From contig CP154954.1 in the NCBI GenBank assembly GCA_039621445.1, positions 46,231,847 through 46,295,846 of the forward strand: a DNA stretch of 64,000 bases. Reading direction: 5' to 3'. Source of the stretch: Euglena gracilis. Lineage: Eukaryota. Shown one piece after another: positions 1 through 64,000 of the stretch (its first letter is position 1; the number at the start of each line of letters is the position of its first letter). The notes beneath the pieces were generated by a model. The model saw only the letters and a list, made by a program, of their open reading frames with translations, was not told the origin of the DNA and did no database searches. The position numbers and the translations under genes were made by a program.

Positions 1-168
1 TGGGGGCAGGGTGGGGTCTGGCTTAAGAAATTCTCTGCCCCTCAACCCTAACCGAACACCATAACCTCCTCAATTGAACTGGGAACTATGCAAACTTCAG
101 AGTTCACTTCCAAAGCATCGACAAACAAGAAGGTTTTGGGGTTCACACTGTGTGGGTTTTGCAACATA

Positions 169-564
169 ACCCCCCCCCCAATAAGTGCACGGGTGCGCGC
201 ATTTTAAAGACGTAGTTTCGGACCCCAAGGGGTGTGCACTTATTAAGGCAGTGCGCACTTTTTTGGACAAAGCCGAAAATACTCATATTTCCCCCGCTCT
301 TTTTCAATTTCCCCCCTATTTTGCGATTTCAAGCAATGAGTCAAGTGATTATGTGTCAAATTTGGGCTTGGACGATAGAAATAGTTGGTCTGAGAAAGAC
401 AATTCTGAGAATTGTGTGTGCTTTCCGACATGAGATGTAGCAGTGATTTCTCCTTTGGGGGGGGGGTGCGCACTTTTTAGGGAGGTAGTTTCGGACCCCT
501 GGGGGGTGCGCACGTATTAGGGCACTGCGCACAATTAGGGCACTGCGCACTTATTGGGGGGGTT
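169..564. mobile_element. TA-flanked MITE
   Basis: TA A(C)nAATAAGTGC ... GCACTTATT(G)nTT TA; internal repeats GTAGTTTCGGACCCC. Confidence 0.75.
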
Positions 565-1324
565 TACTTCACTGGCTTCCATTACCACTCGGTGCAGTAT
601 AAAAATGCACTCTTTTCCAAGACTTGGAATGCCCAGAGGAGTTCAACGTCCCAAGCCCAACATAAACAATCTGGATGCCAATTCCATTCAGGGTTTGCAG
701 AAGGATTTGTCACGGCAGGTGGGGGGATAGACATAAAGCAATAGTATGTTTGGGACTGCGAGGTAGCTGCGGCTTGCCTTTTCCGCAATCCCCAGCAGCC
801 GGCAGCTGTTTCCATCGACCCATTTATCCTGTTGGACTGCCACACCCCTGGGGCCCAAGCAGGTAGCTATTCACCGGCCACGACCAACACCCCAATGGAG
901 AGGAGTGTGGGTAATGATACATAAAGGTGAATTGTACCAAAAATATTGCGGAGGAAAAACAGGTCAGTGCCGCAGGGCAAGGCATTCAGAGGGTGGCAGA
1001 CACCCCAACTCCACCTTGACATATAGCCCCACCTTCACCACCTTGACTTTTGGCAAGAATTTACCAGCCGAGACGGATCTTACCTTCCATCGGCGGACTT
1101 AATGAAATCTCAAATCAAAGACGAGGTCACCCACCCCCTCCAAGAGCTCAGGTGACTGTGTGTCTCAGGGCAGATGGAGAGCAAGCCATAAAGAAGTCAG
1201 GGAGTGCGCGGAGGTGCCCAGGAAGGTAGCTGTCGCCTGCTTGTCTCTTCAGGGATCGTTGCATGCTCATGCCTCGCCAGCTGCTCCTGCCTCCTCCGCT
1301 CCTTCTCTGTGAGCCACACAAGGT

Positions 1325-1419
1325 CAGGGTCCACCGTCGACCGGCGCGCACGGCGTCCCGACACCGGCACCGCTCCCGCCGCCCGCCGCCGCTCCGGCCA
1401 CCCCTCCTCCGCCTCCGTC
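1325..1419 (-). CDS. Unit B exon: TEAEEGWPERRRAAGAVPVSGRRARRSTVDP (3' edge approx)
   Basis: In-frame continuation across intron 1420-1790. Confidence 0.75.
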
Positions 1420-1483
1420 CTCCCCAGGGCTGTACAGAACAACCTGGTGTCAATCCCCCCACACGCGCGCGCTCAAACGCACG

Positions 1484-1526
<43 letters not shown>

Positions 1527-1533
1527 ACACACC

Positions 1534-1573
<40 letters not shown>

Positions 1574-1670
1574 ACACCACACCACACGCACACACACCAC
1601 GCGCACACATAAACCACACACACACACACCCACCCAGCCAACACACACACATTCACGCACACACGCACAC

Positions 1671-1723
<53 letters not shown>

Positions 1724-4700
1724 ACACACACACACACATGCATGCGCACGCCACCCATAGCATTTCTGGGATTCCCGCTCAGCCCTGATCCCGCCCTCCG
1801 CCTCCTGCCGCTGCCGCTCCTCCAGCCGCCGCTGCCGCAGCAGCTGGTCCCGCTCCTCAATGTCCCACCGGCCCCGCCGCCGAAGGTCGATGTACCACTT
1901 CTCCGCCCTCTTCCGCAGCCGCCGCTGCCGCGTCTTGCCTTGGGGAGGCTGCTGGGCTGTGCGGGGACCCTCAGCACGGCTGGAGGGGATGGGGGTGGGG
2001 GGACGGGGGTCGACCCAGACGGTCAGGCTCACCGTTCAGCCGGGGGGGGGGTAGACGGCCGACTCATATGATGTGGGGGACCATGCCTGCCTGGGCCGCC
2101 CCTGTTGCTGTGGGTGGGGTTGGGGCTTCCTTGGGGAGGGCGGACGCAGCAGCCTCGGTCTCGTCCTGAAAGCCGGGGGGCAATGGCGTCTTGTCCGGCT
2201 TCTCGATGTGGGCAGAGGCACGCTCCGAACCCCCCTGAGGCACCGGAGCCCCAGTTCTCGTTGGACACCAGTGGCCATCCACAGCGTCAAAAACTGGCAG
2301 GTCATCATGCGCATAGAATTATTTTCCAAGCGGCTTCAGGCCACTACGCGTCTTCAGTGCTTTGTTGTCCCCAAAGGGAACGAAAGGGACTTTGTCAAAA
2401 GACGCCCCAAACATCCAGCGATAGCCACAACAGACACATGAGTAAGACATATTGCACGACACAAAAAAAAAGCAGGAATTGTACACTGCATACCTACATT
2501 TCATTAACAAATACACTGCAGAGCTTTGCCTCTGGATTCCATCGACGGCAACAAAGAGCCACCAAAACAAAATGATTAATGACAGTGGAATGCTGACTCC
2601 CAGCTGACGTGTGCCAAACTATCCCCCCCTCTATGTTGACTCTATGTTGACAGAGAGTAATGGTTTGAATACCAACGAGTCCCTCTGGAAAGAGTATTCT
2701 CTGAGTTATTGCAACTGGCAATGTATATTTCTATGATTTGGGGAACTAAAGGGGCAACATAAATGGAAATGTGACTCAAAAGCGTGGACACCAAGGAAAT
2801 TTGTGTTGTTTCCCTTAAATCTCGACACAAAGCCTTGTTTGACCAGGATAAAATGTTTTCACAAACAATTTTGCGTCAGCAATCAGAGGGAAACTTTATT
2901 TCTATCATTGACCCCCAACCAGGGGTTTTTCAAGACCGGGGGGGAGGGGGGTCACTCACCCCCTTGGGGGGCCCCCGGGGGGGGGACCCGGGGGACACAC
3001 TAACTTTCCCCCGAAAATGGTCAAAAATTGTGAAAAATGCTAAAAACAGCACCTTTTCAAAAAAATTTGGCTCCTTTGACGCCGAAAAGTATGGCCCACT
3101 CTCTTAAACGGCCGGGAATGCACTTTTCTTGTTGAGTCACAAAATTCTGGCAGTTTTAGTGAAAATGCGCATCCGTGCATTTCGGAAGCGGAGTGCGCAG
3201 GTGCGCATTCTGAAGGGTTGTGTGTCTCTTCCAGACTAGGTGTGAACACCTCAAAAATGAGCTGTTTGGATTTAACACGACCACAGGGACCACCCCCTGG
3301 TATACTGTTTCAACTGCGTATCACGCTGTTTACCACTGCTTTCCGACGATTGCGGAACAGTGCGTGGCTGGACATACACTCGACACACTCCGCACGACAT
3401 GCGGAACACGACGCAAGCCAACCTGGACCTGGGTGTGCCACCTTGTGTTCACCGATGTGTGCTGATGGCTCCCAGGGACAGGGCCTGGCGAACCCGGGAT
3501 GAGCATGGGAAGGAACTCCTTGCAGCCAGAGAGACACTGTCCTCCCAAGGTCAAAACAATTGGGGTGTCACTGAGTGCCAAGGCCGAAGAATGCGTACCT
3601 GCGCATTTTTTGGAAACCTCACAGAATGCGCAGGTACGCATTTTGGAATGGACACAGGCTGTGGGAAGGCGGAATGCGCACACGCGCATTGATGTTGAAG
3701 GACACACTGGGTATGGCCTGTTGTTTGCCTACCTTGAATCCGAGTTCTGCACCGCTGTGATGTGGTTTCGGGCTTGTGGAACATGGGTGTGTGAGGGGCA
3801 ATTGAACCAGGAGAATCACCCTGGGCAACAATGTCGCTGTACCAGACCACACCCTGGAACACAACACTTGCAGCGGCGTGGAAAACCCTGGGCCTACGCT
3901 GCTCTCATGAACGTGTGGAGCACGTCACAACACACGTGCAACCGTCCCCCACCCGGCGGAGGTGATGGGCCGGTTGATGCCAGCGTTGTCCGACCCCACG
4001 CCCCAGAGCGTGCATGGCAGCACACAACCAATGGCCGCACTGAACAACCTTACGTTGGGCTGCGGTACGAGGTGCAAGAAGCACTGTGCCCCACAATTAG
4101 GGTCAACGCAGGGGGTTGTGTCTGGTTCCACACACAGTGCTCACGGGGTTGGCACCTCGAGAGCGAAACACGCCTATCACCACCTTCGGCATCATTCCCA
4201 AAAAACGGTCTGTAAACACAGAATTAATTCACAATCCAAATGGACTCAAAGAAGCGAACATTATTGGTCAGTCCTTGCTCCAAAATTTATCCAGGCCCTT
4301 GAGATTGTGAGACAGGCACAAGCACATCAGAACAAAAACTTGCCGATAAACCCAGTAATTTTTTTCGTTCTGCTTTTTCCGTGCATTCCATTGTGTCGTA
4401 CATACATCTCTTTAAGGACCCCGGGGGGGGGGGTTGCTGGGCTAGGGCTAGAAATTTGGGCTAGCTAGAAATTTGGGCTGGCTAGCCCGCCCCCCCCCCG
4501 GGGGGGGGCTGGACCCCGGCTGGACCCGAACCGGGGCGAGCTGGACTGAAATCGGAAAAATGCCCAAAAATGACCTGCAAAACACAGTTTTGAAAAAATG
4601 ATGCATCTGAAACCCCCCAAAAATGCCCCAAACGCCCCCCAAACCCCATTTTTGGCCACTTTTGAACACATTTTTTCAAAAATTTTCGGCGCTTCGCGCC

Positions 4701-7700
4701 GAAAAATTTTGGGCTGGACCCCCAAAAAAGGGGCTGGCTAGCTGGGCTAGCAGCACCCCCCCCAGGGGGGGGGGGTGCTGCTGCGGCTGGGCTGGGCCCA
4801 AATCGGGGCTGGCTGCAGCAGCCCCCCCCCGGGGGGGGGGTTCGCAAAACCTTAGAGAGATGTATGGTGTCGTACCAAGGGAAAACGGATGAGAAGGGAC
4901 TTTGGTGCCCGAGGAAATTCCTCAGTGACGGGCACCCTAATTCTCAACTGCGGTCAGCAGTCTTTCATGGCATGAGTAAAAAGCCAGTGAATGCGCACAT
5001 GCGCAAAAAAGCGTCCTGTGCCTTTCTGTAAATTACAGCCACACCGCCGAATATTTGCACTCCCAGGTGGGCATGCCACCACCCACGCCAACTCCCCCCG
5101 CCTGGCCTGGGTTTGAAACCACACGGCTGAGGTGTAGCTCCCTGTGAGGATCGAATGGTGTCCGAGGTCGAGGCAGCCCTGGAGCGAAACACAGCAGGGG
5201 AGGATCCCCACCTGTTGTCTCGTTGGCAACAAACGTCACCCACCACACAGAACCCTCTTTGATCATGTACTCAGAGTCGACGCTCCAGCACTGCAAACTA
5301 CACAACCCCTGGCCGCTGTGAAGACCAAGGAAAGCACATATGCACACACCTTCGCCACACACTCCATCCGCAATGGCTGCAGTCAAACATGGCACATCGG
5401 GGTGAATGCGCACATGCGCATTCCGTTCTAGTGTCACCCCTTAAAGCACCCTGGTAGGAGGTTGCCACACAGGGCGATGCCCAACAACTCAGCACACAAG
5501 GTGGAGGCACAGCCAGGGAGACGTACACCCTGCTCTGGCGTCATCCACCTGTGCAATGAGATGCCTCTGAAATCGTCAACAAAAAAGCCAGCAGTGCACC
5601 ATGGGGGTTGCCCTGCCACAATGCTGTGCTGGCACTGGGTTCAGGAGAGCGAGACACAGCTCCCCACAACATAGAGAGTGAGCACCTGCGCACTCCCCCT
5701 CACGAAATGCGCAGGTGCCCACTCTTGTGGTTGCCCAGCACTGCTCCCCTCCTGCTCTCCTGCAGATAGAATCACAGCCAGCAAGCGAAGGAATGGCCTC
5801 AAGAGTGCGCACGTGCGCATTCTTGTGCCTGATGCAACCTCGGAGAGGAGCCATTTTACATCGTTTGTGAGGGCTGTTCTGGAGAATGTAATCTGTGGCA
5901 GAAAGGGTTGAAGCGAGGCTCCGCTCCGTAGCTTTCAAAACCAGTGACACACAGGAAAGGCGTGCAAAGCCAGCCCCCTCCCCTCCATACCCAGCACCCA
6001 TCCCAAACGTCAGACCCAAGCACAAGTGGTCCCTCATGGTGATGTGACGTAGTGCCTATGAAAACGCACATGGGGAGCGCACGGCGTGCGCCACTGGAGG
6101 GATGCTGTGCCTGCATGTGTCACAGAGGGGTGCAGTGCACCGTGTGAAATGGCAAACAGCAGGTAGCCTGAGGAGGGTGACGAGCCCTCCCCAACGCACA
6201 TCTGGTGTGTATTTAAACACACCCACCCCATCACTCTCTGAATGCAGAGTACATGCACACAACGAACATTCACCATCGCCCCCTCGTGCCCTGCTTCCAG
6301 CACAGAACCTCCCCTCCACTCTAACTGTAGAGACCACGGTACCCCCCACCACCCCCGGGAGCCATAATAACTGTCCAAAACTTCAGGAAAAGGCCGAGAC
6401 GGGGAGGGGGGTGAATGCATTCACTCGGCACCACAAAACAGGGGGGACAGCCACAGGTACAACGCCTTCACCTGACGAGGGTTTGTCCTCGTGAAACAGC
6501 GTTTCGCGTCGCACTTACTTCGGCAGACGGGGGTTTTCCCCCGGTCAACGGAGGTGCTAAACCGTCATTTTCAAAACGAGGAAAAAACCCAGGGATCGAA
6601 GGTAGTGGTCCGTATTGCGTCCAGTATTGGTACCAGGGGTTTCAACTGACGGGTGCGCCGCCCCGTCAAGTGAAGGCGACACACTCGGTCACAAAAGAAT
6701 GCGCAGGTGCGCAAAAAACCACCAAAAATGAAAAGTGCATTTCCGCCGTCTAAGACTCTCCCCTGGGGGGACCCTCCGGGGGGGGCTCGGCCAGATCCAC
6801 ACAACCTACCCTCCCCGGGTCCAGGACTAAAAAATCCCCTGCCCCCAACCCATAAAATGCAATCCCCCCCTTCTGTTGAACCCTGGTTGGAGCAAGGAGT
6901 TGGCGCTTGTCCTACACTTGGACCGCACAGCACAGCAGAGCCACAACACACACACACACACACACACACACACCCCGGGTGTGGCGTGGCTCTGGCCGTG
7001 GGCAAAACCCAGGCGGTGGTACCAGTGGAACGGGCGCTTCATCTTCTTCGTGTTCTGGTCGGTCTCCCACGCCGGCGGCCGGGGCGGGGGCTGCACGGCA
7101 TGCGGGGGCAGCCCCTTGATGGGGTGGGTCGGGTACAGCACCCAGTGCCCGCAGCGCCGCACAAGGCCACGTCCGGTGAGCGAGCCCCCGATGAAACTAT
7201 TTTTTCAGGCCGCAAAAAAAGAATTATGTTTGCCAATTTGCAAAAAATAAATTTGTTTGCAAATTCGCCCCCAAAAAGGATGCATCATCACCGACCATCA
7301 TTGACCTCCTGTCCCCTGGTGGGGCTGAGGCTGTCGCTGGACAGGGCATTTCCTTGCAAAGACGCCTCCAAGGGGTGCCCTGAAAAAATGGCTGATAAGC
7401 AGACAGAGCTTTGGAGGGCAACAAACAGAAGTCATCAATCCAAACTGCTAATTCCAGCCGGATTTGGACAAGTCAGCGAGTACAGAGGTAGGAGAGAGAC
7501 TCCTACAAAGACAGGTCAGTGGGTAGAGAGAGACCCACTGACCTGTCCAGGAACAGGAGGAGGAAAATTTCCCGGGTGGGTCCGGGTCAGAGGTTTTTGT
7601 TTTTGACAATCGACATTTTTCACCCGGTGACAAAAAAAACTGGGAAAGCAAAATGTTCACAAATTTGTAACCTGAAGCCTGAAAAAAATGTTTGGAATTT

Positions 7701-10700
7701 TGTTAACCTGGGAATTTGCCGTTTTCAAAAAGAAAGAAAATTCGTAATTATTTTTAAAAAAAACCTTGAGGAACAAGACAGTGGGTATAAGGGCAGAAGA
7801 CAGATGAATACACGTGAATACACGTTTCAAATACAGAGGGTAGAGGACAATTTCCGGGGGGGGGGGGGGAGGGCGATTATTAATAAAACTGCACTTGCAT
7901 CTGAACATGTATTTTTTTCCTGTGACAAGGAGAAATTTTAAGAACAAAACATCACAACTGAAAAAAAAAAAGGGCAACAAAAGGCAAAAAAAGATGAATT
8001 TCTCATACCAAATGCACATCAGCAGAATGTTTCTGAATTCCATTTTCTTCTTCATTGTTTGATATTTTGTCCACCTCATCCTGGTTCAAACCCCCTGCTC
8101 CACCCACAACATCCCAGCAGAGGTTTATCACCGCAACAGCTGAACAGCCGTCGGGGAGCGCTGGGCTCGACACTGGGGTCTTCCGATCGAGGACGGTCTT
8201 TGGCAGTCACCCACTGTCGGCTGGTCAAAGACAAAATGCTCACAACCTGGCCAGAACCAATCCACCAAAGTGAACCTTTTGCAAATTCTTTTCTGCTTGC
8301 CTGCGGTTGCAGGGAAGGGGGTCTTCCTGGTGTTCATGGTGCGAGAATCTCGCACAATTCATTCGCACTGTCTCGTTTGGAAATGAGTTTACAGAAAAAT
8401 AAATTGGTGCGTGTGATCTCCTTTGATTGTTCCCCTTGCACCTGGAACTCGCTGGAAAATGTCACCTGACTGGTTGCCAATGCCAAAGGCCCTGAAAACT
8501 TCCTATGTCTTGGCCAGGAAGTCGCAAAATATTATTACTTATAATATTATATTACTGTTGGTAGGTTGGTAGGCAGATAGGTGGGTGGGTGGGTGGATGG
8601 GTGGGTAGGTGGGTGGGTAGGTAGGCAGGTAGGTAGGTGGGCTGTTAGGTAGGTAGCCTTCAAACCCCTAACCCCAAGGGCTGAAATTTTCGTTTGCTTT
8701 GTGGAGACAACTTTTCCCATGCCTTTTGGTACTCCGCATCACGGAGGATGGGTCGGAGACGGCTGAAAATTTAGGTGTGTTTTCGAACAACTCCTGGCGG
8801 GGTGTGTGGGCAAGCCACCATATTAAGGATCTCTCCAATCCAGAGTCCAAGAATCCACGCAAACCCAGTGAATTCACTGATGCAACTTCCCTGAACCCCG
8901 TCAGGGAAAGTGTATTCACCTCAGCAACACTCACCAACAACTGGCCTCTTTTGAAGTTGGCCTCCCCCTGTTCACCTGCAAGCTAAAATGGTGGAAACTT
9001 TTCTTTCGGGTGGATTAAATCAAAGAAGACTGCTTTTTAAGACCCTGAGGGGTCCCCCACCCACCCAGCCCAGTGCAGGACCCCAGGAGGGACTCTCAAA
9101 GTTGGGCATCCCCCCCCCAAAATTCTGGCGCTTTGCGGCAGAACCACAACAAGGTATCTGGCCTGGGACCCAGGCATCTGCACGGGGGGGGGGGGTCTTG
9201 CGAGTTAAAAAGAAGCTGGGGTGTGTCTAGTATCAGCAACCTTGTGCCTGCTGATCCGGGGGGGGGGGGGCTGTTGCAAAGAGTTTTCTTTCAGTCATCA
9301 GATTGGGGGGGGGTGTTGGACAAAATTTTCATGTCCTCTGATTGGGCGGGGGAATCGTTGGACAAGGCATTTTTCAAAGACCAAAAGATGAAGAAGCAGC
9401 CAAAATGATCCGACCAGGGTGGGGATATGTTCACTGGACATGGAGGGTGTCAAATATTCAAGTATTCACTCTTAACTGACGCACCTTTGGTGAGGAGACC
9501 AATTTTCAAACAGAGGGAGACTGGTGACGATTTCTGGGATGGCTAGAATGAAATTGGACATGCGGTGGTAGCCCAAGAAGCGGAGGAATTTCTTCAAAGC
9601 GGGGCAAGCCTCCACAAGACTTCCACAATGGATGAAAGAAGGTTGGTGCAGAAACAATTTAAATAATGAGGTTCCTTTAGAAACTTCCAGGAAATGTAAC
9701 CCTTGTGAATTCCTTTTCCTAATCTGAGGTGTCGTTGTGACCATGCAATTGCTTAACGACCCCCGGGGGGGAGGGGAGTCACTCCACTTTTTTAAAAACC
9801 AGTCAGTCACTCATTTTCAAAAAACCAACCAGTCACTACCCCCCCATACATCTCTCTAAGGACCCCGGGGGGGGGTTGCTGGGCTAGGGCTAGAAATTTG
9901 GGCTGGCTAAAAATTTGGGCTGGCTACCCCCCCCCCCCCCCCCGGGGGGGGGGGGGGGCTGGACCCCGGCTGGACCCGAACCGGGGCGAGCTGGACTGAA
10001 ATCGGAAAAATGCCCAAAAATGACCTGCAGAACACAGTTTTGAAAAAATGATGCATCTGAAACCCCCCAAAAATGCCCCAAACGCCCCCCAAACCCCATT
10101 TTTGGCCACTTTTGAACACAGTTTTTCAAAAAATTTCGGCGCTTTGCGCCGAAAAATTTTGGGCTGGACCCCCAAAAAAGGGGCTGGCTAGCTGGGCTAG
10201 CAGCACCCCCCCCGGGGGGGGGTGCTGCTGCGGCTGGGCTGGGCCCAAATCGGGGCTGGCTGCAGCTGCCCCCCCCGGGGGGGGGGTTCGCAAAACCTTA
10301 GAGGGATGTATGACCCCCCCGGGGGGGGGGGGTCGGCCACTCAGAAAAACGGCCACTTTCCAGTCACTTTAGGCCATTTTAGGCCCCAAAAAATTTCCCG
10401 GCGCCTTTGGCGCCGGGGTCACTCAAGCCACCTTTGCCCACTCCTGGCCGACCCCGGAGGGGTCCGGGCCAAAAACCAGTCAGTCAGACTGAAAAAACCA
10501 GTCAACCACCCCCCGGGGGGGGGGGGGTCGGTCAGTGCTTAAGCAATTGCCTGGTTGTGACAGCTGTGGTGTTGTGCCCCTTTGCAGGGGGGGGGGGAAG
10601 TTGCACATCGGGAGGTCGAAAATTGCAGTGCAAAAAAGATTGCACAAAATTGCACAAAATTGCACAAAATTGCACAAAATTGCACATACCAGAAAAGCCA

Positions 10701-13700
10701 TACCAGAAATCAGAAAAGCTGCATATTCTGCCAATTTACCCTGTCGGTTCGCCCAAAAAGTTGCAACACAATCAGCCGTGGCGATATGCCATGGCAAGAC
10801 TTACGCCATTCATCCTGAACTTGTTCATCATCCAGCGGAAGACACAACAATTCATACTTAGAAATTACCAAGGCACAAAATACGAACCTGTTTGTAGAAT
10901 GCCTATTGCTCCTTTGCCAATTGGCCGATTGGGTTTGGAAACTGAGTAAACCAACAATAAACAGCCTTTGAACGGAAATTTTCAATTTTCAAATTTCCAC
11001 TACGCACATCAGTTTCCCAGCAAAAAAACTACCCCTGCTACCCATATATTGCAAAAACTGGCTCCTACACTAGTCAAGTGTGGGGGGGGGGGCAGGAGCC
11101 AGTTTTTGCAATACTTCCAGAAAAAAAAAACGGTAAGTTCTCAATTGCATCAAAAACTGACATTTTCCAAAACAAAATGTCCTGGGCCATGTGCAATTAA
11201 TTGCACAAAATTGCAAAAAATTGCACATTTCGGGGAAAATGTGCAATTGAAAATTGCACAAAATTGCAAAAATTGCACGGTGCAATTTTGCCCCCCCTCT
11301 GCCCTTTGTCAGGTTGAGATTGACTGCAATAGGATGCCAAATGTGCGTTCAGTGGGCAAAATTTTTGACCTCGTGGGGCAACATTCCATCCAGGAATAAA
11401 CTCTATGTGCCAAAATCACATGCAAAAGGAAATGCAATTATAAAACCATATATTACAATCAGATGGAAAAACTGTGACCCAGCAATGTAATGAAAAGCCC
11501 AACACTGTGACAAAGAACGACAGCCTTAAACTGTTGGCACATTTTGGTGTACGTTAATTTTTATCTGGGGCTAAAACCTCCTTTACTTATAACCAACCAC
11601 CTCCTGACCCCCCTTGCTCCAACCAGCTAAAAGACGACCTTCGACCCCCACCCTTGGTGAAGAAAAAATAATATAAAGGTGTCCCAGAAAGTTTTTCACA
11701 AAGGTTTCTTTTTACCAAAGCATCATGTCGTTTTTGACAAATTTTGTCAAAAAATTTTGTAGGTGGTATTTTGGGTCATGTTTTGGGATTGGATTTTGAC
11801 CAACAACTCCTTGACCCCCCCCCACAGACTACCCTCCCCCCCCCCCTTCGGCCGACCAACCAAGCCAAATCACGCTTAAAAGTAGGGCTGGGGCTTACGT
11901 TCCGCTTCTGGCCGTTTGCATTTTTCTTTGGACCCCACCCCCTTGCTGCTTCGCTGCTGCATTTCCAATTCTTTCTCTGGTGAGGCTCTCTGATGAGGCC
12001 ACTGTGCACTGTGCAATGGCCTTATCGACTCACATTCCCTAATGTTGGGTCCCCCCAAAAAAATCCCACCAGAAGAAATCACGGACTACAAGCCGAGGCA
12101 AATACATCTCCTTGGCAAATTTTTCCAACATGACAGCCATACAGCCAAAAATGCCAACCACGTTGGTGTGACAATTCAGTGGGGGTTATCTGACATCATT
12201 TTAGACCAAACCTTATCAAAATTAAACCACACCATAATCCCAACTTTGAGCTGGTATTTTTTGGACCAACAAAAGGGTATAAGGTAAAATTTCCAGTGTG
12301 GTGTGCAAGTTCCTAACCCCCTCAAAAGAAAATAGAACACTAGGATAGAAATAAGACCCGGATCAACTGCAGGGGGACTCTTATTTTTGGAGGGGTCTTT
12401 GACCCTTTTCCTTGACCGACCCAGGCTAGAAAACATCATTTTTCAGGTTGTAAAAAAACACTAAGCTTTTTTTCTTTTGGCACTTCATGCCATGTGTAAA
12501 TTGGTGTAAATTGCCAGTTACCATCTTCTTTTTGCACATCAAAAATACGAAAATCTTTGAAAATGCACCATTTCCCGTCTGAGGTTCTTGGTAATTTCTT
12601 CAGGTAAAAGATTTGCCGTCCCCGGCGCTTTGCGCCGTCAGGGGAGGTCTTATTTGGGGGGTCATTTCATTTTTGAATTTTTGCTTGATTGGCCCAGGGG
12701 GTCTTATTTTGGGGGGGGTTATTTGGAGAGGGGTTGGTGCCATGTCAATGCTTGGTTGGGATTGTCAAAACCAGGCAACCGGTACAGCATGTACATCCTG
12801 AGGCCCATTTGATTGATCTGGAGATACCTGAGAATGAGTGGATATCAATGACACCAATTCCACCTCAGGTGCACGTGGGTAAAAGAAGCCCCCCAAAAGA
12901 GCCTGAAAGATCAACACACAGGAAAGAAAAAACTCCAGCAGCAGGAAATCCCCTGTGGACAACGATGGGCAACCTCCATCCTGCAACCGGGGGGGGGGGG
13001 GGGTTGTTGGTCGGGGTTCTGACCAAAAAGGTGTCCTCCAACTGGGGGTCAGCTGTTAAACAAGGGTACATTTTCAGGCCAAATCATGTAGGAAGCCATC
13101 AGGTTCCCTGGTACTGACGTATCGGGTTGTAGAGGTAGGTATTCTTTTTGCGGGTCCAGGAAACTTTCAGGGACCCCATACCAGGCAACCTGCCATTCTG
13201 TGTACTTGATCTTTGACTCTTAAAACTCATGGGATGTGCCAAAAATGCAACTTGGGGGGCACATGTGGCGACGAGATCGAAATTGGGGTTGGCTACAGCG
13301 GCCCCCTCCCTGGGATGAGGGTCTGCAAAAACTCATAACCTCCTCCCCGATGGAAGCGTGGGGCTGCTACAAGCGCAGGGTCCAAATAACAGCACACCGT
13401 TGCCAAAGGCAACGGTCCACTGCAAGTGCACCTCCATCCTGATGGGATTTCTAAAAAACATCAACAAAAATCGTGCAGGTTTTTCCAAAAAGATCCCCCC
13501 CGTAGGCGGTGGTCTACCTGCTCTAAGCGGGCACCCGTGTTTCTGTTGGGGGGTTTAGGGATGGATGTATGACACACACACACACACACAGAATACACAG
13601 AGAGAGAGAGGGGGGGGAGGGAGAGATGGGCGGGACACACCGGTGCAGGAGGTCGCAGATGAAGATGAACTCCGCCTTGTGCATGTGTCGCCACAAGACG

Positions 13701-16700
13701 GCCATCAACAGGGTCAGAGGGGGCTGAATGCCGCCCCGGGAGGTGGGCGGGGAGGGGAGGGTGGGGCGGGGCGCCAAACCCTGTGCCATCCAGGGGGGGG
13801 AGGTTCACACCCAACTGATGTGAGTCACGGGAGGGGTGGTCACGGGAGCTGCTGGTTGGACCGCGGCCGGCCGCGGCCCAACCACTACCGATTCTGAAAC
13901 CCTGAAATTTGGTTTGGTTGGGCCACAGCCACTCAACCACAACAGATCCAGCGACCCAAACCAGAACCGCATCGCACAATGCCGTGATAAATTGGCCCCA
14001 TGCGGGGTGCCAGTTATCCCAGGGCGACCCTCCCCCATATTTTTAGTTGAGCGGCACGCTTTGGGTTCGCTGAGTAGTTCTGGAAACAATTATAACGACG
14101 TTGAGCAGGAAAGGGTCAACTGTTTGCAACAATCCTCACCAAACCGTTCTTCTTCACATAACCTCACAAATTATTTTTTATGATCGCCCTTTGCAGTTTG
14201 GTTGGGGCCGCGGCTGGCTGCGGCCCCAACCAAAAAAACTTTTTGGTTGGGCTGCGGCCGGCTGTAGCCAAACCGCTTCCGATTTTCAAACCCTCAAATT
14301 TGGTTCGGTGGGCCGCGGCCGCACCTACCTCTGTGAACCCACCTCTCATGACCTCCTACCTCCACAACTTGGAGCATTTTTAAAAGCAAGGCACTTTTAC
14401 AAACATCTCCAAGGGTTAATCCACGGAGAATTCACAACTCGCAAACACACCAAAAATCCACTCTGGTTTTGGCATTCTGCTCCTCGTCAGTTGAATAGTA
14501 AAAAATGGAGAGGATGTCCGGGATGGGGGATGGGGGTGCCTTCCCCTGCGCCTGCCTTCGGCATTCTCCCCAAATTCACGGCGTTCTCACACTCTTTCCT
14601 CCCCTTTCCTGATTGGCCCGTCTTCCACGCTTGGGGCACGGCTGCCGGCCCTGCCCTCGCCGTTGCCAACGGCTGCCAACCGGGCCACCGCCGGCTGCCC
14701 CCTCTCAGGCCCTGGACAAGCCCGGCAGCGGCGGCAGGGGCGGCATGCGGAAGTTCTGCCACTTGGGGGGGAGGGCGCTGGGGATGATGTTCCCCTCGTC
14801 CACCAGGTCCTGGAACTCGACCTCCTCCGGGGCCTCCTCGTCCACCAGGCCGGGCAGCGGCTCCCAGCCCTTCTCCACGTGACAGTGGCCCCTCATCCGG
14901 TCCACACGCACGCAGAGCTCCCCCGCAAAAAGCGCCACTGCACAATTTTCTTGAGCTGGCAGTGAAATGACACAAATGCAACGGATTTGTGTGTGAGTGC
15001 ATTTGGACCATCATGTGTTTTATGTTGAACCATCTGTGCTTTGACTGCGGGCCTGCCTGTGTCTGCCCACCAGTACACGCATGTGCGTGCGTTTGACACC
15101 TTTGGAGGCAGTGCGAACACAGCTGAGGCAGCGGAAGCATCAGGTGCTGCGATGAAAGCAGCGTCCGGAGGGGCGCGACGGAGGAGAAGCCAGCCTCAGT
15201 TCCGCCCGGAGCAAGTCCCGCCGCGCCCGCCTCTCCTCCGGCGCCTTCATCATGGCCTCCGCTCGGTACAGTTCCGCCTCCGTCATCAGCCCGATGTCGT
15301 GAGTTTCAAGCGTCCAGCGCGGCTGGCGGCCATCCCCCCCCCGGGCGGATGAACACCTGGAAGTCCAGCTGCGGGGTGTGGAGTGGAAAGCACAGTGAAA
15401 GGGGAGCAGTGTTGACCCGTCCACCCAAGAGCCGTCCAGCAGCACCCGTGACCCACCCGCGCCGGCCCGGGAAACTGTCCTCTGGGCCTGTCTGTGGTGG
15501 AATTCCCTGAAAAGCGGTCATTTTCAGGCGTTGGGGTCAGAGAAACAAAAGGTTGGGCCGCCGCCCGGCCAGCTGGAGGCCGTCCGCCCCCTCCTCGACC
15601 TCCTCGTCCAGCCCGTCCTGCCCGGACACACTGAAGGGCGGGGGCGGGGGCGCCGTCGGCAACTCCACCGGCGGGGTCGGGACGGCGCGGACCGATGGGA
15701 CACCGGCCCCCAGTGTGGAGGCCCCCCCCCTGGCGTGCCCAGGGTATGAAATGAGCGGGGAGAGAGGGGGCGACCCTCCCTCCCCCCAGAAGGGGGGGGG
15801 TCGGACCACCCCCCACTCTCCCTGTGCAAAAAAATTCTGGCACAAAGCGACGGAAAATTTTGTGGACCTTGAACAAGGCCCAAGAATTGTGGTTTCGCAC
15901 GCTTTCCCCCCAAAAAATCGGTCACAACGTACACCAAATTTTCATCTTTGCCGGCGCAAAGCGCCGGAAAATGTTCTTAAGGGGTTCCCGGGGGTCCCAG
16001 AAGCGGAATGCAGCGCCAGGCTTTAAACCAGACAGAAGCCAAAGTGCAGCTAAGGGGGGTCCAGACCCCCCCCCCGGTCCGAAGGAGGAGGGGGGGGAGA
16101 GGGGTGGTTTGACCCCCTCCGCAAAACCACCGCCCACTTAATACCCTGGGTGTGCCAGTGGGACGGTTCCACTCCGAACCCTCCCGCGGGGCCACCCCGT
16201 GGTGGTGACATGGTGTCACACGGTGTCCGGATGAATGCCCCCAAACCTGACACTCGACATCTCTGCTGCTCGCCATATTTGTTAAGTTAGACCATCGATG
16301 GATGTGCACATTGCAACAGCTTTTTCACAACTGCATTGTAGATAAAGAAGCTGTGGATATTCTTATGAAGCACAAAAGACAAGCGCTGACACAGAGACAT
16401 GATTTTGCTCTTTATTTCTATTGGTCTTTTTTTTGCTTCATGGGTGATTAGTGAGGATGCAAAATTAAGCTGATGGAATATGATATTTATCTGCCTGTTC
16501 TCAGATCGAATAATTCATATGAATATTATGTTCCAATTTGCCGCCAGCTGTGCCAGTCGGTGTTGTTGTTCAATCACACTCAAGACTGCGAGCCGAGACT
16601 GGATGCAAGACATGACGGTCCCCACAAACCCGTCAAGCCCAGAGAGAAACAAACAACCACATCCTGGACCCAGCTCCCTCCTCCCGACCTTCGCGCCGGC

Positions 16701-19700
16701 CTGGGTGGCCGCTGCAATAGTTCCCGGCGCAGCAGCCGGGAGGGGTAGATTACGGCCACCTTCTTGCTGCGCCCCCTCACCACGGCGAGGTCCGGCATGC
16801 CGAGCAGGACGTCCCACCAGCTGGTGCCCAGGTAGGTCTTCAGCAGCTTGACACCCCGCCTGCGGGCACCCCCCGGCTGACCTCCGGGCCCCCGCCCGGT
16901 CGCTGTCCCCCGGGGGTGGGTCACCGCGGGAAGTGGCAAACGCGGGAGGGGCGCCTGTACACAGCCGAAGGTGCGCTGATAGATCCCCCAAGTATGCCCT
17001 CTGCCTGCAAGTGATCGACCAGGACTCACACGGCGGGACCTGGGTCTCGAACCCACGACCTCCCGCCCAGACATTCATTTAGTGTGGTTCACAAAAGACG
17101 TGTGAACCACAAATTTTTTTCTGGTGTCCACAGGTGAACCACAAATTTTTTTTGGTGTCCACAGGTGAACCACAAAAAAATTTTTGGTGTCCACAGGTGA
17201 ACCACAAAAATTTTTGTGGTGTCAGCAAAAAAATTTGTGGTCCACAAAAATTGATTGAGGATCGAAAAAAAAATTTACACCTAAAAGCGGATTGATCTTT
17301 AGACACCTCGACCACATTCTGAGCCTTGGCCCCGGCTCAATCCACGAAGCGTGGCAGTTGGAATTGGACAGATTGCTATCGAGAGTTCTCAAGCAGACAT
17401 GCTCTGTAGACAACTTACCCAACAAGGATACCATCAAAAAGTTAAGTACTGGCGTCGATGAAGCGGAATTCCGCTTCATGGAAGCAGAAACACGCGACAT
17501 TATCGTGGGGCTTTGGCATGGCTGCGGACATTGGGAACGTTCTAGGGCATTGTGGGATGTCAGTTGAGTGCCTCAGTGCCTGAAAAAGTGCCTGAAAAAT
17601 CGGCAATGCCATGTGCTTTGTTTTGAGGTAGGAGCCGGAAAGCCACTTCATTGATGTGGTGTCAGATCTTCAACTTGACCATTCAATGAAAGACCACATT
17701 CAGTATAGTTTTTCATTCAGAAGGGTAAGTGTCAGCCTCATTCTGGTTTTTGCAGTTTGGCAATATGAGATAATTAAAAAGGTATTATGTCAGCCTGAGG
17801 AAGCGGATAACCGCTTCATATTTGCTCTGTTTTTTTTGCAGGTTTTACGCCAATGTCATGTCGAAATGGCCTTCCAAGTGAAGCACGGGGAAGTGAACAG
17901 AAGGTCTGTATCGTTTCGCCTGTTCTACCTTTCGTAACTCGTGCAATTGTCTCCACGTGGTTTGACGTATTTGCATTATGCACTTTGGATAATGACATTC
18001 AATTTCTGTTCAGTTTGTCCAGTTTCTGTTATCTTCATAAATTTCATAAATGTTAACGTTCTTCGTTGTTATTGGGATTGGAATATCGTTTGGTGATCAT
18101 TGTTGATCATTTCAATTCATACCATTTTTTTACGGATTCTTTCAAAGCGGTTTTACGCTTCCTTTTTGGTGTGCAAACATTATGCATATTTTTTTTACAT
18201 TACATTCTGTATAATTCATTGCGTTGCACATCTCCTGCTTTTGAAGCGGAATGCAATATTTACCGCTTCCATTTTTTATTTTTTCTGTTTCGTTCCTTCG
18301 GGGCCTACGGCAGCAGAAACAACGCTTGTTTTTGTCGGTTCCTCCTGTTCATGTATTTCTTGATTGGTTTTGTTGATTTTACCAGAATTCGAAAGTAAGT
18401 TGGCCTTCTTAGGTCTGCTTTCAACTGTATAGGTCTCCTTTACTGTGAGCCAAACGTCCACCGGAATTGGCCAAAATCAGAACCTCTTCAAAAAAAATCG
18501 AAAAATATGACCCTTTTTTGGAAGTGGTTTTCCGCTTCCTCTTCTGTTTTTAGAGCACCAGAATTGTAGGCCAACTTACGCCGCCTGAGTCAAACATGTT
18601 CACAGAAGATTGCTTCCTTGCTGTTGATGAGAAAGAAAATGATGCAAATGTCAGCAGGCGGTGGGAATTTTTTGGTGTCCACATGTGAACCACAAATATT
18701 ACTTTGGTGTCCACAGGTGAACCACAAAAAAATTTTTGGTGTCCACAAGTGAACCACAAAAATTTTTTTGGTGTCCACAGGTGAACCACAAAAATTTTTG
18801 TGGTGTCCACAGTGAACCACAAAATGACAACCTTGGTGTACCACACTAAATGAATGTCTGCTCCCGCCTGTGAGGCCAACACCTTAGCCGAATAAGCTAT
18901 CCGGGCGATACTCGCTTTGGTGTTATGCACCTACCACTGTAGTGCGTTGTAGGCTCTCCCGTCTGCCGCACACGGCGCCGCAGTCCACTGTGACTGGCTG
19001 CAGTGCCACCGCCCATGATCCCACCTCCCGCAACAACCTCAGCCCGGTCCTCCGCACACACACGGGTGCCCTGCTCTTCCTTGGGCTGAGGCAATTTTCT
19101 TCCGACCAAATTTGCTTGCATGACGGGAGACCAGCCATAGCCATTTTTTTTTGTGCCGGTGGATTGTCGAGCCATAGGCGGTGGTGCGCCGGAAGCTGGC
19201 CAACATGGGTGGACAGAGCCTGCTTTCGAACATTGTCACATTACCACATACTCACATACCAGCCCCCCCCCCCACACCTTTTCCATGTTGAGAATTGAGG
19301 AAGGCAAAGACCAAAACCTGCATCAATGTAAAGAACATCACCCTGGAGGCAGGTCAGCGCCATAAACTTGGTGACCCTGGGGGAGAGGTTTGGGTACTTT
19401 TCCCCTAGGCCAAAACCCACCCAGGGGGGCTCGTGGGCTTGTGGGTGGGTTACCAATCCCCTCGGCCAGCCCAAAACCACTGGGAATCCACCAAAAATCC
19501 TTAAACTCTTTCTGCCCAACCCGGCTCTGGCCAGGTTGGGCACACCTGGCCAACGCCGGGGATGAAAGAACTTAAGGTTTTTTGGCTGATTTCTGGGCAT
19601 CCCGGGGGGTGGTGGGCTCCACTGGTCCCAAGCCACCCACCAACCAACCAACCCTTGTCATTGACACGCCAATGTTCCAGGAAAGTTGACACAGGGGGGG

Positions 19701-22700
19701 GGGTGTCAAAGACATGCTGTGTCAAAGACAGGGGGGCACGTACTCTCTAAACCCCCTCAGCACCTTCAAGAGTAACCCCCCAAAATAGACTCGGGGGGGG
19801 GGGCTATTTTTCTGGTCTGTTGGTGGAAACCTTAAGGGTCTTTTTTGACCTTTTTCTGGGAAACCGTCGATTCTTGGGGTCCCAAAAACATGGAAAATCC
19901 TTTATTTTGCATGATTTTTGGGTCTCAAAAAAACCCGTCAAATATCAGCAATTGTTGTGCCTTAAATTGGGGTTTTCAATAATTTTAAGAGAAGTGTTTT
20001 ATGGAGCTTTGTGTGGTCTGGGGGGCCTTAACCCAATTTTTGGATTTTTTCTCATTCAGCCCGGGGGTGTCTTGTTTGGGGGGGGGAACTCTGGTTGCGC
20101 TCCAGTTGTTCGTGGTATGCGGGGGGGGGGGATGCGGGGTGGGTAAATCCTGGGGCCTCCAGCCCGGGGGTGGACGGTGTACAGCCCGGACATGAGGCCG
20201 AACCGGATCAGCCGGATGCCGTCCGGGTTCGCCACGATGCAGTCCCGCACGATCTGGCGCAGCTCCAGGAACCGCGGCTGCAGGCGGGGCCGCTGGCCGG
20301 GCTTGAGGGTGCTGCGGCCCGGCCGCCTCAGGAGCTCCTTCCGGAACACCGCCCAGTGGGGCACCGGAGGGATGGGCCAGCATCTGGCAGTCTGGGGGCC
20401 GAGAAATGAAACAGGCAGGTGGAGAGAGGGGCTGGCCACAATGAAGCAGCATCTCAATGTCATGATGTATCAATACCTAAAATACACACACATGTCATGA
20501 TATTGCATTGATGTACCTGTGTCTAAATCGTACACACACACACACACACATATACATACATATATATGTATGTGTGTATATACATATATTATATATATAC
20601 CACCCCCCAAATAACCTTGGACCTCCCAGGGGCCGCCTCTGGCCCTCGGGGGATGCTGCGGCATCGGCAGGATGGAGCTGCCTTGCAGCTTTTCGAAGAG
20701 GTGGGCCGGGAAGAAGGTTGGCCCCCGGCGAGGCGCTTCCTGAATTTGTCAGCCCCGCAGTTCACCCCCGCTGTGGAAAAGCTCAACCCGCATCTTGTGC
20801 AAGGCACACTGCAGTGCACAAAAGCTAACCTCAAAATAACACCATCCCAGCACGGCACACATTTTGTTAGGTCTTCAGAGTGGAAATGTCCCCTCCCCAA
20901 CTGGTGGTAGGAAAAATTGGATGCTGCCTGCATGCGGACTACAGGTCCACATGTGGACTACAGGTGCACTGGAAATCGCCAAATCCCCCCCCCCTATTTA
21001 ACAGGTCACTTCGCTAGTTTTGTCCCCTAGAGAACTAGAGTCAATATAATTGCAGTCCTAGGTCAACCGTAGCAGTTCCTTGGTTTCTTTTTATTGCTTA
21101 TTTAATGAGTTTTTCATTCAAAAAATAAAAATCTGGACTGCCACTTTCACACTATGCTAAGCTCCAAACATTGTAAGACGTTAAAAAAATGACAATGCAA
21201 AAAAAATGGTGCACTCCTTCACACAGAACAAGATGGCATGCGACCAATGAGCGCAAAATCCCACACCCTCCATTCCAGGAGTTCTGAGTTGCGAGAGACA
21301 GCGGCCGGTGGAAAGAAAACCAATGGCTGGCTGCCCCCACCCCTCCGTGCTCGACCGCCTTCCCCTTGAGAACCGCCTCGGCCCCCTGAACAGCCCCACG
21401 TCCGACAGCTCGAAGTCCCGCAATACCTCGTCCGGGATGCGGAGCCGCCCCCTCGGGACGAACTCCAGCGGGAACGCCGCCGCCGGGCCGGCCTCCAGGG
21501 GTCAGGGGCCGGGCGCCGAGTCAAACCATTGCACGCCGGGCTGCTTTGTAAAACCCTCTCGCAGGGGGGAAAGAAACGGACTCCCCCAGTTCGCAACCCT
21601 GCAAAGAAAAAACACGGGGTCACATCAGTGAAATGCACCATCCATTTCCAATGCCAGTGCAACGTCAAATGTCAAATGCCAAATGTCAATGCTAAATTAA
21701 ATAATTCAATTCAATCAATTCAATTTCATTAATTCAACTATGGTGTGGCAGGGTCAAATATTAATGGTGTGTGTGTATGTGCGTGTGTGCGCGCGCATGT
21801 CCCTGTGTGTGGGGGGGGGGAGGGTATGCACAGAGGGGGGTTTGCGCAGGGGTGGATGGTGGTCGATCAGCTGGGCCCCTTGCCACCTCACCTGTGTGTC
21901 AATCTCTTGGTAGGAGGAGATCCTGACTTAGTTTTGTGTTGGGGGTGCAAAAAAAAAAAGTTCTGCACCGCCAAAAAAAAAATGCTTCAGGCAAGCCAAG
22001 TTACGGCAGAGAGGACAGCCGCAACGCCTCCTTCGCAAAGGCAAAATGCAACGCATTGCCGGCAACAGCGGCTCGCGGCGACCCACCGCCGGCCCCGACC
22101 CTGGTGGGGGGGGGGGGAGGCTGGCCCGGGCGGGGCGAACACCCAGTTGGAGGGCAGCAGCGACTTCCGCTTGTCCTTGATGACGATGAGGTCCGGCATC
22201 GAGAAGAGCAGCGCCCAGACCGACTGCCCGCTGAGGCGCCCAGTCGCCCAGGGCCGCTTTGGCGGCTTGCATGGCCACCGGAGAAGTGTTGAAAGCGTTG
22301 GGGGGCCGATGTCCGGAAACTGGGGGAACAACAACATCGAAACCGCCTTTCCATCCCTGGAACCCACCAACCAGGACCTAAAACCCCCTTGCTGTTGGAA
22401 TGTGCATGAACTTATGGGGATGCCCACCCCGCAGTGCCGGCACTGCGTGGCACTGCGTGGCACCGCGTGGCACTGCGGGCCGTTTAACCCGTATGCAAGC
22501 ACCTTCAATGATGTGGCGCTATGTAGGCATTTTTATGGTCATTGTTCGACATTTCTAGCCAGATGTGGTCAAATTGGCCCAAAAAGGCACAAAACAACCA
22601 GAATTGCCCTTGATGGCCCGAAAATTCCAATGATGCAAAAATTGGGTTTAACGGCCCGCAGTGCCACGCAGTGCCACGCAGTGCCACACGCAGTGCCGCA

Positions 22701-25700
22701 CGCAGTGCCACGCAGTGCCGGCACTGCGGGGTGGGCATCCCCTATGAGTGAGAGGAAACCCCCTGCAGAGGGATACCCAATCCCACCCCCAATGTCAATG
22801 TTTAACTTATTGGGTGACATTAAAACTGTGCTGTGCCAATGTTTGTCTCTTCTTTCTTTACCCCCCCCCTTCCACGACCACTGATTTTTGCCTCCGATTG
22901 GGGGGGTCATTTTCAGGCAAAGGATGTGGGGGTGCATGGCCATTTTTGGCCGTTTTTTTTGGCCATTTTTGGGGCAACTTTTAGCCGTTTGCTGTAGCCT
23001 TACACACACTTTCATAAACTTTAATCCCTTGGGATAATTTGTAATCATTTTGGGGACTATTGGCCTTATTTGCGACTTTTTTTTGCAACCATTTTCTGGA
23101 GTTAATCCCAACGAATTACAAAACTTTTCAGCAACGTGCAAATAATGCAAAAAAGGCGAAATTAACCATCGTATACAAAAAATTCATGACTGGGGGTCGT
23201 TGGACAAGGGGGGAAAAACACAAGAAAAATTGCCAAATCCTCGCTGAACATTTTTGTGAATTGTGAATTGTGAACAGACTTCTCCTTGAAGAGATTCGCA
23301 AAAAGAAAAAACACTGGTATTTCAGCTGGCAAATTCCTTTTTTCTGTCACATGATCCAAAGCATGCAGAAGCATGCTTTCGGCACATGATCAACAAAAAC
23401 ACAATGAAAAATACACACCGGCACTGTGACGGTGGCAGGTGTGCAAATCCACAGAAAAAGCATAAACACCCCCATGTCCAACTCCATCCATGTCCCAGGA
23501 TATCACCACTGTCCAAAGGGGCCATTTCCATCTCTGGGGCAAAATACTCAAAAAAAAATGGGGAGCAGAAGCAGACAGGAGAAAAATGAGAAAATGGAGG
23601 AACAGGAATGTTGCAACAGGAAGCACATGCCAAAAACCTATGGGCATAAACCCTTGTTTTTCCATTCTTCTGAAAATCAGAAAAAAGGGGGGAAATGGAC
23701 ATTTTGGGGACCACGCAAAACATTCATTGGATGCAAAATCACGTGAGAACATTGAAAATCAGCTCAGGTGAAAAGGCTGTTGAGGGGAAGCAACCAAAAG
23801 CGTTCAGGTTCCTTTCCCTGCCAACAGGTTGACCGCCTCAGGCTGGAACCCCAGGCGCTGCATCCGGTTCCGCTGCACGCCTCCTCCAAACCTTCGAACG
23901 GCCGTAAGGGACCGGCCGGGGATGAGGCCTGCCCTGGGCACCCGCTGATGCCCCTGGTGGACAGCCAGGAACACACACATTATGCACGAGCAGGGTGGAG
24001 GGCGCACAGAGAGGCCGCAATGGGGAAGAGCCACGTGCAAGCCCCAGCAGGGGTTTTTTTTTTAAGACGGCCCCCCGGGGGGTCGGGGGACCCACTTTGG
24101 GGGGATTTTCGACACCGCGAAATGTGAACGCGGCAAAGCAAACGCGCCAATCAAAAAACTCATCGAAAATTGCTAACCCCCCCTCCTAATAGAAGCATGG
24201 GTGCGCTTATAGGGGACCGCCGCCTCCGGTGGCGGGGGGTGCGCTTCTATTCTCTACTTGCGCGGTTTTTGTTGATTTCCTTTAGAAATCCCATCAAAAT
24301 GGGGGTGCACTTGTAGCGGACCGCCGCCTTCGGCGGTGGGGGGGTGCGCTTTTATTTGGACCCTGCGCTTGTAGCGGCCCCATGATTCTATAAGGGGGGG
24401 GGGTTACAGCAATTGTCTGTTCAATGCAAACTGAGGGGTATACAATGGTCAATCAGACTCCGCCCACTTGGACATTGTGGCTGTGACAAGAGGCGCGACA
24501 AAGAAATTGCAAAAATTTCGGCGCTTTCGGCGTCGGTCAAAAAAAAAAAATCCGACGCCTTCGGCGCCGGGCACCTACCAGCCAAAAAAGGTACCCCCCC
24601 GGGGGGGGGGGGGGGACGGCCAGACCCGCCCATCCTACCTGCCCCCGGGGTCCAAAGCTAAAAAAAAGAACCCCTGGCCCCCAAGCCAAGGATGACGCGC
24701 ACGGGGGCAAAACACCACTTGGCCCCAATCTTGGCTTTCCTGCTTCAATTTCATGTCGTCTGGGCGTCCGGCTGATTCCTTGTTCTACCCCACGAATGGT
24801 CTCTGCCCCTTTCCGGGCCATGACCCTGACTTGAGCACCGGCATGTGAAATGCCACTATTACCCTTCAGTGATGTCCACCTTTTTCGGCGCCAGGTGTTA
24901 AGGTTTGAATTATTTTCGAGGTGCTTCTCAATGCAACCATGGGCTGGAAATACAGGGGGAAAATAACGGGAAACAAAAAATACAACAAACCATCCCAATT
25001 TTCCCACACACCCCCTGTAATTTGTCCACTGAACCTTTCCTGGCCCTTTGGGAGAGCCAATCTTACCGGCAGGAGTAGCCAAAACTCACAGACAAAAAGA
25101 CAGTTGTGAAATATTTTTGGCGTTTATTTTGTAATGAAAAATCACAAAAAAGCCCAAGAGAAGACCATTTCGACCATTCTTTGGAATTTCAGGCTGCCTT
25201 TTTACAAAAAAAATGCATTACAAATGAGAAAAAATTATACATTCCTTCCCCTGAAATAAAAACGACCATTCCTCTGAAACGTCGAAATTCCCTCCGGACT
25301 TTCCCAACCTGTAATTTTCATCTCTCGAATTTGGAACACAGTGCATCAATTTTCTGCAAATTTTTCAGGTGGTCAACATAGGGGGGAGGGGGTTTATTGG
25401 GGGGGGGTTGACTCCGCAATGTTCTTCAGCCAATTGTGAGGGGGAAGAATAGGGCACATGTTAATTGCTTTGATCTGTTCCTGAACCTGGGGTTTTCCCC
25501 TTGCGCCGTGCAAGGCAGGAAACTCGCATGTTAGGAACGATCAACAAAGCCCTCTGTGACCTCCCCGCTGTTTAATAAGGAATTTTTCAATGTGCCAAGA
25601 CAATAATTTCTGACACAAAAAAGTAGCTTCTGGAAAACAGGGACTGGGGGATCTCCCAGCCAAGATAGGGTGACCCCTTGACAGCGTGCGATTCCAGCCA

Positions 25701-27415
25701 AAGCCCGGCTACGCACGATCTTCAGCCGATTGCGAAGGAACGTTCGGTGTCAGGAGGAGCCACAAGCACACCCACCACCTCTTGGATGTGCACCAACCGA
25801 TCCACAATGCCGTCAATGCAGGGTTCGATATAAAGACAGGTGGGGGGGTGGTCCGGACAACCCCTGCGGGCGAGGAGGGGGGGGGTGGGGGGACACCCCC
25901 CCCCACCTAAAGAGGTGCGCGGTCTGGGTGACCGAATTTCAGCCCGGCGCGAAGCGCTGGGCCGAAAATTTTTGACCCCCCAAAACGACCAAAAGTGCCA
26001 TTTGGGACACTTTTTGGGCAAAAATGTGCCAAAAATGCAAAAAAATTTCGGCGCAAAGCGCCGGAGGAAAAAATTGACCCTTTTGGGGGGGGTCCCGGAT
26101 ACCCCCCCCCAGGGTCGGTCCGGACCCCCTGGCAGGTGGGGGAGTGGTCCGGACCCCCCCTGCGGGCCAGGGGGGGGGGGGACACCCCCCACCTAAACCA
26201 TGTACGCCCTCCTTATATCAAACCCTGCGTCAATGTCGTCAACACACGCACCAGCCACCCGAGCGCATGAAAGCCCAGACACATTTGTTCGTCTGTCAAC
26301 AGGGCCAACACCATGTGCACGCATTTTGAGAAATCATGCAAAAGAAACGACCCTCGGACATAGAATTTGGTGCGTCTGAGAGAACGGTCCAGAGGAGTCG
26401 GAAGCGTGGCCGCAGCTGTGCGGAAGTCATTGTAGTCCTTCCACATCAGGGCGTCCCATTTGCTGCGGTCGACGTCCGGGGAATAGTTCGCCTTGCGTGC
26501 CAGCAGCTTCTCATACTTCGGGGAACTTCTTTCTGGGGAAGTGGACCTGTCGCCAAGTGAGGAGAAAGGCGGTGCCGACGACGGCTGAACATGCACTCGC
26601 CCTGAGGCCAAGCCGCCAAGAGAGAGGATCACAAGGGTGTTTGTTTGACTGATGGGATCTCCCAATTTCCTCCCGCGTGGAGGCACTGACAGACACAGAT
26701 CCGGCAGCACTGGAGGGAAAATGAACGTTCAGCACCCCGCTCCGGAAAATGTCCTTATTCGGGTACACAAAAACCACACCCAAACGAGAACGTTGGAGGG
26801 GTTAACAACAATTCTGGTACACCACTCCCTCTTCTCCTTCGTGAGCCAAATTGAAGGAAAAAAAACAAAATTCAAAAAAAAAGAAATAGACGTTGGTGTT
26901 GGAGGGGTCCACTTTCCAGAGGGTCGAAGGACAGGCGGGTCCTCGTCCCACGGGATGGGATCCAGCCACGCAGGCTATGCCTCACTGTGTCGGACGTCCC
27001 TCCTCGCTATCTGCGGCCCCACAGGCAGCGTATGCCTGTGACCCATCCATCCACGGACGCCACTGAGCCAGCACCTCTCAGGCCACCCCCATCAGTGGTG
27101 GCCATCAGTGGTGGGCTGCTGCTTCGTGGGGCCACTCCACACCCCTCCCACGCCTTTTCTCAAGGGACGACGTTTGGGCTTTCGTGGCTTTCATGGTTTG
27201 TTGTGCTTGGTCGGGGGGAGTGTGGGAGGGGCGGGAGGGCCTCCCTCCGGAGGCACCGCCTGGCCCAGGGGTCTCGTTTCCCCAGCCGGGCCGCTAACTC
27301 GGGGCCCCACTCTGGCTGCCACATGCCGGGGTCCTTGGCGCCAGGCCGACCACAGCGAGACAGGGAGAGCAGGGGAAGTGCCAGCACACACACGGACGTG
27401 CGAGTACACACGCGC

Positions 27416-27470
<55 letters not shown>

Positions 27471-30400
27471 GAGCAGTATATTTCACATAGAAAATCACAC
27501 ACGCGCGCACACACGGTGCATTATGTCTCACAAAGTACATATCACGCACACGCACACACACACACACTGCAATACCTCGCCCCTTGTCTTAGCATTGGAA
27601 AATATCGGCAAGCATGGGGGGGGTGCTAAATTTGTGATAATATCGACTAGGTGCTTAGACAGAGGGGGATGATGACGCAAAAAAAACATATGGGGCTTCG
27701 GGTCAAGAACAATTTTCCTTAATTTTTTGGTGTCAACTGCTTGACTTGAAGGCACGTGGGCAAAAAAAATCAACAATATCAACCTTCGGATTTGCTGAAT
27801 ATCGTAATCATCAAGCACCGCGTTCTTAGACAACCCTGGTGCTTGGACAAAGGGGGTACATCACACATCGCACATGCGTGCATACACAAATTTGAGCCAT
27901 TTGGCGTGAATGGCGTCTGGCAATATACCACCATCCATCCAAGCCCGGGTTTCACAATGGACGGCAGGGGGGCCTGGGTGTACACCTCTGCCGTTGTCTC
28001 CTCATACCAGCTGACGGGGTCGCCAATCTCAGGGCCTTCCTTATTCCAATTGGTTCTCTTCAGAAGCAGTTTCTTCTCGGAAGGTTCAAACCAAACATTG
28101 CATTTATTAACCCTACCTAGCGTGCCTGTCTGCATCTATGGGGAGAAATGACAGAGGGGACTAACACCTCCCCCCAAGGGTGCTCCCCATTGACAAAAAA
28201 ATTGGCACAAAGGGGCAGAAAAATTTAATGGTTAAAAAATCACCCGCGGTTTTGCACTTTCTTTTTTAAAAAGGGAGTATGTGTGAACATATGTATGCAA
28301 AAAATTCCCTTGCGATTCGCGCCGAGGAAGCAAAAAAAATTCCCTTCTGGTTCTTTGAGGGGGGGGTTGATCCCTGGGCAGGGGGGGGTCGCTGACCTCC
28401 TCCAACCTGTCGTCAATGACTGGGGATTGCAGAGAGGTAAGGATGGAACAATGTTCGTACCGAAGGCATAGGCACTGTCTTGTTCGAACTTGCATACTTG
28501 TGTAACTCATCGTAATTCTTTGAAAATCACCAGAAATCATCTGAAAATACCAAAAAAAATCCAAATTGTCTTCCCAGATTGAACCAATTTTCTGATCCAT
28601 TACACAAGGACCAGATGCAAAAGACACACAATCAGGAGTTCGGTAACCAAAAAGGTACATGATTCTGGAATTCGGCAAGTGCAAGGCAAACAAAAACAAA
28701 AAATATTTCTGAGTTTCAGCCGTCTAAGGAATGCGATTCAAACAGTGGCCTGACGTCGAGCCCACACACATCAAATGGTTATAAGCAAAGGCCCCGCCTC
28801 CAAGCCTCCTCGGCCTCCTCATATTGGTCGAGGAGGACCTCCTCTCCCTCCCAAAGCTTGGCCGGCGCTTCGGCCTCCCCCTCCCAACCCTCTGGGGGCG
28901 CTTCGCACTCCGCGAGGGAGGGCGCCGCGTCCGGCGGCATCGCACCCCCCGGCGGTGCGGCGGCGGCGGCGGAAGGGGCTGCGGAGGGGCAGTGGGCGGG
29001 CACGGCGGGGTTGGGGGGTGCAGCGCTACCCTGCGCTGGCCAGTGCCGCAAGCCAGCCCCTTTGGCCCGAAACGAGGCGTGCGTTGCGTTTCGGATGTGT
29101 CCCGGTGTGGCGTGGGCAGTCCGCCGGCGGCCCACCGGGGAGTCCCCCAGCAGAGGGTTGAGCGATGGAAAACATGGCAATGATGGGGAACACAGGGGAA
29201 GGACAGTTGGTGCTTGCGAGCCTCCCTGTGTTGGGAAATTGGCGCAAATGCGAACAGAAAAGGACGGTCAACTCTGTCCAACTCAGCTCAGTGTGGGTGG
29301 GGTTTATGATCAGCCAGGGGGGGGGTCAATTGAGCCAGCAGCTTTTCCCAGCCCCGGACCACTCCCATCCCATCGCCGGATTAATTCTGGTCTGGCAGTC
29401 CAATAGACTGCTGGATGGTTAGACAGGTGAAGAATTTTCTTTGCCTTCGACGGTGCAGAAGAGGGCCAATCGATTGGGCAAAATGGGTCGAAATGCACTG
29501 GACAACAATTTCCTCATTTTCCAAAGGTTTTCCAGCATCTGAACTGGACCACCCGGGTCGTACACCCCCCCCCCAAATATAAAGCCCCCGGGCTTTAAAG
29601 TTGGACGAGATTTCAAAACCCTCAGGGGGGGCTCTATATTTGGGGGGGGGGCTGAAAATTTGGGGGGAAATCCAAACTTTTTTGGGTGGCCTCTATGACC
29701 TTCGGCGGTCTTCAATTGCGGCCAAATACCAATTTTATGCCGACTTTTCGCTGTTTGCCTGCTATTTTTCGCAAAAATGTGCAATTCTTATCCAAAATGG
29801 AGCATTTCTGGACCCCCCCCCAGAGCCAAAGTTGTGGACGGGATTTCAAAACCCACTTGGGGGCTGGGGGAAATCCAAACTTTTTTGGGTGGCCTCTCAA
29901 TTTTTCCCAAACATTTTTTTTATGCCTTTTTTGTGCTGCTATTTTTTATGTGCAATTCTTATTGGCATTTCTTTCCTCGCCTCCGCGGGGACAAGACCCT
30001 GGGCTTGCCCTCAATCCCCCCAAATCCTGCACCTGGGTGTTTTCCTGCTGTTTGACCTCAGCTTCACACTCCCAGGGACCCACAACTTTCTGGCAGGCCG
30101 GTTTTTTTTCCAGCTGGCAACCTCTTCACAACACATTCCACAGAGCTCGAAAGGGCTAAATTTCACCCAGCCTGAAGACAGTCGGGACTTGCAACGGGGG
30201 GTTTCAGCCCATGTTTGGAAAATTCATATCTGCCGGAGTTGAAACCCAGGGTTTTGAAGTTTTTTTTTAAAACCTTGTGTGTAGCCCTAAAAAAAAAAAC
30301 ACAAAAATTGGGCCTTCCGTGGGTCCCAACATCGGCAACTGATGCAGGTCCCAATGTTGACAATCTCGTTGGGACTGTAAGGGTCAAAGGGTCAAAAGGG

Positions 30401-33060
30401 TGGGTTTCCAAGCTGGGTTTCAAAAAGAGCGAAAAATTGCGCAGATATGCAATTGAAAAAGCAAAACCTTAAATGGAGTTAGGCCACCGAAGATCCTGAT
30501 GTCGTCGGTGAAAACGGTCGCCATAGACTGGCAGGTGAAAACGGTTGCCATAGATTGGCAGGGAGGGCACAGGAGACCAATGAATGCGATCTTCGAAGTA
30601 CTGACGTGCAACGGCGGCTTCGGCTCACGTTGCTTCTCTGGAGCATCGCGGTGCGAAACAAACCGTCGTCAGGCGTGCCCGAAGAAGGCTTGCGGTTCCA
30701 TTTGCATAGGGCTAGCGTACAACAGGGTGATGGTCGACCTCGAGCGGCTTGTGTGCGGTCACTAGGAGACGACACAGCTGGCCCCAGCGCTACTGGGCAC
30801 CTTCCGGTGCCCGCTCGGGGGTTGCCCTGCGGTGGGCCGAGCTGGGTGGTGACAGGGGCGGCAGCATCGGCACCCCATCTCGCACCATTGTGTGGGCAAA
30901 ACTGGCTCCGAGAAACTTTCTCCAGAGAAGTCAGCAAGTACGGCATAACGTCCTGGTCAGGGCAGAATTTGACATTTTTCGACTCCCAGGTGATACAAAA
31001 AAAATTCTAAAGGCATTTTTTTCACATCTTTGAATAAATAATAGCAACAACAACAATGATAATGATAATGATAATGATTTTCCCCTCGGGAACTTGCAAG
31101 GCGGCAATGGCAAGCATGCACCCCAGCATGCACCCCCCCAGGTGGGGTCAACCGCGCCTTAAATCTCAGCCTGCTTTCGAGAAAGTCACACTGGTCTAAA
31201 GGTGCTTCGCTCTGAAAAAACGTGGGGTAGACTTTCTTTAATCAAAAACTTAAAATATCTCAAATTTGCTGGTTACCCATTTTAGCGGTTTCATTTTCAT
31301 CGCATAAAGTTGGCACCCGACAAGTCAGCAAATTTAAGCCTGAGTGAAAACTTTCTGGAGAGGCCTGACAGTGGGGTATCCAACATGAAAAACTGGTACA
31401 AACTTCGGGGGTGGGCAAAAAAAATTTCAGAAAACGGCAGAAGAACAACACAGAGATACTCTCCGAACCGAACTTTGCTTTGGTTGCTCAGTTTCCGTCT
31501 CCGACAAAACGCTCTGTGCATTATTTCTGACCATGTTGATTTCATTTTCAGGACGAGAGCGGCGAAGACAGAGAATCCTCAACACCAAAAAAAATAACGC
31601 AGGGGTGGCCAATGGGTACTGGCACCAGAGGCGGGTCTTCGATGGGTTGGACCAGCCGTCGGCGGAGTCCCATTGGCTGTCCATCCCAGCTCGGGGGTCC
31701 GGGGGGGGGGTCTTTTCTGAAGGCTGGGGTATTGAACACAAAACCAATTAAAAAATTCGCAACCATTGTCTTTGCAGGGGTGACAATTGCTCTCCTCCTG
31801 TGGGCAGGAGCGAAAGCCAGCAGGTATCACACTGAGTAAACACACACACACACACACACATGCGCGCACGCACAAAAAACACACACAACGTTCGTAAATA
31901 GCGACACACACACACAGAGAGAGAGGGGGGGGCAGGGAGGGAGAGAGGGAGAGGGAGACAGAGAAAAATGCAGCTCACAAATGCAAACAAACTGGCAAAT
32001 GGAGCAGACCGCCACCTGTGTGCGTCTCCTCCTCCCCCAGCTGTTGCTCGCTGGCGGGTTGCCCCCCTCCTCTGGGGGGTCAAGCAGCCAACCACGGCCG
32101 GGGGGCACTGGACCGAACCGTCATCAGCCGTCATTGTGGGCTGCAGTCCAGCGAACCGGTGGGGGGGTCAGGGGGCGGGGTCCCACCGGCCGCCGGACTA
32201 GATCTGGGTGGCACCCAAAAACAGGCAAAAAAGCCCAAATCCAGCTGGGTTGTATTTTTAAGCAAAATTTTTGAGCTGAAACGCCCCCAAAAAGAACCAC
32301 GTCCATTTTTGAGCATTTTTTCCCCAAAAGGTTTCGGCCCAAACTGGTTCGGTCAAGCCCGGCTTTGCCGGGCTACGAAAACTTTATTACTGCTCAAATT
32401 CCGGGGGGGGGGGGGAGAGGGTCTGCAGCCTGACTGGGGCTGGAAAAAGGTTCTGGCTTTCTGGACCTCCCCAGGGGCAGGGTGGGGTCCAGCCTCCAAA
32501 ATGGACATTTTGGGCACTGTTTGGGGGTTTCGGTGCAAATTACCAGAAAAAATTGACCTTTTGGGGGGTCCAAGCCCCAGGGTCCCCTGGAAGGTTGGGG
32601 GGGGGGGGCGGGGGTGATCCGGGCCCCCCTCTCAGCCTCTGGGGGTGGTGTGGCATCCCCCCCTCTAACCCTGCCCTCCCTGCCCCCCCATGAACAGCTT
32701 GGGCTGGGAACGCAACACGGATCCTCCACAATGCTGCACAATAACGCGCAAAAAAAAGCAGCAATTTTGCCATAAAAAAAGGGAAAATACACACCGCATG
32801 TTCCCCCTGAACGGACCCGTGGCGGTGCCCCCCGCTCCTCCTCCTCCTCCTTCCCCGCCATGGCCTCGCGCTTGGCCTCCTGGCGGGCGACGTCGCTGAC
32901 GCGCAGTGGGCGGCCGACCACCGGGGCCGGCACCTCCCGCCACGTCATGTACGGGGACACCTTCGCCGGGCGCTGCTGCCGGGGCGGGGGGATGAGTGAC
33001 TTGGGCGGCGGCGGCGGCGGCTGCTGCTGCACAGGAGGGGCGACGTCTGGGTCGATGGGG
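1325..33060 (-). CDS. Multi-exon coding unit B: paralogous triple LOTUS/OST-HTH-like segment (no stop identified; may continue past window start)
   Basis: About 24 exons in the same order as unit A with matching peptides. Several paired exons have identical lengths (94, 63 and 55 nt). Confidence 0.85.
1460..1745. repeat. (CA)n microsatellite
   Basis: Direct reading. Confidence 0.97.
1791..1950 (-). CDS. Unit B exon: EPPQGKTRQRRLRKRAEKWYIDLRRRGRWDIEERDQLLRQRRLEERQRQEAEG
   Basis: Downstream intron ends CAGGGCTG/CAGCCCTG form a perfect 8-bp stem; the join is in frame. Confidence 0.88.
2153..2207 (-). CDS. Unit B exon (55 nt): IEKPDKTPLPPGFQDETE
   Basis: Paralog at 42379-42433; both junctions paired. 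Confidence 0.88.
3107..6750. mobile_element. ~3.6-kb TIR element with TTA/TAA-type flanks (PIF/Harbinger-like)
   Basis: ACGGCCGGGAATGCACTTTTC ... GAAAAGTGCATTTCCGCCGT; recurrent AATGCGCAGGTGCGCA motifs inside. Confidence 0.7.
4401..4866. mobile_element. MITE family 1, copy 1 (8-bp TSD, hAT-like)
   Basis: TIR CATACATCTCTTTAAGG / CCTTAGAGAGATGTATG; TSD GTGTCGTA; near-identical to 9845-10312. Confidence 0.92.
6998..7172 (-). CDS. Unit B exon: [54 protein letters not shown] (5' edge approx)
   Basis: Paralog at 43174-43348. Confidence 0.92.
9520..9600 (-). CDS. Unit B exon: ALKKFLRFLGYHRMSNFILAIPEIV (edges approx)
   Basis: Aligns to [25 protein letters not shown]. Confidence 0.88.
9742..10553. 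mobile_element. MITE (8-bp TSD) hosting family 1 copy 2
   Basis: TIR CATGCAATTGCTTAA / TTAAGCAATTGCCTG; TSD GTTGTGAC. Confidence 0.85.
9845..10312. mobile_element. MITE family 1, copy 2
   Basis: Same TIRs and body as 4401-4866; A(C)6-7 flanks on both sides. Confidence 0.9.
10585..11301. mobile_element. MITE with (TTGCACAAAA)n subterminal repeats
   Basis: CAG(G)nAAGTTGCAC ... GTGCAATTTTG(C)nTCTG; CCCTTTG on both flanks. Confidence 0.75.
12758..12827 (-). CDS. Unit B exon: YLQINQMGLRMYMLYRLPGFDNP (3' edge within a few nt)
   Basis: CAG acceptor; aligns to the first half of 43916-44065. Confidence 0.88.
12828..13640 (-). other. Conventional GT-AG intron (phase 2), same position as 44066-46773
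   Basis: caccg|GTgtgt...ttctcAG|gtat; R|YLQ. Confidence 0.85.
13641..13703 (-). CDS. Unit B exon (63 nt): AVLWRHMHKAEFIFICDLLHR
   Basis: Paralog at 46774-46836; a GT donor follows. Confidence 0.88.
14718..14880 (-). CDS. Unit B exon: VEKGWEPLPGLVDEEAPEEVEFQDLVDEGNIIPSALPPKWQNFRMPPLPPLPGL (5' edge approx)
   Basis: Paralog at 47673-47830. Confidence 0.85.
15180..15340 (-). CDS. Unit B exon (approx): RWTLETHDIGLMTEAELYRAEAMMKAPEERRARRDLLRAEL
   Basis: Helical protein-like frame, GC3-rich. Confidence 0.7.
15560..15706 (-). CDS. Unit B linker exon (approx): GVPSVRAVPTPPVELPTAPPPPPFSVSGQDGLDEEVEEG
   Basis: Positional counterpart of 48875-48992. Confidence 0.7.
16718..16861 (-). CDS. Unit B exon: [48 protein letters not shown]
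   Basis: Paralog at 49684-49839. Confidence 0.9.
17032..18906 (-). pseudogene. tRNA-like sequence (tRNA pseudogene or tRNA-derived SINE head) split by the 17068-18860 insertion
   Basis: Reconstructed: GCCCGGATAGCTTATTCGGCTAAGGTGTTGGCCTCACAGGCGGGAGGTCGTGGGTTCGAGACCCAGGTCCCGCC, with A-box-like TAGCTTATTCGG and B-box GGTTCGAGACC; poor acceptor stem. Confidence 0.7.
17068..18860. mobile_element. 1.79-kb non-autonomous hAT-like element
   Basis: 21-bp TIR CAGACATTCATTTAGTGTGGT; TSD CTCCCGCC; ~31-33-bp subterminal tandem repeats (GTGAACCACAAA..TTTGGTGTCCACAG) at both ends; AT-rich core. Confidence 0.92.
20176..20373 (-). CDS. Unit B exon: IPPVPHWAVFRKE...FLELRQIVRDCIVANPDGIRLIRFGLMSGLYT (5' edge approx)
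   Basis: Paralog at 50226-50423. Confidence 0.9.
20660..20723 (-). CDS. Unit B exon: GPTFFPAHLFEKLQGSSIL (3' edge approx)
   Basis: Aligns to [19 protein letters not shown] in unit A. Confidence 0.85.
21384..21478 (-). CDS. Unit B exon: [31 protein letters not shown]
   Basis: Aligns without gaps to the first half of 52390-52546. Confidence 0.9.
22132..22225 (-). CDS. Unit B exon (94 nt): [32 protein letters not shown]
   Basis: Paralog at 53050-53143. Confidence 0.92.
22416..22742. mobile_element. Palindromic MITE with ~75-bp TIRs and 3-bp TSD (Tourist/PIF-like)
   Basis: GGGGATGCCCACCCCGCAGTGCCGGCACTGCGTGG... and its reverse complement; TAT on both flanks. Confidence 0.85.
23845..23955 (-). 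CDS. Unit B exon: QGHQRVPRAGLIPGRSLTAVRRFGGGVQRNRMQRLGF
   Basis: Both junctions paired and in frame. Confidence 0.88.
24048..24676. mobile_element. CAGGGGTTTT-type MITE containing a nested TA-flanked MITE (~24176-24405)
   Basis: CAGGGGTTTTTTT / AAAAGAACCCCTG with imperfect TSD; the inner element is related to ~53596-53795. Confidence 0.65.
25819..26227. mobile_element. MITE family 2, copy 1
   Basis: TIR CAGGGTTCGATATAA / TTATATCAAACCCTG; TSD CGTCAATG. Confidence 0.92.
26422..26555 (-). CDS. Unit B exon: [38 protein letters not shown] (5' edge approx)
   Basis: Paralog at 56835-56966. Confidence 0.9.
26910..26965 (-). CDS. Unit B mini-exon (approx): PIPWDEDPPVLRPSGK
   Basis: Paralog at 57550-57635. 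Confidence 0.75.
27260..27345 (-). CDS. Unit B exon (approx): AKDPGMWQPEWGPELAARLG
   Basis: Paralog at 58770-58860. Confidence 0.85.
28795..29040 (-). CDS. Unit B low-complexity exon (approx): PSAAAAAPPGGAMPPDAAPSLAECEAPPEGWEGEAEAPAKLWEGEEVLLDQYEEAEE
   Basis: GC-rich, protein-like frame. Confidence 0.7.
31610..31705 (-). CDS. Unit B probable exon (approx): PPSWDGQPMGLRRRLVQPIEDPPLV
   Basis: PPxWxxxPxxxxRR pattern shared with 62850-63045. Confidence 0.5.
32035..32195 (-). CDS. Unit B probable exon (approx): HRFAGLQPTMTADDGSVQCPPAVVGCL
   Basis: GC island; weak similarity to 63270-63370; frame break at a C-run. Confidence 0.45.
32815..33060 (-). CDS. Unit B exon (approx): DPDVAPPVQQQPPPPPPKSLIPPPRQQRPAKVSPYMTWREVPAPVVGRPLRVSDVARQEAKREAMAGKEEEE
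   Basis: GC3-rich protein-like frame. Confidence 0.75.
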
Positions 33061-34334
33061 ACAGAGCTTGCCCCTCCATTGGCAGCTCTGGCAAAAAAAG
33101 AAAAGAAAGGCACAGGAGCAAGGGTTCGTTGATTTTTTTGATCTCCTACCTTTTCCTGTTTCATGGTTACAAGTCACGTGCAATTATTCTAGAATAAGAA
33201 GACCAAAATCCTATACCTGGCTGTCTCTGGGGTTTTGAAAATATGGAAAGTGCCAATGGAAAACCCCTCAGGTTTATTATTCTTATTTGGGGGGACTCCC
33301 CAATTAATATCCCCCCCTGGGAACTTTATTTGGTCGGCCGAAGTCCACCCTCAGGGGGGGGGGGAGGAGAGTATTATTTGGGGGAGGGTATTATTTGGCA
33401 AATTTTGTTTTTTATGTAAAATTTTGACCGCAACATGCATTGTACTCCATGTTGAACACCACCAAAGCCCATGGTGCCATGGTGGGTGGAATTATTGTTT
33501 CCAAAAAGTGCAATTTGGTTTTCAATCTGAATATGGTAGAATTCATGTAAAACTTGCACAAAAATGTGGTTCCAGCTCTCAGGAAAACTCAGGTTTTTCT
33601 GTAGTGGTCCGTGAAAAATGGAAAGATATCATTTGGGGGGGGTTACCTACAGGAACAGATCGGACAATATCGTGTGCAAAAACTCCAGCTTCACCAACTA
33701 CTGACAGCACATTAGAGATGCAATTGAGTTTTGCGCGTTGAAGCTCGATGCCAAGGGCTCAATACACCACTGGCACCCAAACGGCTGATGAGGGGCCGGA
33801 GGTGAGGAAAAGCACTGTGCTTCAGTGATTGCTGCTGCAGGGCCAGGCACGATGTCAGGGCACCGAGGGATATTGGATATCGGAGATCCCACGGCGCATT
33901 TCCCCCTTTAACCAGGCAGGGTGACAGAAGATTGGGGGAATGGCACACTTCCATGCGCCACGAAGTGGCTCTCCTTCAGTGCGGTTTTTGATCAAATTTG
34001 GTCCCAGGGTTGCGCTCTTTGGTTTGCAACTTGGTCAGAACACGGGCATATGGCCATGCGTCAAAGACTGTGTTATTTGTTCACCCCAAACTGCTTGGGC
34101 AGTGTGGGGTGAACCAGGGGGGGGGAGGGAAGGTAAGAGAAAATCAACAGAAATCAGGCAGGTGGGGTTTAAATAGAAGCACCCCCCCCCGCTGCTACCA
34201 GAGGCGGAGGTCGCTGCAAGCACCCCCGTGCTTCAGTTAGGGGGGGGGGGGGCTACGGTTCCTGGCTTGTTTGGGAAGAGATTGATGGGAAGTGGTTTTG
34301 GCCCAAACCCGCCTGTCCATCAGAACGGTTCTCA

Positions 34335-37269
34335 GGCGGCCGAATTCGCACTTAAGCTTTTTTCCTTTTGATGCGCGCAATTGCGCAAATTTACGATTTT
34401 TTGTAACCCCTGGGACCCTGTACCCTGACACCCAGAACACGATATATGAGCTATGACACCCCTCCACTGGAGGGGGTTAGCTCCCAGTGGTCTGGTGTGC
34501 ATGCTGTTTACCAGGTGACGTTAATAGGGCTGGGGGTGAGACTGGTGCTGTTGTACATCAAACGGGAGAGAGGCACACACCCCTTGTGACGACACTTGGA
34601 AACGGTGCTGATGTCGGTGCCTGAACTGGCTGTGACACTGCTGCCACCGGTGAGAACACACGGGGCCTCATTAGATCACACCACCACAGACACACAGACT
34701 ACGTGAGGCAGACGTCGGGCAATTGATGTGTGTTTGTGCGCGCAATTGCGCAAATAAAAACAATTGTGTTTGATGCGCGCAATTGCGCAAATAAAACGTC
34801 CACCGATGATGATAAAATGACGTGTTGGTGGGCGCCAGTGCGCGCACCAACAAATTTGTTTATGTGCGCATTTGCGCAAATGCGCACATAAAAAAATTTG
34901 TTGGTGCGTGCACCTGGCGCCCACCAAACACGTACGTTTTCCTTCCGTGTTAAAAGACACCAATAAGGACCATGAACTAGAAGGTTTAAAAACGTGATGG
35001 ACGTGTTGGTGCGCGCAATTGCGCAAATAAAGACACTTTTGTTGATGCGCGCATTTGCGCAAATGCGCGCATCAACACGTTAATCAACCGCTTCAAAATG
35101 ATGGGTTTGTAGGGCCCTTAGAGCACATAAACAAAGTTTGTTTATTTGCGCAAATGCGCGCATCAAACACATCAGTTGTGAGATACCATCTCCTGCTCCG
35201 TGACGGCTGGTGAACGCAATTCCTCAAGCCAAACAATGATTTGCACCACGATTACGTGGTGACGAAATTTGTGGTGAGAGGTGGTGTGGAGTGTTCACTG
35301 GAACACGGCATGTGACTGGCCAAGATTTGCCTGCCTTGCGTGTGTACATTTGTACTGCTGTTCCCCGGCCCGAACGGCCTGTTGTTTTGGCGTCATGCGT
35401 TTGGCAGTTAAATGTAATGAATTGATGACGTGCAAACGACCTGTGACTGTTGAACACCTTTTGTGCAACAGGACTGCGTTACAAGAAGTCAAAATTTGGC
35501 ACCTGAAACACCCGGGACGTGTCGGGCCGTAGTCCGTTTTATGGTTTTCTTTGCCATTTTTCCCTTGAAAAATGTAAAAAAACACTGGTTTTTGTGCACA
35601 ATTTGGGGGGGGGGAAGTGGGTCCCACCGCTTTGATACGACCAATCCAGTGGTGGTGGTTCACCACTTCCTTGTACCCAAAGTAACGGGTGTTTGAGGGC
35701 CACCTCTCTCCAGCTGTTGGTTGCCATGCACTGGCACCACGTCGTCCCACGTCGGGAGGTCGATGCTGGCCTGCTGGGTGCTGAAGCATCAGCAGCTGAT
35801 GGGGCTGCAGCAGCGGAGCCGAGGCCGCAGGCCAGCGGCAGGGCCCTTGGGAACCAAAAATTGGTGCAGGTGGGCGTGCACCGTTACTGGGTGGCTGTGC
35901 ACCCACCATCAAAAGATGCTATGTCTCTATCTTTTGCCGGGCCTGTCGATGGTCCAAAAACGGCACCGTAACACCATATGCCGGAGGGGACGGTGTAGTC
36001 ATTTGGGTTGAACCCACTCAGAAGCCACTAGGGGTGGCTGTAGGAGCGCCAAATGAAGTTACTTATTGCTCCTCCATTGGTGGTTTATTTGCGCATTTGC
36101 GCGCATCACGTTGTTTTATGGACGCAAGTGCGCAAATAAAACAGATGTAAACTGAACAATTTACATCTGTTTTATTTGCACATTTGCGCCCACAAACAAC
36201 GTGATGCAAATGCGCAAGTAAACCACTTCCGCTGTCGGCGTTTGACGGCTGTGTTTCTGTCACACCGTTCTTCTTTGCGATCATTTGCGCAAATGCGCGC
36301 ATCAAACACAAAACATTTTTATGTGTGCATTTGCGCAAATGCGCGCATAAAAATGTTTTGTGTTTGATGCGCGCATTTGCGCCCATAAGCTTGCGCCGTT
36401 GACAAACAGTGTGGCAAACCCACCAACTGGATGGCCCGTCAGTCCGTGCCGTCACGGCCTCTTTGTCACACCGTTTATCAGCAGCGTCAGTTCGTGGGTA
36501 CCAAAGCCCAATCCTTGAAGGACATGTTCGTGTTTGATGCGCGCAATTGCGCACATCAACATAAACATGTTGGTGCGCGCATTTGCGCGCATCAAACGCA
36601 TTTTTGCCCTTCCAGTGTTGGGTTTCTTCTGCAGGGTTCTTTGCCACACCAGTGGTTCTGCGCATCCCGGGTATAAGCCGGGTGGGAGAGACCCGTCCCC
36701 TCCATTCCCTTCATTCCCTGCGGACCCCGTTTCTTCACCCTCTGCGCATCCCTTCCCAAACACACCGCACTCACCTTCCTGCCCCTGCGTCCTTCCCGCC
36801 GGCTTGGTCACACCACACCCACACCCCCCGGACCTTCCTCCGCTTTAACAAACAGCCCAAACACACCACACCAAGGCGCCGCAAGCAACGCAGTTCGGCA
36901 AACACCCAGGACGCACACAGCCGGCAGCTCGGGCACACTCGGGGACACAGTCGAAAGAAGCAACAGGGGCAGTAAAGGTCCCGTTCCTAAGGTGCTTTTT
37001 TGCGTTTTTTTCAGGGTGGGCCGGCAGGGTCCCGTAGGTTTGGACCCACAAAGTCCTTCCCGACACCCTCAAAAATCACTGTTTTTCGCCAAAGTCCCGG
37101 GGGTCTCACAGCCAAAATCAGAATTTCGCTGGTTTTTTGCACTCTCTTGTTGCCGTGTTTACAAACCCCCCAGACCTTCACGGCCAAAACAGAGCACAAT
37201 CAAAAAAATCGTAAATTTGTGCAAATGCGCGCATCAAACGAAAAGAGCTTAAGTGCGAATTAGGCCGCC
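34335..37269. mobile_element. ~2.9-kb TIR element rich in TGCGCA palindromes (PIF/Harbinger-like)
   Basis: ~60-bp TIR GGCGGCCGAATTCGCACTTAAGCTTTT...; TCA/TAA flanks; a related left end at ~53310. Confidence 0.8.
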
Positions 37270-37314
37270 TAAGCGGTTGCCGTCCCAGCACACAGGAAAG
37301 CCGGCCCCCTGGGC

Positions 37315-40300
37315 CGCAGCAGAGGGGAGTGGCCCCTGAGGCACTGGGTCCGGCGAGCCCCCCGCTGGGCGTCCAGTGGCGGGCTGCTCATCACAGGGGG
37401 CAGCGTGGCCGCCAAGTCCCCGAAGCTGGACAGCGGCGAGGCCATACGTTCACTTGATGACCCCCCTGGGTCTTTTACCCAGGCCCACAATCCCCCCAGG
37501 GGGGAGGAGGTGTCCACCCACCCGAAACTTCCGAAATCGGCCAAAAGCCCTCGAAATGGTTTTCCAGTCCGGCCAAAGGCCCAGGGTGCACCCCCCAGAG
37601 GGACTGGCAGGGGGCAGCCCCGAACATGCGCAGATAACCTCAAAGGGGAGGTGGATTTTTTGATCAAACAGTGTTTCTCAACATCAGTTGGCAGGATGGT
37701 ACAAAAGCATTATATCTTGATGCTCAACCCCCCAGGGAGACCAATTTCAGACAGTGGCCAGGTCTTGTTCAGGTGTCAGTGGGGTTTTATGAGGTGAATT
37801 GAATATGTGGGCATATACGGAAAATGACCCTCTGACCGAGTGGAATAATTTTGTACATGTTGGGATGGTACTTCACCATAGGAGGAGGACCATCCGAGTG
37901 GGTGGGTTGTCAGGAGTAGGTCTGTGGCGCCCAACCCATTGGGCCCATTGGACCCGGGTCCTTTGTTTGGGGGGGATGCTCCTCAGGCATCTTCGATCAT
38001 GAGTCGCCTTTCTTCAGAGGAAACAGAGGAGGGCACATCGGGCATTGCCCAGCCATTGGCATTGGGGTTGGGAGGCCTATTTCAAACCGGCGGGACTCAG
38101 GGCGGCGGCGCAGGCAAGCTGCCCGGCGGAGGCCGCCTTGCCCGGGCCGTCGCTGAGGCTCCACAAGGGGGCGTCCCCAGAGGCGGCGTGGCGGCCCAAA
38201 CTGCCACCCCCCTCCCCCGCCATGGCGATGTGATAGGGGGGCTGGGCTAATCCTTTGGGGCAATTCCCCGTTTGTCCGGTTTCACATGCGCGTGTAATGT
38301 GAAAGCATTGCTTTTCCTACCCTCAATTCCAAAAAGGAGGAGGCTTGCCAAATGTCACATTGCTCGTTTTGACCATTCCCTGGACTTGGACAACTGAATT
38401 CTGGGCAAAGGTTTTTTTTTAGGACTCGGTTAGGATCCACCCCCCCGGGTCACAAAACTTAAAAAAAACTGTTTCTGGAGTGCAAAGAGGAGGACCCACA
38501 GGTTGGCCCCCCCTCAGCCTCTGCCGCAGCCAGCCAGGAGGCATTGCCACCGGCCCCATCCGAATCCCACGGCAGCGGAGCGTCCCATGAGCGACGCCGA
38601 GATGGCCTCTCTGCACGCCAACAGCCACCTTCTCGCGACTCCAGCCAAAGACCTTAATCTGGCTACGTAGTGCGCTACCCCCTTTTGTCGCCCCCACCAT
38701 CCCCTTGTGGAATTCTTGTGTTGAACCGGACCGGTGGGCGGGTGGTGTCGGATGGGGAAAAAAACGGGACTGGGGCTGGGCAGGGGGGAGCGTTCAATGG
38801 GAATGGGGATGCCTTGCGTACCCTCCCCCCCCCTATGCCCAACGACCGGTAACCTCTGTCCTCTGACCGGGGGGGGGGGGTCGTTGGACATAGGGTAGTG
38901 ACCAAAAAGGTGTCCTCTGACCGGGGGGGGGGGTGGTCATTGGACACGGGGTCGGGGAAAAAAGTTTGCCGAAACCCCCCAAACAGGTCAAAATTTTCTT
39001 TCCGGCGCTTCGCGCCTCCATTTCCAGCCCTGTCAACAAATATTTCCTCAAATAGCATCCAAAACATACCTTCACGCCGCAGGATTTCACGAAAAAAAAG
39101 TCAACAATCCCAGTCGACAATCCCTGCATTCCATCAACCATCTTCACTCCATCATACAACCTAGCAAACACCCGAAAATGTCATGGTGGAATGTTGGGAG
39201 TGTGGTGAAGCCCCTTAAACAACCGTAAGCACTATCTCCCTGGTGGAGCGCTCGTAATGCACAAAACTCCCCAGAGGGAACATTTTAATGGATGATGGGC
39301 TGCGGGGTTGAGGACAAGGGTGGAAGAAAAGCCTTTGGCTGGCACACCTCCGGTTTTCACACACCTGCAAAAAAAACATCAAACCTCCGAAAAGGTGTCC
39401 TCTGACCGGAGGGGGTGGTCGTTGGACATAGGGGGGTCGTTGGACATGGGGGGGGTACATGAGAAGGAAATCTCTTTACTTTTTGCAGACCCCCCGGGGG
39501 GGGTGCTAGCACAGCCAGACCGTCCAACCCTGTTCCAGCCCAAATTTTTTTCGCCAAGCTGAAGAATTTCAATGAAGTGATCACAGCCATTTCAGGGACA
39601 GCACTAAGTCAAACCCGTTCCCAATTACCCCCTGTCCAACGACCGCTAAATATCGCCACTGACCGGGAGGTGGTCGCTATTCTGGCCAAATATCGCTACT
39701 GACCAGAGGGGGGAGGGGGTTGTTAGACAAGACCGGGGTCGAAAAAAATTTTCTCCCGCTTCGCCACAAGGTGAATAAAAAAGTTTCCTTTGCCTGACAT
39801 GGCCACAACCCTCAGATTCATGATGAAAAAAGGGAGAAACATGCAATCAACAGGCAAAAACTTAGTGACGATAGAGAACTTGTTGACCAGGTACAAAATC
39901 CGCCATGAAAGTTGTAAGGAAAGGCAGAAGCCATTATGCGAACGTCTGGAAAAAAAGATCACCTGGAAAAAGATCGCTACTGACCGGGGGGGGCTGTTGG
40001 ACAAGGCCGGTAGTTGGACGAGGTGGGGGGAGGGAAGACCTGTCTGTCCGCCCCCCATTCAGGTTCCGTGTCCGTTCCTTTGCGCCGAGGGTCGCGGAGC
40101 CCTCGCGCCGCGGGCTCCGCCGGAGGCAGCAGCGCCGCCGTCGCGAAGCGCTGCGGGCCGGCGAACGGCAGCGGCCGCACGTCCGGCGAGGCCGGGCGCC
40201 GGGCTGGGCCGCCGGGGCGGTGGGCGGGGCCCGGGGCGGGCCCAGGCCGATGCCGGGCCGGGCGGGGGTCGGCCCACCCCGGGGTGGGGCCGGCCCAGCC

Positions 40301-40945
40301 GTTGGGGCCAGCCCCGAGTGGTGTTGCCTCCAAACTGGACTGCTTGGCGTCAGTACAGGGACAGTGGGGATGAAGGCAGCGGTGTGCTTGGTGCTCTTTG
40401 GCGCACACAGGCACTCACAAAACCCGCCCGAGACAACAAAAAGGGTCTGTTTTGCACCGGCCTGGTCCTCAGGCTGCCGGGGAGGGGGGGCGGCGGCGGC
40501 AGCCACGTACCGCCGCTCCGCCGGTGGGGCAGAATTTCCCCGGGGCGGAGCCAGCGGCAGGCGGTGGGTTGGGGATGTCTCCACGGTCTGTAAACTCCCC
40601 CCCAAAAAAACGATCCATTTCTCAGAACGTCCAGGGGGGTCTTATTGGGGGGGGGGGTTATGCGCCGCAGTCAAGCGTCGGGCGTCCACCGGCACACACC
40701 CCCTGGGGATGGCCAACCTTTATCCATCGCCTGGCCGGCACCGAGACGCGCCGGGGCAGCGGGACCAGCCCGCCCTTCTCGGCAGGTGGCGGCGGGGGCG
40801 GCGGAGAGGTGGCGGTGGCGGGCTGGGAGGGGTCTGCCGAGAAGGGGCGGTCGCGGGCGAGGCCGGGGAAGCGGGGCACCGGAGCGGAGCCGCCCGACGC
40901 CCGCCCGAAGACCGGCGCCGTGGGCGGACCCCCGGTGGCGACACA
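37315..40945 (-). CDS. Probable Pro/Ala/Gly-rich linker exons (approx 40730-40945, 40455-40570, 40080-40310, 38500-38640, 38090-38230, 37315-37450)
   Basis: Very GC-rich islands with open minus-strand frames, like the confirmed exons; frames and junctions unresolved. Confidence 0.55.
38821..39455. mobile_element. TA-flanked MITE (Tc1/mariner-like)
   Basis: TA|CCCTCCCCCCCCCTATGCCCAACGACC ... GGTCGTTGGACATGGGGGGGG|TA. Confidence 0.75.
39628..40010. mobile_element. TA-flanked MITE related to 38821-39455
   Basis: TA|CCCCCTGTCCAAC ... GTTGGACAAGGCCGG|TA. Confidence 0.65.
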
Positions 40946-41529
40946 GCCCCACTCTGAGCAGACATAATGGACGCCCCCCCCCCCGCAGCGGCAGCGACGG
41001 CTCATATGTGGGACGCCTCGTAAAAACACCCCCCCCCCGCAGAGAATCCCATGTGGCCACCCAGATCAAATTATAGTCAAGAGCAGTTCAGGCATCAACC
41101 ACCGTCGATGTTCGCTCACTGCAGGTGATGGAATTACTTCCCGTTGGTGCTAGTTTTGGTGACTCTCCACCCGAAAACTCTTCACACAGCAAACGCGGTG
41201 TGGACAATGACGGCAATTCAACTTTGCAGATTTGTACCTCCGAGCGACCCTAACATCTGAAAAAACGTTCTTGTCAGGAATTTGTGATTGCAGTCCTTAA
41301 AATAACGTTTGCATCTTTCTTCATTTCTGGAAAAAATTCTGATAATAGTTCTTGATGGGGATGTCGAAGTTTTTTACCATTTGAGGTCAGCAGGAACAGA
41401 GATACGAGACGAAATCAATAAGACAGGCGACAGACAAGCGACCAAATAGAGTACAGTTTTCTACCAAGAGAAATTTTTAGGGAGGGGTTCTCCCACGGGG
41501 TTTGCATGTTTGTTTGTAGGATGTTGGAT

Positions 41530-41556
41530 GCACACACACACACACACGCACGCACG

Positions 41557-41622
<66 letters not shown>
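41530..41622. repeat. (CA)n microsatellite
   Basis: Direct reading. Confidence 0.97.
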
Positions 41623-41624
<2 letters not shown>

Positions 41625-41689
41625 GCAACATGAGACAGAAGGGCAGGCACCGTGTATCCAAAAATGGCCCAGGCCGTTCTGCAGCAGAT

Positions 41690-41925
41690 GGCACTTTGCT
41701 CGAAACCCCGTTGCTGCTCCGGCTCCTGCGCCTTCCGCTGCCACGGGTCCTCCGCTGTCGCCTCCGCCCGCGCCGCCGTCGGCGGCCCCACCTCCTCCTC
41801 CTCCTCCGCCTCCTCCGCCTCCTCCTCCTCCCCGGCGTCCCGCCGGCCCAGCTGCTGGAGCTCCCGGAACTGCGCCTCCGCCTTCTCCAGCAGCCGGCGC
41901 CGGCGCACCTTGCCCCCGGGAGGGC
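41690..41925 (-). CDS. Unit A exon: [36 protein letters not shown]... (3' edge approx)
   Basis: Paralog at 1791-1950 (GKTRQRRLRKRAEKWYIDLRRRGRWD). Confidence 0.85.
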
Positions 41926-44900
41926 CCTGCGCTGCCGCCCGCCACCCGGCTGGCCCCACCCGCAACCCGTCCCCCAAGAATGGAACAAAGGGCAGGGGTT
42001 TTTTCGGGCTGGGGGGGGGGGGGCGGCACCCACCGCCCTGGTCCAGATTCGAAACGTGATCCCTGTTCTTTTCCCGCAGATCCATTGGTTGGCCGCTCTA
42101 ATGGCAGGAGGGGAATGAGGTTTCAGCCAAACAGCCAACCGGCCAAAGATCAAATGCATGAACGCAGATGTCGGGTATTCAAAAAATACAGCGATGGAGA
42201 AGAAAGAAGATGGCGACCCCAACCACAACCCAATCCCGAATTCGACACCGGCGGAGTTGGTTTGCCGCCGCCTGAAGGACGGCGAAGACGGTGACTTTGA
42301 CTGAAACCACTAAGAAGAGGTCGAAAATTTGGTTTTCTAAATGAACGGCATCCGCTGCGCAGGCAAGCCAAGCAGTGGCCTCGGTATCATCCTCAAAGCT
42401 CGGGGGCGGCCGCAGCCGGTAGGGCTTTGGGATGCAGGCAGGGCACAGGCTGCCACCCTCCCCGCACCTCGCTGGTCAACGGGTACAAACCTGTCCCACT
42501 TTCCAAAACGAGAAATCAGACAGCACATGCCGCACAACCTCAGGGGGAAGTGACACCTTCCCCACCGGGGGGGGGGAGATGGCAGGATGCCATTGTGCAG
42601 CAGAATGCCACGGGATGGAGTTTAAGACAAAGGGTGGCAGGCAGGAGTTTTCTTAAGGATCCTCAGAGGGTCCAGCCATCTGGCTGGAATAAAGGTGCTG
42701 GGGGGGGTTCCAGCCAGATGCCATGCTTGATCGGGCTGGCACGCGAAAAAAAAGTCCCAATAAAAAATCAAATGCAGCTGGGTAATTTCAAACAACATTT
42801 TGAGGTGAAGTCAAAAATGCCATTTTGACGACCCTTTTTTTATATTCTTTTTGGTCCAGCCCAGCTTCACCCAAATGCATTTCGGTGGCCCCTTGGACAT
42901 AACTATTTCCACAATCCGGCTGGAAAACTGCTTGCTGAAAATAAAGTGCTGGCTGGCTGGCTGGACACCGTCAGGGGTCCCCTCCGGCTCGAGAAATCCC
43001 CCGTGGCTGGGCCGCGCCAACAACAATGGTGGGGAGTGGGGCTAAGAAGTGAATCACATATGAACCCCTGCCTTGCAGGCCCGATGGGCACTGGGAAGGG
43101 AGGTCGGGGTGAGGGTCCTCCTCAACGCTCTCCAGAGACCTTGCCGGTGGTCTCTCACAGCCTGGCCCTGGGGGTGGGCGAAGCCATGCCGGTGCCACCA
43201 CGTGAAGGGCACGTCGGACTTCCGGGTGTGGTTGTCGATCTCCCACAGCGGGGGGCGCGGGGGCGGCTGCACGGCGTGCGGGGGCAACCCCGGGATGGGG
43301 TTCGTCGGGAGCAGCACCCAGTGCCCGCAGCGCTGCGCAAAGGTTGGCGAACCCTGGCCCCCCAACACCGAGCTGCGAAGCTGAGACCTCAGGGGGATCA
43401 AAAATTAGAAACTACGAAGGAACACACAGATCATACACACACAAACATACCCACACACACACACACATACCCACACACACACACACACACACCCACACAC
43501 ACACGCGCGCGCGTGTGTGTGGACGTTCCAACGTTCACCACCTGCAAAGAAAAAGGAAGCGATGTGGGCAGCACTGGCCCCGTGGGAGGAGCCCTCAAGT
43601 CCTTGACAGTCCGCAGCAGAGACTGGCTGCCTACCTCTTTCCCCCACCACCACCATCCCCCACCGCAAAAACTCCACATACACAGTCACTTATAATGGCC
43701 AGTTGTTGCTGGAAGTCGTCTGCGCAAGTCACGCACATCTTTGGGCACACTCGCACCCAAGGCGGGCGGTCATCATCAACATCGACATCGTCCCAGGCAC
43801 ACACACGTGTGGACAGCGTGGCGGTCATTTTGGTTTCCATTGAACTCCGTCGAGGCAACGGCCTCAGCATCATCAACACACCCACCGCCCCCTTCGCCGT
43901 GCGTCCAGCCAGCCTCGGGCCACGACCTCCGGGATGGCGCGGATGAAGTGCGAGAGGCGGGTGTACCCGAGCTGGACGAGGAGCTTCGCGATGGCCGGGT
44001 TGCTGAACCCCGGCAGCCGCAGCAGCATGGTGACCTTCAGCCCGCCCTGGTTCATCTGGAGGTACCTGCGGCCCGGGGGCGGGGGAGGGACCCACCGGCG
44101 TGGGGCTGCGACCGACAGGCCGTGGCAGCCACGCAAATACTCCGGTTGAACTGGTGGGTGGTGGCGGCCAGACATTCAGAGCCAGTGGGCTTCCAGAGAG
44201 ATCTTTGCAACTAAATAATACCCCCCAATGCCCCCCGGATTACACAAAATTGGAGAAATGACATTTTCCCTCTCGGGTGCTCTGAGGTCAAACAACGTCT
44301 CTTGTAGAAACAAAACCTGGCAGTTTTTCTCGAAAACCATTTTTTTTTGCAAGAGAACCCAGCCACCTTCAACAAAAAAGAACAAGTAGAGTATTTTCAT
44401 AGAGAACCAATGTTCGGCACAGAAATCCAAAAAAAAGCCCCCCCCCCAAATAATTGCCCCCCATGAATTATCCCTCCCCGATTTTGGGGGGTTTGCAACA
44501 TGTATGCACATTGAAAGGTTACTTGGACCTACAGGATACAAATCTGTCCAGGAGGAAAAATGTTAAATCCTTCCTGAAATATATGTTGCATTTTGTAAAT
44601 CCTGGTGCAAAAATTGAGCAAATGGCATCCCACCTTCAACAAAAAAGAAGAACAAGTAGAGTATTTTCATAACAAAAAACAAAGTCGAGTATTTAGAGTA
44701 AGAGAACGCAATGTTCGGCACAGAAAATCCAAAAAAAAGCCCCCCTCCCCCCCCCCCCGAATGCCCCCCCCCCAATGAATTATGCACATTGAAAGGCACT
44801 AACAACATGTTACTGCACATTGAAAAGTCACTTGGACCATACATAATGCAATGCATACAAAGGATCATGTTACAATCCGGAAAGAAATGTTGAGTCGGCA

Positions 44901-45244
44901 CACCCACTAGATCGGAGGCATATATATATATATATACATGCATATATATATATATATATATATATACTATATATATAGACATATATATATATATATATAT
45001 TATATATACTTACATATATATCCATATACCATACATATATATACATACATCCTATATACATACATATATATAGCATCCTACATAGACATACATACATACA
45101 TACATACCTACATACATACATACATACATACATACATACATACATACATACATACATACATACATACATACATACATACATACATACATACATACATACA
45201 TACATACATACATACATACATACATACATACATACATACATACA

Positions 45245-45275
<31 letters not shown>

Positions 45276-48200
45276 CTCTACAATGACGATGCCCAATTCA
45301 ACATTGAAAAGAAATACATGATGAAAATGAGCAAAATGCTGACATGAAAAACATAGGACATTGTCAAAGACAGGAACCTGTCAGAATAAAATTTCTTTCT
45401 TTCCTCATAAAAACATACTTTCGAGTGAAGTGAAACAGGGTCAGAAGAGCGACAAAAACATATGGGCTGATACACATTACTGCTAAACCCAAAAGCTTTC
45501 ACACACATCGTGCCAACAATTGGCATGAACTCACCAAAATTGCCAAAAGAAATGCACCAAATGGCCAAAACTTTAGTGCAATGTTTTGCCATAATATGCA
45601 AATGTTTCAGCCACATTTTTTTATAACCGTGAACAGGTGCAGTTGGTCATCAGGGATTAGTGCTCATCCGTTGTTGTTGGGGGGGGGGGGGGGGCGGCCC
45701 TAATACGCAGTTCCTTGCAATTGTCATAGTTGCAAAAAAGCCTGTGCTGACCTCAGAAATGCCAAAGAAAAGGAAATGTCACAGAAAATGACAAAGACAG
45801 CCAGAAGCAGCCAGAAGCAGCCAGGAGCAGCCAAAAGAAGCAACAGCCAGAACTAGCCAAATACAGGCCGAAAAAAAATGGGCAAAAAGAGTCACACCTA
45901 AAATGACCAAAAGTGCCCAAAAAACTTGCCAAAATCACCCAAAAAGCAGCCAGAAGCAGCCAGAAGCAGCCAGGAGCAGCCAAAAGAAGCAACAGCCAGA
46001 ACTAGCCAAATACAGGCCGAAAAAAAAAATGGGCAAAAAGAGTCAGCCCTAAAATGACCAAAAGTGGCCGAAAACTTGCCAAAATCACCCAAAAAGCGCC
46101 AGAAGCAGCCAAGGCACCAAATCGCAAGAAGCAGCCAAAACTGGCCAGAAGTAGCCTAAAGTGGCCAAAATAACCTAAAGGCAAAAAAATCAACTTTGGC
46201 TTATCCGTAGTTATCTGCAGCTATCCGTGTTTGGGGTTTGGAGCTTGTCTGTTGTTATCTGTCATTATCCATAGTTATGATACACACCAATCCCACTGGA
46301 GGTCCATTTTGCAATAAGAATGACACTGCAAAAGAGTTTTTTGTTCCTTATCATTGCAACAAATGCTGACCCCCTGTCCTCCCAATGAAATTGCTTTACC
46401 CTCTGTTCTCCCTGATGCTCCTCTGCGAGCTTTTCTCCCACCCTTCTTGCACCTACTGACCTGTCTCCTACCTGTTTTTTGTTGTTGTGAATTCCCACAT
46501 TTCTGTCGCGAAATGCACATTTCCTAAATGATGCCAATTCCCTCCCTCTGACCCAGAACCCCCACAGGAAACTGTTTCCTACCTCTCCTCTGTGCGAAAA
46601 TTGCGCTGTGGAATGCAGGGCGGCACAACGTGTGCCGCTCTGCATTCCGCAAAGATTTTTTTGGATATTTTTATTTTTGGGATTGATCAGCTTGCATAGC
46701 AAAGGTGACGAACTGGAATGAACAAAAAAGCTGCACAGGACTTTTGCAGCACGTTGACACCAAAGGAACAGACCTTTGCAACACGTCGGCCAAGAAGAAG
46801 AACTCTTCTTTGTATGCTGGCCGCCAGAGATGAGCTGCGTGCCGGACTGAATGGGAAGGGGCGGGGCAAGGCCTGTTAACTGGTGGGTGTCCCTCTACCT
46901 CCAAAAACAATCTCCACGTTGTCCCTTTCCCCGGAAAGGGGTTGCGATGCAGAATAATCCTCAAAAGCAGATGCTGTTCACCGCCAGGCAAACGAGAAAC
47001 GTTCTAAAGTTTGGGAACGAAAATCTTTGCTCAGAACGAGAAGAAGCCTACGGTATTTCTGGAGATTCAAGGCAAGAAAGAAACCCTCAAATGGGCTGGT
47101 TGGGAAAGCTGCTGGTTGACCGCCTCGATGATGTTTGCAGGTGGAAAGAAAACACACCTGGATAAAAAAGCAACAAAATAACTTTATGGGGAAAGGAGGA
47201 ATGGAATGCGCTTAGAATTCCTCGGCCAGGATTTTGAAAAAGAATTCCCCAGGCAAAAAGTACTGGCAAAGAAAAATCGAGGGCGCCTGCTTGGGAGAGA
47301 TGAGCTCCCAAGCTTTTTTATTGGCTCGATTGCCAAAAAGCATAAAGGACTTAAGAAATTACATTAAAAACTTCCTTTGATTCTGCAGACCCCAATATAA
47401 TCACATGGCAAGGGGCAAGGATCACCGGATTACACAGGCGGGCATCCATGTGTGCCACACAGCACAGGTGGGATGATGGCAGCCTCGATGCTGTGATCGA
47501 AAGCCTGCACAAATCAGGGGAATTTTGTTGCTGTTTGGTTGTCCGTTGCGGAATGCTTTCCACATTTTTCATTTGTTGACTTTTGCTTCTCCCCCTCAAC
47601 CCCCCAACAAATCCTGCAGCCCCTCTGCATGTGTTGGGGGGGGGGGCACCGCCATTCATTCAGCCGCGGGCCAGGCCAGGGGTCGGGGGCCCGGGCGGCA
47701 TCGGCACGTTCTCCCACTGCGGGGCGAGGGGCAGCAGCGTCTCATACCGCGGGGGGGCCGACTCCTCCTCCTCGCTCCCCACGTCCTCCTCCTCCGCGTG
47801 GTCCTCCTGCCAAACCTTCACCCGGCGGCGGCGACCCCCTGATGTGCGCCGCCCACCCCACCCCAATCTCCAGGGTAGCCACGGCTGCGTGCACTGGCCC
47901 GGCCCTGTGCAGTGCACAGGCCCAACGACCTCATGTCAACCCGAAATGTCACCCTCCCGCCACATGATTGGAGGTCAGCCTGCAGGTTTAAGGGAACTTT
48001 TTCTTTATTCGAAGGAAAAAGCAAAATTGATTCAAAACAACTATTCCCATACATAAACCAAGATTGTACCAACAAAATCGCATCTGACTGGGGGGCGTTG
48101 GGCAAGCCTCGTCGCTGGACAAGGGGGAACACTGATGATAAGGACAGATAAACAATTGCAAAATAATTGCCAAAAAAACATTAAACGTTTAGAGTACGTC

Positions 48201-51200
48201 TGCGAGAGGATTCATAATTCTCAAAAATTTGGCAAATATTAGAATTTGGTAATATCTCGCCAGGGATGTACGCAGGGAAAAATTCTTTTGGTTTCCCTGG
48301 ACTACATTTTAGGTTTTGACCCTGTTCGAGCTGTGGAACGACCATTTGGTCAAGAAACATGGACCACCCTGGCCATCCGGGGCTATGGCCCAAATCAGCT
48401 CGAATGAAATTATTATTTTCCGGAAGGCCACATTGAAACGTCTGCGTCCAGGAGTCAACCCAACAAGCACCCCAGGCTGGGTCGGGGAGCAGCCGGAGGC
48501 AGCCCGGCAAGCTCTTCGACTTCCCCTTCCTCTTCTCCTTCCACTCCGTCCTGCGATGAATTGGAGGGCGTTGGAGAGTCGATGGCCAGCGACCACTCCA
48601 GGGGCAGGCGTGGTGCAAAGTCCCACAATTGCCGAGATAGGACACACACAGGCTGCACAAGCGGAGCCTCAGCATTGCATTGAAAGAAAGAAGACAACAA
48701 AAAAAAAGAATGAAAAAAAATGAAAATGGCTGTGCAGATGAAAAGAACAGGGCCAGCAGGTACATCAAAACCACCCAACCTGCCCACCGAACCAGAATGC
48801 CACCGCGGGCCAGCATGCCCCAAGCACACAACGGTTGCCCACGAGCTCCACAACCCCATCACGCCTGGTCCGGGGGGCCGGCGCCGCCTCGCTCACCTCC
48901 TCCCCCTCGCCGCCCACCCCCTCCCCCTCCTCCGTTTCCTCCGCCGCCGATGGCTGGGCCGCCGCCTCTGCGGGCAGCGGCAGGGATGGCACCGCCCCCG
49001 GCAGGGCAGCCCTCCTGCCCCCCCCCCCCGTTCCTGTGGCAATGGGAGGGGACATGGTGGGGCGTCGCAAGAACGGGGCCAGAGCGGACCGTGTTTTTTT
49101 TTGGCGTATTTTACCCACTTTTGCCACGTTACCTTTTTTGGACACTATGTTGGCGCATTTTGCTTCACTTCTTTAAATTTTTTGGCCGCTTTTAACAGCT
49201 TTCTTTGGCCTTCTTTGACAACTTTTGCCTGCTTTTGGATTTTTGGTCACTTTTTGGCCACTTTTGATTGCCTGTGGCCATTTCTGGCCAATTTTGGTCA
49301 CTTTTGGCCACTTTTGGCCAGTTTTGGTCCACCACAGGCGACCCGTTTTTTGGCCACTTTTGCACTTTAAGGCCAGGCCACTTTGGTCCACTTGGGACAT
49401 AATCGGTTGAAAAGAGGCATAATCGGCCCTGGTCCCTGATTGGAACCCCACCTAGGTCCTGAAAATCATGGTCGGCCCTGGTTGGGGGGGGGGGGGGGGC
49501 TCAATCCATCCAGTCACCCCTGAGGGGTATCCAGATCAAAAAGAAGCCAGCCAGGAGCACCGTTCAGGTCCCATCAAGCCCATCAACAGCTCAGCCCACC
49601 CCCACTGACACGGTTGCCTGGCAGCCGCCCAGCAGGAGCGCTGGCCTGACCGCCGGCCGCAGGCGCCCCGCCGCCGCCGGATGGACCTCCCGAAGCAGGC
49701 GGAGGGACGGCAGGATGGTGCACGACGACCGGCGGGACCCCTTGAGGCGGGCGAGGTCCGGCATGCCGAGCAGCACGTCCCGCCACCCGTACCCGCGCTT
49801 CGTCCCCATGAAGAACTTCAGCAGCTTGACCCCGCGCCTGCCAGCGCCTCTGGCCCGGACGGCTAAAATCATTGAATATTCCAACAATTATATTTTTAAT
49901 GTCAGAAACACTGATGCATCGGGAACATTTTTTTTGAGATTTTGAGATTGTGGGGAAAATGCTGGAAGAAGGAATACAAAAAAAACATCTCCTCCTCCTC
50001 TTTCTCCTCCTCCTCCTCCTCCTCCTCCTCCTCCTCCTCCTCCCTCTTCTTCCTTTTCGATCTTCTTCCATTCCCAGTTGGAGTGATTGGGTCAATTGAC
50101 GGACAACTCTTGCAAACAGAGCAGTGATTGAGCTCTCGCCACTCTGCAACAGCATCAAGCGTGGCACCATTTCTTCCAATTCAGCGCTCCACGCTGCAAC
50201 ACTAGTTGTCAGTCCGGAGGCGGCCGATGTACAGCCCGGCGTAGACGTCGAACTGCGAGAGAGGGACCCCCTCCGGGTAGTGCATGACGCAGTCCCGCAC
50301 GATGTCGCGCAGCTCAAGGAAGCCGACCTTGATACCCGCCTTACGGAAGGTCTGTTGGGCGCGGTGGCCGACCCGGATGACAACCTCCTTCCGGTTCACC
50401 GCCCAGTCCGGCACTGGGGGGATGCCGCACCGCAGCAGGAGAGGGCAGCCGTGAGCGCTTGCCGTGGCACAAAGAAATAAAAATAAAGCACAATGTGTGT
50501 GAGGGTTACAAACTTTGTTCACCTGCGGCAAATCTTGAAACTTCTTTGTTGTGTACCCTTCATCCTTCGTCTGAGGGAGTAGACTGGGAATCTTCGGGGA
50601 GGGGGGAGTGATTGCACAAGGAGAAATAACTGGCAGACTCATTTAATTTGGCAAGGAATCGTTTATTCTTCGTCTGGAAGGTCATTGCAGTGGGTGCAGT
50701 GGAGAAAATGGAAAATTTGAAGGAAAAATGAAAACACAGAAGCACCCAAGGATTGAACAATAAACCCCCCTCGGGGTCTAACTTCGCCAACCGAGTTAAT
50801 ACCCCCCCCCAATTTTCGGGCCAACGACAAGAAAATATGATATTTACCTACATTTTCCGGGCGAAATCCAGGTCGGAAAATGTAGGTAAATATCATAATT
50901 TCTGATGTCAAATTACGGGGGGGGAATCAATTTTTCTGGATCATCTGGCCTCCAAAAAGGCCTTATTTCACGAGAAAATACAATAAAAGACCCAAAGGGG
51001 GGCCTTGGGGTGCCATTCCATGAGACTTTGAAGATTTTCGAAATTTTGGGGAGCTGTCACCCTCGGGACGGGTCTTGAGGTCAAAAAATAATACCCTGGG
51101 GGCAGGGTTCGATATAAGGACAGGGGGGGGGGGGGGTGGTCCGGACCCCCCCTGCGGGCCAGGAGGGGGGGGGGGGGGGCGGGGACACCCCCCCCCACCT

Positions 51201-54200
51201 AAACAGGTGCGCGGTCAGGGTGGCCGAATTTTCGGCCCGGCGCGAAGCGCCGGGCCGAAAATTTTTGACCCCCCAAAACGACCAAAAGTGCCATTTTGGG
51301 CACTTTTTGGGCAAAAATGTGCCAAAAATGCAAAAAATTTTCGGCGCAAAGCGCCGGAGGAAAAAATTGACCCTTTTGGGGGGGGGTTAATTTTTGCCCC
51401 CGAGGGTCGGTCCGGACCCCCCTTGCAGGTGGGGGGGGGGGGGGGGGCCCGGACCCCCCCCTGCGGGCCAGGAGGGGAGGGGGGGTGGGGGGGGGACACC
51501 CCCCCCCACCTAAACCATGTACGCCCTCCTTATATCGAACCCTGCCTGGGGGGTATTATTTAGGAGGGGGGTTGCTCTTATTTGGCAAATTCGACCCAAA
51601 AATGGGTTGAACCTATGTGAACAACATCAAAATACATGGCAGGCGCAATTCTTTAGAAACAGGCAATTTGATATTCCCTTCCATTTCATTTGGAACGTGG
51701 CCATGTAAAATTTGCGCAAAAAATAGGTCCAACTCTCAAGAAACACATTTTTCCCATCACGGCGGTCAGTGAGGAAATCGGGGGGTGGGGGATATTATAT
51801 AGGCGGCTGAAGTCGGATCCAAGAGGGAAAATTATTTGGGATTGTTGGGGGAGGAGGAAAATAAACTGGAAGGGGTTTTATTTTTGGGGGGGTTAAATAG
51901 CAGCCCATTCGAGGGTCCCAGGAGGATCTGAAATGGGAGTCCCACTTGTGCAGACCCTTCGTGCGGGTGTATGGATTCGTCGCGTTTCACCACAAACATA
52001 GCACCACAATGGCGAAGGGGTGCCCCCTACTGTCCCTTCAACTGTTTCGAATTGCAAAGTCCCTTGTCTTCTGGATGATGGGCTGATCTTCTTCATCAAT
52101 TTTTTTCAGAAGGCCAGTAGGATTACGGTTGGGATTCACATTCTGGTTTTGGACATTTGAAGGCTAAATTTAGGCCCTTTCTACCCCAATTATTTTTCTA
52201 ATATTAAGCCTAATTTTGGTACAAAACACCAAACACTTCCTCCTTTAACCGTAAACCTGGTCAGAAACCAAAATGAATTCCAGCTGAAGCTCGAACAACA
52301 TCAAACACACTCAGCACACACTGCATGCCCGAGAAATCCTGGGAAGGGGGGTCCACCCCCCCCCGGCCATCCACCGGGGCACGGGGCGGCACCGCCGGGA
52401 TGTCCATGCCCTCCAGCCTCTCGAAGATGTCCGCGTTGAAGAAGCTCGGCCCCTCGAACAGCTCCGTGTCCGACAGCTCGAAGTCCCGCAGCAGCTCCGC
52501 CGGGATGGGCAGCCGGGGCGGCGGCAGGTGCTCCGGGGCGACCGGCGAGGGCGGCGCGGCATCTCAAAAAGGCTGCGGTGGGCAGCGTTTGGGGTCCCGG
52601 GGGATGGGGCGGCGGGGGGGGGGGGGGGCAGGGAGTGGGGCATACTGGAGAGGCAGGAACGCCTGCAGGTGACAGGGGGATGGGAACGGGAACTGCAAGG
52701 AAGAATGGGGGTCGGGAGGAGATGGGTGCTACATCCCCCCCTTTGTCCTTGAAAAGCCAAAATACGGGGAAAGTGCGGTTGACACGGGGGTTGATGGACC
52801 GGGGGGGGGGGGGGGGGGCCCTCGCAGACGTTTTACTGATTTATTGACCCAAATGGGCGGGGAGCGGTTGTGTTTCTTTTGGTCATGGCGTTTGGACGTT
52901 CTGCACAATTTTGGGAACGTCTGCTTTTCCAAATGTCACCATAAAAGTTTTGTTCCACAGCTTTCGACGCCTGGCATCTTCCTGCTCTTTCCTTGTGTGG
53001 GCAAAGATTTGGGTGCCCGCGCATTCGGGGGGACGATGCCACTCCGATGGGGACAAAAACCCAGTTGAGCGGCAGCAGCGATGACTGCTTGTCCTTGATG
53101 ATGATCAGGTCGGGCATGGAGAAGAGCAGGCCCCAGAAGGACTACTCCCTGAGGTGGGTCCTCTGACCCCGGTGTCGGGTGGCCTTTGCACTGCAAAATT
53201 GGGGTTAGATGCCCCCACAGCTTCAATGTCTGCCTCCCTCTGCTAAGCCCCTTTCGTGGACTAAAAAAGGATGAAACTCGTGCCATGAGAACGCTCCTCT
53301 TTCTTCTTGGGTGTCCAAACTCGCATTTAAGCTTTTTTCCTTTGTCGGTGTGCACAAATGCACACATCGACAATTTTTACGAAAGTGACAACAGCTGGCT
53401 CTCGAAACCCAAACTATGTGATCATGATGTGCTGTAGTGCCCCAGGACGCAGAGATGGAAACAGGGACTTTGACAGTTGGGGCCCACCGTTGGGGCCTAA
53501 GAGCAGGTGTCACCACAGCATACGGGGTACATAACACACAGGACGTCAGTCTGGAACCTTCGAACACAACTGCCTCATCAAAGTGGGATGTTAATACCCC
53601 CTCCCTAATAGAAGCGCGGGCGCGCTTCTATTTGGACCCTGCCTGTGCGATTTTTTTGCTGATCTCCTTTAATGCTGATCTCCATCAAAATGGGGGTGCG
53701 CTTGTAGTGGACCGCCGCCTTCAACAGCAGAGGGTGCGCTGTTATTTAGACCCTGCGCTTGCAGCGGCCCCACGCTTCTATTCGGGGGGGGGGGGCGGAT
53801 TTAGTGGAACGATTTAGGACAGATGAGATTAAGTCTGAAACGATGCTCTGAACTTTCAACTTTGCAAAAATTTGGTTTGAAAAACCTCAAGTTCGAGATA
53901 TTTTTGTAGAATTTAATGACAGCTAAAAGATCAGCCTTCTAGGGCCTGAAACTGGGCATTGGCAGTTGGGTTGGTGCGCGCAATTGTGCAAATGAACCAT
54001 TCTAATGGCTGATGTGCGCATTGACACCCACCCACCGAAACTTTGTTTCATTATTCTGAAGCCTCAATAACGGGGGATTCTGAGACAAGAGAAGGGTGGA
54101 AACAGGAGGAGAGCAACATATGGAGCGTTGTGTTCAAATTGGAGGTGTTGTGAGGAGTGTTTGAGAGGGTCAAATGAAGTGTGTCAGGGAACGACATTAT

Positions 54201-57200
54201 ATGGCCCCCCTAAACACCAAGGTTTTGATCGCGCCTCATTTTTTGGACAAAAATACTGGGGGTGGACCTTTAAACTAAATTTTAATGAAAAAACCTGGAA
54301 AGCCCTTTTGATGTTTCAAAAGCTAAAAATGATTTTTCAAACCACAGCACCACAGGAATGCAAGGGAGGACACCATAATTTCATTGCATTCATTTTCCAG
54401 CATCAAGCACGGTGAAATGGGTGGCTCTTGGTTGACTTTGAAATGGTAGGTGTGCGCAAATGCGCACATCGACCATCAGCGCATTTGTGCACACTGATAT
54501 CATCCTTGTTGTTGTATGGGTGCCACAGGTATTAAACACCAGTGGGGTAGAATGGAGACTCAACTGGTTCCGTGTGGTTATCCTCCTGTGTTCTGTGTCC
54601 CCCTCATCAACCACCACTGACAGAGTTCTCTCACAGCCCATTTCCACCCGTTTTCTTTTTTGCATGAGAAATTCCATTCCTTTTGTAGCCAACTTCAAAA
54701 ACCTCCACAACGTGCGGCAGGGCTTCAGAAAGCAAGCAAAGGGTGGACCTGTCACCCCACCTCCAGAACACCACTGGGAGCGCTGTCAGTTGTCACGCAG
54801 GAAATGCAAATACCAGGTTTTTCGTGTATTTTTGGTCAATTTCTGACTTCGGGAAAGTCAGTCCCAGGATTTCACAGTTGGGCAACGTGCTTACGCTTTT
54901 TGTTGTCGGTGTGTGTATGTTTGCACACGATACATTTTTTTAAAAAAAAATTGGAAGGTTGGGGTTCAGGTTTGTGAACTGTTTGTGTCCCCCCCCTTCC
55001 CCGTGCCCCTTCCCCCCCCCGGACCCTCCCTCCCCCCACTCCCTTCCCCTGTGCCCCCTCCCCCAATAACTTTGGTGTGGACAAAGTTGGCGGACATGGC
55101 ATAAATTGCAAACGGGTAAACGGTGTTGGCAAAATCAGGAGGGCATGGTGTTTTTGTGGTTAGCGTGGGGTGTGGGGGGGAGTGGAGGTTTCGCAGCCCG
55201 GCGAATCAAAATTTGTTTCGGCGGTGGCGAAATAAGGGTTTCCACACGCACCCCCCCTTCCCACCACCCCAGATTCCCGCCCCACATTCCACCCCACCGC
55301 ACGGAAAAATCAAACCGGCATGGATCTACAAAAAGGGTGTACCCCCCATCGTACCACCACCCGCACCACTGACAGGCCGCCAAAAACTAGCAAAAGATTC
55401 CTAATCAGATGACCCAATCGCGAGCACAACCACATGCCAGGAATTTCACATGGGCAGTCTCTTCACAAACCCGGTGTGGTCAATTGCACACCGTTTCACA
55501 TGAAAAGAAATTGTTGGGTTCAATGTATGAACCTGTTTGTGTCCCCCACCACCCTTCTACCCACACCCTCCCCCACCCACCCCTAAGGCACCCGCCCCCC
55601 CCACACTCCCACACGCAAACCCCACCCCCCAAACCTACCACTACCCCGCCAATTCCACCCCGTCCCAAAAACCGTCAACGTCCATCTTAGTTTTGTGTTG
55701 ATTTCGAGTGGAAGTTTTTGTTGGAATCATTTCTGTTTTCCGCCCACCTAGTTTTTTATTTCCTTTATTCTCTTTTTTTTCTCTGTTTTTTTTGTACCCA
55801 ATATTAACCCCCCCCCCCCGGGCTTTATATTCTTCGGATAACCCAAACTACTTTGTCCCAATTAGGAGCTTGGATTTTTCGTACAATGCATTTTTGATAC
55901 ATACGTTAACCAAATTTCATCAATTCTTGTGCTTTTTCTTGTAGTATGTCTGGTGATTTTTACACCTGGTGTCAATTGGATTCATGGGTGCGGGCGTGGT
56001 GGGGGGCTTATGATTTATGCAGCCGATTGGGGGGAGGTATTATCACTACCCCCTTGTCTAAGCACCACCCCCCGGTCCATTCCCGTCTTTTTAAACAGTC
56101 ATCTTCTCGGGAGGCTTATTTGTGTGAGCTTCTAAGAGAAGTTTATCGAAAATTTGGACATTCTGGGGCCTGGTTTTGTTGGTTTTTTCTGATATTGTTG
56201 ATTTTTTCATCCAAGTGCCTGAAAGTTCAACAGTGGAACCCCAAAATAAGTGAATGTGGGTGGACACATTCCAAGCCTGAATCACCTCAGCGCAGAATAG
56301 GAAATTCCCCTAATGTTGGGGGTCCGCTGTATTTCCTTGCAGGCATTGCGATGATGAAATCAGCAATGTATCACACAATCCTGAAAAGTGTGAGGAATGT
56401 CGAAATTTTCGAGAAACATTTCATGTTTCTACAAAAAAAAGGCTCCCGAGAAGGCGACCTTTGAAAAGATGGTGCTCTTGAACAAGGGTTGAAGGGAACA
56501 AGGTTCTCTTGAACAAGACTTAGACAACGGAGGGAGGATGTATGAGACCATGTTGTTCACACCGGTCAGCATGGGATCCCCTCAGGTTGGAATCCCAGCC
56601 GCTCCACCCGGTTCTTCTGCTTGCCGCCGCTGAAGCCCTGGAGGCCCTTCAGCGTGCCCCCCAGCACCCCCTCGGGCCGCGCCTTCATCTGCTCCCGGGT
56701 GTACTGCCGGGCTCAGGGCAGAGACCAGCCTGTGGCTGAGGCGATGAGTTACCCCGGACTTGGCAACACACCAGCCTTCTCCTGCCACATGGGGATCCTC
56801 ACCCCCCCCCCCGATGTGGTCCGAGACCCTGGGCGGAAGTCGTTGTAGTCCTTCCACATGAGGGCGTCCCAGCGGCTGCGGTCCACGTCCGGCGAGTAGA
56901 ACGACTTGCGGTAGTGTAGCTCCGCCAGCTTCGGGGAGGTGCTCTCGGGGCAAGTGGGGCCGTCGCTGTTACACATGGACAAGCACGACAGCCCGTGCTG
57001 ACGCACGGGCGGTATTTCACCGACACAGGGGGGATGCACGGGACCGAGCCCGATCCAACGGACCCGGTGCGAGGGCGCCACTCTCACACGTCCGCGTCAA
57101 ATCCCGGCCTACGGTGCGAATCGCGGTCGCATTCGCCCAGAACGCGGATGCGTAGGCCGTTACATCGCTTCGGTTAGTAGGTGGGTAGATAGATGACAAC

Positions 57201-60200
57201 CCCCCCCCCCGGGTACAAAGGTCGGAGACAGGTCTCCTACCTGTGCACTCGCTGACTTGACAGGTGGTACAGGAGACTTTGACAATTTCCTGGGCCGGGT
57301 GGTACCCTGCCAGGTTCTTGGGCATGACAGTTACCCAGGGGGGCGTCCATCATTGGGGATTCCCGAATGATGCCGAGCTCCTGCTCACTCTTAACCTTAA
57401 ACTTAAAGCAAGCGGAGTTCCAAATAATGCGAGCGTGGGCGTATCCATCAAAGAAAAATCGCGCAGTCTAAAAGTTGGCAGTTGCGGCCAAAAATGGGAA
57501 AAAGAACCCAATTGCATATGAGGGTACTTGGTAGACACCCAGAGCCACAGTGACTGATCACAAGCTGGCGAAGGAGCGACTTGTTGGCATCTCGAAGCGT
57601 AGGGGGGTCTTCATACCATGGGATCCCTGCCAGACTGGCAGGCACCGTATGGCAGAGTGGAAAGACAGATCAGACCAAGAACATCACCTTGTGGCCTTCA
57701 TCAACGAAATTTGCAGAGCTCACACGATCTGGATCGGGGCTTGGGGATGGGTTTGTTGGAATTCACAGGCCAAAAAAGATGAAAGGGTCTACACAACCGA
57801 ACAACATATGAACAGCGAGTAGGGGCAATGACAATAACTGGTGGAACAAAAAGGCATGATCTCATTCGAATTTAGAACCAGGAGAAGACACCAATAAACC
57901 CACGTGCGGGGGTGGGATCTCAAGTGGATCCAAATAACCCCCAGAATGCCGAATTTGCAGACCTGTTTGCAAATACCATCCCCCCCCATTATGTACCCCC
58001 TGGGGGAGGTATACAATGGGGGGGGGCAGTCCCAAGAGGAATGCACCAAGCCCGGCCATCCGCAGGCATGTCCGCCCCATTGTGAACCTCCCCCCCCCCA
58101 TTGTGTACCTCCCCCATTATGTACCTCCCCCCCCCCGTTTTGGCCTCCCGGGGGGGGTACATAATGGGGGGCGGGGGGATGGTATTGACTAATTGGTGCA
58201 CATCCAACGTGAAGCTTCTCAGATGGCATCGGCACAGTGTACTTTACAGACACCAAGACATGGGGAATATTCTGGACAGGAGGGATCACCTGAGGAAAAA
58301 ATATGTTGGGGGAAACGTTGGACGAATCCTCAAATTGCTAAAGTGCTGGGAAATCCTGGATTTCATCATGCAAAAAGACGCAAAATCTGCAGAAAAAAAT
58401 GCAAATATAAAAGTTTTGAATTGTGCAAGGAATGAAAATTTTCAACTTGTATGTCCCCCTCTTGGGGAGCGGTTGAATTGAAAGAAACTCCATTGATTGG
58501 CCCAAAATGCCAATTCATTTTTGAGCGCTCACAGGATAAAATCAAATTGTTTGCACGTTTTTTAAAAAAACGCTTGAGTGATCACTAAACAGCTGTACAA
58601 CTGAACAACGAAAGAAAAACCGGAGGAACTTTTGTTCTTTGCGATGCTTTTCTGCAGTTGACTGCTCTAGTTCTCATTCCTCCCTGGAACTCGAAGGAGC
58701 AGAAAAGCTCGAAACGCCTGAACCAATGACTCCTCGGCCTCCGGAACCCCTCAGAGGCGCTGGGCGGGGCCTGGGCACGGCCTGCAGTGTCCCCAGGCGG
58801 GTCGCCAAGCTGGGGCCCCACTCCGGCTGCCACTGTCCAGGGTTCTTGGCGGCACGCCCTCCCCCGCCGGCCAGCCCAACGCCCGCCGCGTGTGGCGGCC
58901 GCTGTCATGCAAAACATAACGCCGCGTGTGGCGGCCGCTGTCATGCAAAACATAACGAGGCCCCGCATTACTGACCAATCCGCAATCGCCCCACACGGCA
59001 ATGCTGCGGTTTGATCTCAGGGCAGATTGGGATGGTTGCCCCCCCCCAACCCGTACAGCGCCATGCGCGACACCACTTACCAGAGAATCACCAGACAGAG
59101 ATGGGGAGGGAGAGAGATGTTCTCAGGGGCCTCGGGAAATCCCTGCTTGGGTTGGGGGAAGGGAGGGCCCTCTGGTTGGGGGGCCTCCCACCTATTCCTC
59201 CCAATAACTTGGTGGGGTGCCAAATTATAGGCACCATCGTTTGAATGCCTGGTGAAAAAAAAAATTGTCCAACCACAACTGCCACAATGAAAAATGCACT
59301 GGAAAAATGGCCACAAAAATCGGCATATCTTTGGCAAAAACGGGTTGGCATCAGGAAAAAAGTGATTTCTGGCATCCCTGGACCATCGCCTGATTCTGAC
59401 CTGATTCTGATTCTGACTGATAGCAACAAATAACTAAATAAAACAATAATTGCATTTCATATGGCCCATGGTTTTCTTACAGTGTTCTCCCACACTGCCA
59501 TTTTCCCCGATTGGCAATACAATCTGGCATTCAATCAAGTGGATTTGACTTCTTGAGGTTTGTTCTAGAAACCGCACCAAGTAGCTTTGCACTGCCCAAG
59601 CTTTGAGTGCCCAAATAATTATTGCAGGGGGGAAGGCCGAAAAAGATCCATCCAAATAAATTTCCCACCACCCCTGAACAAGGAGCAACGTGCCTGAAAA
59701 TATGATTGGCAAAAGCAGACAGGTTGAGGACTTCCGTTGAAAGAAGTTTCGAGGGAAGAACTTGTCTTTTGTCCAATCTACAAGAATCCCGAGGGGACTG
59801 GGGGGGGCTCCTTTGCGCATTTCCAGTGAAGTGGCCAGTGCGGGTTTGAGGGAGGGGAGGGTCTGGTGTCGGGCAGGGGTCCGGCCTGGCCGTAGCCCTC
59901 CGCCGTCTCCGCCGCCTCCCGCCACGGCGGAGCCGGGTCGCTGTCGGCCCACGGCTGCCCCGGCCCCTCCTCCGGCGCCGCGGCGGCCCCGTCCCTGTCG
60001 CCGCCCTCCAGCCGCCCCGTGCGGTCGCCGTCCATGGGGGTGGCCGCGGTGTCCGCCGACGTGGTGCCGCAAGGCCTGAAGGGGGCACGGTGCGCCGTTC
60101 CCCTCAATTTCCCCCCCAGACTGCTTTTCCATCATTGTCCGTCCTCATTCCTGTTTCCCGTCGTTTTTGTCCGGACTGCTTTTTTTGACGGGTTTTGACT

Positions 60201-63200
60201 GTTTCCAGGCCTCCTTCGTTGCACTGCGGCTTCTTGTCGGTTTATGGCCAGCGCTAACTTCGCTTCTGGCCCGGTTTGCTGTGTGGTAAGTGGCCAGGGA
60301 CCCCTTACGCCAGTGCTCTTTTGTTGCTCCGCCAGGCCGGGTGAGTAACTCTGGTGTAATTCCAGCGCCGCAGGGACATACACTCACCTTGTGTGGTTGG
60401 TGTTTCCCGTGGGTGGGTCTACACCCTTGCCCCAGTGCTGCTCTTGCCTCCTGCCCTCTTCCCACATTTCTGTGTGAGGGATGCATGTCGAAGGCACAAC
60501 GCCATCACTTGAAAAATTCCAATGTGGCCTCACGGCACCGGTCTGTTTCCAGAACCCCCCCCAAAAGGCCCAAAATTTCAGATTCAGAGGTGCGAAATGC
60601 TGTGATAAAAGTCCAAGTTTTGGGTCATTTATGTCCATTTATATTTGACAAAGAAATCCATGTTTTTGAATGGGTGTAAGACAAGAGGCGTGTCCGTGAC
60701 AGGAGCGTTGGGCAGCATTTGTGAACTGGGCAATTTTGGGAAGTGCAATGTGGATACCTACCCCCAGGGTTCGATATAAGGAGAGGAGGGGGGGGGGGGT
60801 CCGGACCTCCCCTTGCGGGCCAGGAGGGGGGGGGTGGGGGGGACACCCCCCCACCTAAACAGTGGCGCGGTCAGGGTGACCGAAAATTTTGACCCCCCAA
60901 AACGACCAAAAGTGCCATTTTGGGCACTTTTGGGGCAAAAATTGGCCAAAAATGCAAAAAATTTTCGGCGCAAAGCGCCGGAGGAAAAAATTGACCCTTT
61001 TTGGGGGGGGGTCCCGGGTACCCCCCGAGGGTCGGTCCGGACCCCCTTTGCAGGTGGGGGGGCCAGGAGGGGGGGGGGATGGGGGGGGACACCCCCCCGG
61101 AAGTTGCCACCCTGTGAGGGTGTCACCTCCTGCCCAGGAAGTTGTTGCCTGGGCCTGTGGCCGCTGGTTTGCCAGCCCGATGGGGGGAGCAGGTGGGGGT
61201 GTTCAAAGTTGGGGAGGAGGTTAGGCGGCAGTTTTCAACAAGATGACAAACCAAGAGACGACCAATCAACCTCTGGCGAAGAAAAGGAGGGCGTTTTGGG
61301 ACCCCCCCCCCCCGCTGCAAAACTCCCAAACCTCCTTTTCGCATTTATTTCTCCCAAGCTTTATGAAAAAATGTCTTTTTTGCGGTGGTGAATATGCGAA
61401 GCTTTTATTCTGCACTTTTCGCATATTGAGTGCTTAATTTTTTCCCTTGACAATTACCTCCCCCCCCTTGTCGTTGACACAGCGTGTCGTTGACCCCCCC
61501 GTGTCAACGACACTTTTCTGGAACACTACCTATTGAATCACAGTGACATTGACATGGCGTGTGGTTGACACCCCCCCCCCCCGTGTCAACGGCACTCTCC
61601 TGGAACATTGGCGTGTCAACGACAAAGGGGGGGGGAGGTAGTGCTTCCTTTGCGTATGCTGCATTGATTTAGCGCTTATTTTGGCACTTTGGCAGCTTTT
61701 GCACCGCATTCACAATCATACGCAACCCAATTGATGCAACGTTTGCTCCGAAATTGGGGCATTTTCGAAAGTGGTTTTGCTTCATTGAGGTTTGGAAAGC
61801 AATTTTGGCAATTACGCCGATCACTCCCATCTTCCTTGCTTTCTGATTTTTTAGAGTATTTGCGTTGTCTTTACATGGTTTTTTTCCCTTCAGTTGAATA
61901 CCCATTTTTCTTTTTGGATACTGTGATACACACGCTTGTGTATTTATCACAAGTCTTTCCAGTTTTCACTGAACATGCTCAATTTCTCACCTTTTTCTGC
62001 ATTTTGTCGTTCATTCATTCAGGGCCTTGCAAACAGAGTTTCAGGTGAATGTCCTCTTTCAATCGGTGACTGACGTGGTCCAGGCGGGTCCCACCTGACG
62101 GCTGCCCAAAGAATACTGTACGCGGGTTGCCAATTGCAATTACTTCTTCGTTCATCTCAGGCAGGTATCCACCTGCACAAAATAATTCATTTGTCACTGC
62201 CAGCGGTCTCACCCTCTTTAAAGTTTTAGGGGGATACCGCCCCCCCCCCCCATCCTCCCTGGGAGACTGTCACCTAAAATCCGTACTTGCTGACCTGTCA
62301 CTCTTGGGACCTGTCACCTACCTCTGTGCTCGCTGACCTGTCACCCAAAGTTTTGACGTTTTCTTGCAGAAAATGGATTTTTTTGAAGGTGAAAATTAGT
62401 GGACCTCATTTTTAGAATTTTGCCCACAGAATTCAAAAACCTCGTTTTCTTTGGATTTTTTTTTGGTCACTGGGGGGGGGGGGGTCGAAAGATTCACCCT
62501 TTTTCCTCTAACCCGGACCCTTGGGGACATGTCACCTACTTCTGTGCTTGCTGACTTGACAGGTGACAGTTTCCCCGGTTTGATGAAGATAGATGGACAG
62601 AATTCTGCTGGCTGAACACAACACAACTGCATAACATTTGCAATGGCCCATAACACAAAACCCACATACCCTCCAACCAAAGAAAAGACAGCAACTCAAA
62701 ATTGAAAGACTGTTGTGTTGAACAAAAAAATATACAGTGCACACTGCCAAAAAGCAGCGCAATCATTGAAAAGGGTCAGGCGACGGCGATCAACGGTGCA
62801 GCAGACAACTGGGCAGTGACTGCAGCGGCCCAGCACACATATCAGTGCGGGTCGGCCGACGGTCTTGCGGTGGAGGCGTCTGTCGAGGTCTGAGCGTACG
62901 CCAGGGCAGAGGTGGCGAGTGCCTGCAGCCACGCAACGCGCCGCTTGGGGTCCAGGAGGTAGAACTCGGCCTGCTGCACGACCAGGGTGCCGTGGCTCTC
63001 ATGGCGGCGGACCATTGCCCAAGGCATGAAGACCCACCTGGGGGGCAGGGTCGGAATAGCGGGTTTCCTCAAATGTGGCAGAAAGCTAAAAAACTGGCCA
63101 TGGGGTTCAAAGCATCCAAAGATCAAAGCTCCCCAACTCTGAAAGGGGAAGGCCTGAAGTGAATTCCGAATTGAATAGTCCGGGGTCTGTGAGAAAACTG

Positions 63201-64000
63201 ACTGAACCGAAGGCTCCACCAGAAACCATCCACAAGCCACAATCGAGTCATCCCCAAATGCGTTGCCAATCCTGAAGCAACCGTCTGTGCGGAACGCCCT
63301 CACGAGGGGATCGTCTGCGGCGGTGAACCGGGTCAGCGGCCACAGCGCGACGCAGGCACTGCGGTGACCCAAGGGGAGGGAACGTAACGTGGACCCTCAA
63401 AAAAATACACAACACAAAAAAAAAGCAAAAACAGCAGCAAAAAAACGCAAAAAAAACGCAAAAAAAACCCACAAGTCTCATGCAAAATCCTTCAAAGCTC
63501 CCCGGGATGCACACTTTTCCACTGGGGAGGACTGGAAATTTTTTCATTTTGCTCAAAAATGAGCATTTTGTTGCAAAAATGCAAAAAAAACGACGAAAAA
63601 TTGACATAATCTTTGGTCTCGGGGGAAATCGGGGCCAAAACGAGGAAATTCTCACAGTCCAAAAAAGCATTCGCAAAAATAAAAATATCGCTGGGGGAAA
63701 AAGGCACAAAAAAAGGAGCAAAAACAAAATTTCGCCAAAATCGAAAATACACAAAAAAAACGCGTTTGCGTTTCTCCCCCTCCTGCGTGACCCTCCTCCC
63801 CCCGGTTCCGACGACTCCTCGGCCTTGGCACACCCCCCCCCCTCCCCGGCTCCTCTGACCCCTCTATGGCCTTGGCACCAACTCCCCCCCCCAACCCCGG
63901 CGTCGGGCTGGCTGCGTGCCGGAAGTCGGGCGAGGGGACCTCGCCGGCCCCTCGAGCGGCCTTGACCTCCAGCCGGCGGAGGGCGAAGAGGCAGTCCACC
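41690..64000 (-). CDS. Multi-exon coding unit A: triple LOTUS/OST-HTH-like domain protein segment (5' end outside window)
   Basis: About 20 GC-rich minus-strand exons. Hand splicing gives in-frame joins, e.g. [19 protein letters not shown]...[17 protein letters not shown]...[43 protein letters not shown]. Collinear peptide similarity to unit B. The domain call is by motif recognition, not HMM. Confidence 0.85.
42379..42433 (-). CDS. Unit A exon (55 nt): [18 protein letters not shown]
   Basis: Found by searching for the complement of the upstream intron 5' end; same length as 2153-2207. Confidence 0.88.
43174..43348 (-). CDS. Unit A exon: [53 protein letters not shown]
   Basis: Highly similar to 6998-7172. 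Confidence 0.92.
43916..44065 (-). CDS. Unit A exon, LOTUS-3 core: [49 protein letters not shown]
   Basis: Preceded by a CAG acceptor; LGYxxLxxFIxxIPxVV is a typical LOTUS motif. The 3' edge is less certain. Confidence 0.92.
44364..44840. repeat. Diverged ~270-bp tandem duplication
   Basis: CCACCTTCAACAAAAAAG...AATGTTCGGCACAGAAA...CACATTGAAAG occurs twice. Confidence 0.8.
44919..45275. repeat. Compound (TA)n then (CATA)n microsatellite
   Basis: Direct reading. Confidence 0.97.
45798..46110. repeat. ~150-bp tandem duplication built from CAGCCAGAAG-type 10-mers
   Basis: Two near-identical copies. Confidence 0.85.
46774..46836 (-). CDS. Unit A exon (63 nt), LOTUS-3 start: [21 protein letters not shown]
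   Basis: Same length as 13641-13703; followed by a GT donor. Confidence 0.88.
47673..47830 (-). CDS. Unit A exon: [20 protein letters not shown]...[19 protein letters not shown] (5' edge approx)
   Basis: Paralog at 14718-14880 (LPPKWQNFRMPPLPPLPGL). Confidence 0.85.
48875..48992 (-). CDS. Unit A acidic linker exon: [35 protein letters not shown] (3' edge approx)
   Basis: 5' junction CCG/CGG-paired and in frame; counterpart at 15560-15706. Confidence 0.75.
49684..49839 (-). CDS. Unit A exon, LOTUS-2 C-terminal part: [52 protein letters not shown]
   Basis: Paralog at 16718-16861. Confidence 0.9.
50226..50423 (-). CDS. Unit A exon, LOTUS-2 N-terminal part: [13 protein letters not shown]...[32 protein letters not shown] (5' edge approx)
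   Basis: Paralog at 20176-20373; LRxIVRxxxxxxPxGxxL pattern. Confidence 0.9.
51103..51544. mobile_element. MITE family 2, copy 2
   Basis: Same TIR and body; TSD CCTGGGGG. Confidence 0.92.
52390..52546 (-). CDS. Unit A exon: [50 protein letters not shown] (3' edge approx)
   Basis: Equivalent to two unit B exons (21384-21478 plus 20660-20723). Confidence 0.88.
53050..53143 (-). CDS. Unit A exon (94 nt), LOTUS-1 C-terminal part: [32 protein letters not shown]
   Basis: Same length as paralog 22132-22225; an in-frame genomic stop overlapping the junction forces it. Confidence 0.92.
56589..56708 (-). CDS. Unit A exon: [40 protein letters not shown]
   Basis: Both junctions are in frame with paired intron ends; paralog at 23845-23955. 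Confidence 0.9.
56709..56834 (-). other. Non-conventional (non GT-AG) intron, 126 nt; example of the dominant intron class here
   Basis: ttcc|gccCAGGG...CCCTGagccc|ggcag; removal gives in-frame DFRQY. Confidence 0.85.
56835..56966 (-). CDS. Unit A exon: [38 protein letters not shown] (5' edge approx)
   Basis: [21 protein letters not shown] is shared with 26422-26555; 3' edge set by in-frame intron pairing. Confidence 0.9.
57550..57635 (-). CDS. Unit A exon (approx): [27 protein letters not shown]; possible first helix of LOTUS-1
   Basis: Matches IPWDEDPPVLRPSGK at 26910-26965. Confidence 0.75.
57976..58182. mobile_element. TA-flanked MITE
   Basis: TA|CCAT(C)nATTATGTACCCCC ... GGGGTACATAATGGG..GATGG|TA. 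Confidence 0.8.
58770..58860 (-). CDS. Unit A exon (approx): [20 protein letters not shown]
   Basis: Near-identical peptide at 27260-27345 (AKDPGMWQPEWGPELAARLG). Confidence 0.85.
59870..60075 (-). CDS. Unit A low-complexity acidic/Ala-Gly exon (approx)
   Basis: [43 protein letters not shown]; positional counterpart of 28795-29040. Confidence 0.6.
60765..61099. mobile_element. MITE family 2, copy 3 (right TIR missing, internal deletion)
   Basis: Left TIR and body match the other copies. Confidence 0.85.
61457..61638. mobile_element. TA-flanked MITE
   Basis: TA|CCT(C)nTTGTCGTTGACAC ... GTGTCAACGACAAA(G)nAGG|TA. Confidence 0.82.
62850..63045 (-). CDS. Unit A exon (approx): [52 protein letters not shown]
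   Basis: Protein-like composition with GC3-rich codons. Confidence 0.7.
63270..63370 (-). CDS. Unit A exon (approx): [29 protein letters not shown]
   Basis: GC-rich island between AT-rich flanks; weak similarity to 32035-32195 (ADDGSV..VVGCL). Confidence 0.55.
63890..64000 (-). CDS. Unit A exon (approx): [26 protein letters not shown]
   Basis: GC-rich open frame; weak similarity to 32815-33060 (VARQEAKREAMAG). Confidence 0.55.

Follow-up and report, generated by a model that had tools for sequence, protein, structure and literature searches.

Nonconventional introns of euglenids are reported to be removed later than the conventional ones and without pairing to U1, and to emerge as full-length RNA circles. 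Those of E. gracilis are reportedly the subject of work by Milanowski et al. from 2014 and 2016.

These introns follow a defined code, which was given as 5'-N3CDG-/-CH'GN5-6 with a purine (R) opening the next exon and was put to the test in E. gracilis knock-ins (Nomura et al., 2025, PNAS; PMC12501133). In Euglena agilis, 71.8% of introns are nonconventional and 61.2% of the nonconventional introns fit the strict code (PMC12501133). The same text still calls the excision machinery unknown, which agrees with the original prediction for our locus that it is not established. Gao et al. (2024, BMC Genomics; PMC11170887) report that 57% of E. gracilis introns are nonconventional, with a consensus of CCAGG at +3..+7 and CCTG at -9..-6 and a terminal pairing energy mostly between -2 and -10 kcal/mol on 10-nt ends. 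Intron lengths in that fragmented draft genome reach 5931 nt and average about 520 nt, and the conventional introns carry a C-rich tract. Hemistasiid diplonemids also have a majority of introns without GT-AG and with pairing GC-rich ends; the N3-CDG/CH'G-N5-6 register is not described in the accessible part of that report (PMC12621601).

Here we describe a locus in a 64-kb window, the whole stretch of DNA that was analysed. We are highly confident that it holds two diverged tandem copies of a nuclear minus-strand gene of a Euglena-like euglenid, with a possibly multi-LOTUS-like product, split mainly by the known nonconventional introns. The rule that the original prediction had read from these introns is the published Euglena code. 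As the code and the dominance of nonconventional introns had already been published for Euglena, the finding is a correct rediscovery of something already known, and biologically the locus is one further case, the nonconventional introns described so far numbering in the hundreds of thousands. It shows that the noncanonical code of Euglena can be recovered from sequence alone, with most junctions placeable to the base. Additionally, the paralogs provide a natural experiment: at seven shared sites the terminal helix is preserved, although the bodies of the introns have fully diverged.

Organization of the locus

The original prediction had placed 18 introns in one gene over 1420-56834. All 18 intervals are on the minus strand; comparison of A with B by blastn and tblastn instead divides them between two tandem paralogs:

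41300..60035, minus strand: gene A (about 41.4-60.0 kb), from RNA joints, contigs and an open spliced frame
1150..27336, minus strand: gene B (about 1.1-27.3 kb), from blastn and tblastn against A; incomplete, predicted model

Gene A, with an inferred ATG at 60035, has at least 17 exons and at least 16 introns, and its spliced frame runs for 794 codons without a stop. The frame enters a CA microsatellite near 41.5 kb and stops at 41479 at the latest. The whole exon series of A recurs in B, beginning with the exon at 27336 and reaching as far as the C-terminal exons, at 44-79% protein identity between B and A exons. B has its counterpart of A's second coding exon at 27280-27336, so the copies appear to be two complete units. 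One gene or one transcript unit, such as an internally duplicated gene, could instead account for all 18 introns: A and B share a strand with ~14 kb between the copies, and euglenozoans use trans-splicing and perhaps polycistronic transcription. We consider this very improbable, however, given that B duplicates the complete exon series, including the second coding exon, and that the frame of A ends where it does.

The product of these genes looks like a multi-LOTUS/OST-HTH-type protein, judging from sequence inspection and one sub-threshold Pfam match. PF12872 (LOTUS/OST-HTH) matched one of nine exon translations (E 0.017, 15.4 bits versus a cut-off of 23.8); the queries were single exons and the putative domains are split by introns. 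Rfam gave no matches.

RNA-supported introns of gene A

RNA evidence covered positions 45300-59499, and with them six of the 18 predicted intervals. It came from raw RNA-seq of two studies (X21 and X24) and from contigs (X15 and X16). First mates in X24 were nearly all on the plus strand, compatible with minus-strand RNA from gene A. Thirteen introns of gene A were supported, 11 by joints and two by contig loose ends (below, 'new' marks those absent from the original prediction; all are on the minus strand):

58849..59892, minus: nonconventional, no canonical-register stem; new; X15 contig loose end at 58848 exactly matches 59893-59922
57631..58775, minus: nonconventional, off-code (pairing with longer 3' spacer); new; joint in X21, X24, X15, X16
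56947..57585, minus: nonconventional, off-code; new; joint in X21, X24, X15, X16
56709..56834, minus: nonconventional, on-code, CAGGGT/GCCCTG, spacer 5; as predicted; joint in four runs
53144..56588, minus: nonconventional, on-code, 3445 nt, CTGAGG/CCTCAG; as predicted; joint in four runs
52547..53049, minus: nonconventional, on-code, CGG/CCG; as predicted; joint in four runs
50416..52396, minus: in-register 8-pair stem, begins G...C; new; joint in X21, X15, X16; a repeat (51102-51545) sits inside
49840..50225, minus: nonconventional, 6-pair stem CGCCTC/GAGGCG, loose rule only; as predicted; joint in four runs
48995..49649, minus: slidable +2, on-code once slid; replaces 48993-49683; joint in four runs
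48599..48869, minus: on-code, 8-pair stem; new; joint in X21, X15, X16
47824..48498, minus: on-code; new; joint in X21, X15, X16
46837..47672, minus: nonconventional, not slidable, CCG/CGG plus extended helix; as predicted; joint in four runs
44066..46773, minus: conventional GT-AG, C-rich tract before AG; new; contig loose end at 46772 equals 44034-44063, slides to GT..AG; contains an ACAT microsatellite

Five of the six testable predictions were exact, allowing a slide of 1-3 nt in the flanking direct repeats. The sixth, 48993-49683, was wrong; the RNA gave an intron 36 nt shorter that still keeps the frame. Seven supported introns had been overlooked, including the conventional one, whose ends read AAAG/GTCTGT ... 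CCCTCCCCCGCCCCCGGGCCGCAG/GT (slashes mark exon borders) with a C-rich polypyrimidine tract. For the other 12 of the 13, no permitted slide yields GT-AG or GC-AG ends. The claim that the gene is built almost entirely with non-GT-AG introns holds, apart from the conventional GT-AG intron of A and a predicted one at the homologous site in B. In gene A as a whole, 15 of 16 introns are nonconventional. This share exceeds the genome-wide ones (binomial 0.0016 at 57%, 0.036 at 71.8%); with genes numbering in the tens of thousands, it is unremarkable.

The longest RNA-verified intron, 53144-56588, has 3445 nt. As E. gracilis introns reach 5931 nt in PMC11170887, both this length and a predicted 4790 nt in gene B are within range; the introns here do exceed the mean of about 520 nt given there for a fragmented draft genome. 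No back-joints of intron length were seen among the best-supported RNA joints listed, beyond which there are 162 further joints.

Might these junctions be artefacts, from template switching of the reverse transcriptase at short direct repeats or from assembly errors? Direct repeats do flank 12 of the 13 junctions, which can slide by 1-4 nt, and hairpin-forming ends are a setting in which the enzyme can jump. However, all 11 joints recur in X21 (reads with 3-19 distinct starts), X15 and X16, and eight of them also in X24, from another study. Read depth within the long introns of the RNA-covered stretch is near zero, the joined product keeps its single open frame, and conservation between the paralogs coincides with the exon limits. 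Artefact is therefore an exceedingly improbable explanation, and we treat the junctions as splice sites.

Pairing of intron ends and the Euglena code

The proposed arrangement (three bases and C, a stem, then G, 5-6 bases and a purine-first exon) is present on the minus strand in all 18 predicted intervals, with stems of 3-8 pairs, and these introns follow the +4..+6/-8..-6 pairing register. None of the 18 has GT-AG borders as predicted, although 41926-42378 becomes GC-AG when slid by one base. The strict published code (N3-CDG...CH'G-N5-6, then R) fits 13 of the 18. It also fits six of the 11 RNA joints, compared with 0.22% of 200,000 random pairs (binomial P 6e-14), and the loose rule fits nine of the 13 RNA-supported introns versus 1.0% at random.

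Pairing was stronger between cognate than between non-cognate ends. For 12 RNA-supported introns the duplex energy was -21.1 versus -15.5 kcal/mol, which none of 5000 permutations equalled; for the 12 introns known only from the original prediction, one of 5000 did. The duplex energy was no better than non-cognate for 57631-58775, 56947-57585 and the conventional 44066-46773. Three of the 12 RNA-supported nonconventional introns (58849-59892, 57631-58775 and 56947-57585) are off-code, and two of the three lack a canonical-register helix. The three introns at the 5' end differ from the published code, two of them pairing out of register or weakly. The rule is also unspecific when used alone: each true junction has 14-95 further in-frame pairs that fit it in the surrounding +-40 nt, so that gene models in these genomes cannot do without RNA evidence.

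Compared with the Euglena introns of Nomura et al., we find no difference in kind. In both, the borders are not GT-AG, a CDG at +4..+6 pairs with a CH'G that stands 5-6 nt from the 3' end, and the next exon opens with a purine; both also have short direct repeats with slidable junctions, CTG-CAG and CGG-CCG variants, and conventional introns in the same gene. Our strict fit (six of 11) is near the 61.2% of E. agilis, and partial compliance is what this published share leads one to expect. The introns also resemble those reported for E. gracilis (PMC11170887) in their CCAGG/CCTG termini, end-pairing energies and the C-rich tract of the conventional intron.

These likenesses bear on the host, which is strongly inferred to be a euglenid; the homology searches gave no homolog with an assigned taxon. 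The source could instead be a diplonemid of the hemistasiid group, or some other euglenozoan whose noncanonical introns are base-paired, and introns of this type are likewise the majority in hemistasiids (PMC12621601). We regard it as improbable, because the register found in six of 11 RNA joints is the one defined genetically in Euglena, the C-rich tract is that reported for E. gracilis (PMC11170887), and the sequence occurs in runs of 17 studies and in deep RNA-seq that share one species label, as would suit an organism in wide culture.

We propose that, in the pre-mRNA of this euglenid locus, a stretch starting at about +4 of the intron pairs with one that finishes 5-6 nt short of its 3' end, typically through a core of C-D-G with C-H'-G. 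This hairpin would draw both exon ends together, the downstream exon mostly starting with a purine. Going by the literature, excision would be carried out by machinery distinct from U1-dependent splicing and the intron would be released as a circle. In each copy a conventional GT-AG intron, that of B read from sequence, stands alongside the nonconventional ones.

Comparison of the two paralogs

The remaining introns and exons were predicted from reading frame, code and homology. Among the 12 predicted introns outside the RNA-covered stretch, the frame is open across five at homologs of RNA-verified A introns. The full list is:

43349..43915, minus: A intron, predicted, on-code; frame open across it
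42434..43173, minus: A intron, predicted, on-code; from frame and code fit
42379..42433, minus: A exon, predicted, 55 nt, in frame; matches B 2153-2207 by tblastn (E 0.21; 20 aa, 55% protein identity) and in a DNA alignment
41926..42378, minus: A intron, predicted, on-code, spacer 6; alternative slide to GC-AG (hybrid type)
23956..26421, minus: B intron, predicted, on-code; position homologous to A 56709-56834
22226..23844, minus: B intron, predicted; homolog of A 53144-56588
21479..22131, minus: B intron, predicted; homolog of A 52547-53049
20724..21383, minus: B intron, predicted, B-specific, A uninterrupted; 7-nt direct repeat GGGGGCC on both sides, ends GAGGCG/CGCCTC
16862..20175, minus: B intron, predicted; homolog of A 49840-50225
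13704..14717, minus: B intron, predicted; homolog of A 46837-47672, identical codon phase
12828..13640, minus: B intron, conventional GT-AG as read from sequence; homolog of A 44066-46773
2208..6997, minus: B intron, predicted, 4790 nt, 7-nt slide; homolog of A 42434-43173, likewise predicted
2153..2207, minus: B exon, predicted, 55 nt; tblastn and DNA alignment with A 42379-42433
1951..2152, minus: B intron, predicted; homolog of A 41926-42378
1420..1790, minus: B intron, predicted, mostly CA microsatellite; 8-pair stem CAGGGCTG/CAGCCCTG; no A counterpart seen

The case for 2208-6997 as a 4.8-kb intron is weaker than originally put; it would be one by homology with an A intron that is itself predicted. 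The claim that such introns are filled with transposons held up weakly: the introns contain microsatellites and a small number of dispersed repeat copies, and a Pfam scan of 10 long intronic ORFs gave no match, transposon families and transposase included.

Matches between A and B in blastn comprise exons and repeats only, and no intron bodies. In seven intron pairs at homologous positions the stems are kept. Of the 42 stem positions compared, nine show two-sided changes, a covariation count that is biased towards the rule because the B coordinates had been picked to fit it. We propose that intron positions are mostly common to the paralogs and that the interiors have diverged past recognition, swollen by microsatellites and dispersed repeats, while the terminal helices have been kept, in part via two-sided changes.

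Three predicted introns of B have no counterpart seen in A: 1420-1790, one of ~3 kb near 9.6-12.7 kb and, most clearly, 20724-21383, which interrupts an exon otherwise colinear with A. Junction repeats of 7 nt occur at 20724-21383 and at 2208-6997. Like MITE-derived introns or introners (reviewed in PMC11282704), 20724-21383 has terminal inverted repeats, TSD-like junction repeats and a paralog-specific presence; it differs in that its body is single-copy within the 64-kb window and came without a transposase, and it is a putatively mobile element. A paralog-specific intron with TSD-like flanks is consistent with the hypothesis of MITE origin. It is possible, and we suggest it tentatively, that B recently gained nonconventional introns, leaving filled and empty MITE-like sites, and that such elements may still be mobile. 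Separately, and as tentatively, the code-less 5' introns of A, which are spliced efficiently, hint at a second mode of recognition for nonconventional introns.

Tandem paralogs and RNA-supported joints

The original prediction placed all 18 introns in one gene. The minus strand is the only strand on which these intervals make sense, and blastn and tblastn revealed short conserved pieces that are colinear between 38-64 kb and 1-30 kb, with protein identities of 44-79%. Therefore, the 'gene' is two tandem paralogs, A (~41.4-60.0 kb) and B (~1.1-27.3 kb). Junction contexts also recur between the copies (aacgacttcc/GCCCAGGG at 56834 vs aatgacttcc/GCACAGCTG at 26421, slash marking the junction). 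Beyond exons, blastn and self-blast found only a few dispersed repeats shared between them. In the 14-kb spacer between the paralogs lies a cluster of palindromes that are nearly perfect, with 38-152 nt of self-inverted match (34820-34933, 35040-35077, 36080-36226, 36287-36382 and 36504-36625). Directly downstream of gene A, 39900-42000 has a G+C content of 65% and spurious long ORFs on either strand.

RNA-seq data came from the raw reads of two studies (X21-X23; X24) and from small contig sets, which contained 11-14% of the words, as expected for exons only. We aligned X21, X24 and the contig sets X15 and X16 to 45300-59499, which contains six of the 18 predicted introns. The 11 best-supported joints are listed below with two introns from contig loose ends; an ambiguity of 0-3 nt from flanking direct repeats ('slide') was allowed in the comparison.

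RNA-supported introns of gene A
56709-56834, 53144-56588, 52547-53049, 49840-50225 and 46837-47672, minus strand: RNA joints identical to predicted introns, slide allowed
48995-49649, minus strand: RNA joint in place of the predicted 48993-49683, 36 nt different, frame kept
57631-58775, 56947-57585, 50416-52396, 48599-48869 and 47824-48498, minus strand: RNA joints absent from the prediction
Loose end, minus strand: letters before 46772 match 44034-44063
Loose end, minus strand: letters behind 58848 match 59893-59922

Five of the six predicted introns were thus exact and 48993-49683 was wrong; at least five joints had been missed, plus the two from loose ends. The original observation is genuine and its reading good, but it is incomplete and partly wrong in its details. 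X21 contained all 11 listed joints, each covered by reads with 3-19 distinct start points, and X24 contained 8 of 11. First mates in X24 lay almost only on the plus strand, which fits minus-strand RNA in a stranded library. RNA depth within long introns was near zero. At several exon positions (46779, 50331, 52465, 56863 and others), between about one third and three quarters of the RNA reads carry a single-base difference; these are probably alleles or strain differences, not editing.

When the RNA-defined exons are joined with the three predicted 3' introns removed, an ATG at 60035 begins a single frame that stays open over 794 codons and runs into a CA microsatellite at its 3' end. (An ACAT microsatellite lies at 45109-45274.) Three stretches of the spliced product, for example one containing KLLKFF, can be read as LOTUS/OST-HTH-like, and each is interrupted by introns. 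A Pfam search with nine exon translations gave a single OST-HTH match, below threshold. A search for longer homologous proteins with exon 43174-43347 found none, and a protein atlas search with two exons gave no usable match. HMMER with an A/B exon profile against 1.84 billion representatives returned two matches (E ~1e-6, 10-11 stretches each), which we set aside as low-complexity proline-rich sequence.

Splicing code and end pairing

Twelve of the 13 RNA-supported introns are non-GT/GC-AG at every slide, and 12 of the 13 junctions are slidable. Both paralogs contain an intron with conventional ends at the homologous site:

44064-46771, minus strand, gene A: conventional intron, slid by 2 to AAAG/GTCTGT...CCCTCCCCCGCCCCCGGGCCGCAG/GT, with a C-rich tract
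12828-13640, minus strand, gene B: GT...AG, read from sequence

The prediction held that every intron obeys a loose rule, exon/NNN-C..stem...stem-G-N5-6/purine. All 18 intervals do so, with stems of 3-8. Among RNA-supported introns 9 of 13 follow it, vs 1.0% by chance. The strict code, N3-CDG...CH'G-N5-6/R with D and H' pairing (Nomura et al., 2025), was found at 6 of 11 RNA joints vs 0.22% among 200,000 length-matched random pairs (binomial P ~6e-14).

The rule is real, yet by itself it does not fix the junctions. Within 40 nt either side of each true junction, 14-95 other in-frame pairs meet the loose rule, and for the gene B intron inside 20176-20723 the strict code alone yields 19 candidate pairs. 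Stem length is 7 in the incorrect intron 48993-49683 and 4 in the true one. Much of the success of the prediction is due to conserved exons and the reading frame.

We compared duplex energies of the first and last 25 nt of each intron, cognate vs non-cognate, with 5000 permutations. The 12 RNA-supported introns averaged -21.1 kcal/mol for cognate ends vs -15.5 for non-cognate ends, and no permutation (0/5000) reached the observed mean. The 12 introns known only from the prediction gave -25.1 vs -18.6 kcal/mol (1/5000), a set biased towards pairing because its members were chosen to fit the rule. Near its 5' end, gene A has three introns (58849-59892, 57631-58775 and 56947-57585) that do not fit the strict code, two of them lacking a canonical-register helix. 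For 57631-58775 and 56947-57585, the pair whose ends were folded, cognate pairing was no better than with non-cognate ends.

Relation to published Euglena introns

Introns of this kind, the rule they follow and their prevalence have been published before, and the predicted signature is exactly the code of Nomura et al. (2025; PMC12501133). They report that 71.8% of 649,158 introns in E. agilis are nonconventional (NC; base-paired, non-GT-AG) and 84.4% slidable, and that the signature, defined by knock-in mutagenesis, is present in 61.2% of NC introns; they describe the trans-acting factors as unknown and suspect that the introns derive from MITEs. For E. gracilis, Gao et al. (2024; PMC11170887) count 16,151 NC introns among 28,337, with a consensus of CCAGG at +3..+7 and CCTG at -9..-6; maximum NC lengths are given as 4,682 and 5,931 nt, and conventional introns as having C-rich tracts. 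A review (PMC11282704) describes TIRs and TSD-like repeats, insertion at new sites, circular products, and excision that follows that of the conventional introns. The interpretation in the original prediction is right in kind.

Base-paired noncanonical introns are also the majority in hemistasiid diplonemids (PMC12621601); therefore, it is from the specific register and motif that we infer a euglenid origin of the locus. In gene A, 15 of 16 introns are NC, predicted ones included (binomial against the genome-wide share, 0.0016 at 57% and 0.036 at 71.8%). This share is above the genome-wide one, yet not remarkable given that there are tens of thousands of genes.

Gene B introns and intronic repeats

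Five of the nine predicted gene B introns have an RNA-verified gene A intron at the homologous site, with flanking residues in common; for 2208-6997 and 1951-2152, the gene A counterpart is likewise only predicted. Lengths within the seven A/B pairs are very unequal (126 vs 2466, 386 vs 3314 and 740 vs 4790 nt), and the helix and 5-6 nt spacer are preserved across all seven. Nine of the 42 stem positions compared changed on both sides, a count that is only suggestive because gene B coordinates are rule-selected.

Predicted B intron 20724-21383 has no gene A counterpart: A exon 52397-52546 is uninterrupted (B: GLFRG/PTFFPAHLF). This intron has GGGGGCC on each flank and termini GAGGCG...CGCCTC. 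Two predicted 55-nt exons are in frame and show weak conservation (55% identity over 20 residues, E 0.21); they also align as DNA. Exon 43916-44063, continuous in A, appears split in B by an extra ~3 kb intron, with its first half at 12749-12829 and its second at ~9526-9600 (regions 12749-12838 and 9481-9693). A further weak alignment to the first half is seen near 9693; that sequence may be a duplicated pseudo-exon.

Besides CA and ACAT microsatellites and 32-nt tandem arrays, the introns carry at least three families of dispersed repeat.

Dispersed repeats
25818-26228, 51102-51545 and 60765-61097: repeat 1, ~440 nt, long G and C runs at its bounds; introns of both paralogs and upstream of A
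4401-4866 and 9845-10312: repeat 2, 470 nt, copies 95% identical; two different gene B introns
13336-13480, 24237-24403 and 53618-53793: repeat 3

The introns had been called transposon-filled. Dispersed repeats and microsatellites are indeed present; Pfam matched none of 10 long intronic ORFs, and there is therefore no evidence for autonomous transposons. The description thus holds only in part. RNA depth over the ~440-nt repeat exceeds that over exons hundreds- to thousands-fold (contig word depth as high as 7504 in X16; depth of 36-49 in X21 reads vs 1-4 for exon-containing bins), and the repeat is probably an abundant transcribed dispersed element. An Rfam search of the whole window, this repeat included, found nothing. 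The 470-nt repeat contains G/C homopolymer runs, carries 'GGGCTAGAAATTTGGGCT' as an internal duplication and resembles a non-autonomous element with recent activity. Last, B intron 16862-20175 contains two arrays built from a 32-nt unit (GGTGTCCACAGGTGAACCACAAA...), in direct orientation and 1.5 kb apart (17086-17255 and 18669-18839), which may be subterminal repeats of an inserted element.

What the first reader, a model, noticed from the sequence alone, without database searches (positions are those of the whole stretch)
13704..56588. Paralogous introns co-vary: only the C+4:G-6/-7 pair looks invariant
Seen at homologous positions: PGL|A uses CCG/CGG in unit A (46837-47672) and CAG/CTG in unit B (13704-14717). 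GLY(I/T)|RRG uses CGC/GCG in A (49840-50225) and CAC/GTG in B (16862-20175). GFQ uses inverted CTG/CAG in both, keeping the CTGAGG/CCTCAG core. NWVFxP uses CGG/CCG in both, and intron 20724-21383 uses CGA/TCG. Intron interiors are unrelated and differ up to ~20-fold in length (126 vs 2466 nt). Inference: the code is structural and broader than the usual CAG/CTG consensus, and the duplication acts as a natural covariation experiment.
Basis: partly seen in the sequence, partly recalled or inferred. Interest (0 to 1): 0.82.

Follow-up and report, generated by a model that had tools for sequence, protein, structure and literature searches.

The report
Nonconventional introns in duplicated euglenid gene
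Two neighbouring copies of a euglenid gene carry the already described "nonconventional" introns whose two ends base-pair; RNA data confirm the junctions in one copy, and the pairing-not-sequence rule they illustrate is already in print.

Summary
The window holds two tandem paralogues on the minus strand: unit A about 43159-60050 and unit B about 6983-27342. None of the 12 can be slid to GT/GC-AG. Ten of the 12 pair +4..+6 with -8..-6 (3-nt 5' spacer, 5-nt 3' spacer; one through a G:U). They match their own partner far better than other introns' partners (0 of 20000 permutations).

The title claim fails. Two RNA-confirmed introns start the helix with A:T (AAG/CTT) or G:C (GGT/ATC), and their unit B counterparts are predicted to do the same.

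The principle is published. Milanowski 2016 reports complementarity rather than sequence, with compensatory changes between homologous introns. Nomura 2025 gives the code N3-CDG/CH'G-N5-6|R.

The residual interest is that 6 of 12 confirmed introns fall outside that code. One is a non-slidable CCG/CGG intron.

The parts
43159..60050 (-). Unit A: paralogue with RNA-supported exon chain. Exons in + coordinates: 59892-60050, 58776-58847, 57586-57630, 56834-56946, 56588-56707, 53050-53142, 52397-52546, 50226-50415, 49650-49839, 48870-48994, 48499-48598, 47673-47823, 46772-46836, then 44063 downwards. The 3' exons around 43159-44063 are known by paralogue similarity only.
   Evidence: Joints and contig pieces. 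One open frame across the joined exons. tblastx exon pairs.
6983..27342 (-). Unit B: paralogue, exon chain predicted. Predicted exons: 27266-27342, 26918-26963, 26422-26533, 23845-23955, 22132-22225, 21384-21478, 20669-20723, 20176-20365, 16718-16861 and onwards, 14718 to about 14890, 13641-13703, 12827 downwards.
   Evidence: tblastn of the A product against 1-40000. One open frame across the nine predicted exons. No RNA laid.
58848..59891 (-). A i0, nonconventional intron. CAG/GTG: +4 and +5 pair, +6 is a G-G mismatch.
   Evidence: Joint 58847>59892 (9 X21 reads, 1 contig each in X1 and X2). Ends.
57632..58776 (-). A i1, nonconventional intron. Helix CAGGC:GCCTG with a 7-nt 3' spacer.
   Evidence: Joint 57630>58776 (slide 2) (13 X21 reads, 5 X24 reads, contigs). 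Ends.
56947..57585 (-). A i2, nonconventional intron. AAG/CTT (A+4:T-6).
   Evidence: Joint 56946>57586 (10 X21 reads, 6 X24 reads, contigs)..
56709..56834 (-). A i3, 126-nt nonconventional intron. CAG/CTG.
   Evidence: Joint 56707>56834 (slide 3) (10 X21 reads, 2 X24 reads, contigs)..
53144..56588 (-). CTG/CAG, helix CTGAGG:CCTCAG.
   Evidence: Joint 53142>56588 (slide 1) (13 X21 reads, 5 X24 reads, contigs)..
52547..53049 (-). CGG/CCG.
   Evidence: Joint 52546>53050 (20 X21 reads, 4 X24 reads, contigs)..
50416..52396 (-). A i6, nonconventional intron. GGT/ATC (G+4:C-6, G:U at +5), 8-pair helix.
   Evidence: Joint 50415>52397 (slide 3) (16 X21 reads, contigs)..
49840..50225 (-). CGC/GCG, helix CGCCTC:GAGGCG.
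   Evidence: Joint 49839>50226 (7 X21 reads, 1 X24 read, contigs)..
48997..49651 (-). A i8, nonconventional intron. CAG/CTG.
   Evidence: Joint 48994>49650 (slide 2) (3 X21 reads, 1 X24 read, contigs)..
48600..48870 (-). A i9, nonconventional intron. CAG/CTG.
   Evidence: Joint 48598>48870 (slide 1) (5 X21 reads, contigs)..
47824..48498 (-). A i10, nonconventional intron. CGG/CCG.
   Evidence: Joint 47823>48499 (13 X21 reads, contigs)..
46837..47672 (-). CCG/CGG, not slidable.
   Evidence: Joint 46836>47673 with both=0 (11 X21 reads, 1 X24 read, contigs)..
44066..46773 (-). A i12, conventional GT-AG intron with a C-rich tract. It holds an (ATAC)n array at 44922-45274.
   Evidence: Loose end at 46772 in one X1 contig and one X2 contig. 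Its 30-letter consensus lies at 44034-44063. Array.
26964..27265 (-). B i1, predicted. Helix CAGGC:GCCTG with a 7-nt 3' spacer, as in A.
   Evidence: Homology and frame. Helix cells. No RNA.
26534..26917 (-). B i2, predicted. AAG/CTT, 9-pair helix.
   Evidence: No RNA.
23956..26421 (-). B i3, predicted, 2466 nt. CAG/CTG with a 6-nt 3' spacer.
   Evidence: No RNA.
22226..23844 (-). B i4 ('GFQ'), predicted. CTG/CAG, helix CTGAGGCG:CGCCTCAG.
   Evidence: No RNA.
21479..22131 (-). B i5 ('NWVFxP'), predicted. CGG/CCG.
   Evidence: No RNA.
20724..21383 (-). B-only intron, predicted. CGA/TCG, helix CGAGGCG:CGCCTCG. A 7-nt direct repeat at the junctions gives slides -4..+3.
   Evidence: The homologous A exon 52397-52546 is uninterrupted in RNA.
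20366..20668 (-). B i6, predicted. GAT/ATC (G+4:C-6).
   Evidence: No RNA.
16862..20175 (-). B i7 ('GLYT|RRG'), predicted. CAC/GTG, helix CACCCCC:GGGGGTG.
   Evidence: No RNA.
13704..14717 (-). B i11 ('PGL|A'), predicted. CAG/CTG.
   Evidence: No RNA.
12828..13640 (-). B i12, predicted conventional GT-AG intron at the same position as A i12.
   Evidence: No RNA.

Best explanation
These are ordinary euglenid nonconventional (NC) introns in two old tandem paralogues of a protein-coding gene on the minus strand.

Each NC intron folds so that nucleotides from +4 onward pair with nucleotides from -6 backward. The splice sites then lie 3 nt upstream of the helix on the 5' side and 5 nt downstream on the 3' side (6 nt in one predicted B intron, 7 nt in one pair). 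The downstream exon starts with a purine.

The helix and its geometry are conserved, not the letters. After the duplication, spacers and interiors diverged completely. The terminal helices stayed the same or changed by compensatory substitutions.

SHOWN: the junctions of 12 NC introns in unit A, and partner-specific complementarity.
TAKEN FROM PUBLISHED WORK ON OTHER INTRONS: that the pairing is needed for splicing.
INFERRED: that unit B is spliced at the predicted sites, and that the helices form in vivo.
For: JUNCTIONS. One search shows 12 joints in unit A. Each is in one contig of X1 and one of X2, and in 3-20 raw reads of X21. One search shows that the joined exons give one open frame.

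INTRON TYPE. In one search, 0 of 12 can be slid to GT/GC-AG. The 13th intron, i12, can, and is conventional.

PAIRING. In one search, under N3/N5 geometry, 9 of 12 have 3 of 3 Watson-Crick pairs at +4..+6/-8..-6. One more (i6) has G:U in the middle. i0 has 2 of 3. i1 pairs only with a 7-nt spacer. In one search, own-partner 3/3 is 9 of 12 against 17% of 132 cross combinations, and 0 of 20000 permutations reach either statistic. In one search, the mean duplex energy of the 25-nt ends is -22.6 (own) against -16.7 kcal/mol (cross) in A, and -24.3 against -16.6 in predicted B, each with 0 of 20000 permutations.

SITE CONTEXT. In one search, at the chosen slide the downstream exon starts with a purine in 12 of 12. 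The upstream exon ends in a pyrimidine in 11 of 12. The intron starts with a purine in 10 of 12 and ends in a pyrimidine in 11 of 12. This is the published NC pattern (PMC3935182 section 8).

PARALOGUES. One search gives, of 48 helix cells, 31 same, 3 one-sided, 7 double, 5 lost in one copy and 2 unpaired in both. In one search the interiors are unrelated.

LITERATURE. PMC12501133 Results and PMC4770533 passages.
Against: Unit B junctions have no RNA support here.

Where a junction is slidable (11 of 12 in A), I chose the slide that fits the N3/N5 geometry. That is partly circular. The purine rule and the cross-partner control, which was given more slide freedom than the real pairs, mitigate this but do not remove it.

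The sample is 12 introns of one gene. One search shows only 15 joint rows and 182 are not shown, so alternative joints may exist.

X1 and X2 are only guessed to be RNA. X21 and X24 are RNA on record.

Nothing here shows the helices form in vivo or that the spliceosome is not involved.

The organism is coded in the run list. I did not show its identity. 'Euglenid' rests on the intron type.
Confidence: 0.85

Rival explanations
1. A single C+4:G-6(-7) closing pair is the only sequence-specific determinant, and every other position merely has to pair.
For: Ten of 12 RNA-confirmed A introns and 7 of 9 predicted B NC introns have C at +4 paired with G. In A i1 and B i1 the G lies behind a 7-nt spacer, and in B i3 behind a 6-nt spacer. 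In Nomura 2025, single substitutions of these two positions abolished splicing of one test intron.
Against: A i2 (AAG/CTT) and A i6 (GGT/ATC) are RNA-confirmed with 10 and 16 X21 reads. That is within the 3-20 range of the other joints. Only the slide that gives A:T or G:C at +4/-6 puts a purine at the downstream exon start. The predicted B homologues keep the same non-C:G closing pairs.
Confidence: 0.08
2. The apparent introns are reverse-transcription or assembly artefacts. The polymerase skips a hairpin between short direct repeats, so the 'code' would be a by-product of template switching.
For: Eleven of 12 joints are flanked by 1-3-nt direct repeats, and every skipped segment has a terminal hairpin.
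Against: The same 12 joints appear in four runs of four studies, both as raw reads and as contigs. Removing them, and only them, gives one long open frame that is conserved in the paralogue. One joint has no repeat at all (46836>47673, both=0). The skipped segments are up to 3445 nt. Bins that lie wholly inside intron i4 are nearly empty (0.15/0.07 for 55285-55908), against 24.5/30 for 52789-53412, a bin that holds an exon but also a stretch with poly-G read artefacts (table 2).
Confidence: 0.02
3. The shared odd triplets of A and B are identity by descent without constraint. Equally, the introns could have been inserted independently at the same sites, so nothing about a code would follow.
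For: In the core triplet, 21 of 24 cells are simply unchanged between the paralogues. Nonconventional introns are described as frequently gained at new positions (PMC6221363 abstract passage; PMC3935182 abstract in the listing), and one intron here is B-only.
Against: The 5' spacers next to the helices differ in all 8 pairs listed, and the interiors are unrelated. Yet the helix positions are kept, or changed on both sides in 7 cells against 5 lost. Eight NC introns and one conventional intron sit at the same codon phase in both copies. That argues against independent insertion.
Confidence: 0.05

Closest known systems
Euglenid nonconventional introns, structural model of Milanowski et al. 2014 and 2016 (PMC3935182, PMC4770533)
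   Same: No GT/C-AG borders. A terminal helix brings the junctions together. Pairing is at +4,+5,+6 with -8,-7,-6. The context is Y|R...Y|R. Complementarity, not sequence, is kept. Homologous introns show compensatory changes. Lengths and interiors are highly variable. NC introns are gained at new positions.
   Different: Nothing of kind. The homologous introns here are paralogues within one genome rather than strains or species. One confirmed intron (A i0) has a mismatch at +6/-8, positions that paper found always paired in its 55 introns.
Noncanonical splicing code 5'-N3CDG-/-CH'GN5-6|R of Nomura et al. 2025 (PMC12501133)
   Same: 3-nt 5' spacer, 5-6-nt 3' spacer, purine at the downstream exon start. 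CAG/CTG, CGG/CCG and CTG/CAG are all present. Six of 12 confirmed A introns fit the code, against 61.2% reported for E. agilis.
   Different: Six of 12 confirmed introns lie outside it: CCG/CGG (C at +5, excluded by 'D'), CGC/GCG, AAG/CTT, GGT/ATC, CAG/GTG, and CAG/CTG with a 7-nt spacer. That paper tested compensatory swaps only at the second position, and only CTG-CAG spliced. I could not see its supplements (Fig. S11, Datasets S7 and S8). They may already list these classes.
Terminal base-pairing survey of E. gracilis nonconventional introns, Gao et al. 2024 (PMC11170887)
   Same: Consensus CCAGG at +3..+7 and CCTG at -9..-6. Terminal 10-nt pairing occurs in about 96-97% of nonconventional introns, against about 65% of GT-AG introns.
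   Different: That survey reports energies and logos. In the section I read (section 10) it gives no partner-specific covariation.
Structure-defined cleavage of tRNA/archaeal bulge-helix-bulge introns (recalled, not from a call)
   Same: The cut sites are set by distance from a helix rather than by sequence.
   Different: [quoted passage not shown] No enzyme is known, and the 3/5-nt geometry is asymmetric.

Membership tests
Euglenid nonconventional introns | Borders not GT/GC-AG at any position compatible with the mRNA | tested here: met
   0 of 12 RNA-confirmed A introns and 0 of 9 predicted B NC introns reach GT/GC-AG at any allowed slide. The separate i12 pair does, and is conventional.
Euglenid nonconventional introns | Base pairing of +4,+5,+6 with -8,-7,-6 that brings the junctions together | tested here: met
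   Nine of 12 have 3/3 Watson-Crick pairs. i6 has 3/3 with one G:U. i0 has 2/3. i1 pairs only with a 7-nt spacer. Own against permuted partners: 0 of 20000.
Euglenid nonconventional introns | Y at upstream exon end, R at intron start, Y at intron end, R at downstream exon start | tested here: met
   11/12, 10/12, 11/12 and 12/12 in unit A at the chosen slides.
Euglenid nonconventional introns | Removed from mature mRNA | tested here: met
   Unit A: 12 joints in raw RNA reads and contigs. Unit B was not tested.
Euglenid nonconventional introns | Spliceosome-independent removal and excision as a circle | not testable with these tools
   Taken only from the literature (Discussion of PMC12501133).
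Nomura 2025 code N3CDG-/-CH'GN5-6|R | C at +4, non-C at +5, G at +6; C, the complement of +5, and G, followed by 5-6 nt; then a purine | tested here: inconclusive
   Met by 6 of 12 confirmed A introns (i3, i4, i5, i8, i9, i10) and 4 of 9 predicted B introns. Not met by the rest at any slide. The paper itself finds the pattern in only 61.2% of NC introns.
Conventional spliceosomal introns of Euglena | GT/GC-AG borders, C-rich polypyrimidine tract, no terminal helix | tested here: met
   Met only by A i12 44066-46773 and predicted B i12 12828-13640. The C-rich tract is per PMC11170887.

The most novel reading that the evidence does not exclude
The splicing machinery for nonconventional introns reads helix geometry (3 nt / 5-7 nt from a terminal helix, purine at the acceptor exon) and tolerates any Watson-Crick triplet.

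The tolerated cases seen here include C at +5 (CCG/CGG), non-G at +6 (CGC/GCG), and non-C:G closing pairs (A:T, G:C). The closing-pair exceptions are kept in both paralogues since the duplication.

The published CDG/CH'G code would then describe the commonest ancestry, or the needs of short weak helices, rather than a requirement. Longer flanking helices would rescue 'forbidden' triplets.
Probability: 0.45. Interest if true: 0.4.

Novelty: already known. Interest (0 to 1): 0.22.

Why it matters
It matters little as a discovery. Passages of Milanowski 2016 already state that complementarity rather than sequence is conserved at +4..+6/-8..-6, and that homologous introns show compensatory changes.

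What is useful is a small, RNA-verified set of natural introns outside the published CDG/CH'G signature. It holds a non-slidable CCG/CGG intron, CGC/GCG, AAG/CTT, GGT/ATC, and a 7-nt spacer predicted in the paralogue too. These are ready test cases for the existing knock-in assay. They would show whether the code is a true sequence requirement or a helix-geometry rule whose strictness depends on context.

Tried and rejected
1. Protein search for spliced products. The search with the translation of exon 50229-50423 ('longer' lengths) found 6 word-sharing candidates and none scored. So no transcript-derived protein was available to check unit B.

2. Pfam on eight exon translations. Nothing passed a curated cut-off. 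OST-HTH/LOTUS had E 0.025 (14.9 bits against a cut-off of 23.8) on one exon. ScsC_N had E 0.24 and is likely chance. 'LOTUS-like' is only a hint.

3. Earlier notes of this scan: none.

4. Whole genome: none held. A third paralogue or a genome-wide mutual-information count was therefore not possible.

5. Sequencing runs: no RNA holder is listed on record among the contig runs. X1-X19 are only guessed to be RNA.

6. First lay on 43001-63000. The tool turned it away because of a long simple repeat, so I laid the part beside it, 45301-64000. The three 3' exons of unit A below 44063 were therefore not covered.

7. An idea of my own. I considered that i7 might really use an in-frame internal CGG...CCG pair, which would add 21 nt in A and 12 nt in B and would fit the published code. 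I rejected it for A. The joint is 49839>50226 in two contigs and 8 raw reads, and no alternative appears among the 15 rows shown (182 rows are not shown).

8. First prediction for B i1 (26967-27265, 4-nt spacer, one residue longer than A). I dropped it for 26964-27265, which matches A in length and in the 7-nt spacer. Both are unverified.

9. I did not work out the B introns homologous to A i8-i10 (B 14774-16717, a poorly conserved acidic region).

Full report
WHAT IS IN THE WINDOW

A self-comparison of the window gives a collinear series of short matches, all on the minus strand, between about 43159-58858 and about 6983-27347 (blastn, filtered tblastx). Exon products are roughly 45-80% identical.

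Pfam gives no match above a curated cut-off for eight exon translations. One exon has a sub-threshold OST-HTH/LOTUS hit (E 0.025). I therefore leave the product unnamed.

RNA EVIDENCE FOR UNIT A

One run search listed contig runs sharing 7-11% of the sampled words of 46601-56600. That share is about what the exons alone would give. It also listed raw RNA-seq runs of the same coded organism.

This is the (ATAC)n array at 44922-45274. I then laid X1, X2, X21 and X24 on 45301-64000.

Twelve joints form one chain. In + coordinates the introns are:
- 46837-47672
- 47824-48498
- 48599-48869
- 48995-49649
- 49840-50225
- 50416-52396
- 52547-53049
- 53143-56587
- 56708-56833
- 56947-57585
- 57631-58775
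- 58848-59891

The tool reports slide ambiguities of 0-3 nt, and my own repeat check reproduces them. Each joint is present in one contig of X1 and one of X2, and in 3-20 raw reads of X21. Eight of the 12 are also in X24.

Joining the exons gives a single open frame. A contig loose end at 46772 continues at 44034-44063. It is a conventional intron.

CHECKING THE OBSERVATION

Read on the minus strand they are GGC-CCG...CGG-CACGC|A (not slidable) and GGC-CGC...GCG-CTGGC|A. The 'GFQ' intron (53144-56588, CTG/CAG, core CTGAGG:CCTCAG), the 'NWVFxP' intron (52547-53049, CGG/CCG) and the 126-nt intron are confirmed too.

For unit B I had no read-laying run left. I projected the A product on B and placed junctions at the homologous codon phase. 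The nine predicted exons give one open frame. The 2466-nt homologue of the 126-nt intron is 23956-26421, with a 6-nt 3' spacer.

Homologous intron interiors share nothing by blastn in 6 of 8 pairs, and only 19-24-nt hits in 2.

IS THE PAIRING MORE THAN CHANCE?

I used the geometry of a 3-nt 5' spacer and a 5-nt 3' spacer.
- Nine of 12 confirmed introns have three Watson-Crick pairs at +4..+6/-8..-6.
- i6 has three pairs with one G:U.
- i0 has two.
- i1 pairs (CAGGC:GCCTG) only with a 7-nt spacer.

As a control I paired each 5' end with the 3' ends of the other introns and gave those combinations more slide freedom than the real pairs. This gives 3/3 in 17% of 132 combinations. 0 of 20000 permutations reach the observed 9, or the observed summed helix length.

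Duplex energies of the 25-nt ends are -22.6 kcal/mol (own) against -16.7 (cross) in A, and -24.3 against -16.6 in predicted B. In both cases 0 of 20000 permutations reach the observed value.

No intron can be slid to GT/GC-AG. At the chosen slide the downstream exon begins with a purine in 12 of 12. For i2 and i6 that is true of only one slide. This is a semi-independent check on the slide choice.

The triplets in the 12 confirmed introns are:
- CAG/CTG x4 (one with a 7-nt spacer)
- CGG/CCG x2
- CTG/CAG
- CCG/CGG
- CGC/GCG
- CAG/GTG
- AAG/CTT
- GGT/ATC

The last two have A:T and G:C, not C:G, as the closing +4/-6 pair. Their joint read counts (10 and 16 in X21) are within the range of the others. 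The predicted B homologues keep AAG/CTT (a 9-pair helix) and GAT/ATC. So the C+4:G-6 pair is common (10 of 12) but not invariant.

Between the paralogues, 8 pairs x 6 helix positions give 48 cells:
- 31 unchanged
- 3 changed on one side
- 7 changed on both sides
- 5 lost in one copy
- 2 unpaired in both

Within the core triplet only +5/-7 varies. There are two double changes (i7 G:C to A:T, i11 C:G to A:T) and one G:U to A:U. The +4/-6 and +6/-8 pairs are identical in 8 of 8 pairs. The 5' spacers differ in all 8 pairs.

The helices are therefore under constraint. But the duplication says little about the first and third core positions.

COMPARISON WITH WHAT IS KNOWN

Milanowski 2014 (PMC3935182, section 8) gives the model: pairing of +4,+5 with -7,-6, mostly CA/TG, with Y|R...Y|R context.

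Milanowski 2016 (PMC4770533, passages) compared homologous introns of E. agilis strains. [quoted passage not shown] Gao 2024 (PMC11170887, abstract and section 10) shows terminal pairing genome-wide in E. gracilis.

Nomura 2025 (PMC12501133; abstract, all Results, Discussion) reports the following:
- It catalogued 649,158 junctions and stressed slidable introns.
- It showed in vivo that every single substitution in CAG or CTG abolishes splicing.
- The 5' spacer must be 3 nt and the 3' spacer 5-6 nt. Splicing was weaker with two extra nucleotides in the 3' spacer (7 nt) and almost undetectable with three (8 nt).
- The acceptor exon prefers a purine.
- Natural CGG-CCG and CGG-CTG introns splice.
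- Of the compensatory second-position swaps only CTG-CAG works.
- This gives the code N3-CDG-/-CH'G-N5-6|R, found in 61.2% of NC introns.

A search for 'nonconventional intron' + 'compensatory' + 'euglenid' returns only the two Milanowski papers.

WHAT REMAINS

Six of 12 confirmed introns fit the Nomura code. Six do not. Among these, CCG/CGG has the C at +5 that the code excludes. It is non-slidable and well supported, and a second 7-pair helix (CTGAATG:CATTCAG) follows an internal loop.

Compensation at the first and third positions (AAG/CTT, GGT/ATC, CGC/GCG) was not among the swaps described in the main text I read.

The boldest reading I cannot exclude is that the rule is helix geometry plus an acceptor purine, and that triplet identity matters only for weak helices.

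MECHANISM AND CONFIDENCE

Shown here: the junctions in A, and partner-specific complementarity. Taken from the literature: pairing is required, and NC introns can be excised through a circular RNA (reported for tubA, cited). Inferred: unit B is spliced as predicted, the helices form in vivo, and the organism is a euglenid, which was not shown by a call.

I put 0.85 on 'ordinary nonconventional introns under helix constraint in two paralogues', and 0.08 on the strict 'only C+4:G-6 matters' version. Novelty: already known. Interest: 0.22.

Noticed in passing
window 20724-21383 (B) against 52397-52546 (A): Unit B has an extra predicted nonconventional intron that splits an exon which is uninterrupted in unit A RNA. 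Its junctions carry a 7-nt direct repeat (slides -4..+3) next to a terminal inverted repeat (CGAGGCG...CGCCTCG). The uninterrupted A exon resembles the repeat copy. This looks like an intron gained by insertion with a target-site duplication after the gene duplication. Precise loss in A is not excluded. There is no other copy of its interior in the window.
   Followed up: partly
window 44066-46773 and 12828-13640: The one conventional GT-AG intron of the gene sits at the same codon position in both paralogues. The A copy holds an (ATAC)n array of about 89 units at 44922-45274.
   Followed up: partly
window 57586-57631 (A) and 26918-26963 (B, predicted): A micro-exon of about 46 nt lies between two nonconventional introns. 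The upstream one has an unusual 7-nt 3' spacer, confirmed in A and predicted in B.
   Followed up: partly
window 51102-51545, 60765-61097, 25818-26228: A dispersed repeat of about 330-450 nt (78-85% identity between copies) lies in non-homologous introns. Contig word depth over it is very high (bin 50917-51540: 1005.8 in X1 and 5164.7 in X2), so it is a high-copy and probably transcribed element.
   Followed up: no
window 51165-51184 and 52800-52819: Hundreds of X21 and X24 reads stop here with long poly-G loose ends, and show 'goes back 18-19' joints at 52818>52800. This is probably a sequencing artefact at a G-rich site. It is unexplained.
   Followed up: no
window 47761, 47813-47814, 48509, 48572, 50268, 52465, 56917 and others: Exonic single-letter differences between the window and all or most laid reads and contigs. 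These are likely strain or allele differences. Nothing here points to editing.
   Followed up: no
window 27343-27352 (B) against 58848-58856 (A): [quoted passage not shown] In A it reads GTG-N5|A, so the +6/-8 mismatch of A i0 looks like a change in A. The 5' end of the B intron was not located.
   Followed up: no

Follow-up and report, generated by a model that had tools for sequence, protein, structure and literature searches.

A 660-nt intron that interrupts one of two tandem gene copies in Euglena gracilis is cut exactly from the mRNA, leaving a single copy of a flanking 8-mer and an intact reading frame, and it probably arose when a 652-nt insert entered this copy after the tandem duplication. 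The host gene, which lies on the minus strand of the 64-kb stretch of DNA analyzed here (the window), is a nuclear gene of E. gracilis whose protein product carries weak OST-HTH/LOTUS-like repeats. Copy B contains the intron, termed i9, whereas copy A lacks it at the same codon (Table 1).

Table 1. Coordinates of intron i9, its flanking repeat and helix arms, the adjacent exons, and the corresponding site in paralog A
Feature	Position in window	Strand	Remarks
NC intron i9, gene B	20724..21383	-	register with 3-nt 5' spacer and 5-nt 3' spacer
Exon 9, gene B	21384..21477	-	joint 21477>22131 in X15, X16, and X21; tblastn of P0001
Exon 10, gene B (-GPTFFPAHLFEKLQGSSIL)	20668..20723	-	100% to P0001 residues 241-260
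Inserted body, 652 nt	20729..21380	-	bounded by outermost helix base pair
5' helix arm, sense CGAGGCGGTTC	21370..21380	-	begins at intron +4; 7 contiguous pairs from +4/-6
3' helix arm, sense GAAGCGCCTCG	20729..20739	-	ends at intron -6
Upstream 8-nt copy, sense CAGGGGGC	21381..21388	-	5 bases exonic, 3 form the 5' spacer
Downstream 8-nt copy, sense CCGGGGGC	20721..20728	-	5 form the 3' spacer, 3 open the next exon
Empty site in paralog A, sense C GAG GGG C	52449..52456	-	inside continuous exon ~52399-52533

Removal of i9 from the transcript is evident from a database protein and from RNA contigs. The E. gracilis transcript protein P0001 (eukprot:EG_transcript_4749) runs uninterrupted over the site as …SDVGLFRGPTFFPAHLFEKLQGSSILVPHW…, i.e., …LFRGPTFF…, and the translation of copy B with its exons joined reads …GLFRGPTFFPAHLFEKLQG…. 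When placed on the window by tblastn, P0001 matches 21483-21388 at 96.9% and 20727-20668 at 100%, with the match at residue 241 (R) extending to 20727. Judged by depth, RNA contigs cover the flanking exons alone and leave the body of i9 without coverage. Specifically, the depths in bins 20538-21004 and 21005-21471 are 22.7 and 40.1 for contig set X15 (contig depth 203.6) and 4.25 and 7.52 for set X16 (contig depth 38.2). By simple arithmetic, these are the values expected if one contig covers about 52 bases of the first bin and about 92 of the second, which fits 20668-20719 plus 21380-21471. Sets X15 and X16, whose records carry no RNA label, are presumed to be RNA, and one raw RNA run was also used. 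The joint across i9 is not among the joints listed, beyond which there are 170 more, and the RNA support for this junction therefore consists of depth together with the database protein. The next intron of gene B, following exon 10, occupies 20365-20667. Exon 8 of the same gene measures 93 nt.

The same mRNA is produced by seven further registers of i9, from 20720-21379 to 20727-21386, as found by a scripted slide through the 7 nt shared at the junction. None of the eight equivalent registers has GT-AG or GC-AG borders, and 19 of the 20 mapped introns of gene B are likewise not of the GT-AG type. A preliminary description of this DNA had proposed a nonconventional (NC) intron of 660 nt specific to copy B, and this proposal holds, given that the intron is spliced according to P0001 and RNA contig depth, lacks conventional borders in every register, and is absent from copy A. 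We conclude that i9 is a genuine NC euglenid intron.

The published splicing code for such introns is 5'-N3CDG…CH'GN5-6|R (Nomura et al. 2025, PMC12501133), and its geometry of 3 nt, 5 nt, and a purine was defined experimentally (PMC12501133). Intron i9 resembles the euglenid NC introns described there and by Milanowski et al. 2014 (PMC3935182) in its lack of GT-AG borders, its helix at +4/-6, its spacers of 3 and 5 nt, the purine, the slidable junction, and the precise removal. Its ends are arranged as GGC|helix…helix|CCGGG, and the exon that follows starts with G, a purine. In contrast, its first triplet pair is CGA/UCG, not CAG/CUG, CGG/CCG, or CGG/CUG as reported for those introns (PMC12501133). 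With CGA/TCG at these positions, no register of i9 fits the strict code of CDG at +4..+6 and CH'G at -8..-6, the letter pattern of which is matched by 10 of the 20 introns of gene B. Because i9 lacks the strict signature, we class it with those NC introns of E. agilis, 38.8% of the total, that fall outside this signature (PMC12501133).

The two ends of the 652-nt body form an inverted repeat. Its 11-nt arms, CGAGGCGCTTC (20729-20739) and GAACCGCCTCG (21370-21380), are complementary at 10 of 11 positions (91%). A terminal Watson–Crick helix of at least 10 pairs with at most one mismatch has a chance of 0.0015, as estimated from 4,000 random pseudo-introns. This helix is part of the minimum-free-energy fold of i9 and is absent from the centroid, and the fold of the intron as a whole is not more stable than those of shuffled sequences (z = 0.36). 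Between GC-rich ends, the body has an AT-rich center (30% GC at 21100-21199) and a single 19-nt tandem duplication at 20931-20969. Its five internal ORFs (40-58 aa) have no Pfam matches. Likewise, Rfam yields no match inside i9, and all 15 weak sub-threshold matches lie outside it, in low-complexity repeats at 20460-20600 and ~21684-21800.

Directly beside the helix lies a direct repeat. GGCCCCC (sense GGGGGCC) is present at 20720-20726 and at 21380-21386, at a spacing of 660 nt, just as the preliminary description had it for the two junctions. When 200,000 pairs of positions separated by 660 nt were drawn at random from the window, a fraction of 0.0009 shared a junction repeat of at least 7 nt. 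The same description had put the inverted repeat directly inside this direct repeat; the complementary arms are real, but the 5' arm has one base in common with the repeat and CC intervenes at the 3' arm. If the 8-mers immediately adjacent to the helix are considered instead, CAGGGGGC and CCGGGGGC are identical at 7 of 8 positions, and identity of at least 7/8 arises in 0.35% of random trials (P = 0.0035). The single mismatch is synonymous (Arg AGG vs. Arg CGG), with the downstream copy read in frame as CGG GGG C.

One possibility, which we regard as highly unlikely, is that this geometry is a mere requirement of NC splicing and is silent on origin, with the helix held by selection and the repeat reflecting coincidence or the sliding of the junction. 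The helix is indeed functionally required, and a junction repeat of some length is present in 84.4% of E. agilis introns (PMC12501133). Within gene B, the best 8-mer identity is at least 5/8 in 7 of the 20 introns, compared with 5.5% in the null, and similarity at the junctions is therefore general. However, the spacers are free to vary, so this explanation leaves the 7/8 identity of the helix-adjacent 8-mers unaccounted for. Moreover, the junction repeats of the other 19 mapped introns of the gene are only 0-3 nt long in 18 cases and 7 nt long in one. In the 11 introns whose helix lies at +4/-6, the 8-mer identities are 1, 2, 5, 3, 5, 7, 2, 0, 3, 6, and 5 of 8, a sample so small that the excess cannot be localized.

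Comparison with paralog A reveals a single empty site in a continuous exon, in agreement with the earlier claim that unit A is continuous where B is split. Specifically, segments 21377-21447 and 20647-20725 of B correspond to 52445-52515 and 52375-52453 of A, respectively, and the two overlap by 9 nt when placed on A. Introns i6, i9, and i17 are found only in B, whereas no intron specific to A was seen in the well-aligned exons, and thus all three presence/absence differences point the same way. Introns i7, i8, i10, and i11 are retained in A. The divergence between the copies is moderate, with pS of 0.37 and dS of about 0.51 over 228 codons.

Outgroup loci were also sought. A search of representative sequences returned eight hits. 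The homologues P0002 and P0006 cover the i9 region on contigs of 2.2-5.9 kb, and P0008 spans just residues 524-661. We take the contigs of P0002 and P0006 to be transcript-like, and they therefore carry no intron information. No transcript of paralog A was found, and P0005 and P0007 resemble genomic ORFs of unit A that run into introns. A metagenome scan with P0001 gave no relatives among 57 pattern matches.

The pattern in A also fits a different history, albeit one that we consider rather unlikely, wherein the intron is ancestral, having been present together with its repeat before A and B were duplicated, and A lost it precisely, via cDNA recombination or by deletion between the repeats. 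Copy A also lacks i6 and i17 and shows no intron of its own in the well-aligned exons, so A may shed introns. An 8-nt flanking repeat would be a good substrate for exact deletion, and with a dS of only about 0.51, a 7/8 repeat could persist from just before the duplication. We roughly estimate that about one quarter of introns acquired not long before the duplication would have retained 7/8 identity. However, the three absent introns are non-adjacent, with i7, i8, i10, and i11 kept in A, and one cDNA-mediated event therefore does not account for them. Furthermore, those parts of the repeat that lie within the intron are unconstrained spacers (PMC12501133), and yet the 8-mers of i9 match at 7/8, compared with just 3/8 for the other two B-only introns, i6 and i17. 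Published comparisons also point away from loss, as they describe frequent NC-intron gains and young NC positions (PMC3935182). For tubulin genes, 15 gains of NC introns were inferred and NC positions were species-specific (PMC3935182).

We therefore favor a gain in B as the probable history, with a polarity that is read from the state of the repeat and from published rates, not from a tree. A precedent is intron 4 of the gapC gene in E. agilis ACOI 323, a newly gained NC intron whose 8-nt junction repeat exceeds those of older introns in length (Milanowski et al. 2016, PMC4770533). As described there, that intron is like i9 in being present in one lineage or copy and absent from close relatives, and in having an 8-nt direct repeat. 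The polarity of gapC intron 4 is known from strains lacking it (PMC4770533), whereas that of i9 is deduced between old paralogs.

The window also contains MITEs. Five elements in it have an exact 8-bp flanking duplication together with terminal inverted repeats of at least 11/12, compared with none in 20 shuffles and none when duplications of 7 or 9 bp were sought. This agrees with the preliminary description, in which 8-bp-TSD MITEs were said to be abundant here. Three of the five have CAG…CTG ends. Like these MITEs (e.g., 25819-26227 and 51103-51544), i9 is a short non-coding insert with terminal inverted repeats and an 8-nt duplication. It differs in that the MITEs reach DNA depths of about 10^5 to 8x10^5, compared with about 80 for single-copy sequence, have CAG/CAT…CTG/ATG ends, and are flanked by exact duplications, whereas i9 is single-copy and has CGA…TCG ends (CGAGGCG…) and a 7/8 duplication. 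We presume from their 8-bp TSDs and CA(G/T) ends that the resident MITEs are hAT-like.

A blastn search with a word size of 7 found no second copy of i9 in the 64-kb window, the hits being exon matches to unit A and others with E of at least 0.58. The terminal motif of i9, with one mismatch allowed, occurs five times in the window vs. 2.99 expected and is not enriched, since 19 of 100 shuffles reach five. In DNA run X1, the depth over i9 is 70.5 and 96.0, that beside it is 73.1 and 75.5, and that over a MITE is 820,760. The single-copy call rests on this DNA-run depth, which covers copies of at least about 95% identity, and at single-copy depth i9 therefore does not belong to any repeat family that is active or was so recently. 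Of the hallmarks of a MITE, i9 has the terminal inverted repeats (10/11), the small size, and the lack of coding capacity, whereas related copies are evident neither in the window nor in the DNA-run depth. Its 8-nt duplication equals those of the five MITEs in length but is a single case with one mismatch. It belongs to no MITE family recognizable in the window.

Similar considerations apply to introner elements (Micromonas, dinoflagellates, and others) and to the intron gains of Daphnia, which share with i9 a target-site-like flanking repeat, with or without inverted ends (PMC11282704, PMC4770533). Introners are defined by numerous similar copies and depend on the spliceosome for their removal (PMC11282704, PMC4770533), whereas i9 has no copies in the window and has non-spliceosomal borders. 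Members of an introner family would share sequence across different genes, but beyond its ends i9 is not similar to any of the other 19 mapped introns. The ends shared by i9 and i7 (start …GCC(T)GAGGCGGT, end GCGCCTC(A)G…) were evaluated as a possible family and rejected, because this pair ranks second of 190 with a score of 18, compared with 19 for the first and 17 for eight others, and so is no outlier.

A gain in B could also have occurred by double-strand-break repair with filler DNA and without a transposase, in which case the repeat would derive from fill-in or microhomology and the helix would have arisen by chance or later. This route, to which we assign a low probability, was the one favored by the authors of the gapC study for the E. 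agilis intron with 8-nt repeats (PMC4770533). In its favor, the body of i9 is single-copy in the DNA run and without a relative in the window, and its ends are unlike those of the resident MITEs. What this route explains poorly is a 10/11 inverted repeat that coincides precisely with the insert ends and adjoins the duplication (P about 0.0015), which moreover would be needed at once for splicing. Break repair also predicts no fixed length, yet the duplication has the length of those at the five MITEs in the window and at the published new intron.

Within the favored gain in B, integration of the transposase type appears somewhat more plausible than break repair with filler DNA. Birth of the intron from a transposon-like insertion, as first proposed from the sequence, thus receives partial support. 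The geometry is non-random (0.0015 for the helix), and the duplication is 8 nt long, as in the MITEs, with 7/8 identity. However, the window holds no second copy, the depth is that of a single copy, and the CGA/TCG ends are foreign to the resident elements. In addition, NC splicing needs a terminal inverted repeat, and selection would maintain it however the intron arose, so the inverted repeat is weak evidence for a transposon.

We propose that a staggered 8-bp break occurred in copy B after the A/B tandem duplication, and that an insert entered and the gaps were filled in. This would have duplicated the coding target C[A/C]GGGGGC around an insert whose first 11 nt could pair with its last 11 nt. 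Going by published NC splicing rules, the terminal helix would then bring both intron ends together, and the transcript would be cut 3 nt upstream and 5 nt downstream of the helix, before a purine. Such cuts would remove the insert plus 3 + 5 = 8 nt, which amounts to one copy of the duplication.

More speculatively, the NC splicing code may mirror, at the RNA level, one class of DNA insertion, such that splicing would be a host system for precisely undoing 8-bp-TSD, hAT-like insertions in transcripts. We put this idea forward tentatively, as possible though doubtful. Together with its exact 8-bp duplication, a MITE with CAG…CTG ends reads N3-CAG…CTG-N5 by construction, and cuts 3 nt ahead of the helix and 5 nt past it take out the element along with exactly one copy of the duplication. 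On this view, a new NC intron would initially carry an 8-nt repeat that erodes as the intron ages, and both i9 (7/8) and the gapC intron of E. agilis (8 nt) would count as young. Intron i9 itself would then derive from a family of elements whose ends are CGA…TCG and which has since become scarce. A transposon or MITE origin of NC introns is already in print (PMC3935182, PMC11282704, PMC12501133). Our literature search, which covered article texts, found nothing that connects the 3 + 5 spacers with an 8-bp duplication or with hAT elements.

Intron i9 bears on both the origin and the excision of euglenid NC introns. It adds a new example to what has already been published, namely a proposed MITE origin (2014) and a newly gained NC intron with an 8-nt repeat (2016), and taken alone it confirms the current view and changes nothing in it. 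Because it combines a near-intact 8-nt target duplication, an empty sister site, and a transcript that shows exact removal, i9 constitutes a clean natural test case. It also represents an intron with a CGA/UCG first triplet that is spliced in vivo, beyond the strict published code. Finally, the arithmetic by which 3 + 5 spacer bases equal an 8-bp duplication would connect the rule for splicing with a type of transposon residing in the same genome.

The window holds eukaryotic sequence with two tandem paralogs, gene A and gene B. The transcript protein P0001 (eukprot:EG_transcript_4749; 719 aa), which we take from its source name to be an E. gracilis protein, aligns with the successive exons of gene B. 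Identity is 92-100% in most tblastn pieces and drops lower where a piece overruns an exon end. An OST-HTH/LOTUS profile scores 18.8 bits on P0001, below the cut-off of 23.8, which is passed by two distant homologs. Across 228 aligned codons, the two paralogs have diverged to a pS of 0.37, a dS of ~0.51, and a dN of ~0.29.

Features of the two-gene locus (window coordinates, plus-strand numbering)
Feature	Position	Strand	Defining evidence	Ends
Gene B	~28931 down to ~1356	minus	tblastn with P0001	
Gene A	~58847 down to at least 43174	minus	tblastn with P0001	
652-nt insert of gene B	20729-21380 (plus-strand numbering)	minus (gene B)	ends set by the outermost pair of the helix	
MITE family, two copies	25819-26227 and 51103-51544		exact 8-bp TSDs CGTCAATG; CCTGGGGG	CAGGGTTCGATA… (alignment)
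Element	17068-18860		exact 8-bp duplication, inverted ends at least 11/12	starts CAG or CAT
Element	4401-4866		exact 8-bp duplication, inverted ends at least 11/12; 94.7% copy at 9845-10312	starts CAG or CAT
Element	9742-10553		exact 8-bp duplication, inverted ends at least 11/12	starts CAG or CAT

The 660-nt intron i9 of gene B lies where gene A has a single continuous exon (~52399-52533), to which both halves of B align with an overlap of 9 nt. The sense strand reads …CTG TTC AGG GGG CC/GAGGCGGTTC … GAAGCGCCTCGCC/GGGGGCC AAC CTT…, with slashes at the junctions. The preliminary description had reported the uninterrupted A unit, a GGGGGCC repeat at both junctions of B, and an inverted repeat inside them, and these observations are confirmed. 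The two copies of the 7-nt repeat (20720-20726 and 21380-21386) are spaced by 660 nt, and the arms of the inverted repeat (21370-21380 and 20729-20739) are 10/11 complementary. Junction repeats of at least 7 nt occur at a frequency of 0.0009 among random position pairs of the window, and terminal Watson–Crick helices as good as this one at 0.0015 in a null drawn from the window.

When the insert is bounded by the helix, its flanking 8-mers, CAGGGGGC upstream and CCGGGGGC downstream, are identical at 7/8 positions (null probability of at least 7/8, maximized over slide, 0.0035). The exact 7-nt repeat consists of six bases of this 8-nt duplication plus one coincidental C. The sole mismatch falls in an Arg codon, which is AGG on the exon side and, in frame, CGG on the intron side, and the tblastn match at R241 of P0001 extends into the intron-side copy. 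The two copies would differ in this way after a single synonymous substitution on the exon side. The intron contains no ORF matching Pfam and no Rfam match, and its full-length fold is no better than those of shuffled sequences. A CA/TA microsatellite occupies 20525-20600 in the neighboring intron i10, and sub-threshold Rfam microRNA-family matches there were rejected as low-complexity artefacts of it.

Splicing was assessed by mapping two presumed-RNA contig sets (X15 and X16), a raw RNA-seq run (X21), and a DNA run (X1) onto positions 14000-28000. Among the intron joints of gene B that were listed, at least 10 recur in X15, X16, and X21, with 5-21 read starts per joint in X21, and all have a depth of 0 in X1. 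For i9, the RNA support comes from per-bin depth and from P0001, which reads without a break over the site. In X15, the mRNA contig has a depth of 203.6, and bins 20538-21004 and 21005-21471 have depths of 22.7 and 40.1, corresponding to 52 and 92 covered bases. The same values emerge from X16 (contig depth 38.2; bins 4.25 and 7.52). These bases are 20668-20719 and 21380-21471. The bin depths fix the position of the junction; a shift by one base would predict 51 and 93. The intron is spliced. The preliminary description had allowed for a different junction in cDNA; P0001 and the bin depths instead give the 660-nt skip in an equivalent register. If the intron were retained, the frame from exon 9 would reach a stop at ~21152.

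Twenty introns were mapped in gene B, of which read joints defined 11 and the protein nine. In 19 there is no GT/GC-AG register, i16 (12828-13640) being the sole GT-AG-readable intron, and the letters of 10 of these introns fit the published code for euglenid nonconventional (NC) introns, 5'-N3CDG…CH'GN5-6/R (PMC12501133). Outside this set, the solution for i18, between 9517 and 7153, carries eight mismatches and gives the P0001 residues DRKTP no place on the genome; this intron probably hides a micro-exon. Elsewhere in the gene, RNA joints support a micro-exon of 34 nt at 25711-25744.

None of the eight equivalent registers of i9 matches the NC letters. However, in register 20724-21383, the one originally proposed, a helix of seven contiguous pairs runs from +4 to -6, flanked by a GGC spacer (3 nt) and a CCGGG spacer (5 nt), with a G beginning the next exon. 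Therefore, the intron has the geometry of the NC code, with CGA/UCG replacing CDG/CH'G. According to PMC12501133, 38.8% of NC introns in E. agilis lie outside the strict signature. Cleavage at the outer edges of the 3-nt and 5-nt spacers would remove the insert together with exactly one 8-mer.

A structural scan of the window for an exact k-bp flanking repeat with inverted termini that pair at 11/12 or more yielded 20 matches at k = 8, and none at k = 7 or 9 or in 20 shuffles. Two palindromic or tandem repeat regions, 34745-36367 (TGCGCGCA…) and 22438-22720 (GCACTGCG…), are a source of many false matches of this kind. Their exclusion leaves five elements, all within long introns, three of them (17068-18860, 4401-4866, and 9742-10553) within those of gene B; among these three, one appears to be nested in another. 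In the DNA run, bins of the five elements reach depths of 10^5 to 8x10^5, compared to ~70-130 in single-copy bins, and thus the earlier remark that 8-bp-TSD MITEs abound here was right. We take their 8-bp TSDs and CA(G/T) ends to be hAT-like. Three of the five have CAG…CTG ends, so that element plus duplication satisfies the NC code by construction. This includes the two-copy family (N3-CAG…CTG-N5/purine), which has terminal inverted repeats of 18-19 nt (CAGGGTTCGATATAAGGA…) and a depth of ~820,000 versus ~80 for single-copy sequence. A partial copy of this family lies at 60765-61075.

The same scar arises from two routes, a transposase-type 8-bp staggered cut or break repair with filler DNA. 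The first is favored by the duplication length, which is the same in the resident MITEs and in a new intron described in PMC4770533, and by the inverted repeat exactly at the ends of the insert. However, such a repeat is expected whatever the origin, because NC splicing itself needs it (PMC12501133). Break repair, which the authors of that 2016 paper (PMC4770533) put forward, is favored by a single-copy body and by ends that differ from those of the MITEs. Specifically, the body has no relatives in the 64-kb window, its DNA-run depths are 70.5 and 96.0 versus 73.1 and 75.5 in neighboring bins (copies under ~95% identity would escape this measure), and it lacks CA(G/T) termini. These features speak against i9 being a MITE, as do its lack of Pfam and Rfam matches and its unremarkable overall fold. 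The similarity of its ends to those of i7 is no outlier and was not taken as a sign of a common family. The transposon-like origin proposed initially is partly supported.

Three nonadjacent introns of B are absent from A: i9, i6 (23930-25710; A continuous at 56585-56712), and i17 (~9603-12759; A continuous at 44064-43918, spanned by the ORF P0007). No A-only introns were seen among well-aligned exons. The flanking 8-mers of i6 and i17 are each 3/8 identical. A young insert is argued by the 7/8 identity at i9, since the parts of the duplication that lie in the intron are spacers free of constraint. At the A/B divergence, though, a rough estimate has 7/8 surviving in about one in four introns that arose shortly before the gene duplication. 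The published record also favors gain: PMC3935182 describes 15 NC-intron gains at species-specific positions in tubulin genes, and PMC4770533 a new gapC intron of the NC type, specific to one E. agilis strain, with an 8-nt junction repeat that is longer than those of older introns. We lean toward gain of i9 in gene B, and consider an ancestral intron lost from A rather unlikely.

The 5' end of i7 (22224-23842), an intron shared by both paralogs, is conserved, with CAG then CCTGAGGCGG in B and CAA then CCTGAGGGG in A (~56575-56590), indicating that intron termini can outlast paralog duplication while bodies are not alignable. Intron i19 (2210-6999) is of the NC type, spans 4790 nt, and has TGCCCAC (7 nt) repeated at its junctions. 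It reads CAG…CTG in the N3/N5 register with flanking 8-mers 6/8 identical, and is a candidate second, relatively young insertion-type intron. P0008, a 224-aa homolog of P0001 residues 524-661 that does not reach the i9 site, comes from another assembly, where its contig is 554 kb long. It is one continuous ORF over the positions of i17-i19, for which it may be a useful outgroup.

A MITE origin of NC introns was hypothesized in PMC3935182 and again in PMC4770533, PMC11282704, PMC12501133, and PMC12621601. TSD-like junction repeats (PMC11282704) and "slidable" introns (84.4%; PMC12501133) are likewise published, as is the 8-nt repeat at the new gapC intron (PMC4770533). Intron i9 is a well-documented further example of a known phenomenon, and no new kind. 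A search of the main texts of a limited set of papers found none that explicitly ties the 3 + 5 spacers to an 8-bp duplication and to CAG…CTG MITEs such as those residing here. Intron i9 offers a clean, testable case of this phenomenon, and the CAG…CTG MITEs that fit the NC code together with their duplication are a side lead of wider interest.
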